Part shown: positions 1 to 64,000 of the stretch, in pieces
How positions within the stretch are numbered: the stretch's first letter is position 1
Layout: every line of letters starts with the position of its first letter
Origin: Longimicrobiales bacterium
GTDB lineage: Bacteria; Gemmatimonadota; Gemmatimonadetes; Longimicrobiales; Gaopeijiaceae
DNA: 64,000 nt
Assembly: GCA_965238005.1 (NCBI GenBank)
Contig: OZ250165.1
Coordinates: forward strand, 3,200,001-3,264,000
Reading direction: 5' to 3'
The notes under the pieces: model-generated
What the model saw: the letters and a program-made list of their open reading frames with translations, nothing else
The model's database searches: none
Told to the model about the DNA's origin: nothing
Position numbers and translations under genes: made by a program

Positions 1-637
1 CACGCTCCGATAGCACGGCATGACACTCGTCGTAGCAGGAACGTCCGTGGATCGAGATGAACAGCAGCGTCTCTTCCGAAAGTAGGTCACCGGCGCCTCG
101 CAGCACCGCCGCCTCACTTCCCTCTACGTCGATCTTCAGGATGTCCGGTGTCGACAGACCCTCCTCGACCTTCAGACTCTGCAGCGTGGCCACGCGCACA
201 CGCTCACTCCCCTGGCCCAGGCGAAAGGTGATGGACGAGCCCCGCCCTCCGAACTGATCGTGGCCGTCCCGGTCACTCACGGCCACCGGGAGAATCCGGA
301 CGTTGGTGAGCTCGTTCCAGTCGATGTGCGTTCGGAGGAACCAGAGATTCGTCCGGGAGGGCTCGAAGGCCACAACCGATCCGGTGGGACCGACTCGCCG
401 AGCCAGCGCCATCGCCACATAGCCCTTGTGAGCACCGATATCCCAAACCTGGTCTCCCGGATTCACGAGGGTGTGGAGTGCCTGGATCCGGCCGGCTTCG
501 AACCGGCCTGCGCGGTAGCCCCGGCCCGAGCTGGCGAGGCTCCATTTGAGACCTTGGTTCGGGCCGGACCTGATTCGGACCGGCATGTGGCGCACCAGCC
601 TGGCCCCAGCCGCCCTGAGGGAGTAGGGGAGTCTCAT
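1..637 (-). CDS. FkbM-family SAM-dependent methyltransferase (3' end outside window; absent from ORF track)
   Basis: Manual translation from ATG 637 is open to position 1: MRLPYSLRAAG...VWDIGAHKGY...VVAFEPS...PDILKIDVEGSE, typical FkbM motifs. Confidence 0.85.
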   Translation of the reverse strand, partial: MRLPYSLRAAGARLVRHMPVRIRSGPNQGLKWSLASSGRGYRAGRFEAGRIQALHTLVNPGDQVWDIGAHKGYVAMALARRVGPTGSVVAFEPSRTNLWFLRTHIDWNELTNVRILPVAVSDRDGHDQFGGRGSSITFRLGQGSERVRVATLQSLKVEEGLSTPDILKIDVEGSEAAVLRGAGDLLSEETLLFISIHGRSCYDECHAVLSER

Positions 638-661
638 GGTCCGATCAAGTCAGACTGAGCG

Positions 662-1396
662 TTACGACAACCGCTTGGCGATCCAGACCGTCCGGAACAC
701 TGCCGTGCCTACCGTCCCGACCGCGACGAGCCCGAGGATTCCGGTGAGCAACGTCCCGGGAGCCCAGCCGGCCCATTCGCTCACGGCCGGATCGAGGACG
801 CCGCCGAACCCGATCAGGAGGAGCCGTTCGGCTCGCTGCATGACACCCAGCTTGCACGCCACGCCGACGCTCTCGCCCCTCGCCCGGGCATAGCTCACCA
901 ATAGGGATCCGCCCAGCGCGGTGACGGCCAGTGTCAGCGCCAGCGTCGAGTCGCGCAAGAAGACGGCCAGGCCGATGAACGCGCCGACCTCCGCGAAACG
1001 ATCGAGCGTGGCGTCCAGAAAGGCCCCACGCTCGTCCGCCATCCCTCGCGCCCGCGCGACTCGGCCGTCCAGCACGTCCGCCGCGCCGCCCAGGAGCACC
1101 CCCCAGCCCCCGAGGTTCACGTATCCGAGTCCGAAGCACACACCTGCCGCGATGCCGAACGCAGCGCCGAGCAGGTTGAACGCGGTCGGCGAGAGCCTGA
1201 GCGCCCCGGATACGAGCTCGACCGGCCGGATAAACCAGTAGAACCAGCTTCGCACGAAGCTCCCAAGCACGAAGCCCCCCCGGTCCGACACGTCGTGGGG
1301 GTCTTTGGCCTTCCGCCCGGGGCTCAACGCGTAGACGGGCATCGAGCCCACGGCCACGCCGAGGATGAACAGCAGGACGACGAAGTCCGTTCTCAT
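662..1396 (-). CDS. CDP-alcohol phosphatidyltransferase family protein
   Basis: Motif DVLDGRVAR...GAFLDATLDR; TM helices; start ATG 1396 overlaps upstream stop (ATGA). Confidence 0.9.
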   Translation of the reverse strand: MRTDFVVLLFILGVAVGSMPVYALSPGRKAKDPHDVSDRGGFVLGSFVRSWFYWFIRPVELVSGALRLSPTAFNLLGAAFGIAAGVCFGLGYVNLGGWGVLLGGAADVLDGRVARARGMADERGAFLDATLDRFAEVGAFIGLAVFLRDSTLALTLAVTALGGSLLVSYARARGESVGVACKLGVMQRAERLLLIGFGGVLDPAVSEWAGWAPGTLLTGILGLVAVGTVGTAVFRTVWIAKRLS

Positions 1397-2391
1397 TTCG
1401 AGATCTCTCGCGGAGGACGGGTCAGGAGGATCTTGATCGCGCGCGGCCACAGGAAGATAAGGGGCAACTTCCGCTCGAGCGTGGTCAGGTGGATGGGGCG
1501 GCCCGTGTGGCGCTCCACCTTCCGCACCACGTACGGCAGCCAGTTGGCGAAGGTCAGGATGTGCTTGAACCAGCGAAGCGTGGCGCGGACCTTCGAGCGC
1601 CGGAAATGGCGACGCCAACGTCGGCGAACATGTGCCGGTGCGGGGTCGGCCAGCACAAACGCCTGGCCCTCCCGGCGCAGGACGCCGTCCTCCTCACCCC
1701 GCGCGAGCACCGCGCCGAACTGCTCCCGAAAATGGCCGTCCTGGGCATGGGAGAGCCGGTCGGGCCGGCCCCGTGACTCGGGCCGGAGCTCGCCCTGGTA
1801 GCAGACCTCGAGCATGCGGCGGCCGAACCCCGCAGCGTCCACGGGCGCGTCGAGGTACGGGACCATCCATTCGAGCACGCGGCCGCGCGCGCCGGCCAGC
1901 TGCGCATCGATCCAGGACTCGTCCTCTGGACTCGCGATCCACACCTTCCCCAGCATCTGGACCATGCGCCCCAGCAGGAAGTGGTCGGGCGGCTCGGATC
2001 CGAGCGCCTTCGTGAGATGATCCCGGCTGACGATCACGCACTTCGCGATACCCTCCCCGCCCTCGTTCGGAGCGAACGCGATGACGTTGGGGGGCAGCAC
2101 ACGTGCCATCTGTGTCATCAGCCATACGGGACGGTGCAACTCTCCAGCGGCGCTGAGCCCCGAGAAGAACGACGCGTAGTCTCCCACCACCACGACGAAG
2201 TCGAAGGCGCTGTGCGGGTCGGGGCTGGCGTCGGTCAGGTGGGATCCGTAGAGGAGGATCACGCGGACCGACGAGCCCATCGTACCCACGAGGGCCGCCG
2301 CCAGCTCACCGGCGCCGGGCCAGGGCAGAGCGGATTGTCCGAGGGGTCGAGCGGAGCCCGTCGAGCCCACGTCCTCGGGCATGTCGCTCAC
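1393..2391 (-). CDS. Nucleotidyltransferase-fold protein, putative Tam41/Mmp37-like phosphatidate cytidylyltransferase
   Basis: LYGS...AFDFVVVV NTase signature, later KCVIVS...FLLGRMVQ; translationally coupled between plsC-like and CDP-alcohol transferase genes. Confidence 0.55.
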   Translation of the reverse strand: MSDMPEDVGSTGSARPLGQSALPWPGAGELAAALVGTMGSSVRVILLYGSHLTDASPDPHSAFDFVVVVGDYASFFSGLSAAGELHRPVWLMTQMARVLPPNVIAFAPNEGGEGIAKCVIVSRDHLTKALGSEPPDHFLLGRMVQMLGKVWIASPEDESWIDAQLAGARGRVLEWMVPYLDAPVDAAGFGRRMLEVCYQGELRPESRGRPDRLSHAQDGHFREQFGAVLARGEEDGVLRREGQAFVLADPAPAHVRRRWRRHFRRSKVRATLRWFKHILTFANWLPYVVRKVERHTGRPIHLTTLERKLPLIFLWPRAIKILLTRPPREISK

Positions 2392-3158
2392 GCGACCGGC
2401 GCTCCGGCGCGCATGTCGGCGAGTGTCCGGACCATCATCTCACGTACTTGGTCGATGAACGGCCACTCATCGGCCTCCGGATCCGTCCAGTTCAGGACGC
2501 CGGCCAGCTCCACGCGTCCCCGGAGCTTTGAGACCCCTCCGACGAAGTCCTTGAACTTCGCCACATGCCAGAAGCCGTCGGCGACCAGGACGTATACCCT
2601 CCACGGCCGGGCCCTCAGGATCACTCTCATTCCAGAGGCCCTGAACTTCCCGATCTCGCCGTCCTTCGTGCGCGTTCCTTCGGGGAAGAGCGCCAGCGGC
2701 ACCTCGGAGGTACGGGCCGCTTCGCGCAGCTCCTCAAGGGCTGTCCGCATCTCCGAGGGCGTTCCCCTGGGGTTCACCGTCGGATATTGATAGAGCCTCG
2801 TCATATGCGAGATTTGCGGGATCCACCTGGTGTATCGCATCCGGGTTACGATCCGGGGGTGTCCGGGCCATACGGACTGCACGACCATCGGGATGTCGAA
2901 CATCGACTGGTGGTTCATGAGGATGAGGACCCCAGGCTCGAAGGGGATCTTCGGGGGGACCGGAAGTTGCGCCCCGCCGATGACCGACACGGGCCGCGTG
3001 ACCAGCCAGGCCATGGTATGTATCCACCGGCTGAGGATCGCAATCCGACGCGAGGGCCGAAGCCAGGTCCACGGTGCGATGACCAACCGTTGGGCCAGGT
3101 CGGCTGCGAGGAGGCAGAGGCACACGAATGCCACGGCCAGATATCCTCTGAGTTTCAC
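2388..3158 (-). CDS. Lysophospholipid acyltransferase (PlsC family)
   Basis: NHQSMFD (HX4D) and FPEGTR motifs. Confidence 0.9.
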   Translation of the reverse strand: MKLRGYLAVAFVCLCLLAADLAQRLVIAPWTWLRPSRRIAILSRWIHTMAWLVTRPVSVIGGAQLPVPPKIPFEPGVLILMNHQSMFDIPMVVQSVWPGHPRIVTRMRYTRWIPQISHMTRLYQYPTVNPRGTPSEMRTALEELREAARTSEVPLALFPEGTRTKDGEIGKFRASGMRVILRARPWRVYVLVADGFWHVAKFKDFVGGVSKLRGRVELAGVLNWTDPEADEWPFIDQVREMMVRTLADMRAGAPVA

Positions 3159-3231
3159 GCGGGGCGCCTCCGTCGCGACGGGGGGATCCGGTTCTGGACC
3201 TCCCTCTGATACTCATCGCGCCCCTGCGCGC

Positions 3232-3782
3232 TCAGCGCCCGGGCGTCATGATGTGGGCGGTGATCGTGCCGGCGCTCATGATCCACGCCCACCTGCACTG
3301 GAGTTGTCCGGGAAGCCGGTGGATTCGGTGGTGGCGCCCGGCACGGCGATGGTCGTGTGGATGCGCGCACTCTCCTGATCGGGGCCGTTCATGGCGATCC
3401 ACAAGGACCCATACTCGGGCAGCACCCGTGTGCCGTCCTCCTCGGCGGCTGTCAGCATAGCGCGCATCTCGTCGCCATTCTCGCTCTCCGCCTCGAACCG
3501 CCGGTTTCGCGCGAGTCTGTCCAGGTTCGCCACACTCGTGCACTGTACGGCGAACGGCTGGCGGTCGGGCTCACCGGACCGGTCGTAGCAGACCAGCCGG
3601 TTCGTGCCCTCCTTGAGGGTCTCGTAGGTGTGGTCGGCGTTCCACTTGATGACCGCCGCACCGTCACGGGCCCTTGTCGGCGCCGCCGCCAGCGCGCGAT
3701 CGATCGTTTCCGCCACAGTTTGCGCGTTCGCGCTGGCCGAGACCGACAGCAGGCCGGCGACAACGAGGATGATGCGCTTTAT
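3232..3782 (-). pseudogene. Secreted hypothetical protein with ATA in start position and a frameshift near 3290
   Basis: GGAGG RBS then ATA-AAG-CGC (IKRIILVVAGLLSVSASANAQ signal peptide); C-terminus AWIMSAGTITAHIMTPGR lies in another frame after a G run. Confidence 0.55.
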
Positions 3783-3950
3783 TGGGTGACCTCCATTCGA
3801 CTCATTGGCACACACCCGAGACCGGTCACTCCCACCATGCCTAGGGGGGCTACACATTAGGCAGGACGCTTCCTGTTGGCGAGTGTCGCATCGGCTGGAG
3901 GCAGGGAGTAGAAGCTCCGCGCTACCCGTCGGGGGGTTCGTCGGAGCGCC

Positions 3951-6656
3951 CTATCCCTCCCGCAGGGTGATCGCCGGATCCACGCTGGCCGCTCGCCACG
4001 CGGGTACGAAGCTCGCGACGCCGGCCACCAGCAAGGCCGTGAGTGGCATCGCGACGAACACGCCTGCGTCCAGCGCGCTCACGCCGTAGAGCAGTGACTC
4101 GAGGAACCGGGTTACACCGCCAGCGAGGAGGAGCCCAAAAACCGATCCTGCGACGGCCAGACTGAGGCCCTGTCGCACCACCATGCGGACCACGTCGCGC
4201 CGGGTCGCCCCCAGGGCCATGCGCACACCGACCTCGCGGGTCCGCTGGGCGACGAGGAACGACATGACGGCGTAGAGCCCCACGGACGCCAGCAGCAGCC
4301 CGAGCCCGCCGGCGATCGAAAGCAGCCACGAGGCGATCCGCTGAGGCAGGAGCGTACTCGCGATGGCCTCGTTCATGGTCCGGAGCGACGAGATCGGCAG
4401 CCGGGAGTTCATCGCCAGGACCTCGGACCGGATCGGCCCCAGGAGATCCTCGGCGTGATCCGGGGCCGTGGGCGCGATGAGCGTTTGCGCGGCCGAGGGA
4501 TTCTGCGCCAAGGGAGTGAAGAACGCCTCACGCGTCTCCTCGCTGAGCGTGCGGTAGGAGGCGTTGGCGGCAAGGCCCACGACCTGCGCATCGTTGCCGC
4601 CCAAGGTCACCAGCTTACCCAACGGGTCTTCACCCGGCCAGAAGTGTTGTGCGAACGCCTCGTTGACGATCACCGCAGGTGCACCGTCGGCCCTGTCCTC
4701 GGCCGTGAACTCCCGTCCGGAGCGGAGGGGGCTCTGCAGCGTGGCGAAATACCCTGGACTCACCGTGAAGAACTGGTACTCCATGTCCTCGCCCTCGAGC
4801 GGCGTGTAGTCCGGGATGCCGACCCCCCTGCGCCGGCCCGCGGCGATCGTCAGAGGCAGAGCGTCGGCCAGAGCCGTGGACTCCACTCCCGGCAGCGCCG
4901 CGACCCGCTCGTTCAGCTGCGCGAAGAAGAGCTCGGCCTCCTCCAGGCTGAAGCCCTCGCGAGCCAGGCTGAGCGCGACCGTCGAAAGCCCGTCCGGCTC
5001 GAAGCCGACGTCCACCCGCATGGCGGACTGTAGGCTCTTGAGAAAAAGGCCCGCGCCCACCAGAAGGACCAGCGAGGCCGAGATCTGGGCCACCACCAGC
5101 AGGTTCTTGAGGCTGAACGAGTGGCGTGCCGTGCCCGCTCCATCGCCGCCCTCCTTGAGGTCGGTCACCAGGTCGGGGCGTGAGGCACGAAGGGCGGGAA
5201 GCAGTCCGACCGCCACCACAGTGACCATCGTCACGCCGATGCTGAACAACAGCACCGCACCGTCGACTCCGAGGTCCAGCGAAATCGAGATGCCGGTTGC
5301 GGGACGATAGGACTCGGCGAATCGCACACCGGCATGGGTCAGGCCCGCACCCGCCAGTCCACCTACCACTCCAATGATCCCGCTCTCCGCCAGCAACTGC
5401 CTGATGATGCGGACCCGGCCGGCGCCGAGCGAAAGGCGCACGGCCAGCTCGCGGTTGCGGCGGGAAGCCCGTGCGAGCGTCAGGTTCGCGACGTTGGCGC
5501 ACCCGAGCAGCAGAACGATCCCCGTGACCGCCATCAGAAACGCCGCAAAGCCGTTCGCCGCCGTCTGCACCTGCGGAGGCAGACGCGAGTCCTTTACGAC
5601 GGTGACGCGGCGTCCCTGCTCGCGCACGTCCGTCCAGGATCCGGGGTCTTCCTCGAGAAGCTGAGCAGCCACGACACTGAGCTGGGCCTGGACGGCTTCG
5701 AGGCTCACGCCCTCGCGCAGGCGCGCGCGCACCAGAGAGCCGCGGCGACCTCTACGTTGGAAGGACGCATCCCCCTGCATCAGCGCCTGCGTCGAGACCG
5801 GAATCCAGAAGTAGGGCGTGACCAGCGGGAGAGACCCCATGAACCCCTCGGGAGCGACACCGACGATCGTGACCGTCTGCCCCGACAGTCGTAGAGTGCG
5901 ACCCAACACCTGCGGGTCGGAGCCGAGCGCACGCTCCCAGAGACCCTCGCTGATGACCGCGACCGAGGCCCCGGACGAATAGTCCCCCTCTTGTTCCGTG
6001 AACCAACGGCCGAGACGAGGTCTCACGCCGAGAACGTCGAAGTAGTTGCCGCTCACGAACTCGGCCAGCCGGATCTGCGTGACACCATCCTCGCCCGTCA
6101 TGTTCACCACGCCGGGGCTGACGGCGAGCGCGTCCTCGATTCCGGGAGGACGGTCCCGGTAGTCCTCGTAATCCATGTAGGACGACGTACCGAAGGGCGG
6201 GCCCGAAAAGTCCGACGTCCAGATCGTGACGAGCTCGTCCGGGTTCACGATGTGCTCGGGCGCGCGCAGGAGGACGCCGTTGATCAGGCTGAAGATCGCC
6301 GTGTTGGCGCCGATGCCGAGAGCCAAAGTGAGCACCCCGACCACCGTGAATCCCCGCGCCTTCGAAAGCGAGCGCAGCGCAAAGCCTAGGTCCTGGACTA
6401 TCCCCTCCATCAGATTCCCCCTCGAGTTCGTTCTCTCCCTATCCAGACGCACCGACCGGAGCCGCATCGCCAGTTCCAAGACATCCGCGAAGCCACGGAA
6501 CCAGCCGAAGATCCACACCGGCACCCCGCGTCGCCGATGGACTCCGAGGGCTTCGAAGAACAGCACCTCCATCTCGGCCCCGTGCTTGGCCCGAAACTCG
6601 GGCGGCAGGAGTCGGAGGAGGAGTCGGTAGGCCGAACGGCCCAACCCGTGGATCAT
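3951..6656 (-). CDS. ABC permease, duplicated MacB/FtsX domains (ADOP-type)
   Basis: LALGIGANTAIFS, LLLGCANVANL, QRTREVGVRMALGA motifs; coupled to PadR gene. Confidence 0.9.
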   Translation of the reverse strand: MIHGLGRSAYRLLLRLLPPEFRAKHGAEMEVLFFEALGVHRRRGVPVWIFGWFRGFADVLELAMRLRSVRLDRERTNSRGNLMEGIVQDLGFALRSLSKARGFTVVGVLTLALGIGANTAIFSLINGVLLRAPEHIVNPDELVTIWTSDFSGPPFGTSSYMDYEDYRDRPPGIEDALAVSPGVVNMTGEDGVTQIRLAEFVSGNYFDVLGVRPRLGRWFTEQEGDYSSGASVAVISEGLWERALGSDPQVLGRTLRLSGQTVTIVGVAPEGFMGSLPLVTPYFWIPVSTQALMQGDASFQRRGRRGSLVRARLREGVSLEAVQAQLSVVAAQLLEEDPGSWTDVREQGRRVTVVKDSRLPPQVQTAANGFAAFLMAVTGIVLLLGCANVANLTLARASRRNRELAVRLSLGAGRVRIIRQLLAESGIIGVVGGLAGAGLTHAGVRFAESYRPATGISISLDLGVDGAVLLFSIGVTMVTVVAVGLLPALRASRPDLVTDLKEGGDGAGTARHSFSLKNLLVVAQISASLVLLVGAGLFLKSLQSAMRVDVGFEPDGLSTVALSLAREGFSLEEAELFFAQLNERVAALPGVESTALADALPLTIAAGRRRGVGIPDYTPLEGEDMEYQFFTVSPGYFATLQSPLRSGREFTAEDRADGAPAVIVNEAFAQHFWPGEDPLGKLVTLGGNDAQVVGLAANASYRTLSEETREAFFTPLAQNPSAAQTLIAPTAPDHAEDLLGPIRSEVLAMNSRLPISSLRTMNEAIASTLLPQRIASWLLSIAGGLGLLLASVGLYAVMSFLVAQRTREVGVRMALGATRRDVVRMVVRQGLSLAVAGSVFGLLLAGGVTRFLESLLYGVSALDAGVFVAMPLTALLVAGVASFVPAWRAASVDPAITLREG

Positions 6657-7033
6657 GTGGCCGCTTCGCCCGAGGTCACCCTCTCCAGCGCCACGCTGGC
6701 GAGCGACTGAAGTCGGTTGGCTTCGGCGGCCAGGATGCGAGCCCCCGACGGCGTGATACGGTAGAAGCGCTTCTTCTCGCTCTCGCCCTTGGGCCGCTCA
6801 GCGGGTTCGGTCAGCTCCGAGATCCAACCCTTGGCCGCGACATCCTCCAGCGAGCCGTACAGCGTGGCAGGCCAAAGGCGCAGCTTGCCGTCCGTCTGCT
6901 CGAGCACCGCGCGCACGATTCCCGAGCCGTGACGTGCCTTTTCGGAAAGGGCGAGGAGGATATGGAACCACTGTGGCTTCAGGGGCAGCGAGTCCTCGAT
7001 CCGCCCTCCGTCGCGTCGGTCATTGTGTTCCAC
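6653..7033 (-). CDS. PadR-family transcriptional regulator
   Basis: FHILLAL...RHGSGI...WPATLYGSL...KRFYRIT; GTG start 9 nt after GGAG. Confidence 0.85.
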   Translation of the reverse strand: MEHNDRRDGGRIEDSLPLKPQWFHILLALSEKARHGSGIVRAVLEQTDGKLRLWPATLYGSLEDVAAKGWISELTEPAERPKGESEKKRFYRITPSGARILAAEANRLQSLASVALERVTSGEAAT

Positions 7034-7048
7034 GGCATGTTTCTCCGT

Positions 7049-7081
7049 ATGATACTGTACAGTATTATATGGAACAGTATA
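7049..7081. promoter_or_regulatory. Palindromic operator/promoter upstream of padR (probable PadR site)
   Basis: Perfect palindrome ATACTGTACAGTAT 7052-7065 plus a second half-site ACAGTAT; TATAAT on minus strand 7064-7069. Confidence 0.6.
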
Positions 7082-7204
7082 ACATGGGCGGGGCAAGGGG
7101 TGCTCAACTTGCCATTCCCCTGCCAATTCGCTCGATTACGGAGCCTCGTACGCCATACTCGTCATTTCGGTCGCGCTCGTTCCTCTTGCCAACGGAGGCC
7201 CAAC

Positions 7205-8362
7205 ATGAGAGGAGCCGCCCCCCCAGTCCGCCTCCGGCTAATCGCCGTACTCTTCCTGGTGCTTTTCTGGGCTGCCTGTTCGGACCAGGCGTCCGGTCCC
7301 GCCGCCCCCGACGGCCCCACCGCCCCGGCGGTGACACAACTGGAGATCGAGCGGCAGCTGCCGAGCGCGCTCAGCCTCCAGGGTCGACTCACAAACGACC
7401 TCCTGGCTTTGCCCGGGGTGGCAGGCACCGCCGTCGCGCTCGGCGAGGACGGACTTCCCACTGTCGTTGCCCTCGTGGAGCACGGCGGCGTGCGCGTGAT
7501 CGTCACCGGCAAGTTTAGCGCGCTCGACTGGCAGGCGCAGCCGCAGGGGAAGCCCGTCTGCGGCAAGGGGAAGCTGCCGGACTGTGACCCAGGAGACCCC
7601 CCCGACGACCCCAACCCGGACCCGCCCCCGACCGCACGCTTTGACCGTCCGGTGCCCATCGGCATCTCGACCGGGCATCCCGACATTACGGCCGGGACCA
7701 TCGGCGCGCGCGTCACGGACGGAACCGACGTTTGGGCCCTGAGCAACAACCACGTGTACGCCGACCCCCTTGGCGACGCCTCAGAAGGCGACGCGGTCAT
7801 CCAACCCGGCACCTTCGACGGGGGCTCGCTTCCGCTCGACTCAATCGGCACTCTGGACGACTTCGAGGGACTCAACATCTTCGGCGCGTGCAGCACCATC
7901 GATACCAACGATGTCGACAGCACCAACGTCATGGACGCCGCTATCGCGCTCTCGAGCGAGGCCCTGCTGGGCAACGCCACACCGAGCGCCGGGTACGGCA
8001 CGCCCCAGTCAACGACGGTGCCGGTGAACGAGGTGCTCCTCAAAATGAAGGTGAAGAAGTTCGCCCGCACCACCGGTCTGACGAAGGGTCAGGTGGCCGC
8101 GATCAACGCAATCGTGACCGTGGGCTACGGCGCCGCGGGACTCGCTTGCTTCACTGGCCAGATCATCATCAGCCCGGGGACGTTCAGCGCCGGCGGCGAC
8201 TCGGGGGGGCTGGTCGTGGTCGACGGCAAGGGCCGTTCGAGAGGCGACGACCGCAAGCCGGTAGGGCTCCTCTTTGCCGGGTCGTTCACCCATACGATCA
8301 TCAGCCCGATCGATCCGATCCTTTTCGAATTGGGCGATGTGACGATCGACGGGGAAAACTAG
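7205..8362 (+). CDS. Trypsin-like (S1) serine protease lipoprotein with N-terminal pro-domain
   Basis: GGAGG+ATG 7205; lipobox WAAC; SNNHV, DAA, GDSGG catalytic motifs. Confidence 0.8.
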   Translation: MRGAAPPVRLRLIAVLFLVLFWAACSDQASGPAAPDGPTAPAVTQLEIERQLPSALSLQGRLTNDLLALPGVAGTAVALGEDGLPTVVALVEHGGVRVIVTGKFSALDWQAQPQGKPVCGKGKLPDCDPGDPPDDPNPDPPPTARFDRPVPIGISTGHPDITAGTIGARVTDGTDVWALSNNHVYADPLGDASEGDAVIQPGTFDGGSLPLDSIGTLDDFEGLNIFGACSTIDTNDVDSTNVMDAAIALSSEALLGNATPSAGYGTPQSTTVPVNEVLLKMKVKKFARTTGLTKGQVAAINAIVTVGYGAAGLACFTGQIIISPGTFSAGGDSGGLVVVDGKGRSRGDDRKPVGLLFAGSFTHTIISPIDPILFELGDVTIDGEN

Positions 8363-8390
8363 GCGGGACTCGGGCCCGCTCGGAGCTTCG

Positions 8391-8786
8391 ATGGCCGATC
8401 AGCGGAGGCCCGTAGCCGGGACCCCGTGCCTTACGGCACTGCTCCTTTGGAGCGCCGTATCGTGCGGGGGGCCCGGAGCCGACCCTGCGCCGGCGGGTGA
8501 GTCCTCGGCCGGGGAGGACACGAGCGCGGGCCCCACGGGGGAGGCCATCATGCCGGACAGCACCATCATCGGCGCTCAGGAAGAGCTCACCAAGACGGTG
8601 ATGGCGCTGCCCGGTGTCACCGGGACGGCGGTGGGCCTCTGCGGCGGCACGGTGTGCATCAAGGTCTACCTGACGCGGCCAGACCAGACCGTGATGGAAC
8701 AGATTCCCGAGACCTTCGGGGGGTTCAAGGTCGACGTCGAGGTCTCCGGCGAGATCAGGGCACGCGAGGGCGGAACGTCCCGGTAG
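8391..8786 (+). CDS. Small lipoprotein resembling the protease pro-domain
   Basis: Lipobox AVSC; ALPGVTGTAVG...VDVEVSG parallels ALPGVAGTAVA...VRVIVTG in upstream protease. Confidence 0.65.
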   Translation: MADQRRPVAGTPCLTALLLWSAVSCGGPGADPAPAGESSAGEDTSAGPTGEAIMPDSTIIGAQEELTKTVMALPGVTGTAVGLCGGTVCIKVYLTRPDQTVMEQIPETFGGFKVDVEVSGEIRAREGGTSR

Positions 8787-9018
8787 GGAGCGCTGGTCGG
8801 CATTCCAGTCGCGTATCAATGGGTCGGGCGCCGTGCACCGAGGTCAAGTCATACGTATTCCCGTCCTTTGTCTGGCGATAGTTGTGAAGGGTCGCCCCAA
8901 GGACCATGGGATGGGCATACGTATGACTAGAGTCACGTCGTACGTATTGGATCGCGGGGCTTCGCGTCGGAGCGCCTTGGACCGTTGAGCGGCATGGCAA
9001 CAGAACGTTGTTTAGGGG

Positions 9019-9054
9019 TTGCATCGCGCCGCATATTCAAGTATTCTATAGAAT
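9019..9054 (+). promoter_or_regulatory. Sigma70-type promoter with overlapping palindromic operator
   Basis: TTGCAT(9019-9024)-N17-TATTCT(9042-9047); palindrome ATTCTATAGAAT 9043-9054. Confidence 0.6.
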
Positions 9055-9099
9055 TATAGAAACAATAGAGCAGATCCACCTCCACAGGGGCGACGAACC

Positions 9100-9771
9100 A
9101 TCGAACTGAAAGCCGCGAAGCTCGAGCTGTTCGAGCACTTTGCGCGCGTGGGCAAGGCCGTCGGGAGTCGACCGCGGCTCCTCCTACTGGACCTCTTGGC
9201 GCAGGGGGAGAAGACGGTGGAGACCCTCGCGCGTCAGGCCGGGCTCACGGTAGGGAATACCAGCGCTCACCTGAAGGGGCTTAGGCACGCGTCGCTCGTG
9301 TCCACTCGCAAGGAGGGAGCCCACGTCTATTACCGACTTGCCAGCCTCCGTGTCCACGAGTTTGTGCGGTCCTTGCAGGCCCTCGCGGGTGGGCAACTGG
9401 CCGAGGCGAGAGAGATCATCGACGACTACTTCCATGATCCGGACGTGCTGGAGCCGGTTCACTCCACCGATCTCCTCGATCGGTTGCGCGCCGGTGAAGT
9501 GACCGTGCTCGATGTACGTCCGCCGGATGAGTACGCGGCTGGACACATCCCCGGGGCGATTTCCATGCCGGTAGGCGAGATCCAACAGCGTTTGGCAGAG
9601 CTGCCGTCCGACGGAGAGATCGTCGCCTATTGCCGAGGTCCGTATTGCATCTACGCCGTTCGCGCGGTCGAGGCGCTTCGGAGGGTCGGGTTCCTAGCGC
9701 GGCGGCTGGAAGAAGGCATTCCTGATTGGACCATCCGCGGCCTGCCCGTGACGGTGGGCGCCGCACCTTGA
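9100..9771 (+). CDS. ArsR/SmtB-family regulator fused to rhodanese domain
   Basis: ArsR HTH, VLDVRP...GHIPGA, YCRGPYC; conserved-looking N-term AAKLELFEHFAR lies upstream of GTG 9148, so start is uncertain (ATC 9100/CTG 9106). Confidence 0.85.
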   Translation: MELKAAKLELFEHFARVGKAVGSRPRLLLLDLLAQGEKTVETLARQAGLTVGNTSAHLKGLRHASLVSTRKEGAHVYYRLASLRVHEFVRSLQALAGGQLAEAREIIDDYFHDPDVLEPVHSTDLLDRLRAGEVTVLDVRPPDEYAAGHIPGAISMPVGEIQQRLAELPSDGEIVAYCRGPYCIYAVRAVEALRRVGFLARRLEEGIPDWTIRGLPVTVGAAP

Positions 9772-9857
9772 CCATTCGTCAGACCTGACGAGTACCGGAC
9801 ACCAACGGATCCGAGACCTTAGCGAGTCCTGATCCTCAATCAATCGAGGGAGTAACG

Positions 9858-10600
9858 ATGCTTTTTCGCCAGTATCTGGACACAGAACCCGTGGTCGCGG
9901 CTTCCTACCTTCTCGGATGTCCGACGGGGGGAATCGGGGCGGTAGTCGACCCCATCGGAGACATCGGGCGTTACCTGAAGGAGTCGGAGGCGGGAAGCCT
10001 GCCGATCCGCTACGTGATCGACACCCATGTGCATGCCGATCACATCTCCAGCGGGCGGGAGCTCGCCCAGGCGGCCGGAGCCGAGTATGTGATTTTCGCC
10101 GGTACGGAGGCGGCCTATTCGTTCCGGGGCGTCGAGGATGGTGAGGTCCTCGATATGGGGAACACCCAGGTCGAGGTGCTCCATACGCCGGGGCACACGC
10201 CAGAGCATATCTCTTTGGTGGTGACCGACTACCGGCGGGGCGACGAGCCGTGGCTCGTGGTGACGGGCCACACGCTCATGGTGGGGACATGGGGCGGACG
10301 GAATTGGCCACCTCGGCCGAGGAGGGGGCGAGGGCGCTCTTCCAGAGCGCGGAGAAGCTAAGGAGACTGCCCGACCATCTTGGGGTGTTCCCCGGGGCGT
10401 TCTCCGGGTCGGTGTGCGGTCGCGGACTCAGCGGGAACCCGAGTTCGACGATCGGCTTCGAGCGCCGGCTCAACCGCGCCTTCGCACTCGAGAACGAGGA
10501 GGAGTTCATCCGCCTAATGCTCGAAGATATCCCGGCCCCGCCGCTCCAGGCCGAACGGATCCGGGCGACGAACCTCGGACTCGATCCCGCCCACGTATGA
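9858..10600 (+). CDS. MBL-fold metallo-hydrolase (persulfide dioxygenase-like), frameshifted near 10283
   Basis: THVHADH, TPGHT motifs; one G missing in GTGGGGAC joins ORF 9858 to ORF 10250 (VGDMGRTEL...SVCGRGLSG). Confidence 0.8.
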
Positions 10601-10660
10601 CGAATCTCGATCTCCGTCCCGCCCACGTATGACGAACTTCGGCGTCGATCCCGCCGGCCC
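10567..10660 (+). repeat. Degenerate 32-bp tandem repeat x3 spanning the MBL stop codon
   Basis: GACGAACCTCGGACTCGATCCCGCCCACGTAT / GACGAATCTCGATCTCCGTCCCGCCCACGTAT / GACGAACTTCGGCGTCGATCCCGCC. Confidence 0.85.
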
Positions 10661-10846
10661 CTAGTGTTCCGTTTCCGAAGTTCGCGAGCCACCAAGAGGG
10701 TCGGGGCGCCGTGGGATCAACGCGGGACGACGCGGCGTAGCGCAAGCGGGCACCGCGCGAAGCGTGGTCGCAAGGAGTCCCAACGCCGAGCCCACGGATG
10801 CACCGTGCCCTCGACTGGCCGAGACACTTTGGTAACGGGACACTAG
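10661..10846. mobile_element. MITE (186 bp) with CTAG at both ends
   Basis: Terminal IRs CTAGTGTTCCGTTTCCGAAGT / rc CTAGTGTCCCGTTACCAAAGT (18/21); no transposase. Confidence 0.75.
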
Positions 10847-12159
10847 TGCCGAGCGACCTGGGGGGTGAGCCGGCGGCGCGTCCATCGGCTTCGGTTCAGC
10901 TTGGACTGGGCGCGAATTGGCAGCAGTTCAGCCTCCTGGTGCTCATCAACGGGTTCGTGGGCGCCATGGTCGGTCTCGAACGCACGGTGCTGCCCCTCTT
11001 GGCCGAAGAGGAGTTCGGGCTGGCGTCCAGTACGGTGGTTCTCTCGTTCCTGGTCCCCTTCGGGCTGGTAAAGGCCGCGACGAATTTCTTCGCGGGGCGG
11101 CTGGGAGATCTCTTCGGACGGAAGCCCATCCTGGTGATCGGCTGGTGTGTGGGAATTCCGGTGCCGCTCATGATCATGTGGGCGCCATCGTGGGCTTGGG
11201 TGGTCGCAGCCAACGTGCTGCTCGGAATCAACCAGGGACTGGCGTGGTCCACGACCGTCATCATGAAGATCGATCTGGCGGGCCCGCGGCAGCGGGGCCT
11301 CGCCATGGGTCTCAACGAATTCGCCGGCTACGTGGCCGTGGCCCTGTCCGCGCTCGGGACCGGATACGTCGCCGCGGCGTACGGGCTTCGGCCGGAGCCC
11401 TTCTATCTCGGGCTCGGCTTCGTGGCGCTCGGCCTGGGACTGTCCGTCCTCTTCGTGAGGGAGACGCGGGGCCACAGCGCGTTGGAGGCGGAGCAGGCAG
11501 ACGGCGCGGCCGGGTCTGCCCCAACCCTCGTACCCCCTCCTCCTGGCACCGCCGTACTCGGTACTCGGGAAATCTTCGCGATGGTGAGTTGGAGGCATCC
11601 CGCGCTGTCCAGCGCCAGCCATGCCGGCCTGGTCAACAACCTGAACGACGGACTCGCTTGGGGGCTGTTTCCGCTTTTCTTCGCCGCGTCTGGATTGGGC
11701 GTAACGAACATCGGAGTCCTGACGTTCGTGTATCCCTTCACGTGGGGGATCGTCCAGCTCTGGGCCGGAGCGTGGTCGGATCGGGTGGGCCGTAAGTGGC
11801 TGATCGTCGGAGGGATGCTTGTCCAGCCGGCGGCGTTGGCGGCTATCGCGATGCTGGATGGATTCGGTCGGTGGCTCGGCGCTTCCGCGCTGCTCGGAGT
11901 CGGCACGGCCATGGTGTATCCGACACTACTAGCCTCCATCGCGGACGTCGCCGATCCAAGCTGGCGCGGTTCGGCCGTCGGGGTGTACCGGCTCTGGCGC
12001 GACAGCGGCTACGCCGTAGGCGGGTTGATGGCGGGCGCGTTGGCCGACCTCTTCGGGATGCGGGCGGCGATCATGGCGGTGGCGGTCCTCACGGGGCTGT
12101 CCGGGCTTGTCGTGGCGAGACGAATGCCGGAGACGCTAGAGCGGACCAACGACGTGTAG
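10846..12159 (+). CDS. MFS transporter
   Basis: Multiple TM helices; GRLGDLFGRK and SDRVGRK motif A; start placed after the MITE (uncertain). Confidence 0.85.
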   Translation: MPSDLGGEPAARPSASVQLGLGANWQQFSLLVLINGFVGAMVGLERTVLPLLAEEEFGLASSTVVLSFLVPFGLVKAATNFFAGRLGDLFGRKPILVIGWCVGIPVPLMIMWAPSWAWVVAANVLLGINQGLAWSTTVIMKIDLAGPRQRGLAMGLNEFAGYVAVALSALGTGYVAAAYGLRPEPFYLGLGFVALGLGLSVLFVRETRGHSALEAEQADGAAGSAPTLVPPPPGTAVLGTREIFAMVSWRHPALSSASHAGLVNNLNDGLAWGLFPLFFAASGLGVTNIGVLTFVYPFTWGIVQLWAGAWSDRVGRKWLIVGGMLVQPAALAAIAMLDGFGRWLGASALLGVGTAMVYPTLLASIADVADPSWRGSAVGVYRLWRDSGYAVGGLMAGALADLFGMRAAIMAVAVLTGLSGLVVARRMPETLERTNDV

Positions 12160-12276
12160 CGTCGCGCCTAACGAATCAAGTACTCGGGGCATCTAGAGTT
12201 CGGTTGCGTCGTGCCGGTCTCTTTCGAGTGGTCCCGGCCGAGACACATTACCTCAGGAAACGCCAGGATATCGACA

Positions 12277-13308
12277 ATGTCCATAGGTCCCATCCGTTTC
12301 GTTCGAGCCACGGTCCTGTTCGCGCTCCCGCTGTCATTCTGGGCCGCAGCCGTCAGCGGGCAAGACAGCGATTTCGACATTGACATCGCACGGATAGGAG
12401 TCGGCTCGATGTTCGAGCCGTTTCGCGTTTCCGAGAGCGAGCCGCTGCGGGACGCCATGTCCTCGGGCAAGCTCCAAGGTGACGCCCGTGTCCTCGTCAT
12501 GGACCCCACAGCGGGGCGGCTCGCGTTTCTCACGGACCAGATGGCATATCACCACGTGGCCCAAGGGGAGATCAACGGCGAGCCCTGGATGGTCTCCTTC
12601 TGAGTCGTATGCAACACAGGGGTCGGTCTGACTCCCACGGTAGACGGCAAGGTTCACCACTTCCGGACTCGGGGTATCTACAACGGCCTCTCGATGCTCG
12701 GCGACGAGGAGACGGGGTCCATCTGGAACCATATCACCGGCAGGGCGGTCTACGGACCGCTCGAGGGCTACACCCTTGCGGTCTTCAACCTCCTGCACAT
12801 GACGGCGGAGCAGGCGCTGGACCGCTATCCCGGGCTGTCCGTCGCCATCTCGGACCGTCCGGTCCGTGGTCGCAGAGGGTTCTTCGCCCCCGTCGCTGAT
12901 CGGCTCCCCTTCCTTCGGGAGGGCTTCAGGAGCACGATCGTGCAGGAAGATACACGTCTTCCGACCATGGAGATCGGGCTCGGAGTCTGGACCGAGTCGG
13001 AGCGGCGGTACTATCCCATGGAGGCCGTCCAAGCGGGCGGGGGAGCCATCGTCGATGGCTTCGACGGCAGACGCCTGGCCGTCTATGTAGAGCCCGGGTC
13101 CTACTCTCTGGACGCGTTCTTCACGGAGGAGCAGACGGTCTCAGCGGACGGCTCTCGCGTCACGGTGGGCGAGGAGCTGGTGCTCGAGGGCGGTGTCCTC
13201 CGGGATGCGAGTGGCCGCCAACTCGAGATGGACAGGCCACTTCAGTTGTTCTCGAGGTGGTACGGTTTCGCCCTGACCTTCCCCGGCACCACCATCTACG
13301 GGCGCTAG
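12277..13308 (+). CDS. DUF3179-family exported selenoprotein (Sec at in-frame TGA 12601-12603, U-V-V-C)
   Basis: ORFs 12211-12603 and 12694-13308 are in one frame: GEPWMVSF-U-VVCNTGVG...RGIYNGLSMLGDEETGSIWNHITGRAVYGPLEG; signal peptide; SECIS-like hairpin downstream. Confidence 0.85.
12619..12635 (+). promoter_or_regulatory. Putative bacterial SECIS hairpin
   Basis: GGGGTC-GGTCT-GACTCC; loop starts 21 nt after TGA. Confidence 0.7.
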
Positions 13309-13336
13309 CGCCCTTTCCACTAGACCGGTGCTGGCG

Positions 13337-14281
13337 TCACTGGACCCAAGCCGGATCGGCGGAGTCCGCGGCTGGCTCACCACCCCGGTATCCGTGGTTG
13401 GACTCGGGCGAGCGGTCGTAGACCGTTTGGCCCTGTCCTTCATTCATGGTCCAATAGCCGCGTAGCCCAACCGAACTGACATCGACGCCCGTCTCAAGAA
13501 CCACCTGAACCTCAGAAGGTGAGAGGCTCCTGGACCACATGGCGGGGTTATCGATCTCACCTGGGAAGAACCAGATGGGCGGCTCCTTGCCACCGGGCGG
13601 CAGAGGGCCGATTTGGCCATGCGTCGCACCCACGCTCAGGAACTGTTGGTTGTTGAACGAGGGGGTGCCGGTCCCCTCACACCGGGCTTGCTCTACGGCG
13701 TCCACATAGAAGACCAGGGTACCAAGGACGTCCCTGGTGACGGCCACATGATGCCACGCGCCGTCGGCAACGAACAGGTTGCCGGACTCACAAACCCCCT
13801 GCGGTACGCAATCATTGTTCGGATAGCAGTAGTTGTCCTCATTGGACGCCTCGAGCATGGCCTCCAAGAACCCGTCCGGTCCCACGTACATCTGCCAGCT
13901 GAGGTTGAAGGAGTTGTCGTCCTCACCCCTTGCGATGACCGCAGCTCGTCCGCCGGGAGGCGTTAGCCGTAGCCAGGCGACGACCGTGAAGACGTCGGTC
14001 GGGAACGAGACGTCCCAAGGGACCAGGACCCGATCGTCCATGCCGTCGAACATCAGGTGAAAGTCTTCTCCGGACTCTGGCGGTGGATCGCCGGGGTCGA
14101 AGGGCGAGGTCGGCTCATCGTCGATCGCCGGGTCCGTGGCGCCCTGCCCTCCGCAGGCGCCGGCCACTCCGAGCATGAGCACGAGCACGAGCGCCCATCC
14201 GCGAGCTCGCCGTGCATCTCTGACCCTGGGCCCTCCCGGAGTCACTCCGGCTGCGCCAACTCGTGCTCGCGCCGGTCTCAC
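13337..14281 (-). CDS. LamG/concanavalin-A-like domain lipoprotein
   Basis: Lipobox AGAC; FDGMDD, WHHVAVT, FPGEIDNPAMW, GYWTMNEGQG; exact start uncertain. Confidence 0.75.
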   Translation of the reverse strand: MRPARARVGAAGVTPGGPRVRDARRARGWALVLVLMLGVAGACGGQGATDPAIDDEPTSPFDPGDPPPESGEDFHLMFDGMDDRVLVPWDVSFPTDVFTVVAWLRLTPPGGRAAVIARGEDDNSFNLSWQMYVGPDGFLEAMLEASNEDNYCYPNNDCVPQGVCESGNLFVADGAWHHVAVTRDVLGTLVFYVDAVEQARCEGTGTPSFNNQQFLSVGATHGQIGPLPPGGKEPPIWFFPGEIDNPAMWSRSLSPSEVQVVLETGVDVSSVGLRGYWTMNEGQGQTVYDRSPESNHGYRGGEPAADSADPAWVQ

Positions 14282-14345
14282 GGGGCTCCAGCCTCGACGA
14301 CGAACTGGCCCATCATCCCGACGTCTTCGTGCTCGAGGATGTGGC
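14278..14345 (-). pseudogene. C-terminal remnant of a multicopper oxidase
   Basis: HILEHEDVGMMGQFVV (type-1 Cu motif HCHxxxHEDxGMM); no upstream body. Confidence 0.6.
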
Positions 14346-14736
14346 GGCCCCGGCAGTGAGTCGCAGCATCTGCCGCCTTGATATCGGACTTTGTCGGTAC
14401 ACGGTGTATCCCTAGTCGCACCGCGCGTTTGCTGTGTCTCGGCACCCGGGTGTCACCCCAACCATGAGCCGGGACACACCGAAGGTGGTTCCGCGCGCTG
14501 AGTAGGAGATGTGCCACAACCTCCGTTCGTTAAGCTCCGGCCCGTGCCCGTGTAGCGGAGGCCATAACGCAGCGGGTCGGCCGAGAACAGCATGGCGGCA
14601 GCCGATAAAACCTGCGTGGTAGCAGCGGGCGAGATGGCCGGAGGTTGTGGGGAAGCTCGAGGTGCAGTCGCCGGGCACCCGAGCACGACGTGGCTTGTGG
14701 CGAGCGCGTCGTGCCCGCGAGACCTATCTTTTGAGA

Positions 14737-16429
14737 ATGCCCGAACGCACGTCACCCGTCGGCACAGCCGTCCTCGACCAGATTCCCAAGGCATTCCGGC
14801 TGGAGAGCATCAAGAGCCGGATCGTGGGCCTCGCCTTGCTGGCCACGCTGATCCCTTCCCTGGGGATGGCCTGGATCTCGTACGTCCAGAACCGCGCCGC
14901 CCTGACCGACAAGATCAATGAAGAGCTACAGAGCGTGAGTGCGCAGACCGCTCGCGAGATCGACCTCTGGCTCAAGGAGCGGCTCTACGACGTCCGGGTC
15001 TTCGCGAGCTCCTACGAGGTAACCGAGAACATCGAGCGCGCTCGACGGACGGACGGCGGCGGTCAAGCGGGCGCTCGGCTCAACGGCTACCTCACGTCGG
15101 TCGAGGAGCGGTTTCCGGACTACGACGAGTTGCTCGTCATCGACCGGCAGGGCCAGCGGCTCGCATCGAGTGCCGAGCGCTCCGGCGACGTTCATCTCCC
15201 ACTCGGCTGGCTCGACCGCGTGGCGGCAGACCAAACGGTGATTGACGCGTACTGGGACGAGCAGCTCGGCCAACCGCTCATGACCGTTGCTGTCCCGGTC
15301 ACCGCTGCGGACCGCACCTTCGTAGGTGCGCTCGTCGCCAACGTCACGTACCGGGCCGTGCTGACCATACTGTTGGTCTTCGCCCCGGGCGATTCGGGCA
15401 ACTTGTACGTGATCGCGCCGGACGGGGCCACGATCGTCAGCTCAGGCGCGGACGCGCGGCCGCTCGCCGAGCGCAAGCTCGCGTCCGCCACGACAGAACT
15501 CCTGTTCGCGAGCGAGGGCAGTCCCGTCACCTACGCCGATCGTGATGGAAACGAGGTCATCGGCACCTTGAAGCGGGTTCCGCGGTTGGATTGGGCGGTC
15601 GTGGCGGAGATCCCGGCGAAGGAAGCCTACGCGCAGGTCGTGCAGCTGCGCGACGTAACGGCGCTTCTTGTCATGGGGCTCCTAGTCGTGGTCGGCTTCA
15701 TCGCGTACCGTTTGGGCCTCCTGATCGTGCGCCCGCTGGATCGGCTGACCGCGGGTGCCGCGGAAGTTGCAGCGGGTGACCTCGCGGTGGACCTGCCCGT
15801 GGGCAAGGGCGAGGTCGGGTACCTCACCGAAGTGTTCAACGGGATGGTCGACCGCCTGCGCGCAGGACGGCAGCAGCTCGAGCACCTGGTGGTGACCGAC
15901 CCGCTCACCGGGATATCGAACCGCCGGCACCTGATGGAGACGCTGGAGAGCGAAATGCGCCGCGCGAAGCGCGCGAAAACGTCGTTCGCGATCCTCATGG
16001 CGGACGTCGACCGTTTCAAGAAGTTCAACGACACGCACGGCCACATCGCGGGAGACGAGGCCCTCAAGACGATTGCAGAGGTCTTGAAGGAGGCGACGCG
16101 CGGGATCGATCGTGTCGCGCGCTACGGAGGGGAAGAATTCCTGGTCGTGCTGCCGGAAACGGGCATCGACGGCGCGGTCAGGGCAGCCGAGCGAATCCAT
16201 GAGCGGCTGGCCAAGCGCGGTGTGGCCGTCGGTCACGGTGACACTGAGCACCGGCGTCGCCGAGTTTCCCACCGACGGCGACTCACCCGAGTCCTTGATC
16301 GCTTCGGCAGACGTGGCGCTCTACCAGGCCAAGCGGGGCGGACGCGACCGGGTGATGCGCGCGAGTCGCCGCCGACAGACAACCGCAGTAAAACCAACGA
16401 AGAGGAAGAAGGAGGAGGACTCCTCGTAG
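14737..16429 (+). CDS. Cache/HAMP/GGDEF diguanylate cyclase, frameshifted near 16230
   Basis: TDPLTG, DVDRFKKFNDTHGHIAGD, RYGGEEF; C-terminus VTLSTGVAEF...ADVALYQAKRGGRD in another frame. Confidence 0.8.
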
Positions 16430-17257
16430 CTACTGGCCACCCTCGAGGGGGCTCGTAACGAGGTTGTGGAAGATCCAGCCATCGCGTCCCTGGTCGTCGG
16501 TGATCCGCACCCACTGTTCCGTATACGAGTGCCCCACCAGGGGCGTCGCGGGATCGAGCGTAAAGAGCACACGAAACCCGAGCCCCGGCCCCGCGCGCAC
16601 GTTGCTGCGCCGTGCCGTTTCTAGCGACAGCGGCAGCGCGAACAGCACTTCCCCGGGCTGCCGGTCCCCGCGCTCACCGATGGTGAGCCGGACCTCGCCC
16701 CTGCGGGCCACCCTGCGGGCCTGGCTCGCCAGGTAGAGCGCACCGCCGTAGTTCTCATCGGCGAACTCGGTCGTGCTGAGTACCAGGAGGTGCCGCGCCT
16801 GGGCAGCCTCGGGCACTTCCTCATCTCCCGCAGCTCCGGTCAGGGCCTCCAACGCGATCTCCGCCTCCGCCATCACCGACGCCGCTTCCGCACGACTGGC
16901 CAACGTCTGCAATCGTGCCATTGCGCGCAGGATCTCTTGTCGCGCCGCTTCGAGCTGACGTTGGAGGTCTTCGACCTGTGCGGCGCGTTCCAAGAGTTGG
17001 AGCTGGAGGGTGACGGCGCGCTGTTCGAGGTCCGGATCGCGATCCGGTCCCACGCGAACCACCACCGTGTCGACGACCACCACCGTGTCGGGCGTCGGGG
17101 CGGGTGTCGCCGGCGGGGCGCCGGCGGCGCACGCCGCGAGCGAGACGCCAAACGCGGAGCACAGCGCACTCTCGAGTCGACGAGCCAGTCGGGGCATCAT
17201 GGTAAGAAGATGTACGCGCTCGACCCACACCGCCATGGAATCGACGTCACGCCTCAA
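16430..17257 (-). CDS. Coiled-coil + SH3-domain lipoprotein
   Basis: LAAC lipobox; NVRAGPG...WVRITDDQGRDGWI SH3b-like; start uncertain. Confidence 0.65.
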   Translation of the reverse strand: MRRDVDSMAVWVERVHLLTMMPRLARRLESALCSAFGVSLAACAAGAPPATPAPTPDTVVVVDTVVVRVGPDRDPDLEQRAVTLQLQLLERAAQVEDLQRQLEAARQEILRAMARLQTLASRAEAASVMAEAEIALEALTGAAGDEEVPEAAQARHLLVLSTTEFADENYGGALYLASQARRVARRGEVRLTIGERGDRQPGEVLFALPLSLETARRSNVRAGPGLGFRVLFTLDPATPLVGHSYTEQWVRITDDQGRDGWIFHNLVTSPLEGGQ

Positions 17258-18267
17258 ACCCGCAGCACCACCTTCCCGTAGCTCTCCCGGGACTCGATGA
17301 GACGATGGGCCCGGGCCGCCTCGTCAAAACCGAAGACGTGGCCCACCTGAGGCCGGATACCATGCTCTATGCAGAAGGTCGTCACCTCGTCCCAGGTGGC
17401 CCGCATCCGCCGGAAGTCGGGGAGCAGATAGCCGAGATGGGCCGAGGACATCCCCCGGGCGTTCGTGTACATCTCCTCCAGGCTCATCCGGGGCTTGCCC
17501 CGCCATGCACGCCACCAGGACAGCGGGTTCCAGAGGGAGTAGTCCAGGGCCGCATACCCTGCCACCACCACGTGGCCGAAGGGGGCCAGCGCGCTCTTGG
17601 CGGCGGCGAAGACCTCGCCGCCTACCATGTCGAAGGCGATGTCGATCCCCTCCGCGCCGGCGGCATCCTTCAGGGCCTTCTGCCAGCCGGAGCGTCGGTA
17701 GTTGACGGTCTCGTCGGCGCCTAGCTCCCGGATCCGCTCCAGCTTGAGGTCGGTGCCTGCCGCGCCCACCACGTAGCAGCCGAAGTGGTGAGCGATCTGC
17801 ACCGCGGCCGTGCCCACTCCGCCACCTGCCGGGGAGATGAGGACCCGGTCGCCGGCCCGGAGTCGGCCCATCTCCACGAGGCTCACCCACGCCGTGGCGT
17901 AGTTGACGCCGAAGGCGGCATTCTCCTCCACGCTGAACCCTTCCACCGCCGGCGAGGCCTTGGATTCGTCCACCACCAGCCGCTCGGCGTAGGCTCCGTG
18001 CTGCATCCCCACGACAACCGATTCGCCGGGTCGGCGCTCGACGCCGTCGCCCACCGACTCGATGCGTCCCGTGGCCTCCATCCCCAGGACGTAGGGCAGG
18101 TCGGGGGCCCATCCGTACAGGCCCTTTCGGGAAAGGACCTCGGCGTAGTTGATGCCCACGGCCTCTACCCGCACGGCCACCTGACCCGGTCCGGGGGTGG
18201 GATCGGGCAGCTCCGTGGGTCGGAGGACGTCGGGCGAGCCGTGGCGGTTCAGGAGGTAGCCCTTCAT
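17254..18267 (-). CDS. NADPH:quinone oxidoreductase / MDR family
   Basis: AVGINYAE, PYVLGMEATG, AGGGVGTAAVQ, SYGKVVL. Confidence 0.85.
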   Translation of the reverse strand: MKGYLLNRHGSPDVLRPTELPDPTPGPGQVAVRVEAVGINYAEVLSRKGLYGWAPDLPYVLGMEATGRIESVGDGVERRPGESVVVGMQHGAYAERLVVDESKASPAVEGFSVEENAAFGVNYATAWVSLVEMGRLRAGDRVLISPAGGGVGTAAVQIAHHFGCYVVGAAGTDLKLERIRELGADETVNYRRSGWQKALKDAAGAEGIDIAFDMVGGEVFAAAKSALAPFGHVVVAGYAALDYSLWNPLSWWRAWRGKPRMSLEEMYTNARGMSSAHLGYLLPDFRRMRATWDEVTTFCIEHGIRPQVGHVFGFDEAARAHRLIESRESYGKVVLRV

Positions 18268-18312
18268 GGCAACACGATGATCACCCCTCTCAGCTCATCG
18301 AAGAAGTTCGTC

Positions 18313-18363
18313 GTATACGTATCTTTATATCGTGAGTATACGTACGGAGGGGCATGTCCAAGA
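18313..18363 (+). repeat. TACGTA-N17-TACGTA operator/promoter-like module with RBS and orphan ATG (copy 1)
   Basis: 35 bp identical (reverse complement) to 34783-34817; right half plus GGAGG-ATGTCCAAGA also at 20308-20343. Confidence 0.75.
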
Positions 18364-18384
18364 GACCACAGGGACACTGCCTCC

Positions 18385-18687
18385 TCACCCGCCAGCGATG
18401 GCGCCGACCACACAGAGAACGTCGCCCCCCGAGGTCACGCACTCGGGGAGCCGCACGTCGGGTTGGTCATGCGACAGGTCCTGCCCGCAGGCGAAGAATC
18501 GTATGAACGCTCGACGCGTTTCGGTTCCGTGGTCGCGGATCGTGCCTCGTAGCATCGGGTAGCGGGACTCCAGAGCGTCGAGCACTGTCGTGATGGTAGG
18601 GGGGTCCGCAACTTCCAACCGCAACTCGCCCACGACCCGAGCCAGGGTTCGCAGGTGCGCCGGTAGCGCGATCCTTACCTCCGTCAT
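18385..18687 (-). CDS. MoaD/ThiS-family ubiquitin-like protein
   Basis: ~100 aa, C-terminal AIAGG; ATGA overlap with upstream gene. Confidence 0.85.
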
Positions 18688-19799
18688 GGGATGGTTTGCA
18701 CCTCCACCGAGCACACCCTGGGGAGGTGCTCCGCGATCGTCCGCCAGGTGTCGCCGGCGTCTGCAGAGGCGTAGACCTGCCCGCCCGTAGTGCCGAAGTA
18801 GACGCCGCACGAGTCGAGCGCGTCCACCGCCATGGCATCGCGCAGGACGTCCACGTAGCAGTCACGCTGCGGAAGGCCGTTGGTGAGCGCCTCCCAATCG
18901 TTCCCGCCGGTGCGGCTTCGATATACGCGGAGCTTCCCCTCGGGCGGGTAGTGCTCCGAGTCGCTGAGGATAGGCACCACGTAGATCGTCTCGGGCTCAT
19001 GGGCGTGGACGGCGATCGGGAAGCCGAAGTCCGACGGCAGGTTGCCGCTCACCTCGGTCCACGATTCGCCGGCGTCGTCGCTGCGACAGACGTCCCAGTG
19101 CTTCTGCATGAAGACCGTGTCGGGCCGCGACGGGTGTAGCGCAAGCTTGTGAACGCAGTGACCGATCGGGGCCTCCGGCTCGGGCAGAAAGTTCGAGCTC
19201 AGTCCCCCCGTGGCGACCGCCCACGACTCGCCCCCGTCATCAGTGCGGAACACCCCCGCCGCCGAGATGGCCACGTACATGCGCTGCGCGTCCGCAGGGT
19301 CGATGAGGATCGTGTGTAGGCACATACCCCCGGCCCCAGGCGCCCAATCCTGCCCCGTCGAATGCGTACGCAGCCCGGCGAGCTCGGTCCACGTGTGACC
19401 GCCGTCACTCGAGCGGAAGAGGGCGGCATCCTCTACCCCTGCGTAGACCGTGTCGAGATCATTGGGTGACGGCTCCAGGTGCCAGACGCGCTTGAACTCC
19501 CACGGGTGTGGCGTGCCATCGTACCACTGGTGTGTGCCGGGGACGCCCTCGTAGGCGAACTCGTTCCCGACGGGCTCCCAGCACTGCCCGCCATCGTCGG
19601 ACCGCTGAACGACCTGGCCATGCCAGTCGGTCCACTGTGAGGCGTACAGACGATCAGGGTCGGCGGGAGAGCCCTGGACGTGCATGACCTCCCACCCTCC
19701 GAAGTGTGGCCCCTCGATTCTCCAGTCGCGCCGGGCGCCATCCGAGGTAATCACGAACGCGCCCTTTCCCGTCCCTACCAGGACCCGGATCTCAGCCAT
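18684..19799 (-). CDS. BNR/Asp-box beta-propeller protein (exo-alpha-sialidase-like)
   Basis: Repeated SxDGGxxW Asp boxes; GGAGG RBS; coupled to MoaD-like gene. Confidence 0.85.
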
Positions 19800-20310
19800 C
19801 TGCACCTCCGTATGTGGGCTCCTCGATCGAAAGGTTCACCAGCTCTCGGAACCGATCCAGTGGGCTCCGCCCCCCCGGCGTCTGAGTGAACACCAACCCG
19901 ATGATCTGGCGCTCGGGATCCACCCACGCGTCCGTGCCGTCCGAGCCGCCGTGGCCGTATGTGCCGTCGGCCAGGCGCCAGCCGTATCCGTAGTACGACG
20001 CCTCGCTGCCTTCTCCTGCGACGTGGATCTTGGGCGACGTCATGAGCTCAACGGTCTCGGGCTGCAGATGTTCCGACGAAGGCTCCATCAGCGGCTGCAG
20101 GAACAGGCTGGAAATCCGGAGTCCGCTGCTGTGGGAAAGGAGCTGCCCGATCGTGATTAAGCCCGCCCGGTAGTGGTCCCACTCGGGGATGTACGTCCAG
20201 ACCAGGTCATCGTACTCGAGCTTCTCCTGCTCCACCAGCTGTGTGATGGCTGTGGCCACTACCGGCCTGGTGTTGGAGGCCATGCGGAACATGGTGTTCC
20301 GCTCCACATC
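19792..20310 (-). pseudogene. Serine hydrolase (beta-lactamase family) remnant
   Basis: FRMASNTR (SxxK changed to SxxR), LLSHSSG, HGGSDG; central YxN region and N-terminus missing. Confidence 0.7.
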
Positions 20311-20343
20311 GTGAGTATACGTACGGAGGCTGCATGTCCAAGA
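20308..20343 (+). repeat. Partial copy of TACGTA module (copy 3)
   Basis: ATCGTGAGTATACGTACGGAGG..CATGTCCAAGA matches 18329-18363. Confidence 0.7.
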
Positions 20344-20455
20344 AGGCCCGGCATGCCACTTGTGTGCTCCTCGACAGAGGACGGCACGTCTCAAGAATGT
20401 GCGACCCCTAGGAGGCTGCGCTTTCGCATAAGACCGTGTTGGTGGCGCGGTCTTC

Positions 20456-20671
20456 TTAGTCGCCGGCTTCGTATCTGAAGGAGACCTTGACCTTCGCGCG
20501 GTAGCTCTGAACGGCACCGTCCCTGAGCTGCAGGTCCAGCTCTGAGACCTCCGCCACACGCAGGTCCCGCAGCGACTGGGAAGCACGTTGGACGGCTGCT
20601 GCCGCAGCCTTCTCCCACGACTCAGTAGAGGTTCCTACTAGCTCGATCACTTTGTACACACTCTCAGCCAT
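20456..20671 (-). CDS. Dodecin domain protein
   Basis: VYKVIELVGTSTESWE...YRAKVKVSF. Confidence 0.9.
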   Translation of the reverse strand: MAESVYKVIELVGTSTESWEKAAAAAVQRASQSLRDLRVAEVSELDLQLRDGAVQSYRAKVKVSFRYEAGD

Positions 20672-21103
20672 CTTTTTTTCTCCTCCCCAGCCGTGTGGCG
20701 GGCACGTAACGGATTTGTGATTGACGGGTTAAAAGATAACACTCGAAATAATTCACCCCTCCGGGGATCGGGGCCGACGTGCGGTCGATCGGGCACGATC
20801 ATAACCGCTGTCTTGCCCTGACCCGCTCTCGGAACATGTACGCCTGCTCCACAATGCGCTTCTCCCTCTCAACAACATCCAGCGACTTGCTTTCTGCAAT
20901 GAACGATTGAACCCGAAACATGCGGCGACACATTGTCAAACTCTTCCGATACCTCTAACGCTAACCCCCCGAATAAGCTCTTGAACTGCCTTCGGCTCAC
21001 ACGAAATCTTGCCAGGGCATTAGCAAGTATACGGCCAAGAACTTGCTCATGTCACCGATTGATCATGTCGTCCGCTAGCAATCGAGTGCTTGCCGATTCT
21101 AAC

Positions 21104-21322
21104 CTAATCCGTGGGGCTCATCCGGCAAAATCGGTACCGAGAAATCGTCACGAGGCCAGAGCATGTTACTTGCGTGAACATCGGTACCATTGTGGGAAAG
21201 CTTGACTTGTGGTCTTTCCGTCCGAGAAATACCTCGGAAACAGGGTAACCGCCGCCCAGCGCATGAATCGTAATCGCGATGTCGACACCATACTGCAGAG
21301 CAACAGAGCTGCCGGGAATCAT
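21104..21322 (-). pseudogene. Possible glycosyltransferase remnant in a lower-GC patch
   Basis: YGVDIAIT...SEVFLGRKDHK resembles GT-A (mannosyl/glucosylglycerate synthase-like) motif; no intact ORF. Confidence 0.3.
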
Positions 21323-23198
21323 CGATCTCGATCTCGAAGATCCCGCGCGAGTCGAGCATGCGGACTCACCTCGGTAGGTGGTCCCGAGGCTTCGCGCGCC
21401 AGCGGTCGATGCCCATCATGAGCTTCGTGAATTCAGTGGAACTGGATGGGTCTTTGATACCATACAGGTTGGCCAGGGCCGTGGTGATCCTGGCCGTCTC
21501 GGCCACGGCGGGTTCATGCCGGCCCGAAGAGCCGCCCGGACGGATCCGGCCGGGGCGTTGCGGGCGTAGCTTCCCGTGTTCTAGTCGATCGGCCCGATAC
21601 GGCGGATCTTCCAGGCCTGGCCGGTGGTGGGGCCGGTCACGCCCATGAAGGGCACACCGGGCTGTCCCGTGCGTGTATCCAACGAACGGGAGGTACCGAA
21701 GCTCTGGGTGTGCAGCCGGAAGTACCCGTCACCCCTGTCGACGATGGTCCAAAGCTGTCTTGTCGATGGGCCGACACCGGTCAGGAAGCACGCCGTGACT
21801 CCGTCGGCCCCTTCGAGCGCCAGCAACGCTGCGCCGAGCAGGTTCTTCATGAGGTAGCGCTCGCCCGATGGCTCGAACCGCCAGAATTGACCGGAGAAGT
21901 CACCGGCGACGCCCATGAAGCACTGCTTGGTGTCCGAGTACGTGTCGAGCGCGCGGCTGTCGCCGAAGAGCTGGTTGGAGAGGCGGTACCAGTGGAGCGG
22001 ATCCACGAGAAGTGTCGTGAACGACCAGCCGTGCTCGGACTCCAGTGCGTTACCCGCTTCGTCTCGGATGCCTGTGGTCAGGCGCACGTCGTAGCTCGTA
22101 CTGAACTCTACGAGACCACCGTCTGGGAAGAACGTCACTACGTTCCGTTCTTCGCCCTCCACCGAGCGGGTGCCCGGGACCGGTCCCTCGGGACCCGTCA
22201 CCACGAACGTCTCCGCCGTGACCGTCAGCGGGTCGATCGGCTCGGAGAACTCGGCCTGGATCACAGTGGCGATGCCCACTCCCTCCGCATCGGGCGCGGG
22301 CTGGGTGAGGGTGAGGGTCGGCGGCTCGGACTCCACGGCTCCGGCTCGGGTGAGCTCCCAGAACTGACCCGTGAAGTCCCCCGTGACGGCCATGTAGGGG
22401 ATCCCCGAGCCCTCAATCGGAGCCGTATCCAGGGACCGTGTGTCTCCCCACTGCTGATTCTGGAGCCGAAAGTACCCGTCGTTCAGGGACACGAGTGACC
22501 ACAGTTGTCCGGCTGCCTGGACGGCGGGGTCAGGGGAGCGCTCGGCCGTGGCGGCCACCAGGAGGTCGGTCAGCCCGCATGGATCGACCGAGGAGCTGCC
22601 GTCCAGCGCTTGCGTGGCGCCGCCGAATCGGCTTTGTAGCACGTACCACTCTCCCTCGGGCACGAACCGCCAGAACTGTCCGCTGAAGTCGCCCGTGTCG
22701 GCCATGAAACAGGTACGAGAGTCGGAGAAGGTGTCCAGCGACTGCTCCAGACCGAGGAAGAGGTTGGAGAGCCGGTACCACTGGTCGATCTGAACGACGA
22801 TCGTCTCGAACGAGAACGTGAAGGTGGCCGGGAGGGCGTTGCCGGCCAGGTCCTGGACGCCGGTGGTGACACGGACCTCGTAGCGACTCGAGAACTCCTC
22901 GAGCTCCACGGCCGGCTCGAAGGTCACCGCGCTGCCGGACACGGTGATGCTGCCGGCCACCGGCCCAGAGGGCCCGGTCACGGTCAGGCTCGACGACGTG
23001 ACCGTGGCCGGACTCACCGCCTCCGAGAACTGCACCAGGATGATCGCGCCGACGGCGATCCCGTGCGCGCCGTTCGAAGGGGTCGTGCTCACGACCTGGG
23101 GTGGGACCGTCTCGGTGGGCTGGGGCGGCGGAGGGGCGTCGGGTGCGTTCGGAACCGTGGGGCTGTCGCCGCCGCAGGCCGACAGAAGCGTGGCAGCC

Positions 23199-24655
23199 GA
23201 AGCTGTCCCAACCGTAGTTGAAGGTTCCTGATAGGGGAGAAAGAAAAGTGGTGGCTCCGGGGGTCCCGGGCCGATAGGCTCGGGTAGGCAAAAACCCCAA
23301 CACGGAGCCACCACGATGAAGAGAACGTACGAGGTAAGGGATCGGGCGGACAAGCGCGCGATCAGGGAGTTCCTGAAGCGGGAGGGGCAGTTTCTGCTTC
23401 CGATGCTTGAGCTCGTGGAGCAGACGGAGGTCGCGATCGACGAAGTCATCCAGGTGATGGGACGAGCGACGATCGAAGCGGTGCTGGAGATGAGCGCCGA
23501 GGGTGTGGCAGGCGTGAAGCAGGCAGGTCGGTCACGAGCGGAAGACGACACGGTGTGGTATGGCCGGCAGGGTGGTGTGGTTTACCTGTCGGACCGGAAG
23601 GTGCGTGTGGAGCGGCCACGGCTCAGGCGCCGGGGCGCCGGGGAGGGTGGCGAGGTCGAGGTGCCGGCGTACGCAGCGATGCGGAGACCGGGCGCCGTGG
23701 CGGATCGGATGCTCGAGGTCCTGATGGCGGGGGTGAGCACGCGGAAGTACGGCCGTGTGATCGGTGAGATGGCCGACACGGTCGGGGTGAGCAAGTCGGC
23801 GGTGAGCCGTGAGACGGTCGAGGCCTCGGAGCGCGTGCTGAAGGAGCTGATGGAGCGCCGGCTGGATGCGTGGGACCTCCTGGTGATCTACCTGGACGGG
23901 ATCCAGATGGGCTCGCACCACGTGCTTGCTGCGGTAGGCGTGGACTCAGACGGAAAGAAGCACGTGCTGGGCGTGAGGGAAGGAGCGAGTGAGAACGCCG
24001 AGGTGACCAGCGCGCTCCTAGAGGATCTGGTCGAGCGCGGCCTGGACCCGGGCAGGCGGCGGCTGTTCGTGATCGATGGCTCGAAAGCGCTCAGGAAGGC
24101 GATCGAGAAGGTGTTCGGCCAACGTCACCCCATCCAGCGCTGCCGCAACCACAAGCTCCGCAACGTGCTGGGTCATCTGCCGAAGGATCAGCATCCTCAG
24201 GTGAAGGCGGCGTTCCGGGCGGCGATGAAGCTGGACGCGAAGCAGGGCGAGCAGAAGCTCGAGCAGCTCGCCCGATGGCTCGAGCGCGACCACCCCTCGG
24301 CCTCGGCCAGCCTACGCGAAGGCCTCAGCGAGATGTTCACGATCAACCGGCTCGGCCTCCCGCCGCGGCTGAGGAAGTGCCTGGGCTCGACCAACCTGAT
24401 CGACAGCACCCACTCGGGCGTAAGACAGAAGACCCGCAGGGTGACCAACTGGAAGAACGGAGCGATGGCCTTGCGCTGGGCTGCGGCCTCGTTCGTGGAG
24501 ACCGAGAAGAGCTACCGGAGGATCATCGGCTACGACCAGCTCTGGATGCTCAGGGCCCACCTCGACGACCATGAACCGGTTGCCGAAATGAGAAAGGCAG
24601 GCTAACAAGGAGACTCTCCGGAGCCACCACCTTCAACTGTCAGCGGGACACCATC
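23199..24655 (+). mobile_element. IS256-family insertion sequence (1457 bp)
   Basis: IRs GAAGCTGTCCCAACCGTAGTTGAAGGT / rc GATGGTGTCCCGCTGACAGTTGAAGGT; 8-bp TSD TGGCAGCC (23191-23198, 24656-24663). Confidence 0.9.
23316..24605 (+). CDS. IS256-family transposase
   Basis: GVSTRK, YLDG, IDGSKAL, QRCRNHK, STNLIDS mutator-type motifs. Confidence 0.92.
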   Translation: MKRTYEVRDRADKRAIREFLKREGQFLLPMLELVEQTEVAIDEVIQVMGRATIEAVLEMSAEGVAGVKQAGRSRAEDDTVWYGRQGGVVYLSDRKVRVERPRLRRRGAGEGGEVEVPAYAAMRRPGAVADRMLEVLMAGVSTRKYGRVIGEMADTVGVSKSAVSRETVEASERVLKELMERRLDAWDLLVIYLDGIQMGSHHVLAAVGVDSDGKKHVLGVREGASENAEVTSALLEDLVERGLDPGRRRLFVIDGSKALRKAIEKVFGQRHPIQRCRNHKLRNVLGHLPKDQHPQVKAAFRAAMKLDAKQGEQKLEQLARWLERDHPSASASLREGLSEMFTINRLGLPPRLRKCLGSTNLIDSTHSGVRQKTRRVTNWKNGAMALRWAAASFVETEKSYRRIIGYDQLWMLRAHLDDHEPVAEMRKAG

Positions 24656-25008
24656 TGGCAGCCGACAAGAACACACTGCAGCGGGTCACAACCAACCTCG
24701 GGCCCTTGAGACATGGTACGGGGCCTCGCCGCAGGCACGCTGCAACCTCGGAGTATATCTCGGCAATACGAGCCACTGCAAGGCGAGACCCTGCCGAGGC
24801 GCCGTATATGCCCCGTCATTTCATTAACGTGAGCCTGCTGTGCGCTACACAGGCAGTGTGCGACTACGATGCCTACCGCGCCAGCCGCAGTCAATTCCGG
24901 GCCGGCTGAGGGTGGAGGGCAATGAGCTAACCTATGAAAGCGTCCGGACATCTTCGCCTCCGGCCCCCCTCTCTGGCTCCGTGTGGTGGTCATCGGGTGC
25001 GGTAGGAG

Positions 25009-26379
25009 CTAAACCCCGTTCTCGTCCACGGCCAGCAGGCTGCGAAGCAGCACGTTCGCGCCCGCCGTTATCTGTTCTGGGGGTGTCATCTCCAGGGGCG
25101 AGTGGCTGATCCCATCCAGGCTGGGCACGAAGATCATTCCCACGGGGCCCAGGTGCGCGATGCTCTGCGCGTCGTGCCCGGCGCCGCTGGGCATGCGCAA
25201 CGTGGTGAGGCTGAGCCGCCGGGCCTCGGCTTCGATGACGTCCCGGAGGCGCAGCGCGGTGGGAGCGGCCCGGCTGGTGTAGAACTGCTCGAACTCCACG
25301 CTCGTGCCGTCGCTCTCGGCCAGCGCGGCGGCCTCGCCTCGGATCGCCTCGAAGATCTCGTCGATCTTGGACATCTCCAGGTCGCGGATCTCCAGGCTGA
25401 ACGTGACCCGTCCGGGAATCACGTTGGGCGCGCCCGGCTCAGCGCTCACGCGGCCGACCGTGGCCACCTGCCGTCCCGGCGTGGTGCGCGCGATTCGGTT
25501 GACGGCCTCGATCATCCGGGCCGCCGAGACCATGGCGTCGTGGCGCTGATCCATGGGCGTGGTGCCGGCGTGGTTGGCGAAGCCTTCCACCGTGACGGTC
25601 CAACGCTTGATGCCCACGATGCCCTCGACCACTCCGATGTCGATGCCGGCCCGGTCGAGGACGAAGCCCTGCTCGATGTGGAGCTCGAAGTACGCCGTCA
25701 GCGAGCCGGGCTCTCGTCGAGCCTCCTCCAGCCGGCTCAGGTCGCCGCCGATGCGCAGCGTGCCTTCCCCGATCGTAAAGCCACTCGCCGTTCTGACGTC
25801 GAGCTCGGCCGGGTCCACCTCGCCCGAGATGGCGCGGCTTCCCGTCTTCCCGCCTTCCTCATTCGCCCAGATGACGAATTCGAGACCGTGGCGGGTGCGA
25901 TGGCCCGCGTCGGCCAGCGTGGTCGCGACCTCCAACGCGGCCATGGAGCCCACCTGTCCGTCGTAGTTCCCGCCCAACGGGACAGAGTCGATGTGTGATC
26001 CGAGCAGCAGCGGCGGCAGGTCAGGGTCGGAGCCCGCGCGCTGGCCGATCAGGTTCCCTGCGAGGTCGACCGAGACTTCGAGCCCGGCGTCGCTCATGAG
26101 GGTCGCCACCCACTCGCGGGCGGCGATGTCGGCGTCGCTGTAGGCGACCCGGCTGACCCCTCCCGCGGGCGTGGCGCCGAAGCGGGCCAGATCGGTGAGC
26201 GTTCGGCTGAGGCGGTCCCCGTCCACCAGCAAGTCGGGCGGGGCCGGGGCGACACGGGCGCCGCCCACCAGCAGATGGGGAGCGTTCCCGGCGCCGCCGG
26301 GCAGCCGCCAGAGCGCGGGCGGCACCATGCCGAGCGCGAGCCCTCCTGACGCGAGACGGGTGAAGTGACGGCGGTCCAT
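25009..26379 (-). CDS. M20 Zn-dependent amidohydrolase (allantoate/N-carbamoyl-amino-acid hydrolase type), Tat-exported
   Basis: MDRRHF Tat motif; GSHIDSV, NEEG, ELHIEQG, SGAGHDA, GISHSP. Confidence 0.88.
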   Translation of the reverse strand: MDRRHFTRLASGGLALGMVPPALWRLPGGAGNAPHLLVGGARVAPAPPDLLVDGDRLSRTLTDLARFGATPAGGVSRVAYSDADIAAREWVATLMSDAGLEVSVDLAGNLIGQRAGSDPDLPPLLLGSHIDSVPLGGNYDGQVGSMAALEVATTLADAGHRTRHGLEFVIWANEEGGKTGSRAISGEVDPAELDVRTASGFTIGEGTLRIGGDLSRLEEARREPGSLTAYFELHIEQGFVLDRAGIDIGVVEGIVGIKRWTVTVEGFANHAGTTPMDQRHDAMVSAARMIEAVNRIARTTPGRQVATVGRVSAEPGAPNVIPGRVTFSLEIRDLEMSKIDEIFEAIRGEAAALAESDGTSVEFEQFYTSRAAPTALRLRDVIEAEARRLSLTTLRMPSGAGHDAQSIAHLGPVGMIFVPSLDGISHSPLEMTPPEQITAGANVLLRSLLAVDENGV

Positions 26380-26614
26380 GGCTCGTCCGTTCTATGTTTG
26401 GCCGGCCCCTGTGTGGCCTCCAGCGCCCAGACGGGTGACTGGATCGGACACGGGCGAACTCCGAGACCAGACCGAGGTCAAGATCCTATGAGGGGGCCGG
26501 GAGGCGCAAGCGGCAGGCGAACGGTCTGACTCGCTGAGCGGGTTTTCCCCAGGGGCGGCGAGTCTGTAGTTTCTCTGCGGCTCATCGCTGCCATCACAAC
26601 AGGACCTGCGCCTG

Positions 26615-27739
26615 GTGCCCAACCCGATCCCATCGCAAATCCAACACGAGGCCAGCCCGATCGTGGTGATCGGCCGCGTCGTCTACTTCCTCGCCCTGCT
26701 CTACCTGTTCTTCTCCAGCATCGAGCTGATGAGCACCGCGTTCAAGATGAGCGGCGCAGGACTCGCGGATCAGCTCCTGAACACGGCGTCGGACCCAGTC
26801 GCCGGGCTGCTCATCGGATTCCTGGCCACGAGCCTGATCCAGAGCTCCTCGACCACCACCACCATCGTGGTGGGACTCGTGGCGTCCGGTGCGCTCACCA
26901 TTGAGCTCGCCGTGCCCATCATCATGGGTGCGAACATCGGAACGACAACGACGAACACAATCGTGTCGATCGGGCACGTGACCCGTCCGGCGGAGTTCGA
27001 GCGGGCCTTGGCGGCTTCCACGGTGCACGACTTCTTCAACGTGCTCGCGGCGTTCACGCTCCTGCCAGTGGAGATCCTTTTTCACCCGGTCGAGAAAACG
27101 GCGATCTTTCTGCAGCGCGTGTTCGCCGGTGCCGGTGGCATGAGCCTGGCCAGCCCTCTCAAGCTGGTCGTGGGTCCACCCGCCGAATTCCTCTCGGAGT
27201 TGATCCCCTACACGATTCCGCTGGGCATTCTGGCTCTCGCTCTGCTCTTCATGGCCCTGCGAGGGATGCTGACGTTCATGCGGGGCGTCGTCCTACAGCG
27301 CCTGGAAGGGCTCTTCGACAGGGTCCTCTTCCGTAACGACGCCGCGAGCTTCACTCTGGGCGTCGTTGCGACGGCGTCCGTGCAGAGCAGCTCGGCGACG
27401 ACGTCTTTGATCGTGCCCTTGGCGGGCACCGGGGTCCTCACCCTACGTCAGATCTTCCCGTACACGATTGGGGCGAATATCGGAACCACCATCACCGCGA
27501 TCCTCGCCTCGTTTTCGACCGGAAGCCCGGCGGCGGTGACCATCGCCCTGGCTCACCTGGCGTTCAATATGATGGCCGTCGCGATCTTCTATCCTCTGAA
27601 GGCCCTGCCCATCGAGCTCGCGAGGAGGTGGGGCGTCTTCGCGGCCCGCTCGAAGGTGAGCACTGCCACTGTGTTCTCTGTCTATATCGCGTTGCACGTC
27701 ATACCGCTCGCGTACATCATTTGGTCAGCGAAAAGGTAA
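26615..27739 (+). CDS. Na+/phosphate cotransporter (NptA-like)
   Basis: Two QSSS repeats and two GANIGT motifs. Confidence 0.9.
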   Translation: MPNPIPSQIQHEASPIVVIGRVVYFLALLYLFFSSIELMSTAFKMSGAGLADQLLNTASDPVAGLLIGFLATSLIQSSSTTTTIVVGLVASGALTIELAVPIIMGANIGTTTTNTIVSIGHVTRPAEFERALAASTVHDFFNVLAAFTLLPVEILFHPVEKTAIFLQRVFAGAGGMSLASPLKLVVGPPAEFLSELIPYTIPLGILALALLFMALRGMLTFMRGVVLQRLEGLFDRVLFRNDAASFTLGVVATASVQSSSATTSLIVPLAGTGVLTLRQIFPYTIGANIGTTITAILASFSTGSPAAVTIALAHLAFNMMAVAIFYPLKALPIELARRWGVFAARSKVSTATVFSVYIALHVIPLAYIIWSAKR

Positions 27740-27745
27740 CAAGCC

Positions 27746-28426
27746 ATGTGGAAACAAATCGTCGCGCTCTTCAGGTCCGGAGGCCCACTGCAGGAGGCAT
27801 ATGACGAGGCGATCCTGATGCTTCGGGCCTCCCACGACATGTTCGACCACGCAGTCACGGCGCTCCACGCGGAGGGCACGCCAAAGACCGACATCTACAA
27901 GCGCGATCAGCAGCTCAACAAGTACGAGCGGAGCGTTCGTCGCAAGATCGTCACGCACATGTCCGTGTCGTCAAAGCCTGACATCAACCTGGGACTGGTG
28001 CTCACCGCGATCGTCATCGACATCGAGCGGATCGGCGACTACACCAAAAACATCGTGGAGTTGGCGTCCGCGGTTCCGGGGCCCTTCGATGGGCTCGAGC
28101 TACACGACAAGGTGGTTGGGATCGAGCAGATCATGGCTCGGATGTTCGATGACATCGTGCCCGCCCTTGAGGAATCCGACATGGTTCGGGCCAGGGGCAT
28201 CATAAAGTCCCACACCTCCATCGCATCCAAGGTGGACAAACAAGTGCGTGCCCTGTGCTCGGGTAAGGCGTTGTCGGGACGGTCGGGGCATGCGGTCACG
28301 GTAGCACTCTATCTGCGCTATCTGAAGCGCGTCAGCGCGCACCTCAAGAACGTGGCCACCAGCGTAGTGAATCCCTACCACCGGATCGGATTCCGGGAGA
28401 AGAAGTCTCGAGCCAAAAAGGGTTGA
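27746..28426 (+). CDS. PhoU-domain protein
   Basis: DIERIGDYTKNI, RYLKRVSAHLKN; directly downstream of Na/Pi transporter. Confidence 0.85.
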   Translation: MWKQIVALFRSGGPLQEAYDEAILMLRASHDMFDHAVTALHAEGTPKTDIYKRDQQLNKYERSVRRKIVTHMSVSSKPDINLGLVLTAIVIDIERIGDYTKNIVELASAVPGPFDGLELHDKVVGIEQIMARMFDDIVPALEESDMVRARGIIKSHTSIASKVDKQVRALCSGKALSGRSGHAVTVALYLRYLKRVSAHLKNVATSVVNPYHRIGFREKKSRAKKG

Positions 28427-28437
28427 TCGGGAGCCGA

Positions 28438-28650
28438 ATGAACGAAGAGCAGTGGTTCGGCCTGCTGGGGCTCATCGTCGGCCTCTATCTATTTGTGTGC
28501 GCGACTTGGAAAAGAGACTTCTTCCTCTACGACTGGAAGGTGCAACGGGCCATCGCTTGGTATGGAGAGGAGAAGGCGCACCTTGGCTTTCAAATAGGTG
28601 GAGTCATCGTGATGATCGTGGGCGTCCTGAAGTTGCTGCAAGTGATCTAA
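28438..28650 (+). CDS. Small two-TM hypothetical membrane protein
   Basis: GGAG RBS + ATG; two hydrophobic segments. Confidence 0.55.
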   Translation: MNEEQWFGLLGLIVGLYLFVCATWKRDFFLYDWKVQRAIAWYGEEKAHLGFQIGGVIVMIVGVLKLLQVI

Positions 28651-28659
28651 GGAATCCCC

Positions 28660-28960
28660 ATGCGGTGGTCATCGTCTGATCGTCTTTCTTGACGAGACGC
28701 ACATTGTGGTAGGCCGTCGAACCCGTAGACATCCCCACGTCCAATCGAAGCTCGGCGATGCTCTCGCGTGGGACCTGACGCTTCCGCATGGGCAGGAGCA
28801 TCCGGTGTGTCACGGTGACCCCCTCCGGCCCGGCGGTGACCCGTGTGCTTCCCAACAACAAGAAAGCGAAGACGCCAGCGAAGAACGCGTCGACCACGAG
28901 CAGGCCGTAGAAGAACGGAAAACGGATCCTCTCGGAGCGGCGCCAGGATGGTGACGGCCA
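28660..28960 (-). pseudogene. Remnant of membrane protein with bacterial PH-like C-domain
   Basis: TM segment then STRVTAGPEGVTVTHR...RESIAELRL; no proper start or end. Confidence 0.35.
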
Positions 28961-29119
28961 GCTCGGTCTCCGTTGTCCAGTTGCGAGCGCCCACCTTCCG
29001 CATATAGTCTGAGAGCCCACAAGCCGGCACAATGCAGGCTGAGGTTCGTAGTGACCCCAGACGCCTTGCGACGGTATCCGGCCATAGGCGGATCGGTTAA
29101 CCTGGCCTCTGGGGGAGAG

Positions 29120-29953
29120 ATGAAGATGAACGCGCACTGTAGTCGAGTCATCCGTCGGACCCGAGCCGCGTTGGGGATCGGGGCCCTACTCACCGCCTTT
29201 GTTTGGAGTGTCGGGGCTCGGGCGGCTGTGGCCCAGGAGGCCTCCCGAGGAAATGATCCGAAGGCGCTGGAGCTGGTGGAATCCTGGATCGGCGCCCTGG
29301 GAGGCATGGAGCTGTATCACAACCTGCGGACCGCCCAGTTCACGTTGACCACCGAGATGTATGACACCGCCTCGGGACGATTGAGGAGGACGAGGCCCCG
29401 CTACGTCACGATCGCGCAGTTGCCGGGTGCGCTTGCGGCCCGTATCGAGCGGTGGGAGGGGGACGACTTCATCGTGCAGGGATGGGACGGGGTGACGGAT
29501 TGGGCGTACATGAACGGGCGGCGCCTGACTCCCAAAGACAAGGACCGACAAGAGGTGCGCTATGTGTCGGGGGACGTCAACTACTGGATCGCGCTTCCGT
29601 TCAAGCTAAAGGATCCTGGTGTATACCTGCACTACGACGGAAGGGACGATGCGGGTCGCCACGTTGTACGGGTGACCTTTGGCGAGGGGATTGGTAACGA
29701 TGAGTGGCACTACTATTTCGTCGACGGACGCACATGGCCCGTTCAGGTGGATTACCAAGAAGTAGGCAGAACGAACGCGAACCACACCAGGTGGGAAGAG
29801 ATCCAGAGTACCGATGGGTACTACTACGTCGGCGCCCGCGTACACTTCGATGACGAGGGCCGCGTCTTCAAGATCGTCCGCACCGGAGACGTCAAGATCA
29901 ACGGCAGGGTGGATCTCGACGTGTTCTCGCGGCTCGGCTCCTCGACAAACTAG
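29120..29953 (+). CDS. Secreted hypothetical protein (LolA-like fold possible)
   Basis: Signal peptide ending AVA-Q; ALELVESWIGALGG; YWIALPFKLKDPGV. Confidence 0.65.
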   Translation: MKMNAHCSRVIRRTRAALGIGALLTAFVWSVGARAAVAQEASRGNDPKALELVESWIGALGGMELYHNLRTAQFTLTTEMYDTASGRLRRTRPRYVTIAQLPGALAARIERWEGDDFIVQGWDGVTDWAYMNGRRLTPKDKDRQEVRYVSGDVNYWIALPFKLKDPGVYLHYDGRDDAGRHVVRVTFGEGIGNDEWHYYFVDGRTWPVQVDYQEVGRTNANHTRWEEIQSTDGYYYVGARVHFDDEGRVFKIVRTGDVKINGRVDLDVFSRLGSSTN

Positions 29954-30040
29954 TCCGGAGTTCGCGGTTGGGGCCGTCTCTCGCCGGCCGGCCCCAACCC
30001 CTCAGCTATTGGCCGAGCGTACGACCGGAACACTCACGAG

Positions 30041-30166
30041 GTCCAGTGGGAGTTCGATGCGAGCCGTGGCTACCCGACCCGGATCTTCATCGACTATTCG
30101 GAGATGGTCATGGACGAAGAGCTGGGCTTCACGCTGTTGGGTGACGTTCGGGCCTTGGGAGACTGA
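30041..30166 (+). pseudogene. DUF6174-like C-terminal remnant
   Basis: EFDASRGYPTRIFIDYSEMVMDEELGF with no N-terminus. Confidence 0.45.
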
Positions 30167-30378
30167 CGCTCATCACCGAGCCCGACGATGAACCTCCGTT
30201 CTGAGCGAGGGTGTGGATGGGAAACCTGTGCGTCGATCATCGGAAGAGAGGCCAAGCCCATGTCCCGCGAAGACGTTCGCCTTGCCACCCACGGCTCGAA
30301 ATCCCATCGTGGTACCCCTGAGTGGTGTGCCACGCCTCTCCGAGGTCAACCGAACCCTACCTTTCTTGGGAGCCTATC

Positions 30379-31008
30379 ATGATCCGTCGAATCTCTTTAG
30401 CAGCCCTTGCGCTTCTGATCGCAGTGCCGCTGGCGGCGCAAGCGCCCGAAGGGTGGCAACTGCGGGTGGACCGGAGCAGGAACGCTGCCGACCCGGACGA
30501 CGTGCCCGAGGTGGAATTCGGGACCGCGGAAAGCGGATTCCAGATCAACACCGGCCCCGCCGCCGTGGCGTGGAAGTCGGAGAACACCGCGTCGGCCACC
30601 TACACCCTCGAGGGCAAGTTCACCTTGCTCGAACCCAGCGATCACGCGAACTACTACGGTCTCGTGTACGGCGGCGGTGACCTTGAGGGCTCCAGACAGA
30701 ACTACTTGTACTTCCTGGTGGCACAGAACGGCAGCTACATCGTCAAACACCGGGCGAACGACGAGACGACCCACGACATAGTCGGCCGGACGCCGCACGA
30801 CGCGGTGGTGGAGCCCGACGCCAATGGTAAATCGGTCAACGAGCTGCAGGTACGGGTGGGGGAGGATCAGACCGAGTTCGTCGTGAACGGAACAGTCGTC
30901 CACACCGAGGCGAGGTCAGGGATGGCTTCCCGCACGGACGGCATCTGGGGCGTCCGGATCAACCACCGCCTCCCGGGCGTTGTGGTCGAGGGACTGCGGG
31001 TCCGGTAG
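30379..31008 (+). CDS. Secreted hypothetical protein (beta-sandwich)
   Basis: GGGAG RBS, signal peptide PLAA-Q, GC3-rich codons. Confidence 0.7.
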   Translation: MIRRISLAALALLIAVPLAAQAPEGWQLRVDRSRNAADPDDVPEVEFGTAESGFQINTGPAAVAWKSENTASATYTLEGKFTLLEPSDHANYYGLVYGGGDLEGSRQNYLYFLVAQNGSYIVKHRANDETTHDIVGRTPHDAVVEPDANGKSVNELQVRVGEDQTEFVVNGTVVHTEARSGMASRTDGIWGVRINHRLPGVVVEGLRVR

Positions 31009-31391
31009 TTCCCTCCCGCTGACGGAGGTTTCCGATGCCTTCGTGGACGATTCGAATGACTGGGCCGCTCGGCGTGTTCTTGCATCCCTGAACCGCCCGC
31101 GCATCTTGGTCCGGGAACCGGCCCAGGAACGGGAGTTCCTCGGGGTATCCCCGGCTCGCTCCCGGGCGGTCGCGCCACCTCACAGGGCCTTTGTTTCGCC
31201 TTCTATCCCTTGAGAAATTTCAGAAAATCGCCCCCCGGCGCTCTCTCGCCGAAGGAGGGCGAATGATCCCAGTACGCCGTCAGCTTCGATTGCTCGAGGA
31301 GGTTGGGCCGCCCCCCGTCTTGCGGATCTGGGCTCGGCCGAAGCACCCGATTTGACGACGAGCTCGTGACGGATCGGGGCACGCGGTACGG

Positions 31392-32009
31392 TCAGTTCAG
31401 CTCGGCGAGCGCCTCCAGGATGTCTTCGTTCGTCGGCCGAATGCGGTAGTCGATCTCGATGAATTTCCAACGGACCTCACCTCGCTTGTCGATAACGAAG
31501 ACGGCGGGGTGCGGGACCGACCGCTGCCGCGACTCGTCCGGATTGAACAATCCGTAGCGATCGATGACCGCGTGATCGGGATCGGATAGTAGCGGAAACT
31601 CGATAAGCATACCGTCGTCCTCGGCGACCCGATCGATCATCATCTGCTGCTGCTCGAGCTCATCCACCGAAAGCGCAAGCAACTCAGTATTCTCCCTCCG
31701 CTCTGGAGAAAGGAGTTCTCTCAGCTCACCGAGCTGACTGGCGCAGTAGGGTCACCAGTGGCCCCGGTAGAAGACCAGGACGACGTTCTTGTCATCGCGG
31801 TAGTCGGACAGCGTCGTCACCGTTCCCGCGTACGTCATCACCGAAAAGTCGGGCGCGATGTCGCCCACCGCGACCCTACCCGTGTCGATGGCGGGAAGGT
31901 CGAAGCCATCGTGCGGTCCGAGGCGAATCTCCGGCCTCGCCGTGAGCCAGGCAGTAACCGCCAGCGCAGCGGCAAGTCCCAAGAATACAACCAACCCTTT
32001 GGCTTTCAT
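31392..32009 (-). CDS. AhpC/TSA (peroxiredoxin-like) selenoprotein, Sec at TGA 31754-31752 (W-U-P-Y-C)
   Basis: ORFs 31752-32009 and 31392-31682 are in one frame: APDF...VVLVFYRGHW-U-PYCASQLGEL...LALSVD...FPLLSDPD...PAVFVID; 205 aa; SECIS-like hairpin. Confidence 0.88.
31721..31737 (-). promoter_or_regulatory. Putative bacterial SECIS hairpin
   Basis: TCAGCTC-GGT-GAGCTGA perfect 7-bp stem; loop starts 21 nt after TGA. Confidence 0.75.
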
Positions 32010-32127
32010 TCCGTCTCCGTCCCATGCAATGGCAACCCAGGAAAGCGACCTTGAAGGTCGTCGGTTCGCCCCGCCCAGGCGGCTTTGTTCCCAAATTCGT
32101 CGTCGAGTGGGAGTCTGGCAATAGTGT

Positions 32128-32200
32128 CGAGCAGCATCCGGACCGGGTCCGGAGCCTGGTGCCGCATGGCATCTGGATGCTGCGGGACGAGGAGATCCAC
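32128..32200 (+). pseudogene. Short proline-iminopeptidase-like remnant
   Basis: EQHPDRVRSLVPHGIWMLRDEEI resembles the HPERVxxLVLRGIF motif. Confidence 0.3.
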
Positions 32201-32354
32201 CGGGAACTGGTGGCTGCCACCACCAGGATCGCGGAGACCGGATCCCCCGTGCGCTGAACAGGAAAACGGTGCCGCAACACTTCCCACCTCTTCGGCTTCC
32301 CCGTGAGGTCCATCATGTTGTACCGTCTCACAAGGACCTGAACCGACCTAGGCC

Positions 32355-34634
32355 CTACCTCTCTCCCGCCGGCACATGATCCATCAGATACCGGGTCAGG
32401 AGAGAGTAGACGTGCAGGGTGGTCCCGGCGCCCTCGTAGATCCCGTGGGTCCGGTTCGGATAGGCCATCATGTCGAAGGGTTTGCCCAGCTCGATGAGAC
32501 GGTTGATGAGGGCCTCCGTCCCCTGATAGTGGACGTTGTCGTCTCCGGTCCCATGAACCAAGAGGAGGCTTCCTTCCAGCCCCTGGGCATAGGTGATGGG
32601 GGAGCCCCTCCGGTAGCCCTCGCTGTTGTCCTGGGGCAAGCCCATGTAGCGCTCTTGGTAGATGGTGTCGTAGAAGCGCTGGTCCGGGACCGGAGCCACG
32701 GACATGCCGGTGCCGAAGATCTCCGGGTAGCGGAACATGCCGTTCAGCGTCATGGACCCCCCACCGCTCCACCCCCAGATGGCCACCCGCTCCGAGTCCA
32801 GGTAGGAGCGCTCCTCCAGGAGCGCCTTCACCCCCATGGCCACGTCCCGGGAGGCAAGGGTCCCCACTTCCCCATAAACGACCTTCCGCCAGGCCCGACC
32901 CTTGGGGGCCGGGGTCCCCCGGGGGTCCAGGCTAAAGACGATGTATCCCTGTTGGGTGAGATAATGGTGCCAGAGGGTGGTCATTCCGTACCAACTGTTC
33001 GTTACGGTCTGGTTCCAGGGTTCACCGTAGACGTAAACCAGGACAGGGTACTTCCGGGCAGGATCGAAGCCCGCCGGGGTCATAATCCATCCGTCCAACT
33101 CCACCCCGTCTTCTGTCTGGACCTGGAAAAACTCGGCGGAGGCGGAGCGGACCCGTTCCACACGGTCCCGAGGGCCGACATTCGATACCAGGGTCCGAAC
33201 GGCACTGTGCTGCGGCAGGCGCACCAGGGAAATGACGGGGGGAATCTCGAAAGTGGAGGTCGTGTGTATAGCCCAGTCGCCTCCCGGGGCTATCTGGTAC
33301 TTATGGGTCCCCGTGGCCTCGGCCGGGGTCAGGCGCTCGGCGGCCTCAGGATCCCCTTCCAGAGGAACCCGGAAGAGGTAGCGGGCCGTGGCATCGTCCG
33401 GAGAGGCGGTATAATAGAGCCAGCCACTGCTTTCATCGATGAGGGCGATGGAGAGGATGTCCTGCCCTGCCGGAGTCAGGGCCGTAACCTGGGATCCATC
33501 CCGGCTCACCCGGTAGGCCCGCCGCCATCCATCCCCTTCGCTCACCCAGGTAAAACTCCGGCCCCCATCGAGCCACATCAGGTCGTCCACAACGTCGACC
33601 CAAGCCTCGTCGGCATCGGTGTGGACGGTTCTGACGGCCCCGGTAGCAGCCTGCCCCAGCACGACCTGGAGCCGGTTCTGCTGCCGATTCAAATACTGGA
33701 TGACCACTTCGTCGGAAGAAGCAGCCCACTCCACCCGGGCCGGGTAGTTGTTCCGGGGATCCCCCTCCAGATCCATCCAGACCGTCTCACCCCCGATGGT
33801 CGGAACCACTCCCACCCGGGCGGCGGAGTTCGTGGTCCCTGCCTTGGGATACTGGATGGGGATGGTGTAGGAGTAGAGGGAGTCGGTGTTGTTGATGAGG
33901 AGGAAGTCCCGAATCCCCGTGGCGTCGAGCTGCCAATAGGCGATGCGGGTGCCGTCCGGGCTCCACCTGAACCCGTCCTGGAGATGGAACTCCTCCTCGT
34001 ACACCCAGTCGAAAGTGCCGTTGATGGTGGTCCGTGAGCCGTCGTCGGTCAGGGGGCTGATCGCCCCGGTGGCCAGGTTCTGGACGTAGATGTTGTGGCT
34101 CTGGACATAGGCCACCCGGGTCCCGTCCGGAGAGAACTTGGCGAACATGAGGGTGGCTTCAGGGAAGTCGGGACCCATCTGGGTGAGGGTTCCGGCCTCC
34201 CGATCCAGTACCCAGTAATCCCCCCGGGTGTTGTCTCGCCATACCCGGCGAGTGTTGGTGTAGATGAGGACCTTGGATCCGTCTGAAGACCATTCATACC
34301 CCTCCACGGCCACAGGCCGGGTCGACCCAGAGGGTATCAGCTCGGAGGCCGGGATCAGGACCTCCGTCCCCCCCGACTCCGCCTCATAGGCCACGATGTC
34401 CACCCCTCCCCGGAGCTGCCTTGAGGCCTCCAGAGTGGTGTACCGCCCGTCCCGCAACCACCGGGCGGGCCCGAATCCCTCTTCCAAGAACTCCGCCGAG
34501 GTGAACAGGCGCTCCAGGGTCAGTGCCTCCTCCTGGGCCGCGGAGGCCAAGGGGGCGCACACGACCAGGAGCGTGAGGAGCAGGAGAGTCCTGGCCCGGA
34601 CGGGGAATGGCGTGCGAGAGACGGAGACACTCAC
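32355..34634 (-). CDS. Dipeptidyl-peptidase IV (S9B)
   Basis: DWVYEEE, YGEP, GWSGGG, HGTGDDNVH, NRTHG; signal peptide. Confidence 0.92.
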   Translation of the reverse strand: MSVSVSRTPFPVRARTLLLLTLLVVCAPLASAAQEEALTLERLFTSAEFLEEGFGPARWLRDGRYTTLEASRQLRGGVDIVAYEAESGGTEVLIPASELIPSGSTRPVAVEGYEWSSDGSKVLIYTNTRRVWRDNTRGDYWVLDREAGTLTQMGPDFPEATLMFAKFSPDGTRVAYVQSHNIYVQNLATGAISPLTDDGSRTTINGTFDWVYEEEFHLQDGFRWSPDGTRIAYWQLDATGIRDFLLINNTDSLYSYTIPIQYPKAGTTNSAARVGVVPTIGGETVWMDLEGDPRNNYPARVEWAASSDEVVIQYLNRQQNRLQVVLGQAATGAVRTVHTDADEAWVDVVDDLMWLDGGRSFTWVSEGDGWRRAYRVSRDGSQVTALTPAGQDILSIALIDESSGWLYYTASPDDATARYLFRVPLEGDPEAAERLTPAEATGTHKYQIAPGGDWAIHTTSTFEIPPVISLVRLPQHSAVRTLVSNVGPRDRVERVRSASAEFFQVQTEDGVELDGWIMTPAGFDPARKYPVLVYVYGEPWNQTVTNSWYGMTTLWHHYLTQQGYIVFSLDPRGTPAPKGRAWRKVVYGEVGTLASRDVAMGVKALLEERSYLDSERVAIWGWSGGGSMTLNGMFRYPEIFGTGMSVAPVPDQRFYDTIYQERYMGLPQDNSEGYRRGSPITYAQGLEGSLLLVHGTGDDNVHYQGTEALINRLIELGKPFDMMAYPNRTHGIYEGAGTTLHVYSLLTRYLMDHVPAGER

Positions 34635-34782
34635 GGTTCTTCCTTTCCTGGGGAGTTCACAAAACACGCATCATCGGTCCCGGCCAGATATCCCGCAATG
34701 CTTTCCATGGGGTATAGGGCCGAAATTGGATATGGTGGCCATCCATCCTGAAATAACTGCGACGAAGGCCTGCTATTCGGGC

Positions 34783-34817
34783 CCGTACGTATACTCACGA
34801 TATAAAGATACGTATAC
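34783..34817 (-). repeat. TACGTA module copy 2 (35-bp exact inverted copy of 18313-18347)
   Basis: CCGTACGTATACTCACGATATAAAGATACGTATAC. Confidence 0.8.
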
Positions 34818-34820
34818 CTC

Positions 34821-34990
34821 TCCGAAGAGGAACTCGGAAGGCCGGACACCCAAAGGAGCTGTGGCTGGCGAAAACCCAGTCCACCCTGAGATCATTGATC
34901 GTACGGTCCGTCTCGGAAGGCGGTTTCGAGGGTGCGCATTACACGACGGACATGACCCGACCCCCTCCACTGTCTCCCGCTCGGGCGCCG
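34821..34990 (+). mobile_element. IS91-like end repeat (copy 0) joined to transposase C-terminal scrap
   Basis: Similar to 37693-37847 and 40929-41082; followed by TRPPPLSPARAP (34955-34990). Confidence 0.5.
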
Positions 34991-35016
34991 CGGGCACCGC
35001 GCAAAGCGTGGTCGGG

Positions 35017-37326
35017 TCACTGCCCCCCGGGCGGGAGATGCTCGAGCCAATACCGTGACATGAGCCGGAAGAGATGCGGCCGGGTCTCTTCTCCTGCCCT
35101 CATCCCATGATTGCGGTTGGGGTACAGCATGTACTCGAACGGCTTGCCTAGCTCGATGAGCCGATTCACCAGATGCTCGACGATCTGAATATGGGTGTTG
35201 GTCTCGCCCGAGCCGTGCACGATGAGGAGGCGCCCCCTCAACCCTTCGGCATAGTAGAGCGGAGCGGCGACGCGGTACCCCTCGGGATTCTCCTCGGGCG
35301 TCCGCATGAAGATCTCCTGGTACCACGCGTTGTACAGATCTGCTTGTGGCTTCGGCACGACGGCGATGCCGACGTGATACTGATCCGGCTTTCTGAAGAG
35401 CGCGTTCAAGGTGTTCGTGCCGCCGCCGCTCCACCCCCAGATCCCCACGCGTGACAAATCGACGTAAGAGCGCGTGCGGCCCAGCTCGCGAAGTCCGTCC
35501 GCCTGTTCTTCCGTCGACAGCGGACCCAAGCTTCCGAAGACCGCCCGGCGCCATGCCGCACCCTTGGGCACGGGCGTTCCCCGATTGTCCATCGTGACCA
35601 CGAGGTACCCTTCGTCGGCGAGGGCATGGTGGTAGAGGCTGTGGTCCTGGGTGGAGCCTGTGGCCGTGCTGAGCCATTCATCCAGGACTCTCTGCCCCGC
35701 AGGCTCTCCGTAGACGAAGACGACCACGGGGTATTTCTTGCCCGCATCGAAGTCCCGGGGCTTGATCATCAGCGCGTCCATCACGACACCGTTCCCGATG
35801 TCCAGCGTGAAGAACTCGGTCGGGCCGGCGATCCACGCTTTCAACTTCTCACGAAGCGCGGCGTTGTCCTCCAGCACGCGCACGGTGCGGTGCGCCGGCA
35901 GCTCGATCAGCTCGAACACCGGCGGCGTGTCGAAGGTCGAGTATGTATGGACGGCAAAGCGGGCGTCGGGTGAGAAATCGTAGCTGTGCGTTCCGGGCTG
36001 ATCTTCCGGCGTCACCCGCTCAGCGTCTCCAGTCGCATCCAGGCGCACGCGATAGAGATACTTCTGGGTGCCGTCGTCGGGTGACGCATGGTAATAGAGC
36101 CAGCCGCCCTCCTCGTCGATCGTTCCCTTCCCGCGCGTCACGATGTCGTGCGCACCGCGAGTGAGCAGCGTCTCCTTCCTGCCGTCGCGCGAGATGAGAT
36201 ACGCATGCCGCCAGCCATCCTTCTCGCTCACCAGCACGAACGCCTGCCCGTCGTCGCCCAACCAGTCGACGCCGCCGTTCGTCTGGTCACTGCTGTCCAC
36301 CCAAGCCGAGTCGGCTTCTTGGTAGGCGCTACTGACCCTGCCGGTTCGAACGTTGGCGAACAGCACATTGCGCCGATCGCGCGCTCGGGATAGCTGCTCC
36401 ACGACGAGCTCCTCGGAGCTCCCCGCCCAATCGAGGCTTCTCAGGAAGAACGTTCCTGGCTGGCCTGGAAGAGCCATCCAACGGGTCGGGCCGCCGTCGG
36501 CGCTCACCACACCCAGGCGCAGTTTCGCGATCGGAGTTCCCACCTTCGGAAAGCGCAAATACTCTGCAACCGGATACAGGCTCTCCGTATAGTTGATGCG
36601 CGGGAACACCCCGACCTCGCGCGAGTCCACCTGAATGTAGGCGATCTGCTCGCTGTCAGGGCTCCAGCGCACACCGCCTCCAGGCCCCCAGTCGCTGACG
36701 CCATTGCCCAACGATCCGGGCATCCCGTCGTGCGTGAGTCTGGTATTCCGGCCACTCGACACGTCATGGACGTACAGATTGTGCCCATGGATGTAGAGGA
36801 CACGCCGGCCATCGGGAGAAAGCGCATCCCCCACCCGGCAGGACGCGACTCCGGACAGGACCATCCGCAATTCTGTGGACTCCAGATCGAGCAACCAACA
36901 ATCGCTGACCGGGCCGCCGTCCGGCAGCTCGCGCGTGTTCGCTTGGAGAAGTAGGCGCCGCCCATTCGGCGAGAGCCCGAAATCTTCGATGACGAGGGGC
37001 CCGGATGTGCCGGATGGGACTAGCTGCGACGAGGACCGGATCACCTCGCGTGTGCCGCTGGCGGCATCATAGCGCACGAGCTCCTGCGCCCCGTCGGAGG
37101 TGGCCTCGAGCGTGAGAAGGCCGGATCCATCCGGAAGCCAAAGCGCCGATGGACGTTTGGCCTCCATCTCGTTCGTCTCATAGATCGCACGGATCCGTGC
37201 ATCCAGCTCCGCAGGCAGCTCGGGAGAAGGAACGATCGCCGGTGATCCGCCGCCGCACGCGAGGAGAAGAGAGCAGCACGACAGCACGAACGCGGTCAGC
37301 GTGGTCCTGCGGGGACATGGGGACAT
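35017..37326 (-). CDS. S9B/DPP-IV-like peptidase lipoprotein, atypical (no EE motif, HGSGETNTH)
   Basis: LLAC lipobox; propeller + GWSGGG + NRNHG. Confidence 0.9.
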   Translation of the reverse strand: MSPCPRRTTLTAFVLSCCSLLLACGGGSPAIVPSPELPAELDARIRAIYETNEMEAKRPSALWLPDGSGLLTLEATSDGAQELVRYDAASGTREVIRSSSQLVPSGTSGPLVIEDFGLSPNGRRLLLQANTRELPDGGPVSDCWLLDLESTELRMVLSGVASCRVGDALSPDGRRVLYIHGHNLYVHDVSSGRNTRLTHDGMPGSLGNGVSDWGPGGGVRWSPDSEQIAYIQVDSREVGVFPRINYTESLYPVAEYLRFPKVGTPIAKLRLGVVSADGGPTRWMALPGQPGTFFLRSLDWAGSSEELVVEQLSRARDRRNVLFANVRTGRVSSAYQEADSAWVDSSDQTNGGVDWLGDDGQAFVLVSEKDGWRHAYLISRDGRKETLLTRGAHDIVTRGKGTIDEEGGWLYYHASPDDGTQKYLYRVRLDATGDAERVTPEDQPGTHSYDFSPDARFAVHTYSTFDTPPVFELIELPAHRTVRVLEDNAALREKLKAWIAGPTEFFTLDIGNGVVMDALMIKPRDFDAGKKYPVVVFVYGEPAGQRVLDEWLSTATGSTQDHSLYHHALADEGYLVVTMDNRGTPVPKGAAWRRAVFGSLGPLSTEEQADGLRELGRTRSYVDLSRVGIWGWSGGGTNTLNALFRKPDQYHVGIAVVPKPQADLYNAWYQEIFMRTPEENPEGYRVAAPLYYAEGLRGRLLIVHGSGETNTHIQIVEHLVNRLIELGKPFEYMLYPNRNHGMRAGEETRPHLFRLMSRYWLEHLPPGGQ

Positions 37327-37534
37327 CGCTAGGCACCTCCCTCACGACAGATGGGCAGCAAAGCTTTCGGCGGCCAGCGACCCGGCCGCGCCGTCGCTGT
37401 CAGAATAGCTCGAGGTATGTAACGGCCGCTTTGCGGCCGCATGCTTTCAGATTCGCTGAGGCCGATCTTCTTGTCCCCGAAGCCTCGCCCGAAATGTGGT
37501 GCCTGACAGCCAATAAAATGAAGAAGACCAACAG

Positions 37535-37670
37535 TGTTAGCGGCGGGTGAAAATTTCCCGGAATCGGCGGGCGAAAATGTCGCACCGTCACGGTTCCGGG
37601 TCGCCGGTTGATCGTTCCCGCTTGTCTCACTCGTAGGTAATGGCTGCCGCGCGACCGATGCTTCACCTTC
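37535..37670 (-). mobile_element. IS21-family right-end remnant with degenerate istB C-terminus
   Basis: TGTTAGCGGCGGGTGAAAATTTCCCGGAATCGGCGGGCGAAAATGTCGCAC (TG terminus, tandem subterminal repeats); RGSHYLRVRQAG resembles IstB end. Confidence 0.65.
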
Positions 37671-37692
37671 GGCCTCCCTCGCATCATACGCA

Positions 37693-38224
37693 TCCGAAGA
37701 GGAACTCGGAAGGGCGGATACCCGGATACCCGAGGGAGGCTGTGGGTGGCGAAGACCCCGTCCGCCCTGAGATCATTGATCCTACGCTCCGTCTCGGAAG
37801 ACGGCTCCGAGGTGTGAGTGGGGAGCAACTCCGAAGGCACGGTGTGTGCGGAGCTCCAGGTGTGGCGTGAGCCACTCCGGGCCGGCGTACTTCCTCGCGC
37901 TGGGCCTCCCTCATCGCGCGCATCTACGATGTCCTGCCGCTCGTCTGCCCGGGGCACCGCGCGAAGCGTGGTCGGGCCTGTTCGCGTTCGATCAGTCGCT
38001 GCCTGACTGAGAGCACACCCCAGGCCTTTGTCCCTTTGGTTTGAGAGTCCACCCCACTCACCCACCGCCGCCCATCTACGCATGCGTTCTTCCCATTCGA
38101 GCATCGCGAATGTCTGAGCGCGCGCTCGATCGTCGAGCGCTGGCGTGAGACCTCATGTCGGCCGGGTCTGGTCCTCCCCCCCACGTTATCGCGACCCGTC
38201 AAAGGGCTTTTGTTTTACCTATCC
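37693..38224 (+). mobile_element. Internally deleted IS91/ISCR-like element
   Basis: End repeat 37693-37847; RWASLIARIYDVLPLVCP (37898-37951); oriIS-like GGGCTTTTGTTTTACCTATCC 38204-38224. Confidence 0.55.
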
Positions 38225-38261
38225 TTTCAAGGGAGCAGATGGAAGGTGCGTATCATCGAGG

Positions 38262-40562
38262 TCACCTCCCGCCGGGCGGGAGATGCTCGAGCCAGTACCG
38301 TGACATGCGCCGGAAGAGATGCGGCCGGGTCTCTTCTCCTTCCCTCATCCCATGATTGCGGTTGGGGTACAACATGTACTCGAACGGCTTGCCTAGCTCG
38401 ATGAGCCGATTCACCAGATGCTCGATGATCTGAATATGGGTGTTGGTCTCGCCCGAGCCGTGCACGATGAGGAGGCGCCCCTTCAACCCTTCGGCATAGT
38501 AGAGCGGAGCGGCGACCCGGTACCCCTCGGGATTCTCCTCGGGCGTCCGCATGAAGATCTCCTGGTAGCGCGCGTTGTACAGATCTGCTTGTGGCTTCGG
38601 CACGACGGCGATGCCGACGTGATACTGATCCGGCTTTCTGAAGAGCGCGTTCAAGGTGTTCGTGCCGCCGCCGCTCCACCCCCAGATCCCCACGCGTGAC
38701 AAATCGACGTAAGAGCGCGTGCGGCCCAGCTCGCGAAGTCCGTCCGCCTGTTCTTCCGTCGACAGCGGACCCAAGCTTCCGAAGACCGCCCGGCGCCATG
38801 CCGCACCCTTGGGCGCGGGCGTTCCCCGATTGTCCATCGAGACCACGAGGTACCCTTGGTCGACGAGGGCACGGTGGTAGAGGCTGTGGCCCTGCTGACC
38901 TCTTCCCCAGTCATCCAGGACTGTCTGCCCCGCAGGCTCTCCGTAGACGAAGACGACCACGGGGTATTTCTTGCCCGCATCGAAGTCCCGGGGCTTGATC
39001 ATCAGCGCGTCCATCACGACACCGTTCCCGATGTCCAGCGTGAAGAACTCGGTCGGGCCGGCGATCCACGCTTTCAACTTCTCACGAAGCGCGGCGTTGT
39101 CCTCCAGCACGCGCACGGTGCGGTGCGCCGGCAGCTCGATCAGCTCGAACACCGGCGGCGTGTCGAAGGTCGAGTATGTATGGACGGCAAAGCGGGCGTC
39201 GGGTGAGAAATCGTAGCTGTGCGTTCCGGGCTGATCTTCCGGCGTCACCCGCTCAGCGTCTCCAGTCGCATCCAGGCGCACGCGATAGAGATACTTCTGG
39301 GCGCCGTCGTCGGGTGACGCATGGTAATAGAGCCAGCCGCCCTCCTCGTCGATCGTTCCCTTCCCGCGCGTCACGATGTCGTGCGCACCGCGAGTGAGCA
39401 GTGTCTCCTTCCTGCCGTCGCGCGAGATGAGATACGCATGCCGCCAGCCATCCTTCTCGCTCACCAGCACGAACGCCTGCCCGTCGCCCAACCAGTCGAT
39501 GCCGCCGTTCGTCCCGTCGCTGCTGTCCACCCAAGCCGAGTCGGCTTCTTGGTAGGCGCTACTGACCCTGCCGGTTCGAACGTTGGCGAACAGCACATTG
39601 CGCCGATCACGCGCTCGGGATAGCTGCTCCACGACGAGCTCCTCCGAGCTCCCCGCCCAATCGAGGCCTCTGAGGTAGAAGTCTCCTGGCTGGCCTGGAA
39701 GAGCCATCCAACGGGTCGGGCCGCCGTCGGCGCTCACCACACCCAGGCGCAGTTTCGGGATCGGAGTTCCCACCTTCGGAAAGCGCAAATACTCTGCAAC
39801 CGGATACAGGCTCTCCGTATAGTTGATGCGCGGGAACATCCCGACCTCGCGCGAGTCCACCTGAATGTAGGCGATCTGCTCGCTGTCAGGGCTCCAGCGC
39901 ACTTCGCCTCCACGACCCCCCCAGTCGCTGACGCCATTGCCCAACGATCCGGGCATCCCGTCGTGCGTGAGTCTGATATTCCGGCCACTCGACACGTCAT
40001 GGACGTACAGATTGTGCCCATGGATGTAGAGGACACGCCGGCCATCGGGAGAAAGCGCATCCCCCACCCGGCAGGACGCGACTCCGGACAGGACCATCCG
40101 CAATTCTGTAGACTCCAGATCGAGCAACCAACAATCGCTGACCGGGCCGCCGTCCGGCAGTTCGCGCGTGTTCGCTTGGAGAAGTAGGCGCCGCCCATTC
40201 GGCGAGAGCCCGAAATCGTCGATGACGAGGGGCCCGGATGTGCCGGATGGGACTAGCTGCGACGAGGACCGGATCACCTCGCGTGTGCCGCTGGCGGCAT
40301 CATAGCGCACGAGCTCCTGCGCCCCGTCGGAGGTGGCCTCGAGCACGAGAAGGCCGGATCCATCCGGAAGCCAAAGCTGCGATAGAGGACTTTCGGCCTG
40401 CATCTCGTTCGTCTCATAGATCGCACGGATCCTTGCATCCAGCTCCGGAGGCAGCTCGGGAGAAGGAACGGTCGCCGGTGATCCGCCGCCGCACGCGAGG
40501 AGAAGAGAGCAGCACGACAGCACGAACGCGGTCAGCGTAGCCCTGCGGGCACAAGAGGACAT
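38262..40562 (-). CDS. S9B/DPP-IV-like peptidase lipoprotein, atypical (paralog of 35017-37326)
   Basis: Same motifs; differences cluster in a few loops. Confidence 0.9.
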   Translation of the reverse strand: MSSCARRATLTAFVLSCCSLLLACGGGSPATVPSPELPPELDARIRAIYETNEMQAESPLSQLWLPDGSGLLVLEATSDGAQELVRYDAASGTREVIRSSSQLVPSGTSGPLVIDDFGLSPNGRRLLLQANTRELPDGGPVSDCWLLDLESTELRMVLSGVASCRVGDALSPDGRRVLYIHGHNLYVHDVSSGRNIRLTHDGMPGSLGNGVSDWGGRGGEVRWSPDSEQIAYIQVDSREVGMFPRINYTESLYPVAEYLRFPKVGTPIPKLRLGVVSADGGPTRWMALPGQPGDFYLRGLDWAGSSEELVVEQLSRARDRRNVLFANVRTGRVSSAYQEADSAWVDSSDGTNGGIDWLGDGQAFVLVSEKDGWRHAYLISRDGRKETLLTRGAHDIVTRGKGTIDEEGGWLYYHASPDDGAQKYLYRVRLDATGDAERVTPEDQPGTHSYDFSPDARFAVHTYSTFDTPPVFELIELPAHRTVRVLEDNAALREKLKAWIAGPTEFFTLDIGNGVVMDALMIKPRDFDAGKKYPVVVFVYGEPAGQTVLDDWGRGQQGHSLYHRALVDQGYLVVSMDNRGTPAPKGAAWRRAVFGSLGPLSTEEQADGLRELGRTRSYVDLSRVGIWGWSGGGTNTLNALFRKPDQYHVGIAVVPKPQADLYNARYQEIFMRTPEENPEGYRVAAPLYYAEGLKGRLLIVHGSGETNTHIQIIEHLVNRLIELGKPFEYMLYPNRNHGMREGEETRPHLFRRMSRYWLEHLPPGGR

Positions 40563-40770
40563 TGCTAGGCACCTCCCTCACGACAGATGGGCAGCGAACG
40601 TTTCGGCGGCCAGCGACCAGGCCGCGCCGTCGCTGTCAGAATAGCTCGAGGTATGTAACGGCCGCTTTGCGGCCGCATGCTTTCAGATTCGCTCAGGCCG
40701 ATCTTCTTGTCCCCGAAGCCTCGCCCGAAATGTGGTGCCTGACAGCCAATAAAATGAAGAAGACCAACAG

Positions 40771-40905
40771 TGTTAGCGGCGGGTGAAAATTTCCCGGAAT
40801 CGGCGGGCGAAAATGTCGCACCGTCACGGTTCCGGGTCGCCGGTTGATCGTTCCCGCTTGTCTCACTCGTAGGTAGTGGCTGCCGTGCGACCGATGCTTC
40901 ACGTT
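40771..40905 (-). mobile_element. IS21-family end remnant (duplicate)
   Basis: Same TGTTAGCGGCGGGTGAAAATTTCCC end as 37535. Confidence 0.65.
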
Positions 40906-40928
40906 CGGCCTCCCTCGCATCATACGCA

Positions 40929-41201
40929 TCCGAAGAGAAACTCGGAAGGGCAGATACCCGGATACCCGAAGGAGGCTGTGGGTGGTGAAGACCCCGTCCG
41001 CCCGAGATCATTGATCCTACGCTCCATCTCGGAAGACGGTTCCGAGGTGTGAGTGGGGAGCAACTCCGAGGGCACGGTGTGTATCTCACCCCATCCGACT
41101 GGGGCAAACTCCAGCACACGGTGCGCCACCGCGTACTCCGGTACTTCCACCGCCACGGTCTGCTCGAACGCCACGTCACCGATGACATGCTCGCCTTATA
41201 G
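40929..41201 (+). mobile_element. IS91-like end repeat joined to internal transposase fragment
   Basis: Repeat then YLTPSDWGKLQHTVRHRVLRYFHRHGLLERHVTDDML (41082-41201). Confidence 0.6.
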
Positions 41202-41204
41202 CTA

Positions 41205-41665
41205 TGCCGAAGTCTTTCCACTGCGAGGAGAGGTCTCTATCCAGCTCCCGCAGCAGGTTGTGGGAAACGCCGCCGAGGGCCAGGATGGGCCGTCAGGATC
41301 TTTGCGCCAGATGGAGTTGAATCGGCCGACCACCTACGCCGAGTTTATCCCGCCTTTCACCGATTCGCTGCCGGCCCCCGGTGGAGCCTTTGGGTACAAC
41401 GTGTGCGAATGCCGAGTGAGATGCCCGAAGAGGCGCGCGGCGCTATTGGAAGACTCTTGCTGAACCCCGAAGTGCTGGTGGCGAATCCCCGCCTGCCAAT
41501 TGGTTCTCCTGACTGGGAAGTGTTAGATGCCGACGGACGATTCCTCGGTGTCGTCACATTGCCAAACCGGTTCGAGGCGATGCAGTTTGTGGGAGACGCT
41601 GTATATGGGGTCTGGCGGGATGGGGGGTGGTGGATGTGGAGTTTGTTGTGAGGCTGGTGATTAGT
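41205..41665 (+). pseudogene. Frameshifted C-terminal remnant of a beta-propeller protein
   Basis: WEVLDADGRFLGVVTLPNRFEAMQFVGDAVYGVWRD; broken frames. Confidence 0.5.
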
Positions 41666-41725
41666 TCGACTTGGTTCGATTCTACCGCATAAGTTCGACG
41701 GCCTACAGCCGAAGGGGAATAATGG

Positions 41726-43543
41726 ATGAACCGGACATCGAGCTGTCTCACTGCGTATCTTATCGGCACCCTAGCGACCGCGTGCGCGACTGACGTTCCG
41801 TTGTCCCAAGACTCGGACCTGAACGTCTTTCTCGACGCGGTCTTTGAGCGCGGTGTCGACGAGAGACCTGAGTTCCAATCACGCCTCGGTCGCAAGACCG
41901 ACAGATTGGGCGAGTGGAATGATCGCTCCGACGAGTTCGCTGCAGCTCAGATCGAAAAGGATAAGGCCGATCTCGCAAGGCTGCGCGCCGATTTCGACTA
42001 CGAGTCGTTGAGCGACCGAGACAAGCTCAGCTACGACCTTTTCGTCTTCAATGCCGAGCAACGGATCCGCAACCACGCGTTCATCCGCCATGCCTACGTG
42101 GCCGACCAGTTCAACGGTCAGGTCACCGGCTTGTTGACGGTTCTCCAAAATAACCACCCGATCGCCGACGTCACCGACGCCGAGGATTATCTATCGCGCG
42201 TCGAAGGCCTCGAGGCGGTACTCGATGGCATGGTGGCGCGGATGCAGGACCGCGCCGAGTTCGGCGTCATCCCCCCGGCCTTCGCCTTCCCGGCGATGAT
42301 CACCGACGCGGGCAGGATCAACTCCGGCGCTCCGATTGAAGAATCACTCGAGGGAAACGCTCTGTACGCCGACTTCAAGGGCAAGCTGGCAACGCTTTCT
42401 CTCGATGAAGCGCAAAGGGCCTCTTTGATGACCCGCGCCGACGATGCCTGGCGGGGGCCATTCAAACGGGGCTTCGACGCACTGATTGCCGAACTGCGTC
42501 GCCTCCAGCGAATGCAAACTGAAAACCTCGGCGTATGGTCGCTGCCCAACGGAGAGGCGTTCTATGAGAACCGCATCCAGAACCACACTACACTCGACCT
42601 GACGGCCGACGAGATCCATCAGATCGGCCTCGACGACGTGGCCCGCATTCATGTGGAAATGGAGATCATCAAGGAGGCCGCCGGTTTCGACGGCAGCCTG
42701 CAGGACTTCTTTGCTTTCGTGCGCACCGATCCGAACAACTTCTACGAGGACAGCGACGCTGGCCGCGCCACGTTCCTCGCCGAGGCGGAACTGCAGACCG
42801 CGGCGATCTTCGAGATCGCCGATCAGTACTTCAACCAACTGCCGCGGGCGGGGCTCGAGGTCCGAAGGGTTGAGCCCTGGCGGGAGAATTCCACCAGCAT
42901 CGCCTTCTACGACGCCCCCTCTCAAGATGGCTCTCGTCCGGGCGTCTACTACGCCAACCTGGCGGACATGAGCAACGTTCAGAAGTACGTCTTCACGGCA
43001 ATCACCTACCACGAAGGCGTACCAGGCCATCACTTCCAGATCGCCCTTGCGCAGGAAATGGAGGGACTGCCTATGTTCCGCAAATTCGGCGGCTACGGTG
43101 CCTTCACAGAGGGTTGGGCGCTGTACGCGGAGCGTCTGGCGCGGGAGATGGGATTCTACGACGAACCGATGCGGGATTTCGGCCGGTTGCAGGACGAGAT
43201 TTGGCGATCGGTACGGCTCGTTACCGACACCGGCATCCACGCCAAGCGATGGACCCGGCAGCAGGCGATCGACTACTTCACCCAGAACACGCCGATCTCC
43301 GAGGGCGACATCGTCACGGAGGTCGAGCGCTACTTCGTCAATCCGGGACAGGCGCTCGGCTACAAGATGGGGATGACACAGATCTTGACGCTGCGGGCCA
43401 AGGCTGAGAATGCTCTCGGCGACCGGTTCGACATCCGTGAATTTCACGACGCCGTCATCGGCGCCGGCGCACTGACCCTCCCCATACTCGAGCAGCAGGT
43501 GGATAGATATATCGCACAGGAGCTGCGTCGCGGCGGCGGTTAG
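41726..43543 (+). CDS. DUF885-family lipoprotein (putative metallopeptidase)
   Basis: HEGVPGHHFQ, EGWALYAE, RLVTDTGIH, PGQALGYK. Confidence 0.9.
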   Translation: MNRTSSCLTAYLIGTLATACATDVPLSQDSDLNVFLDAVFERGVDERPEFQSRLGRKTDRLGEWNDRSDEFAAAQIEKDKADLARLRADFDYESLSDRDKLSYDLFVFNAEQRIRNHAFIRHAYVADQFNGQVTGLLTVLQNNHPIADVTDAEDYLSRVEGLEAVLDGMVARMQDRAEFGVIPPAFAFPAMITDAGRINSGAPIEESLEGNALYADFKGKLATLSLDEAQRASLMTRADDAWRGPFKRGFDALIAELRRLQRMQTENLGVWSLPNGEAFYENRIQNHTTLDLTADEIHQIGLDDVARIHVEMEIIKEAAGFDGSLQDFFAFVRTDPNNFYEDSDAGRATFLAEAELQTAAIFEIADQYFNQLPRAGLEVRRVEPWRENSTSIAFYDAPSQDGSRPGVYYANLADMSNVQKYVFTAITYHEGVPGHHFQIALAQEMEGLPMFRKFGGYGAFTEGWALYAERLAREMGFYDEPMRDFGRLQDEIWRSVRLVTDTGIHAKRWTRQQAIDYFTQNTPISEGDIVTEVERYFVNPGQALGYKMGMTQILTLRAKAENALGDRFDIREFHDAVIGAGALTLPILEQQVDRYIAQELRRGGG

Positions 43544-43561
43544 CCAACCTCGACGGACGGT

Positions 43562-43750
43562 AGAAGACTCGAGGCTACCGGGGACGGTGCACCTGGAAGC
43601 GAGCGCATCATCTATCGTCTCCCCCATCCCGCACCAGATGGTACCACCGCTCTCTCGCTCACTCCTCTCGAGTTCCTCGAGCGGCTCGCCCTACTCATTC
43701 ACCCGCCACGCATCCATCGCCACCGCTATCACGGGGTGCTGGCTCCCGGG
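43562..43750 (+). pseudogene. IS91-family transposase fragment
   Basis: IIYRLPHPAPDGTTALSLTPLEFLERLALLIHPPRIHRHRYHGVLAP (not in ORF track). Confidence 0.75.
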
Positions 43751-44830
43751 GTCAACATCCGAGCCCATCGAGCGCAAGGGCTGCATGGGAGGATCAGGCC
43801 GAGGTCAACATGCTAAGTGGCGAGCGCGTCACTGACTCCATGTCCCTCCTACTGTCAACCACTAACGACCAAAGCTGTTCCCGCGCTATTGGCTCGGCAT
43901 CGGCATCGTAGCCGTCAGGCTGTATGTGGTGGCCCCCGGGCCGGGCAGGCCGGTCGTCTCCACCGTCACGGTGCCGGTGAACCCGGTCACACGCCCGTTT
44001 TCGCCGACGGTTGCCGTTCCGTTGAAGCGGTAGGTGGCGGGACCCATCACGTCGCCGGTGCCGGAAGCAATGATCTCCCAGGCGTTGAGAGCCGCCACGA
44101 AGATGATGGTCCCAGTCAAGTTGACCCACGGGGGCGAGCCCGTAATCTCGACGGCCCCGTTTGGCAGTTGTCTCAGCGTCAGTGTGCCGAGGCCGAGCAA
44201 GCCGATGTAGTGGTCGTGGCCGTCCGGGGCGGACATGAGCGAAATCCCTGTATCCAGCGGCCCCTTGTCGCACGGGTTTCCGTCGGCCCCGTCTTCGAAA
44301 ACGGGGCCGTCGTCACTGCGCATACCCATCGCGACGATAGCATCGGTTCCACCAACACCTTTGGCGCCCGGCATCACGCCGTCACCTCCGTTTCCACCCT
44401 CACCGGTTCCTCCAAATAGGAACACTCCGTTCGACGCGCCCTTGTTGGATCCGTCGAAGCCCTGGCCCGGAGCTCCATCACCCCCATTCCCATCTCCGCC
44501 CTTGCCACCATTGCCACCGGGCTTGATATCACCCACCAGACAGTCGTCGAATCCGTTCCCACCTATACCTTCAAGGAACTGGGCCATACCGCCATCGCCA
44601 GGCGTCCCGGGATAAGTGTCCTCGTTGCCATTCCTCAAGACCATCAATTTGCCGCCAGGACCACCACTGGATGTCATGGTGCCGCCGGCGCCACCCGGCT
44701 TGAACATCATGTTGCCGTTTCCTCCAGTGCCTCCCTGAGCGAGAGCCATGCCCCCGGTACCGCTGGCCCCTCCGAAGAACTCCACGCTCAGGAGGCCGGC
44801 GACAAGTCCCCTCGGCACCAAATCACCTAG

Positions 44831-46432
44831 GAGTCTGCGCCGCAGAAGCACAGCTGACTGAGCCGAATGGTCATCGAGCCGTCCGCGGCGAGGCGGATCC
44901 GGGTGATTGGGAGGTTGAGGACTTGTGTCTGCGACGGATCGGGAGAGCGGAATGGATGCGTTGGGGGGGGCAAGAGAGCTACGAGAGCCCTCGCGCCGGC
45001 AGATGCGGGTGAACCCTCGTGCAGTCATGCCGCCTGAAGGGTGTGCAGCCGCTTCACATTGAGTGCCAGGCACACGAGGGTCCACTCGGCCCGGACCTTC
45101 TCGAGGCCCCGGAAGCTGAATCGTCGAAAGCCCATCACTTCCTTGATCCAGCCGATGGGCGCCTCGGCCTGCGACTTTCGCCGTGCGTAGCGTCTGCGGC
45201 CATCTTCGCTCGCCAGCTTCTCCGCCATGCGGACTTTCGCCGGATATTCCTCCTTGTCAACCGTGGGGGCGGCCTTGCCCTCCCGGGCCAGCGCCACATA
45301 CCCGTCGATGTCTCGCTCTTCCAGTTCCTCGAGATCCCGCTCGTTGCAATAGCCCGTGTCCGCCAGCACCTGCGCCGGCGTCTCGCCGTACGCTTGCGCC
45401 ACCGCGTCGACCATGGGCACCAGCTGGCCCTGGTCGCTCGCGTTGTCCGTCACCTCGGCCCCGACCACCAGCTGGTTCTCCCCCTCCACGACCGTCTGTG
45501 CGTTGTAGCACTGCTGGAACCCCTCCGAACTCGTCTTCATGATCCGGCTCTCAGGGTCCGTGAAGTTGCTCTGCGCCGCCTCGTCCGGCTCTCCGTACTC
45601 CCGCTTGTAGGGCCTGCCGCCCTTCGGGTTGCGCGTCTGCCCCGGCTTGCGGCCCCGTGCGTCGTCCGCCGCTCTCTGCTCGGCTTCCAGGCGCGCCTTC
45701 GCCTCCCGGATCGCCGCCAGCCGGTCCTCGCGCCGCTTGAGCTCCTCCGGCACCTCGTCTCCGCATGCTTCCTCGCCGTAGCGCTCGTCTTCCGCTTCGT
45801 CCACCGCCTCGGCCCTCTCCAACAGCCCCCGGATCTCCGCCTCCAGCCGAGGCTCCCCGGTCACCATCCGGCCGTAGCTCATCGCCTTGCGCTTGTTCGC
45901 GTTCGCCCGAACCTTCGTCCCGTCCACCGACACCCTGCCAAGCCCCGCCAGCCCCAAGGCCCGCGCGAGCATCACCACCTCCACAAACACCGCCCGGAAA
46001 TCCCCGAGATGGCGCTTGCGGAACTCGCACAGCGTCCGGTGCTTCGGGAAGTTCTCCGCCGCCAGCATCCGAAACGCGACATCCTCCTCCAGCTTCCTCG
46101 CCATCTTCCGCGACGAGAAGGTGCCCGTCGCATACGCGTAGATCAGCACCTTGACCATCATCCGAGGGTCGTACGGCGAGTTGCGCCGCCCGTCCCCCCG
46201 GTACCGCCCGTAGAACGCGCTCAGCTCCACCGCGTCCACCAGGTCGCTCACATGGTGCGCCAAATGACCCTCCGACACCCACTCCCGAAGATCCGGAGGC
46301 AGCAACAACATCTGCTCCGGATCGTACGGTCGAAATGTCGTTCCCATTCACCCCCCTCGGTGATCCGCAAGCCTTCCCAATGCCTTCGCTACCACCAAAG
46401 ATAGCCGCCGCAGGGTTCTGCGGCGCAGACTC
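44831..46432 (-). mobile_element. IS1182-family insertion sequence (1602 bp)
   Basis: Perfect 17-bp IR GAGTCTGCGCCGCAGAA; CTAG TSD at 44827-44830 and 46433-46436. Confidence 0.9.
45025..46347 (-). CDS. IS1182-family transposase
   Basis: YDPRMMVKVLIYAY...SSRK, VDGTK, NFTDPESRIM, LADTGY, FRRFSFRG. Confidence 0.92.
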   Translation of the reverse strand: MGTTFRPYDPEQMLLLPPDLREWVSEGHLAHHVSDLVDAVELSAFYGRYRGDGRRNSPYDPRMMVKVLIYAYATGTFSSRKMARKLEEDVAFRMLAAENFPKHRTLCEFRKRHLGDFRAVFVEVVMLARALGLAGLGRVSVDGTKVRANANKRKAMSYGRMVTGEPRLEAEIRGLLERAEAVDEAEDERYGEEACGDEVPEELKRREDRLAAIREAKARLEAEQRAADDARGRKPGQTRNPKGGRPYKREYGEPDEAAQSNFTDPESRIMKTSSEGFQQCYNAQTVVEGENQLVVGAEVTDNASDQGQLVPMVDAVAQAYGETPAQVLADTGYCNERDLEELEERDIDGYVALAREGKAAPTVDKEEYPAKVRMAEKLASEDGRRRYARRKSQAEAPIGWIKEVMGFRRFSFRGLEKVRAEWTLVCLALNVKRLHTLQAA

Positions 46433-48527
46433 CTAGGACGGCTTTGTTGGCCTCGGGGAAATTATCACCGCCCGTGCCACCCGTCGCTGAGGCATTTCCG
46501 CCATCCTCCGCCGGTTGGGTGTCCGTGGCATCGTCTCCGAGATCTCCAGACGCCGACGCCGTGCCCCCCATTCCGCCGCTTCCGGCGACCAGGGTGATTA
46601 GCCTGATGTCCTCTACGAAGATCTCACCGGCACCAGCCGCGAGATCGACGAGCAGCGTGCCCGCATTGCCGCCGTCTCCGCCGAAAGCCACGGCGTCCTC
46701 ACTCGAGGCTTCTCCCGGGCCACCATTGCCTCCACTACCCGCCTGGAGACGGGTTGAACCACCCGTAAACGAGATGCCGATCTCGCTGCGGATGGTAACC
46801 CCACCGCCGTGTCCACCAAACCCTCCATTCGCGGCCATGGACATGTCGTTGCTGAACCCCTCCCCTCCGTTGCCACCGTCCTGGGCAGTGAGGGAAGAGC
46901 TGGAGAGCACCGCACGATCCCGCCCACAGTTCACCTCGATATCGTTGCCGTCGTATCCGTCCTCACCATCCGGCTGACCGTCGGCTCCATCTTCGGCAGG
47001 AGGGAGATCGATAATGCTGCGATTGATGAAGCATGGAAAAGTAGGGCTGGCACTTGCCGCCGCGGCGGGCGCGGGGTTGGCATCCGCAGAGATGTCGGAG
47101 ACCAACGAGACAGGACCCGACGTAGTGATGACAGCGTCTTCGAGCGTGAAGCCCGAGCCCGACAGGATCGAGATTCCGGGAGGCATTGCCATTCCGGCGC
47201 AGGGTGTATTGATCGTCCCTACCAGGCTGATGAGGCCGACGGCTTGGAGACTCACGCCGACGCAGTTGCCGGTAATCGTTCCGGCGATGCTCATCGTCTC
47301 GGTGGCGTTCAGGACGAGGTCGGCATCCACGGTGACCGTGACGCCGACCGGGACCGTGAAGGTCGTCACGTCGACGGTGCCACTCAGCGTGAGGTCTTCC
47401 GTGGGCTCGAGCGGCCCAATGGCTGGCCTGACCTCCGTGCTGGCGGTCCCCGATGCGGCGCCCACCGTTGCCGAGATGGTCGCCATGCCCTCGGCCACGC
47501 CGGTGGCCAAGCCGTTTGCGTCCACCGACATCACCGCCGGTGCAGACGAGCTCCATGCTATTGTGGCACCCGGGATGGCCGCGCCGACGCCGTCCAGGAC
47601 CTCGGCGGCGAACTGAAGCGTCGCTCCCACCACGATGGAGCCGGTGGCGGGTGTCACGTTCACGGTCGTGGCCATCTGAATGACCGTGATGACCGCCGTA
47701 GCGGACTGGGGCGCGCCGTTGATGTTCGTCGTGGCAGTGATCGTGACCTGACCCGGGGTCAGCCCCGCCACGGCCCCCGTGGCGTCAACGGTGGCCACGG
47801 CCTCGTTGGATGATGACCAGGTGAAGGATTGGCCGGCCACCGTTGCGCCCGAACCATCGGTAACCCGGGCGATCAACGTGGTATTGCTCCCCGTCGCGAG
47901 CTGCGCGGTGCCCGGAGAGATCGCCACCGTGAATGTTTCTGGCCCTGATCCGCTGTCACCACCGCAGGATGCAAGGGCGAGAGGGAGCACGACCGAGACG
48001 AGAGCGACCGACAAGAGTCGACTGAGACGCATGGTACCACCGTGTCTAGGGGTTCTTGGGCAACCGGTGGTGGCAGGAAACCACGACCACGAGAGCCAGT
48101 GCCTCTTCATATGTGTCCCCCTCCCTGAACGCACGCAAGTAGGAGGTCGTGGCATACTTAGAGCATCCGCCAGGACAGTCCTCCTGTGCGCTGGATCGCC
48201 ACAGTCACAGTGTGGACTGGAACGGCTTCAATGACTGGATCACAAAATCCCAAACACACCGGGTGCTCGGTCTCAATCCGAATGACTGGTAAAGATCGAG
48301 GCTTCGGTCGGCTACTTGGCGTAGGACCTCCGGTCCCAAAGCGGGAGTGGTTCGGCAAGGCTTGTGACGGGGTCCGGTCCGGCCCAGCCCGCAGAGATGT
48401 GAGTGCCCTTCTGGAGGCCCATCTCGTGAACGTAGGCTTCCCGTTTGCGGCCCTGGGGCTGGGCGGCCTTGCTTGGAGAGTCTCGTTTCCGGCCCTCATC
48501 GTGTCCCTGGTGGTGGTGGGTGCGCGG

Positions 48528-48805
48528 TGACTCGGCGATGGCTCGCAGCCGCTTCGCATGGGCGAGCACGAAGTGGATCCCCCGCTCCTGGAGTCGATCG
48601 AAGAGCCACGGCCAGGCCGGACTCGTCTCGACGACCACCTCGAGGGGGCGGAATGGGTTGAGGAGCTCATCGAGTCGATCCGTTTCCTTGTTCTTGATAC
48701 GAACGGGTCCGTGTACGAGCTGACCTCTACCGTCCCTTGATATCGGGGGGAAACCGGGCCGCGCCATCGAATCCCGGCCGTGTGGACGGTAAAGATCGAG
48801 GAGGT
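48528..48805 (-). pseudogene. IS110-family transposase N-terminal remnant
   Basis: VVVETSPAWPWLFDRLQERGIHFVLAHAKRLRAIAES. Confidence 0.55.
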
Positions 48806-48968
48806 GTGGATACCCGCGAGCCTTGTTCGAGAACAGAATGTTGTAATCGGCGCGAAGCTCAAGATACCCGCCACCAAACACTCTCACGCCCACGATGCGG
48901 CGAGTCCTCGTGATCGGGCCGGGTGGTGTGGGGAAGACGACGCTTTCGGTAGCGATTTCCATCACGAG

Positions 48969-50420
48969 TCACCACGTAAGGATGACCCGGCCATTGGCCG
49001 TGCCCCAGTTCCAGCCGGCGCGGTGGGGGTCGTAGTCGTACGCTCCACCGACGACGATCCTGGCGTTCTCGAAGCTCGATCCCAACTTCAAGAGAAACCG
49101 GTAGAACTCGTTGTCCAGGATCCCCCTCACGTCCATCCTGCCCAACCCCCGCGGAACCCTCGTGGTGCTGGTCAGGAGGCTCACCTGACTCAGGAATCCG
49201 CCCCTCGCGGTGAACGCGAGGTCGAGCTTGGTCAGCCATGCCTTAAGCAGGTAGTCCACGTCTCTCGATGGGTCATCCGTCACGTCACGGCGCTCGGGCA
49301 GCCACATTCGCACGGCGGTGCCACTGATCGTCCATCGCTCGGACGGACGAAAGGCGAGGAAGGCCTCGGCCTCGGTGCTGCGCTCGACCAACTCGTAACC
49401 CTCGACGGACGCGGCGACGGAGTTGGGTGTCCGTTTGGAACGAGCTCTCACATTGGTGACCGAACCGGCGACGAGAACGCGCGGGTTCGGGGTCCACTCC
49501 AGCAGCGTGCCCGCAAACCAGACCGACTCGTCGAGCGTGAAGCCCAACGCACGATCGTCACTCTGGTGGACCACGACGATCGACGGAAGAACGATGCTCC
49601 CGTAGGCCTCGAGGCGTACCTCGTCGCTCAACGCCACCTCCCCGGAGGTGCGTAACGCGATGGGCTGACGTTCGTAGACGACCGTCGTGTCTCCCCGATG
49701 GTGAACGGCGGCGCGACGCCTCACGAAGAGCAGGTTGTTGAGAAAGTCGAGTACGGTGAACTGGGCGGTGAGCTTCGCGGGGCCGGAGTTCCACTGTCCG
49801 CCCACCCATATGTCCCCCCCGTTCTTGTGCGGATCGAGGTGCAATCCAGCGAATGCCACCGCCCTCTCTTCGAGGTCGCGTGAGAAGCGAATCCGCACGG
49901 CGCTCCCATCGAAGCGGGGTCCGGAGATCTGATCGACTCGGACCCCCATGTTCCAGGGCCCTCCCAGCGGGACCTTGGCCTTGAACTCCGCGAATGCGGC
50001 CAGATCCAGAGAGGTGGCACTCCCACCCCTCCAGCGGAAGCCTTCGTCACGTTGGTACCAGCGGTAGCTCTCCATCGGGCTGAAGCGAAAGCCCAGCAGA
50101 TCGAGAAAGTACTTGCTGTCGATCAGGTCGGTGAATCGCTTCAGCGTTCCTATGTCGCTGAATTGCCCGCCGAAGGAGTCCTTACGGTCGAGCAGGGTGA
50201 GCCAAAGCTCTTCCTCCCACGTCCGGAGCGTGGCGTGGCCCACACTGTCCGCCAGGGCGGGGTCCGGTGTATTGCCGCTCCCTTGCCGACCCTGAGCGTG
50301 GCCGGGACCCGGAAGGAGCAAAAGGCAAACAAGGAGAGCAGGTGACACCGTGAGTCGCGTCGTCCGGCCTTGCCAGGGGGGCCAACGCACCCGCTCTTCG
50401 TGTGATCGCACTTGATCCAT
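48969..50420 (-). CDS. Probable outer-membrane beta-barrel protein
   Basis: Signal peptide ...PGHA-Q; alternating beta strands; C-terminal GRVILTW; start uncertain. Confidence 0.6.
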   Translation of the reverse strand: MDQVRSHEERVRWPPWQGRTTRLTVSPALLVCLLLLPGPGHAQGRQGSGNTPDPALADSVGHATLRTWEEELWLTLLDRKDSFGGQFSDIGTLKRFTDLIDSKYFLDLLGFRFSPMESYRWYQRDEGFRWRGGSATSLDLAAFAEFKAKVPLGGPWNMGVRVDQISGPRFDGSAVRIRFSRDLEERAVAFAGLHLDPHKNGGDIWVGGQWNSGPAKLTAQFTVLDFLNNLLFVRRRAAVHHRGDTTVVYERQPIALRTSGEVALSDEVRLEAYGSIVLPSIVVVHQSDDRALGFTLDESVWFAGTLLEWTPNPRVLVAGSVTNVRARSKRTPNSVAASVEGYELVERSTEAEAFLAFRPSERWTISGTAVRMWLPERRDVTDDPSRDVDYLLKAWLTKLDLAFTARGGFLSQVSLLTSTTRVPRGLGRMDVRGILDNEFYRFLLKLGSSFENARIVVGGAYDYDPHRAGWNWGTANGRVILTW

Positions 50421-50580
50421 ACCCCTGTGGATCGCACCTCGCAGCTCCGGGGATCGTAGCCGAGCGGTATCGCGCCACCGGGAGCTTCCGTAAACGGCGC
50501 TATCGGCGGTCCGCGCCTTCGTAGGCTCCGGCTACACGGAGCTATGGCCTGGAGACAAGCTCCGTCGCCGAAAGGCGGAC

Positions 50581-50994
50581 ATGACAGACGGACCAATTTC
50601 ACTCAGGAGGAGATCCCAGGCAACGGAAAAGCCGGCACAACCCCGTGGTAGACAAGAGCATCCATCCGAGGTACGCGCAGCCGCGATGGCCGCGTTATTG
50701 GCCGGTCAGGGCGTGTCAGCGGTGGCGAGGGAGTACGCGATACCCGAGAGCACCGTGAGCCGCTGGAGGGCTAACGCACGACGAGACGCGGGGCTCTCAG
50801 ACAACATAGGCGAACTCCTGTTGGGATACGTGCGTGAGAACCTCACAACGTTGCAGGTCCAGGCGGTAGCGTTCCGCGATGATGCGTGGCTCAAGGAGCA
50901 GCCCGCCGGCGAGCTCGCGATTTTGCACGGGGTGATGACCGACAAATGCGTCCGATTGCTGGAAGCATTGAATGGAGGAATACCGAATGACTGA
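50581..50994 (+). CDS. HTH protein, phage small-terminase-like
   Basis: AMAALLAGQGVSAVAREYAIPESTVSRW HTH followed by helical domain LHGVMTDKCVRLLEAL. Confidence 0.55.
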   Translation: MTDGPISLRRRSQATEKPAQPRGRQEHPSEVRAAAMAALLAGQGVSAVAREYAIPESTVSRWRANARRDAGLSDNIGELLLGYVRENLTTLQVQAVAFRDDAWLKEQPAGELAILHGVMTDKCVRLLEALNGGIPND

Positions 50995-51002
50995 TCTACT
51001 AC

Positions 51003-51270
51003 GTGGACGATGGCATCATGTTGCCTCCCAATAGGCCGATGGCAATAGGCAAGGAAGCAATAGGCGATGCTTCTGAGGCGTTAGGAATTGGCGCGCCCGG
51101 CTCCTCAGTAACGTGGCAACCCATGAAGATCGAGGTCGCTCGGTCTGGGGATATCGGGTACGCGATTGGCACGTTTGAGGGATCTTTCGTCGATGACGCT
51201 GGAAGTCCTGTACCAATCAAGGGCAAGTACGTCGAGATTTGGAAGAAGCAGGCCGATGGGCGCAGATTCA
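51003..51270 (+). pseudogene. DUF4440/YybH (SnoaL-like) remnant
   Basis: MLPPNRPMAIGKEAI...EVARSGDIGY...GKYVEIWKKQADG; both ends missing. Confidence 0.65.
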
Positions 51271-51504
51271 ACCGTTGCGATCAGCGCCGTAAGACAACTC
51301 AACAGCAACCTGCGCCTTGGATTCGGCGGCACAAAAAGCACACATCAATATGATGGCGATTGGTCTCGTCATAGCCTCCCGCAACCTCAATCCCGTGGGT
51401 CGTGACTCTGCGGGGCGATGCACGAACTGTGCTCACCTACCCCGCAACCTCGGAAGTTCCTCGAATGGGGAGGCAAAGGTATAGAAGCCGACCCCACCTC
51501 GTGG

Positions 51505-52586
51505 GGCGTTGTTGCATGGCTTGGAGCAGAGGACAGATCCCCCATCCCCCGAGCGTAAATCACTCCACGCGGTAGCTGTCCGGCATCCCAAGCAGGGTCA
51601 TCGTGTTGAGAATCTTGCTCGCCAGATGCACCTCAACTCGTTGTCCGTCGATGGATCGACTTCGCATACTTCGACCGATGATCGTCTTGTATCGGAAGAC
51701 GGTATTCTCCACCAGGCTGCGCTGGCTGTAGCCTGAGGACGTGTGCCACTCGCGCCGCCCGAGTTCTCGGATCGAGCGAATGTTGCGATTTCTCTCTTGG
51801 AGTGCGGCCGACGGCTTCGGGCTGAGCTGGGCGTTGCGTCCAGGTGGAATGAGCACACGCACCGCCGGTCCGTCACCCCGCCCATGGGCGGCTTCGTAGA
51901 CCGCCTTGCTGTCGTACGCGCCGTCCGCCAAGACCGATGCGATGGGATCAGCAATCTGCTCCAGCACGGCCGGGACCTGGGTACAGTCATGCGTCCGGCG
52001 AGCGGTCAGATCCGATGCGACGATCTCACCTGATGCAGCGTCGACCGCGAGGTGCAGCTTCCTCCAAGCCCTGTTCCGAGGCGGTTTTTGCATATGACCG
52101 ACGTGAATCCTGAGTCCTGTACTATCGATCAGCAGGTGGAGCGGCCGATCTGTGGGGAGCCTCCGGAGCTGGATCGCGCCGAGTTTGCGAAGCCGCCGGG
52201 ACAGGGTCGTGTGATCAGGGATCGGAAGATCCAACTCGAGCAGCTGGGCCAGCGACCGGAGGAAGCCCTCGGTCTGGCGAAGCGGAAGATGAAAGACCAT
52301 GCCGATCGTCAGCGCAGCCTCGATCGCGAGGTCGGCATAGGTGCGTTGGCCGCCAGGTTTCCCGCTCGCCGGAGCACGCCAAGCATCGAGCGCGGCATCG
52401 GAGAGCCAGACAGTCAGGGCGCCACGCTTCTGGAGGCCCGCCTCGTACTCAGCCCAATTCCCCACCCGATATCGAGGCTTCGCGTACTTGTACTGGCTGC
52501 GCTTCGGATACTTCACGGGTGCTCACTCCAGGGTCAGGGGTTTCGCATCACCATGAACCTACAATCAGGAGCCATGCACCAAGGCC
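51505..52586 (-). mobile_element. IS5-family (IS903-like) insertion sequence
   Basis: IRs GGCGTTGTTGCATGGCT / rc GGCCTTGGTGCATGGCT; no clean TSD. Confidence 0.85.
51560..52516 (-). CDS. IS5-family transposase
   Basis: NWAEYEAGL, LPLRQTEG, IDSTGL, WRKLHLAVD, ADGAYD, RSLVENTVFRYK. Confidence 0.92.
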   Translation of the reverse strand: MKYPKRSQYKYAKPRYRVGNWAEYEAGLQKRGALTVWLSDAALDAWRAPASGKPGGQRTYADLAIEAALTIGMVFHLPLRQTEGFLRSLAQLLELDLPIPDHTTLSRRLRKLGAIQLRRLPTDRPLHLLIDSTGLRIHVGHMQKPPRNRAWRKLHLAVDAASGEIVASDLTARRTHDCTQVPAVLEQIADPIASVLADGAYDSKAVYEAAHGRGDGPAVRVLIPPGRNAQLSPKPSAALQERNRNIRSIRELGRREWHTSSGYSQRSLVENTVFRYKTIIGRSMRSRSIDGQRVEVHLASKILNTMTLLGMPDSYRVE

Positions 52587-53979
52587 CCTCCTCGTAGAAC
52601 TGGTGGAAGCTGCCGCCATGCAGGTGGGTCACGACCCGAGCACCGAATGCCTTGGCCAGCAGTATTAAGAGGCCATCTCGAAGATACGCCAAGGCCGTCT
52701 GCGAAACCTGCACGTAGACGGCGGTCGGTCGTTTTCGCCTGAGCATCCCCGTGTATCTCGCCAGGTGCAGAACCGCCAACCTCACGTTTTGGAGATCGAA
52801 TCTACCGATGTTCTTCAGCGAGCGTCGATCCGCGGTATCGAGATGAGCGACTCGGCAGCACCGATGCAGTGCAGGCGTCTCCAGGAGCATTCGCGTGTGG
52901 ACGGAGACGCCGTGGACCGGAGGGGGTGTCGGTCCGACCAGAAGCACGGTGGGCCGGTCGTCCGGCGGAGTCGCTGGGATCCTTGACCGCACCAGCCATG
53001 GGACGATAACCCACTTCAGGTTGAGAAGATGCCGTCTCGCCTGGAATACCCTCGGATACCGCTCCTTCGCCTCGCGCAATCCGGGCGTCAGGACTCCCAC
53101 CACCGCAATGGCCAACCGCGTGAGCGAGCGGAGCGCGAATAGTCCTCGGGCGATCCAACCGGATACTCTCCCCCACTTTTCCCGAATCAGAGCTACTCTA
53201 ACCGGCCCCTCGAGCAGGCTCAGCTCAAGTGGACTTGTAGCCGAAGAAACTCCTTGCGCATGGACAGTCTCCACGTCTCCAAGATACCTGATCCGGAAGC
53301 CGGCTCGGGAGATCCGGAGGCAGAACGCAAGGTCTTCGTGGTACATGAAGAGCTCATCGGGCAGACCCCCGACTCGAAGGGCCAGGGGTCGCCGGACCAT
53401 CATGAAGGCACCCGTGAGGGCCTCCACGTCCCGCCGGCCCTCATGATCCCAACTTCCCATCAACTGATCGGCAAAGATGGGATGATCCGGAAAGCCGACC
53501 TGGAGGTAGAACGCTTCCCATATGAGATGCCGAAGGCGGTAATGCCGGCGGGCGCACTCTTTCTGGACGTTGCCGTCCGGGTAGATCAGACGGCATCCCA
53601 CCATCCCGATTTCGGGATCGCTGTCCAACTCGCTGACACAGGCTTCCAGAGTCCCCTCACCCACAACCGTGTCCGGATTCAGGAAGAGGACGTATCGGCC
53701 CCGGGCTTCAAGCAGCGCTTGGTTATTGGCGCGAGGGAATCCGACGTTCTGTGAGTTCTGGATGATCCTCACCCAGGGGAACGCCTCGGCTACGGTCTCG
53801 ACGGTGCCATCGGAGGACGCGTTGTCCACGAGGATCGCCTCCAGGGTCAGCACACCGGCGCAGTGTGTGAGAGCCTCGAGGCATTCGAGCACCGGTTCCT
53901 TGACGTTCCACGTCACGATAACGACGGAGAGGTCGGGCCTTCGTGTCGACCCTGGAGAAATCGATGCGTCGGTGCTCAT
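52587..53979 (-). pseudogene. GT2-GT4 fusion glycosyltransferase truncated by IS5
   Basis: GT2 (VVIVTWN, DNASSDG, FLNPD, FMYHED) then GT4 N-domain (GPTPPPVHG...THLHGG) cut at IS end. Confidence 0.8.
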
Positions 53980-54067
53980 GCCGGTGCTAGGGAGAGCCCA
54001 GGCCTACGACGTCCAACGAGCTCGTTCCCGGCGAGGAGCGCACCGGTCCGCACGGCATCCTGCCCGC

Positions 54068-54907
54068 TCAGTACGCCCCGTGGCCCCGAATGACGGCTGG
54101 GATCGTCTTGAGGAGGATCTTGAAGTCGAGCCAGAGGCTCCACTCCTCGATGTACTTCAAGTCCAGGTTGGCCCATTCATCGAAGTCGTGGATGTCCGAT
54201 CGGCCCAGGATCTGCCACAGACAAGTGATGCCGGGCTTTACCGCAAGCTTGGCTTTGTGCCAGTCGGCGAAAGTCTCGAACTCCTCGGGGAATGGTGGTC
54301 GAGGGCCAACCAGACTCATGTCTCCCTTGAGCACGCTCCAGAACTGGGGAAGCTCATCGATGCTGTAGGTGCGCAGCCATTGGCCGAGCCGTGTTACGCG
54401 AGGATCGTTCCGAACCTTGAAGGCAGGACCTCGCATGTGGTTCAGGTGCGCCACGGTCTCCTTGAGGTGCTCCGCATTCACGACCATGGAGCGGAGTTTA
54501 TACCCCCGGAAAGGGCGGCCCCGGTACCCTAGCACGCACCACCGGTAGAACGCGGGTCCGCGGCAGGTCATACGGATAAGCAGTCCAATAACCAAGAAGA
54601 CCGGTAGCAAGAGGACCAGGGCGACAAGAGCAACCCAGATATCGATGACTCGTTTGACCCACTGGCCGGCCTTCCAACGGAAACTGCTGGCACGCTCCGG
54701 CAGACACGAGTCCCAGTCGATGGGCCGCGACCCCACGTCGATCACCGCGAGGACAGCCTCCGGTCGACCATTCGCCGCGGCGCTCTCTGAGCCAACTGGA
54801 GTACGCCCGTCCGAGGGTGCAGCCTTCGTTCTCGACTCCAACTCGGGAGCTGGCGGTGCCACCGTGATCTCGGTCTCCAAGCGAGACACGTGCTGCTCCG
54901 ACTTCAC
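54068..54907 (-). CDS. Bacterial sugar transferase (initiating phosphoglycosyl transferase)
   Basis: KRVIDI, KLRSM, DPRVT, SIDELPQ, GDMSLVGPRP. Confidence 0.92.
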   Translation of the reverse strand: MKSEQHVSRLETEITVAPPAPELESRTKAAPSDGRTPVGSESAAANGRPEAVLAVIDVGSRPIDWDSCLPERASSFRWKAGQWVKRVIDIWVALVALVLLLPVFLVIGLLIRMTCRGPAFYRWCVLGYRGRPFRGYKLRSMVVNAEHLKETVAHLNHMRGPAFKVRNDPRVTRLGQWLRTYSIDELPQFWSVLKGDMSLVGPRPPFPEEFETFADWHKAKLAVKPGITCLWQILGRSDIHDFDEWANLDLKYIEEWSLWLDFKILLKTIPAVIRGHGAY

Positions 54908-55108
54908 GGGCGCGCTCGCGATAATTCAGCCTCGATCGTCATGACACTCTCCCGATTCGGATGACCGGGGCGATGTTGGGGGCTCAAGTTGCGCATGCGA
55001 TGCGTGATGCTCAGAACAGAAAAAAACGGGCTACGGATCAAGCTCGGGCGTAATCTCAAGGTAGCTCACCGACTACGGAGCCGACAGCCAAACAACGCAC
55101 AGTTGAGT

Positions 55109-57085
55109 TCACGCCTGCTCGGAGAGCAGCTCGGGTACGTCATCCGAGTGAGTCGAGCCAGACTCAGAGACCCCTGGTCTGGCAGCATCAGTCGGATGGG
55201 CTTCAGTCCCGGGAACGAGCTCTCTGAGGGCCCGTCGAATATACTCGACCCCATGGTCGTCAGCGCCGCCATCCACCGCCTCGAGAAGAGCCTTCAGCAT
55301 CGCCAGCGTACGGTCACTTACCTCAGTCTGAACCAGCCGGATCTGGTCGATCGAGGTAGGCACGGTCACCTCATCGGGTCCCGTCAACTCCTCCGACAAC
55401 TTCTCACCGGGGCGCAATCCGATGAACTCGACCTCCGCATCGAGCCCCTCCTCCCGGCCTGCAAGACGGATCAGTTTGCGGGCGATATCCAGTATCTGGA
55501 CGGGTTCACCCATCTCCAACATGACGACGGTCCCTTTGGCCTCAGGCAGAAGCGAAGACTGTAGTACCAGTTGCGTGGCCTCGGGGATGGTCATGAAGAA
55601 GCGCTGGACCTCGGGATGCGTCACAGTGATCGGCTTGCCCTCTGCAAGCTGCTGCTGAAAGAGCGGAATGACACTGCCCTTGCTCCCGAGCACGTTACCG
55701 AAGCGCACGGCCACGAACCACGTGGAGGGGAAACGGTGTTGGCTCTGCAAAGTGACGTACTCGGCCAAACGCTTCGTCGCTCCCATCACGCTCGTCGGCT
55801 CAACGGCCTTGTCCGTCGAAATCAAGACGAACTTCTCCGCGCCAAACCGGCCAGCTGCCTCCGCTACCCTGAGCGTTCCAACCACGTTGTTCCTCACGGC
55901 CTCACGTGGGTTGGATTCCATCAACGGAACGTGTTTGTAGGCTGCCGCGTGGAACACGCGGCTTGGGTGGTACTCCTCAAAGATCCGATCCAGCGTGTAC
56001 GAATCCAGAATGTCGGCAACTGCCGGGACAATTCGCAGATGTGGATGCTTCTCGCGGAGCTCGAGCTCGAGATGATAGAGATCGGTCTCCGCTTGATCAA
56101 AGAGAACCAGGCACTGCGGCTCGTGTGCGGCCACCTGACGTACCAGCTCTGATCCGATCGACCCTGCTGCTCCTGTCAAGAGGACCGATTGTCCCTCTAG
56201 GTCCTCGGCGAGCTCGGGCAACTCGAGTGTGATGGGTGCCCTTCCGAGCAAGTCCTCGAGCTGGGCCTCTCGGAGGTGATCGATCTTGGCCTCTCCCGTC
56301 AGCACCTCGGCGATCCCCGGAAGAACCTTGGTGGGGACGTCTGCCGCTTCGCAGTACTCCATGATTCGGCGGAGATCGTCGGGCTGCGCAGACGGGATTG
56401 CCACAACGATCTCCTGCGCCCCCATCCTTGACGTTATCGCAACAAGATCCTCGGTCGATCCCATCACCTCCACACCGTGGATCGTCGTGCCCCAGGTGAA
56501 AGGATTGTCGTCCAAGAATGCGATAGGGCGATACCCGGTAGATTGCCGAAGCATTTCCCTCGCAAGCCCACTCCCGGCCTCTCCCGCACCAACAATCAGA
56601 ACGGCAGTATGCAAGCTGTTCGAGTCCTCTCTCTGGCGGAAGAGCTCATAGCCAACCCGATAGGCGAACCACACTCCCGCCGTGAGATAGGTGGTGAACA
56701 CCCACTCCATGAGGATGATGGATCGCGGCACCGCAGGGCTCAGCGGCATCATCGTCACAGCCATAAAGAACAAGGCCGTGCCGAGAGCGGTAGCTCCCAT
56801 GAGCCGAACCACGTCTCCGAGGCCGACATCACGCCAACTGCCAACGGCGATCTTGAAGATCGAGTCGCTCACGGCTCGTACCACCAGCAGCACCGGAAGA
56901 GTCACCAAGAACGTGGTGGTCAACGACTCTGGCCACTCGAACTCGAAGCGAAGGAGGTAGGCGATCGCATACGCCGATGCGGCAGTGCCCGCATAGATAA
57001 CAAGCGCGAGGAGCTTCCTATTCCGCATGACCAAGAGGATCAGGGAGCCCGGAGAGCGTGCCGAGTCAGTCATCTGGTCGTTCAC
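55109..57085 (-). CDS. CapD/PglF-type membrane nucleotide-sugar 4,6-dehydratase
   Basis: TM N-term, GAGEAG, TGAAGSIG, HAAAYKHVP, STDKAV, RFGNVLGS. Confidence 0.92.
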   Translation of the reverse strand: MNDQMTDSARSPGSLILLVMRNRKLLALVIYAGTAASAYAIAYLLRFEFEWPESLTTTFLVTLPVLLVVRAVSDSIFKIAVGSWRDVGLGDVVRLMGATALGTALFFMAVTMMPLSPAVPRSIILMEWVFTTYLTAGVWFAYRVGYELFRQREDSNSLHTAVLIVGAGEAGSGLAREMLRQSTGYRPIAFLDDNPFTWGTTIHGVEVMGSTEDLVAITSRMGAQEIVVAIPSAQPDDLRRIMEYCEAADVPTKVLPGIAEVLTGEAKIDHLREAQLEDLLGRAPITLELPELAEDLEGQSVLLTGAAGSIGSELVRQVAAHEPQCLVLFDQAETDLYHLELELREKHPHLRIVPAVADILDSYTLDRIFEEYHPSRVFHAAAYKHVPLMESNPREAVRNNVVGTLRVAEAAGRFGAEKFVLISTDKAVEPTSVMGATKRLAEYVTLQSQHRFPSTWFVAVRFGNVLGSKGSVIPLFQQQLAEGKPITVTHPEVQRFFMTIPEATQLVLQSSLLPEAKGTVVMLEMGEPVQILDIARKLIRLAGREEGLDAEVEFIGLRPGEKLSEELTGPDEVTVPTSIDQIRLVQTEVSDRTLAMLKALLEAVDGGADDHGVEYIRRALRELVPGTEAHPTDAARPGVSESGSTHSDDVPELLSEQA

Positions 57086-57238
57086 ATCTCCCTGCGGTGG
57101 GGCTTATCGATCTTGGGGGATTCTGACTTGTTCATCACGTCGGGCGGGTATCGAGGAAGTCCACAATACCCGTTCCAAAGATGCCACTCTCCGCAGTCCT
57201 ACGGCTAGAGCGCTCTTCCAGGTCGTTTGTGCGGATAG

Positions 57239-58213
57239 TTACGATGTGACCTTCACCCGGTAGTACTCAACCACGTCATCGATGATCTCGTCCATGGACC
57301 TCTCAGGCTCCCACCCGAGCAGGCCCCTGATCTTCGCCGTATCCGGCTGCCGCCGCTCCATGTCCTCGAAGCCCTCGCCATAGGCCTCGTCGTAGGGGAC
57401 GGTTACGATTTCGGAATCCGAACCGACCCGTTCCCTGACACGTTCCGCCAGAGCCCGGATCGTGAGCTCCCGCTCGTTCCCAATGTTGTACACCTCGCCG
57501 AGCGCCTCCGGCGCCTCCAGGAGTCCCAGCACCGCCCGGACCGAGTCCTCCACGTGGCAGAACGATCGCTGCTGTTCACCGGTCCCGTAGACGGTGATCG
57601 GCTCACCGGCCAGGGCCTGGCTTACGAACGTGGGCACCACCATCCCCCATTCGCCCGTCTGTCTCGGGCCCACGGTGTTGAAGAACCGCCCAAGAATGAC
57701 CGGTAATCCCTTCTCCTGGGCGTAGGCAAGCGCCAGGAACTCGTCCAACGCCTTCGTACACGCGTAGGACCATCGCCGGTGCGTCGTGCTCCCCATTATC
57801 CGGTCGTGCTCCTCGTGGAGCTTGTCACCGCCCTTGCCGTAGATCTCCGAGGTCGAGGCGACATAGAGCGGCGTACCGTGCTCATGGCAGCAGTCCAGGA
57901 CGATCTCCGTACCCCGGACGTTGGTCGTGATCGTCTCGACCGGAGATTCGATGATCTTCCGCACGCCCACCGCCGCCGCCAGATGTACCACCTGTTCCAC
58001 CTGGCCGACGGTATCGTTCATCATAGGGTGGTTGAGAATCGAGTCGACGATGAGGTGTAGGGACTCGTGGTGTCGGACTTCGGCCAGATTGTCGAGGCTG
58101 CCCGTCGACAGATCGTCGACCACGAACACGGTCTTCCCCCGCTCCAGAAGGCGCTCCACGAGGTGTGAGCCGATGAAGCCGGCACCTCCCGTGACTAGGA
58201 TAGAATCCGCCAT
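57239..58213 (-). CDS. NAD-dependent nucleotide-sugar epimerase/dehydratase
   Basis: TGGAGFIG, STSEIYG, YACTK, RFFNTVGPRQ. Confidence 0.9.
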   Translation of the reverse strand: MADSILVTGGAGFIGSHLVERLLERGKTVFVVDDLSTGSLDNLAEVRHHESLHLIVDSILNHPMMNDTVGQVEQVVHLAAAVGVRKIIESPVETITTNVRGTEIVLDCCHEHGTPLYVASTSEIYGKGGDKLHEEHDRIMGSTTHRRWSYACTKALDEFLALAYAQEKGLPVILGRFFNTVGPRQTGEWGMVVPTFVSQALAGEPITVYGTGEQQRSFCHVEDSVRAVLGLLEAPEALGEVYNIGNERELTIRALAERVRERVGSDSEIVTVPYDEAYGEGFEDMERRQPDTAKIRGLLGWEPERSMDEIIDDVVEYYRVKVTS

Positions 58214-58231
58214 TACGTCTCGCTCCTAAGA

Positions 58232-59959
58232 TCAGGGCGCTGCGGCGCCAATGTACCCCTCCTTCTCCAGGTGGAGAAAGATCTGGTGAGCCGCCTCCGA
58301 GGGAGAGACGTCGGTCGTGTCGATGACGACATCGGCGCTATCGGGCTCCTCGTACGGATCCGAGATCCCAGTGAACTCCTTGATGATGCCGGCCCGGGCC
58401 TTTGCGTAGAGTCCTTTCCGGTCGCGGGCTTCGCACGTCTCGAGAGGTGTGGAGAGATAGACGAGAACGTAGCCACCCACCGAGGAGATCATCTCCCGGT
58501 TCTGCCTCCGAACCTCGCCGTAGGGGGCGATGGGAGCGCAGATCGCGATGCCTCCACCCTTGGTGATCTCCGAAGCCACGAAGCCGATGCGCCGAATGTT
58601 GAGGTCCCGGTGCTCTCTGCTGAAGCCCAGCTCGGACGACAGGTTCTTTCGGACGATGTCCCCGTCGAGCAGCGTCACGGACCGCCCCCCCATCTCCAGC
58701 AGCTTGACCCGAAGGACGTTGGCCACCGTGGACTTGCCCGAGCCCGACAGGCCCGTGAAGAAGACTGTGAACCCCTGCCTTCGTCGGGGTGGGTAGCTCC
58801 TTCGCAGTTCCTTCTCCACGGCGGGAAACGTGAACCACTCCGGAATCTCCCTGCCATCCGCAAGGCGATCTCTGAGCTCCGTCCCCGAGATGGACTTGGC
58901 TTCGACGCCCTCCGGCACCTCGTCCACGGGCACGAAGGTGTCTTGATCCTCCACGTATACCATGAGGCGGAACGGGACCATCTCGACCCCCAGCTCCTCC
59001 TCGTGCTCCCGCATCATCTCTTGCGCGTCGTAGGGTCCGTAGAAGGGCGTTCCCGACGATTCACTACCGGGACCCGCATGGTCCCTACCGACGATCAAGT
59101 GCGTGCACCCGTGGTTCTTTCGGATGATGGCGTGCAGCAGCGCCTCACGAGGCCCGCCCATGCGCATGGCCAGGTTCAGGAGCGACAGCTTGGCCGTGAA
59201 CCGGGGATAGGTATCCATGAGCGCCTGATAGCAGCGGACCCGGGTGAAGTGATCGACGTCCCCGGGCTTCGTCATGCCCACCACCGGGTGAACCAGTAGG
59301 TTGGCCTCGACCCCCTTGGCCGCCCTCAGGGTCAGCTCCTGATGGGCGCGGTGCATGGGGTTTCGGGTCTGAAACGCCACGATTCTCCGCCAACCCAGAC
59401 GCGCGAAGTCCCCCCGAAGCTGGCGGGGAGTGCTCCTGAGCTCGCGGAAGTCGTAGTGGACGGGCAACTGGAGGCCCTCGACCCCGCCGCCCACGTACAC
59501 CGGATTCGACCACTCCAGGAGGTGGGCGACCCCCGGGTGCTCTCGATGGCCGTTCCCGAAGACCCGCTCGGCCTCTTGTGCTCGATCCGGTCGCCAGATG
59601 TCCTCCACATGTAGCACCGCGAGCATGACGCCCTCGGGATCGCGCAGCGCGAGGTGCGATCCGGCCTCCAATCCCTCCGCAGCATCTTCAGTGATGTCCA
59701 GAGTGATGGGAATGGGCCACAGCGTCCCGTCCGCAAGCCGCATCTGCTCGCATACAGGTTCATAGTCCCGGGGCGTCATGAACCCGGCCAGAGGCGAGAA
59801 CGCACCGTTCAGGAGCAGCTCGAGATCGCTGATCTGACGCGGGGTGAGCTCCCACGAGGGCCAGTCCAACGATGTGGCCCTGAGCTCGTCTCCTCGCTCG
59901 CGATCGACGACGAGGTCCAAGAGCTCGCCGCCGTGGGGCGTGATCAGGTGATCCGTCAT
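58232..59959 (-). CDS. sat-cysC: Bifunctional sulfate adenylyltransferase / adenylylsulfate kinase
   Basis: FQTRNPMHRAH, VGRDHAG; C-terminal TGLSGSGKST, LDGD, RDRKGLY. Confidence 0.95.
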   Translation of the reverse strand: MTDHLITPHGGELLDLVVDRERGDELRATSLDWPSWELTPRQISDLELLLNGAFSPLAGFMTPRDYEPVCEQMRLADGTLWPIPITLDITEDAAEGLEAGSHLALRDPEGVMLAVLHVEDIWRPDRAQEAERVFGNGHREHPGVAHLLEWSNPVYVGGGVEGLQLPVHYDFRELRSTPRQLRGDFARLGWRRIVAFQTRNPMHRAHQELTLRAAKGVEANLLVHPVVGMTKPGDVDHFTRVRCYQALMDTYPRFTAKLSLLNLAMRMGGPREALLHAIIRKNHGCTHLIVGRDHAGPGSESSGTPFYGPYDAQEMMREHEEELGVEMVPFRLMVYVEDQDTFVPVDEVPEGVEAKSISGTELRDRLADGREIPEWFTFPAVEKELRRSYPPRRRQGFTVFFTGLSGSGKSTVANVLRVKLLEMGGRSVTLLDGDIVRKNLSSELGFSREHRDLNIRRIGFVASEITKGGGIAICAPIAPYGEVRRQNREMISSVGGYVLVYLSTPLETCEARDRKGLYAKARAGIIKEFTGISDPYEEPDSADVVIDTTDVSPSEAAHQIFLHLEKEGYIGAAAP

Positions 59960-60181
59960 CAGGAAGTCAGGGTGTTGTCGGTCATCTCAGGGAGTCAGGG
60001 TAAGGAGCTCTTCGAGCCAGGCAGGGGTCTAGCGGCTCTCTCCGCCAGCCAAGCTACCACCCACACCCGCCCCGTCAACGACTACGCGCCAGCCCTATCG
60101 TCACTCTGAGCTCCAGCATGGCCCCGTTCTCTGCCACTCCGGCCTCGAAGTCGAGCTCCGATATGCGCTCATAACCTCCTG

Positions 60182-60376
60182 GTGGAGAGCAGCACCGCCG
60201 AGCTGGAAGCCGAGGCCGTCGAGAGCTGGCTTGTCCGTTTCGCGGATCAGACCTTCTCGCTCACCGACGCGGTGAGCTTCACGGTCATGACGATGCGAGG
60301 AATCGAGGAGGCGCTGACGCTGGACCACCACTTCACTGTGGCAGGCTTCGTGGGGCGCCCCGAAGGGAGCACTTAG
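60182..60376 (+). pseudogene. C-terminal half of PIN-domain (VapC-like) toxin
   Basis: FSLTDAVSFTVM...ALTLDHHFTVAGF; N-terminal half and antitoxin absent. Confidence 0.7.
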
Positions 60377-60532
60377 TCCGACACGAGGCGGCGCGGATCG
60401 ACGAGCCCTCGGCCCCGTCACGCCGCCCTCCGGCCAGTCACGAGCCGCAGGGTCGCGCCGACGAGGATACCACCCCGCAACAGGGCGGGCTCCAGGAACC
60501 GAGGCGCGTGCCACGCATAAAGACGCCCGGCG

Positions 60533-61768
60533 TCAGGCTCGCCGCAGTACCAGCGTGGCGTTCGACCCCCCGAAGGCGAACGAGTTCGATAGGGCGACCT
60601 CGAGATCCGGGGCGTCGCGGCCCACACCAGCTACGCAGTCGAGATCGCACTCCGGATCTGGAACGGTCAGGTGGGCCGTCGGCGGAATTCGGCGCTCGTG
60701 GAGCGCCAGCGCGGTAATCGCGCACTCGAGCGCCCCGGAGGCCCCCACCAGATGCCCGTGCATGGACTTGGTCGAACTGATGGCGACGTTCTGAGCCGCC
60801 GCTCCGAACACTCGTTTGACCGCCTCGATCTCGACCGGGTCGCCCGTCGGCGTTCCCGTCGCGTGCGCATTGATATAACCAACATCATCGGCCGGGACCC
60901 CTGCGTCTTCCAGGGCATTGCGAATGGCCCGCTCCTGACCATCCACCGACGGCTCCGTCAGCTTGTGCGCGTCGCTCGAAGCGCCGAATCCGACGACCTC
61001 TGCCAGGGGCTCGGCCCCCCGTGCCGCGGCTCGCTCCTCGCTCTCGAGAATGAGCGTGGCCGCGCCCTCTCCCAGAACGAGGCCGGTACGCTCCAAGTCG
61101 AACGGACGGCTGGACATCCTCGCACCGTCCGCGTGCTCCTTGGCAACTACACCGACGGCCTGCCACGCCGCCACGGACCCGTCGTTGAGCATGGCCTCCG
61201 CCCCCCCGGCGATGACCACATGGGAGTAGCCGTCTCGGATCGACCGGAAGGCTTCGCCGATCGCGACGGACGAAGAGGCGCAGGCGATCGAGTACGTATG
61301 CGCCGGCCCGCGAATGCCGAACTGAATGCAAACCTGAGAGGCCGGACCACTGGCCATGATCAGAGGGACGGTCGTCGGCCTACTACGCCTGCTGTGACGC
61401 TCGAAGTAGATACTGTAGGATTGTTGGAGGATCTCGGCTCCTCCGAGCCCACACCCCATGTATACTCCCGCTTCCTCGGGCCCACCTCCTTCCACAAGGA
61501 GATCGGAGTCCTCCAGGGCGTTTCGGGTCGATACTACGGCCATCTGCGCCGCGCGCGCCATGAAGAGCCGGTCGACCTTGTCGATTCGGTCGCCCGGTTC
61601 GAAGTCGATGGAGGCGAGCAGCACGTCCGCGCCCAGCTCGGGAGTGCCCGATCGGACCAAACGAATAGCGGACTCTCCGCGACAGAGGCTGTCGAAGATA
61701 TCCGCTGGGTTCTCCCCGTGCGGGGACACGAATCCGAGCCCCGTTACGAAGACGCGGCGGCCACGCAC
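60533..61768 (-). CDS. fabF: Beta-ketoacyl-ACP synthase II-like
   Basis: IACASS, NAHATGT, KSMHGHLVGA, NSFAFGG. Confidence 0.88.
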   Translation of the reverse strand: MRGRRVFVTGLGFVSPHGENPADIFDSLCRGESAIRLVRSGTPELGADVLLASIDFEPGDRIDKVDRLFMARAAQMAVVSTRNALEDSDLLVEGGGPEEAGVYMGCGLGGAEILQQSYSIYFERHSRRSRPTTVPLIMASGPASQVCIQFGIRGPAHTYSIACASSSVAIGEAFRSIRDGYSHVVIAGGAEAMLNDGSVAAWQAVGVVAKEHADGARMSSRPFDLERTGLVLGEGAATLILESEERAAARGAEPLAEVVGFGASSDAHKLTEPSVDGQERAIRNALEDAGVPADDVGYINAHATGTPTGDPVEIEAVKRVFGAAAQNVAISSTKSMHGHLVGASGALECAITALALHERRIPPTAHLTVPDPECDLDCVAGVGRDAPDLEVALSNSFAFGGSNATLVLRRA

Positions 61769-61775
61769 GGGAGGC

Positions 61776-62015
61776 TCAGGCCCCCTTGGCTTGGACGAGC
61801 TCGTCCACCAGGGCGGCGGCTTCCGCGAGTGTCTGGAAGGTGGCGCGCTCTTCGGGGACCTCGATGCCGAATTCGTCTTCAATGTCGAACAGCAGCTCGA
61901 CGACCGTGAGGGAGTCGAGCCCGAGCTCGGTCAGCGCCGCCTCCGGGCTGATCTTCTCTGCATCGACGTCGTACTTCTCGCTCAATACTTCAGCCAAGAA
62001 CGCATAGGCGTTCAC
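61776..62015 (-). CDS. Acyl carrier protein
   Basis: LGLDSL phosphopantetheine motif; AGGAGG RBS then GTG. Confidence 0.9.
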   Translation of the reverse strand: MNAYAFLAEVLSEKYDVDAEKISPEAALTELGLDSLTVVELLFDIEDEFGIEVPEERATFQTLAEAAALVDELVQAKGA

Positions 62016-62189
62016 GCGTTCATACCTCCTGGTGGACATGATCCGGGAAAGCTCGAGATCCGGCCGCCCAAGGTAGGGCCTCCGGTCTCCCCTGTGAAAC
62101 AACCGCGCACGTGACCGCACGGACCCGTCCTCATGGCACTGTCCCTCGTTGCACGATCACCTTTCGCAGCCCGAGCGTCGCATTGACCG

Positions 62190-63176
62190 CTACAGCCAAC
62201 CCTCCCGCCGGTACCACGCTCCGGTGATGCGCGCCCCCTCCTCGAAGGTGACGCGGGGCTTCCACGCCAGCGCGGCCTGCGCCTCTCCTGAATCGCACAC
62301 CCAATGCGGAGCCAATAGCTCGTTCAGTTTGTCGCGCGTCAACATGACCGCCCGTCCCATGAGGCTTCCATAGACCTCGCTACCCAAGGCCGCGCCGTAC
62401 ATCAGAAAGCGGGGCACCGGGATTCGCAACCACGCCCGCCTGCCGAGCGCGTTCTCGATGTGAGCGATCAGTTCGCTCAGTGTTTCCGTGCGTCCATCCT
62501 CGACGCAATAGGTGGAGCCGCTGGGTACGTCTGCCTCGAGCGCCTTGATACAAGCGGCCGCGCAGTCGGCAACGTAGATGGCGCTCAGTGCGGAGCTCGG
62601 TGAGCCCGTAAGAGGAAGGACGCCCAGTTGCACCGACTTGAAGAAGAGGAGAACCTCCCGATCTCGGGGCCCGTAGATCATGGGGGGCCTGATGATCGTG
62701 ATGGGAAGCGCGTGTGCCGCTGCCCGTGCGGCCTGCTCTGCGGCTAGTTTACTCCTTCCATAGTGTGTCACGGGATTCGGAGACGCGCCGGCCGGAAGGG
62801 GGCGTCCGTCCTCGCTGGGCCCCATCGCGGCCAGAGACGATACCAACACGAAGCGCTCGAGATGCGGCGCGTTTTGCTTCACCGCATCGAGCAGATTGGC
62901 CGTCCCAAGCGCATTCGTACGGTGAAAGTCGGCCGGCGCCCTGGCCTTGACCAAGCCGGCAGCATGGATGATCCCATCCACACCTTTCGTCGCCGCGAGT
63001 AAACTACTCTTGTCGCCCACAGCCCCGGGCACGAGCGTCACATGCTCGAGACCTTCCAGGAATCGCGTATCACTCGTCGGCCGGACCAAGGCACGTACAT
63101 CGGCACCTTGCTGATCGAGTCGCTCGGCAACGTGAGAGCCGAGGAATCCCGAGGCTCCCGTCAGCAGAATTCGCAC
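62190..63176 (-). CDS. NAD-dependent epimerase/dehydratase-family reductase
   Basis: TGASGFLG, YGRSK, RPPMIYGP. Confidence 0.85.
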   Translation of the reverse strand: MRILLTGASGFLGSHVAERLDQQGADVRALVRPTSDTRFLEGLEHVTLVPGAVGDKSSLLAATKGVDGIIHAAGLVKARAPADFHRTNALGTANLLDAVKQNAPHLERFVLVSSLAAMGPSEDGRPLPAGASPNPVTHYGRSKLAAEQAARAAAHALPITIIRPPMIYGPRDREVLLFFKSVQLGVLPLTGSPSSALSAIYVADCAAACIKALEADVPSGSTYCVEDGRTETLSELIAHIENALGRRAWLRIPVPRFLMYGAALGSEVYGSLMGRAVMLTRDKLNELLAPHWVCDSGEAQAALAWKPRVTFEEGARITGAWYRREGWL

Positions 63177-63221
63177 AGACTGTGGTCCCCTTTTCGCCGA
63201 TCGCCGGCTCTCCAGCCGGCC

Positions 63222-64000
63222 TCAGGGCCCGGCAGCGGCCTGGGCCAGGGCCTCCACGGTGGTGTCGATCTGCTCCGCCGTATGCTCCGAGGTGACGAAG
63301 AAGCGCAGCCTGGACTCCCTTTCCGCTACGGCCGGGTGCAGCACCGGCTGGACGTTGATGCCCTGGCGGAAGAGCTGGTTGGACATTCGCAGCGCCTTCT
63401 GAGACGATCGGGTGATGACGGGGATCACCGCGAAGCCCTCGCAGTGGCCGGTGTCCAGCCCCGCCTCGATGCAAAGCCCATGAAAACGCCGCGCGTTGGC
63501 CTGGAGCCGCGTAACCCGCTCCGGCTCTTCCTCCAGAATCGTGGCCGCCTCCAGGGCGGCGGCGGCGTTGGCGGGAGACATGCCGACGCTGTAGAGGAAC
63601 CCCGGCGTGGTGTAGCGCAGGTAGTCGATGATCTCCGTGCTGGCGGCCACGACCCCCCCGCAGCTGGCGAAGGTCTTGCTAAGCGTGGTCATCCAGAAGT
63701 CCACATCGCCGGGGGCGACGCCGTAGTGCTCGGCCAAGCCGCGGCCTGTGGCTCCCACCACGCCCACCGAGTGCGCTTCGTCCACGAAGAGCATCGCGTT
63801 GAAGCCCTTCTTCAGCTCCACCAGACGGGGAAGGTCGGCAGTGTCTCCGTCCATGCTGTAGAGGCCCTCGACCACCACGAGGCACTGCCGGAAAGCACCC
63901 CGCTGCTCTTCCAGGATGCGTTCCAGGGCGTCCAGGTCGTTGTGGGGGAAGGCCATCCGCCTGGCGCCCGACAGGAGGGCACCGTCGATGCCGCTCCGGT
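63222..64000 (-). CDS. PLP-dependent alpha-oxoamine synthase (AONS/SPT/WcbT-like), 5' end outside window
   Basis: Frame open to 64000 (SGIDGALLSGA...FPHND); EGLYSMDGD, DEAHS, TLSKT. Confidence 0.85.
   Translation of the reverse strand, partial: RSGIDGALLSGARRMAFPHNDLDALERILEEQRGAFRQCLVVVEGLYSMDGDTADLPRLVELKKGFNAMLFVDEAHSVGVVGATGRGLAEHYGVAPGDVDFWMTTLSKTFASCGGVVAASTEIIDYLRYTTPGFLYSVGMSPANAAAALEAATILEEEPERVTRLQANARRFHGLCIEAGLDTGHCEGFAVIPVITRSSQKALRMSNQLFRQGINVQPVLHPAVAERESRLRFFVTSEHTAEQIDTTVEALAQAAAGP

Follow-up and report, generated by a model that had tools for sequence, protein, structure and literature searches.

The SECIS of E. coli fdhF carries the loop GGUCUG, with G23 and U24. More generally, the consensus for bacterial elements (bSECIS; the Zhang and Gladyshev model, as summarised in section 5 of PMC13188914) describes a loop of 3-9 nt on a stem of 4-16 bp, a G in the first two loop positions that is usually followed by G or U, a spacing of 16-37 nt and a free energy, for the whole element, of -7.5 kcal/mol or lower. 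DUF3179 domain-containing selenoproteins (PF11376, UxxC/T) are listed in both PMC9312934 and PMC13188914, and Prx-like thiol:disulfide oxidoreductase selenoproteins (PF00578, UxxC) are listed in PMC13188914. Here we consider one candidate gene of each kind in a window of 64,000 nt from a Longimicrobiales genome, for which a first-pass annotation had proposed that two unrelated UxxC genes obey one lineage-specific SECIS geometry. Our analysis indicates that both are very probably genuine selenoprotein genes, unrelated to each other and from known families, each with an ordinary bacterial SECIS, and that their common distance of 21 nt, most likely a coincidence, is not a lineage rule.

The predicted DUF3179 selenoprotein gene lies at 12277..13308 on the forward strand (343 residues when counted from the ATG at 12277; the span includes the stop). 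When its TGA is read as U, it encodes one continuous protein whose N-terminus is signal-like and whose U-V-V-C motif stands in the context SF-U-VVC (U131, numbered from a GTG at 12211), and Pfam places PF11376 across residues 65-280 (E 4e-23) with U inside the domain. The putative Sec codon UGA (12601..12603, +) was assigned from this translation and from its alignment with Cys codons (TGC/TGT) in DUF3179 homologs of Marinithermofilum, Paludifilum, Salinithrix, a cyanobacterial MAG and an Anaerolineae MAG. Downstream, the apical SECIS hairpin (12619..12635, +) begins 15 nt after the TGA and consists of a 6-bp stem with one G.U pair (GGGGUC at 12619-12624, GACUCC at 12630-12635) and the 5-nt loop GGUCU (12625-12629). 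A search of the class found one TGA in 17 of the 19 DUF3179 matches outside the genome labelled G000. Paludifilum halophilum DSM 102817, a cultured strain, also has DUF3179 in a TGA form. There are three DUF3179 copies in the source genome, and one of them, the paralog DUF3179_b, has an additional TAG and may be decaying.

The predicted Prx-like gene is found on the reverse strand at 31392..32009 and specifies an AhpC/TSA-fold protein of 205 residues, with a terminal TGA stop at 31392-31394. With the internal TGA read as U, this protein is also continuous, and U86 (HW-U-PYC, a U-P-Y-C motif) falls inside the PF00578 match (Pfam; residues 48-181, E 4e-31). A hydrophobic segment at the N-terminus suggests export or membrane anchoring. 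The putative Sec codon UGA (31752..31754, -) was assigned from the translation and from the TGA kept in class relatives, where 62 of the 63 genomes with a match carry exactly one TGA and the homolog of the remaining genome has no stop at all. The apical SECIS hairpin (31721..31737, -) begins 14 nt after the TGA and pairs UCAGCUC (31731-31737) with GAGCUGA (31721-31727) in a 7-bp stem around the 3-nt loop GGU (31728-31730); the C-G pair that closes this loop may open, which would enlarge it to CGGUG.

The pair with a common hairpin geometry is real and is not a product of random sequence. The two strings quoted in the first-pass annotation are present exactly, once each in the window (12601-12635, +; 31721-31754, -), neither was found in 100 shuffles, and in both genes the loop starts with GGT and is separated from the TGA by 21 nt, as had been described. 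Both hairpins belong to the MFE fold of the 60 nt beginning at the TGA (-16.4 for DUF3179, -18.7 for Prx-like). These 60-nt folds are no more stable than those of shuffled sequences (z -0.28 and -0.14), as expected in DNA of 65% G+C. Across orthologs, 99% of cells are paired in both stems, with changes on both sides in 2 of 6 pairs for DUF3179 (16 distinct sequences) and in 2 of 7 pairs for Prx-like (28 distinct orthologous sequences). In both families, 0 of 500 shuffles came up to the real stems in pairing or in covariation score, and pairing is 29-60% when the register is slid. The MFE folds and the stem covariation thus bear out the earlier reading of both hairpins as SECIS elements.

The genome also encodes a complete Sec trait, with tRNA-Sec, SelA, SelB and SelD, the last from a gene with an in-frame TGA of its own; selB and tRNA-Sec, on whose presence the earlier proposal had been made to depend, are therefore both in place. 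At least 16 selenoprotein genes were found in the genome by a home-made scan that is incomplete, as SelD was missed there and recovered by family search only. Many of the selenoproteins have an N-terminal signal-like segment, in keeping with the suggestion of a partly exported selenoproteome. Candidate read-through ORFs for a Pfam screen (80, picked by eye from 557-650 candidates) were for the most part dropped, having either no domain match or domains on one side of the TGA, as for adjacent genes in the same frame. A molybdopterin oxidoreductase TGA (genome 1701956) was dropped as a Sec codon, since three homologs have Tyr and no stop at the site. The TGAs of an MsrP-like gene (2618414) and of AtuA (2554024) lie inside Pfam domains and were left out of the selenoprotein count. 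For the two genes of the window, we conclude from their sequences that DUF3179 and Prx-like should be regarded as genuine selenoprotein genes of known families, with TGAs that are predicted Sec codons, because Pfam domains extend across each TGA, the genome has the Sec machinery, and relatives keep both the TGA and the hairpin, with compensatory changes in the stem.

If both signals function, the question becomes whether their spacing is governed by the host. Across the 16 Sec genes of the genome, the distance between the UGA and the start of the loop varies between 15 and 33 nt. In FdhA it starts at 19 nt here and at 18 nt (GGUCU) in 15 class orthologs, and in UGSC at 18-19 nt; in the class orthologs of both, GGUCU occupies positions 22-26, that is, 18 nt after the UGA, which we take to be the register of E. 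coli fdhF. The AhpD loops start at 16 and 24 nt, those of the ArsM-like genes at 15-17 nt and that of OsmC at 26 nt, and SelD has a conserved G-led loop from 33 nt (24 loci read, 20 with TGA). The registers of FdhA (16 loci), UGSC (16), OsmC (16) and AhpD (19) are conserved in class orthologs; the OsmC motif search was too loose, with 47 matches in 16 loci, and only the 16 sites with ..GG-U-L.GT.GG context were used. For Trx/AhpC-TPR, AhpD_b, ArsM a/b and the TxxU Prx, the hairpins were called from the source genome only.

These observations favor an explanation in which every gene family has a hairpin of its own, at a distance that is fixed by the conserved codons in which the hairpin is embedded. 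According to the established bacterial mechanism, the ribosome would pause on the UGA as SelB, carrying Sec-tRNA(Sec), binds the apical loop with its leading G, and Sec would be inserted there instead of termination. The DUF3179 and Prx-like distances would then simply coincide at 21 nt, inside the wide range that the system tolerates, and the common GGT would be a chance overlap of two loop consensuses, [G/A]-G-[U/G] for DUF3179 and G-[G/U]-N for Prx-like. The orthologs point the same way, as the triplet at the GGT site is GGT in 5, AGT in 8 and AGG in 3 of the 16 distinct DUF3179 sequences, and GGT in 4, GGG in 9, GTG in 10, GGC in 2 and GGA in 3 of the 28 Prx-like sequences. What does not vary is a single G, at position 26 in DUF3179 (16/16) and at position 25 in Prx-like (28/28).

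A softer influence of the host is unlikely, though it is the alternative that fares best. It holds that in Gemmatimonadota SelB and the ribosome are most efficient when the loop G is placed about 25-26 nt away from the U of the UGA, so that new or highly expressed genes, often exported thiol or metal ones, converge on 21 nt while older genes such as fdhA and selD retain the registers they inherited. A G-led loop 21 nt after the UGA is indeed common to four unrelated families of this genome (DUF3179, Prx-like, the TxxU peroxiredoxin and an HMA protein), and the single TGA-bearing HMA ortholog that was inspected also has its loop at 25-29. Four families at this distance are more than a flat distribution predicts, with a simulated P of 0.03 to 0.16 depending on the assumed range, but with a realistic null this clustering does not reach significance and the conserved G of DUF3179 is one nucleotide away from that of Prx-like. 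Moreover, the DUF3179 register is not confined to this host. Within Gemmatimonadota it is present in 63/63 TGA loci, with G26 in 63/63 and the stem paired at 6/6 positions in 58 and at 5/6 in 5. Outside that label it recurs in 7 TGA loci, namely six from other phyla and L302, a Gemmatimonadales MAG. The other lineages are Acidobacteriota, Desulfobacterales, Chloroflexota, Planctomycetota and a Bacillota isolate, and a register common to five other lineages is a property of the gene family and not of the host. There is a small chance that the coincidence means more, either as a preferred, non-obligatory loop position near 21 nt for the Gemmatimonadota SelB and ribosome, reached by convergence of mostly exported thiol/metal genes, or as the trace of genes such as DUF3179 that move between phyla with a built-in, fixed-register SECIS accepted by very different SelBs. 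If true, a preferred position or a travelling SECIS would inform the tolerance or tuning of SelB-ribosome geometry.

Far less probable is the strict form of the proposal, in which a GGU-led loop exactly 21 nt after the UGA, with Gly at +8, serves most or all Sec codons of the lineage and can be used for mining. The exact geometry is common to both genes of the window, and the exact pattern (TGA-N21-GGT, with GGT opening the loop and at least 5 bp in the stem) is absent from all 1174 TGA stops of confident long ORFs, occurs at 107 of 120,428 TGA triplets genome-wide and marks just these two of the 650 in-frame TGAs that are flanked by coding signal on either side. This half of the expected enrichment stood. 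The other half did not, as the pattern is present at only 2 of 16 Sec-listed TGAs, a count that still includes the later-dropped molybdopterin oxidoreductase TGA (1701956) and keeps SelD, which also lacks the pattern, separate. The first-pass annotation had itself staked the rule on genes such as fdh and selD, whose loops at 19 and 33 nt contradict it, and the conserved registers of UGSC, OsmC and AhpD differ as well. The Gly codon said to be fixed at +8 is replaced by Ser, Arg or Val in paralogs and orthologs, GGT being retained in 5/16 and 4/28 distinct sequences, and the same DUF3179 hairpin is used in other phyla. As a mining rule, the GGT pattern finds 2 of the 16 known sites and adds no new gene. 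Even when relaxed to GT at 26-27 in the loop, it retrieves 109 of 30,220 in-frame TGAs, of which only the top three are flanked by coding signal on either side, and all three were already known. The least probable account, that the genes are split or decaying, with TGAs that are real stops and hairpins that arise from conserved amino-acid sequence and play no part in decoding, could appeal to stems written in conserved codons (GV..TP; QL.EL), to the unexceptional stability of the 60-nt folds and to the possible decay of the TAG-bearing DUF3179_b, but it is opposed by a TGA kept at the Cys-aligned site in 62/63 and 17/19 relatives with frames open on both sides, by codon changes accompanied by changes on both sides of stem pairs, by the full Sec machinery and by the publication of both families as selenoproteins (PMC9312934, PMC13188914).

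Returning to two ordinary SECIS elements at a coincident distance, this reading has consequences for annotation. Standard gene finders would split each of these genes into two fragments, and the genome holds at least 16 such genes. A SECIS mining rule should not be derived from two examples; with loops at 15 to 33 nt in one genome and registers that belong to families, homology-based Cys/Sec searches, and not a fixed spacing, are the means to chart the selenoproteome.

Comparison with described elements places both hairpins among familiar ones. The DUF3179 loop has the same GGUCU sequence as the loop of E. coli fdhF, whereas it lies one codon (3 nt) further downstream. In Rfam, nothing in the whole window scored as high as a family's gathering threshold and permissive scans of the two sites gave chance-level matches only, so that Rfam seems to have no general bacterial SECIS model matching these hairpins. 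A version of the published consensus that demands a perfect stem picks out only 8 of the 16 Sec sites, along with 131 of the 1174 true stops, and is too crude to be used as a classifier. The apical stem alone reaches -8.6 in Prx-like and falls short of -7.5 in DUF3179_a, the published cut-off referring to the whole element and the stem being a part of it. In position, size, loop sequence and spacing both hairpins resemble the bSECIS: they lie directly 3' of an in-frame UGA within coding sequence, have loops of 5 and 3 nt on stems of 6 and 7 bp, begin the loop with G followed by G and U, and keep a 21-nt spacing within the 16-37 nt range. There is no difference of substance, the 3-nt loop of Prx-like being at the lower limit. 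The genes themselves compare equally well. Like the listed DUF3179 selenoproteins, the gene described here has a PF11376 match across U, a U-x-x-C motif and homologs with Cys at the same site, and differs in that the source genome has three copies, one possibly decaying. The Prx-like protein shares with its listed relatives the AhpC/TSA or redoxin fold and a W-U-x-x-C where the CxxC of the thioredoxin fold sits, and differs in its N-terminal hydrophobic segment. Judged by these likenesses, both genes and both predicted SECIS signals are of kinds that are already known.

Reading the TGA at 12601 (+) as selenocysteine (Sec) fuses the flanking open reading frames into one DUF3179 protein (..PWMVSF-U-VVCNTG..), and reading the TGA at 31754 (-) in the same way yields one AhpC/TSA-fold protein, here called Prx-like (..FYRGHW-U-PYCASQ..). 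In these proteins U is spanned by a PF11376 and a PF00578 match, respectively, and the portions of PMC9312934 and PMC13188914 consulted list both as selenoprotein families, giving UxxC/T for DUF3179 (PF11376) and UxxC for the Prx-like thiol:disulfide oxidoreductase (PF00578). A search of 201 genomes of the same class returned 20 DUF3179 matches in 13 genomes, with exactly one TGA in 17 of 19 once the query itself is left out; 63 of the 201 have the Prx-like gene, with exactly one TGA in 62. The unpublished genomes G018, G022 and G029 figure in certain genome tallies alone, and all statements on sequences rest on the other genomes. The Prx-like frame has a further TGA (31392-31394), which is the true stop: it is where the Pfam match ends, as do all orthologous matches. 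Both this stop and the Sec-TGA are followed by CCCTAC (31392-31400 (-) and 31746-31754 (-)). A distance of 19 kb separates the two genes, which are on opposite strands and have unrelated neighbours: on one side an MFS transporter, a lectin-like protein and a GGDEF sensor, and on the other side PhoU, a DPP-IV peptidase and a Na/Pi cotransporter. No operon link between the two is visible in the gene neighbourhood.

The two hairpin strings reported by the first-pass annotation are exact, each occurring once (12601-12635 (+) for DUF3179, 31721-31754 (-) for Prx-like), with a 21-nt gap between TGA and loop and a loop opening with GGU in both genes. GGGGUC[GGUCU]GACUCC and UCAGCUC[GGU]GAGCUGA each fall within the minimum-energy structure of the 60 nt from the TGA, and the stability of both whole 60-mers is no higher than that of shuffles. 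Numbering columns from the T of TGA, the DUF3179 stem (19-24/30-35) is paired in 99% of cells across 16 distinct sequences, compared with just 31-60% in slid registers, and its pairing or covariation score was reached by 0 of 500 shuffles. The sequences have G.U, G-C, C-G or A-U at pair 21:33, and G-C or A-U at pair 22:32. The Prx-like stem (18-24/28-34) is likewise 99% paired across 28 distinct sequences, with U-A or G-C at pair 18:34 and C-G or U-A at pair 22:30. In both families such counts are inflated by the relatedness of the sequences; nevertheless, pairing-restoring double changes within coding sequence are what a SECIS element would predict.

The Gly codon (GGT) proposed to be fixed at +8 varies in both families, with GGT 5, AGT 8 and AGG 3 among the 16 distinct orthologous and paralogous DUF3179 sequences, and GGT 4, GGG 9, GTG 10, GGC 2 and GGA 3 among the 28 Prx-like ones. 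What is invariant is a single G, at column 26 in DUF3179 (loop consensus [G/A]G[U/G]NU) and at column 25 in Prx-like (G[G/U]N), and the two consensuses are therefore one nucleotide apart in register. Judged from these alignments, the GGU common to both loops is a mere coincidence in the source genome.

This genome, one contig of 4.84 Mb with 64.8% G+C of which the window covers 3200001-3264000, encodes tRNA-Sec (1907151-1907247, -), SelA, SelB and SelD, so the machinery that the proposal presupposed is present. Its 68 tRNA calls and one tmRNA include two dense arrays of 17 ARAGORN calls each, at 1035994-1037821 (one call with an unassigned anticodon) and 4451264-4453598. A scan of the genome yielded 30,220 in-frame TGAs, 650 of them with coding signal on both sides above a loose threshold; Pfam was run on 80 selected read-through ORFs, which were kept where a domain spans the TGA, and SelD was added through a family search. 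The resulting 16 selenoprotein genes are surely an incomplete list, giving at least 16 in the genome and at least 14 beyond the window. Families of these 14, the stand-alone HMA form aside, are listed as selenoproteins in the part of PMC13188914 consulted. Several begin with a signal-like or TAT segment.

Spacing, counted as nucleotides between TGA and apical loop, differs among these genes (TGAs in genome coordinates). It is 21 nt in the window DUF3179 gene (3212601; GGUCU), its paralogs b and c (296274 and 1111092; AGUAU, or 22 nt if A-U closes), the Prx-like gene (3231754; GGU), a TxxU peroxiredoxin (1349100; CGUGAUCA) and an HMA protein, GMT-U-VGC (4264883; CGUGU on a 4-bp stem). It is 23 nt in a Trx/AhpC-TPR protein (1630105; CGGGU), 16 and 24 nt in AhpD/CMD copies a and b (2121131, 2420275; CGGGA and CGGGAA), 19 nt in UGSC (3501471; GUU) and FdhA (3491535; GUU), 26 nt in both OsmC genes (3999067, 4721260; GGA), 15 and 17 nt in ArsM-like methyltransferases a and b (1138568, 3644359; CUCGAGA and GGA), and 33 nt in SelD, GAG-U-ASK (578551; GUC, preceded by another hairpin at 11-29). 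DUF3179 paralog b (295552-296508, -), which carries a TAG besides its Sec-TGA and a low-complexity Gly/Arg run, is probably decaying, even though its SECIS hairpin is intact. A molybdopterin oxidoreductase TGA (1701956, -) was first counted as Sec and then dropped, three homologs having Tyr and no stop there. Like it, two further in-frame TGAs fall within Pfam domains at positions that do not seem to align with Cys, in an MsrP/YedY-like Oxidored_molyb protein (2618414, -; LP-U-KYGFK) and an AtuA protein (2554024, -). All three may reflect pseudogenes, assembly errors or some other cause.

The exact pattern (TGA-N21-GGT) is absent from true stops, as the proposed lineage rule would have it, with 0 cases among 1174 confident TGA stops; of the 120,428 TGA triplets of the genome, 107 have it. 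It is also found at only 2 of 16 TGAs listed as Sec, a list that included the molybdopterin oxidoreductase and lacked SelD, the count being 2 with either list. FdhA and SelD, the named test cases, lack it, with loops at 19 and 33 nt. The lineage rule is refuted, and the literature searched on selenoproteins and SECIS elements yielded no statement of a Gemmatimonadota-specific rule. Class orthologs bear out the registers other than 21 nt in FdhA, UGSC, OsmC, AhpD_a and SelD. Both FdhA and UGSC (15 orthologous loci each, plus the genome's own) have orthologs with GGUCU at 22-26, on differing stems in FdhA and on CAUGC/GCAUG versus CGUGC/GCACG in UGSC; OsmC keeps GGA at 30-32 through C-G to U-A changes (16 loci), AhpD_a has CGGGN at 20-24 in most of 19 loci, and SelD has GUN at 37-39 in most of 20 TGA-bearing loci (24 read). 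SelD carries two adjacent hairpins 3′ of the UGA, one with a variable loop (11-17/23-29) and one with the GUN loop (30-36/40-46), both kept in the class with compensatory changes. The GUN hairpin is second in line, which puts another helix between the UGA and its G-led loop at 33 nt. A minor alternative is a soft preference for a spacing of about 21 nt: the 21-nt spacing is shared by four unrelated families of this genome, a mild cluster (simulated P 0.16 for 12 families and 12 positions, 0.03 for 22 positions, both nulls being unrealistic), and the one TGA-bearing HMA ortholog read has its loop at 25-29 too.

For DUF3179, the same register recurs in other phyla and so belongs to the gene family and not to the host. 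Among 80 public DUF3179 loci scanned by motif (6 gave none even with a looser pattern and were left unread), the closest relatives are Longimicrobiales MAGs (Gemmatimonadota). The 63 Gemmatimonadota TGA loci that matched have G26 without exception (63/63), a stem that is fully paired in 58 and 5/6 paired in 5, and a GGUCU loop in 14. Seven further TGA forms, from MAGs of Vicinamibacterales, Desulfobacterales, Chloroflexota (two) and Planctomycetota, an additional Gemmatimonadales MAG and the isolate Paludifilum halophilum, all leave the register unchanged on stems that include GGAGUC/GACUCC, GGGAUC/GAUCCC, GGCGUC/GACGCC and GGAACC/GGUUCC. The aligned site is TGC or TGT in homologs of Marinithermofilum, Paludifilum, Salinithrix, a cyanobacterial MAG and an Anaerolineae MAG. 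In P. halophilum DSM 102817 (NZ_NOWF01000007.1), a cultured Bacillota isolate, the TGA form (GGAACC[AGUAU]GGUUCC) adjoins a Cys-form paralog; this strain may be suited to experiments on the family.

Both window genes are genuine selenoprotein genes, and their SECIS elements are genuine but ordinary. Both elements fit the constraints published for bacteria, which, in the part of PMC13188914 (section 5) consulted, are a loop of 3-9 nt, a stem of 4-16 bp, a spacing of 16-37 nt and, at loop position one or two, a G with G or U after it.
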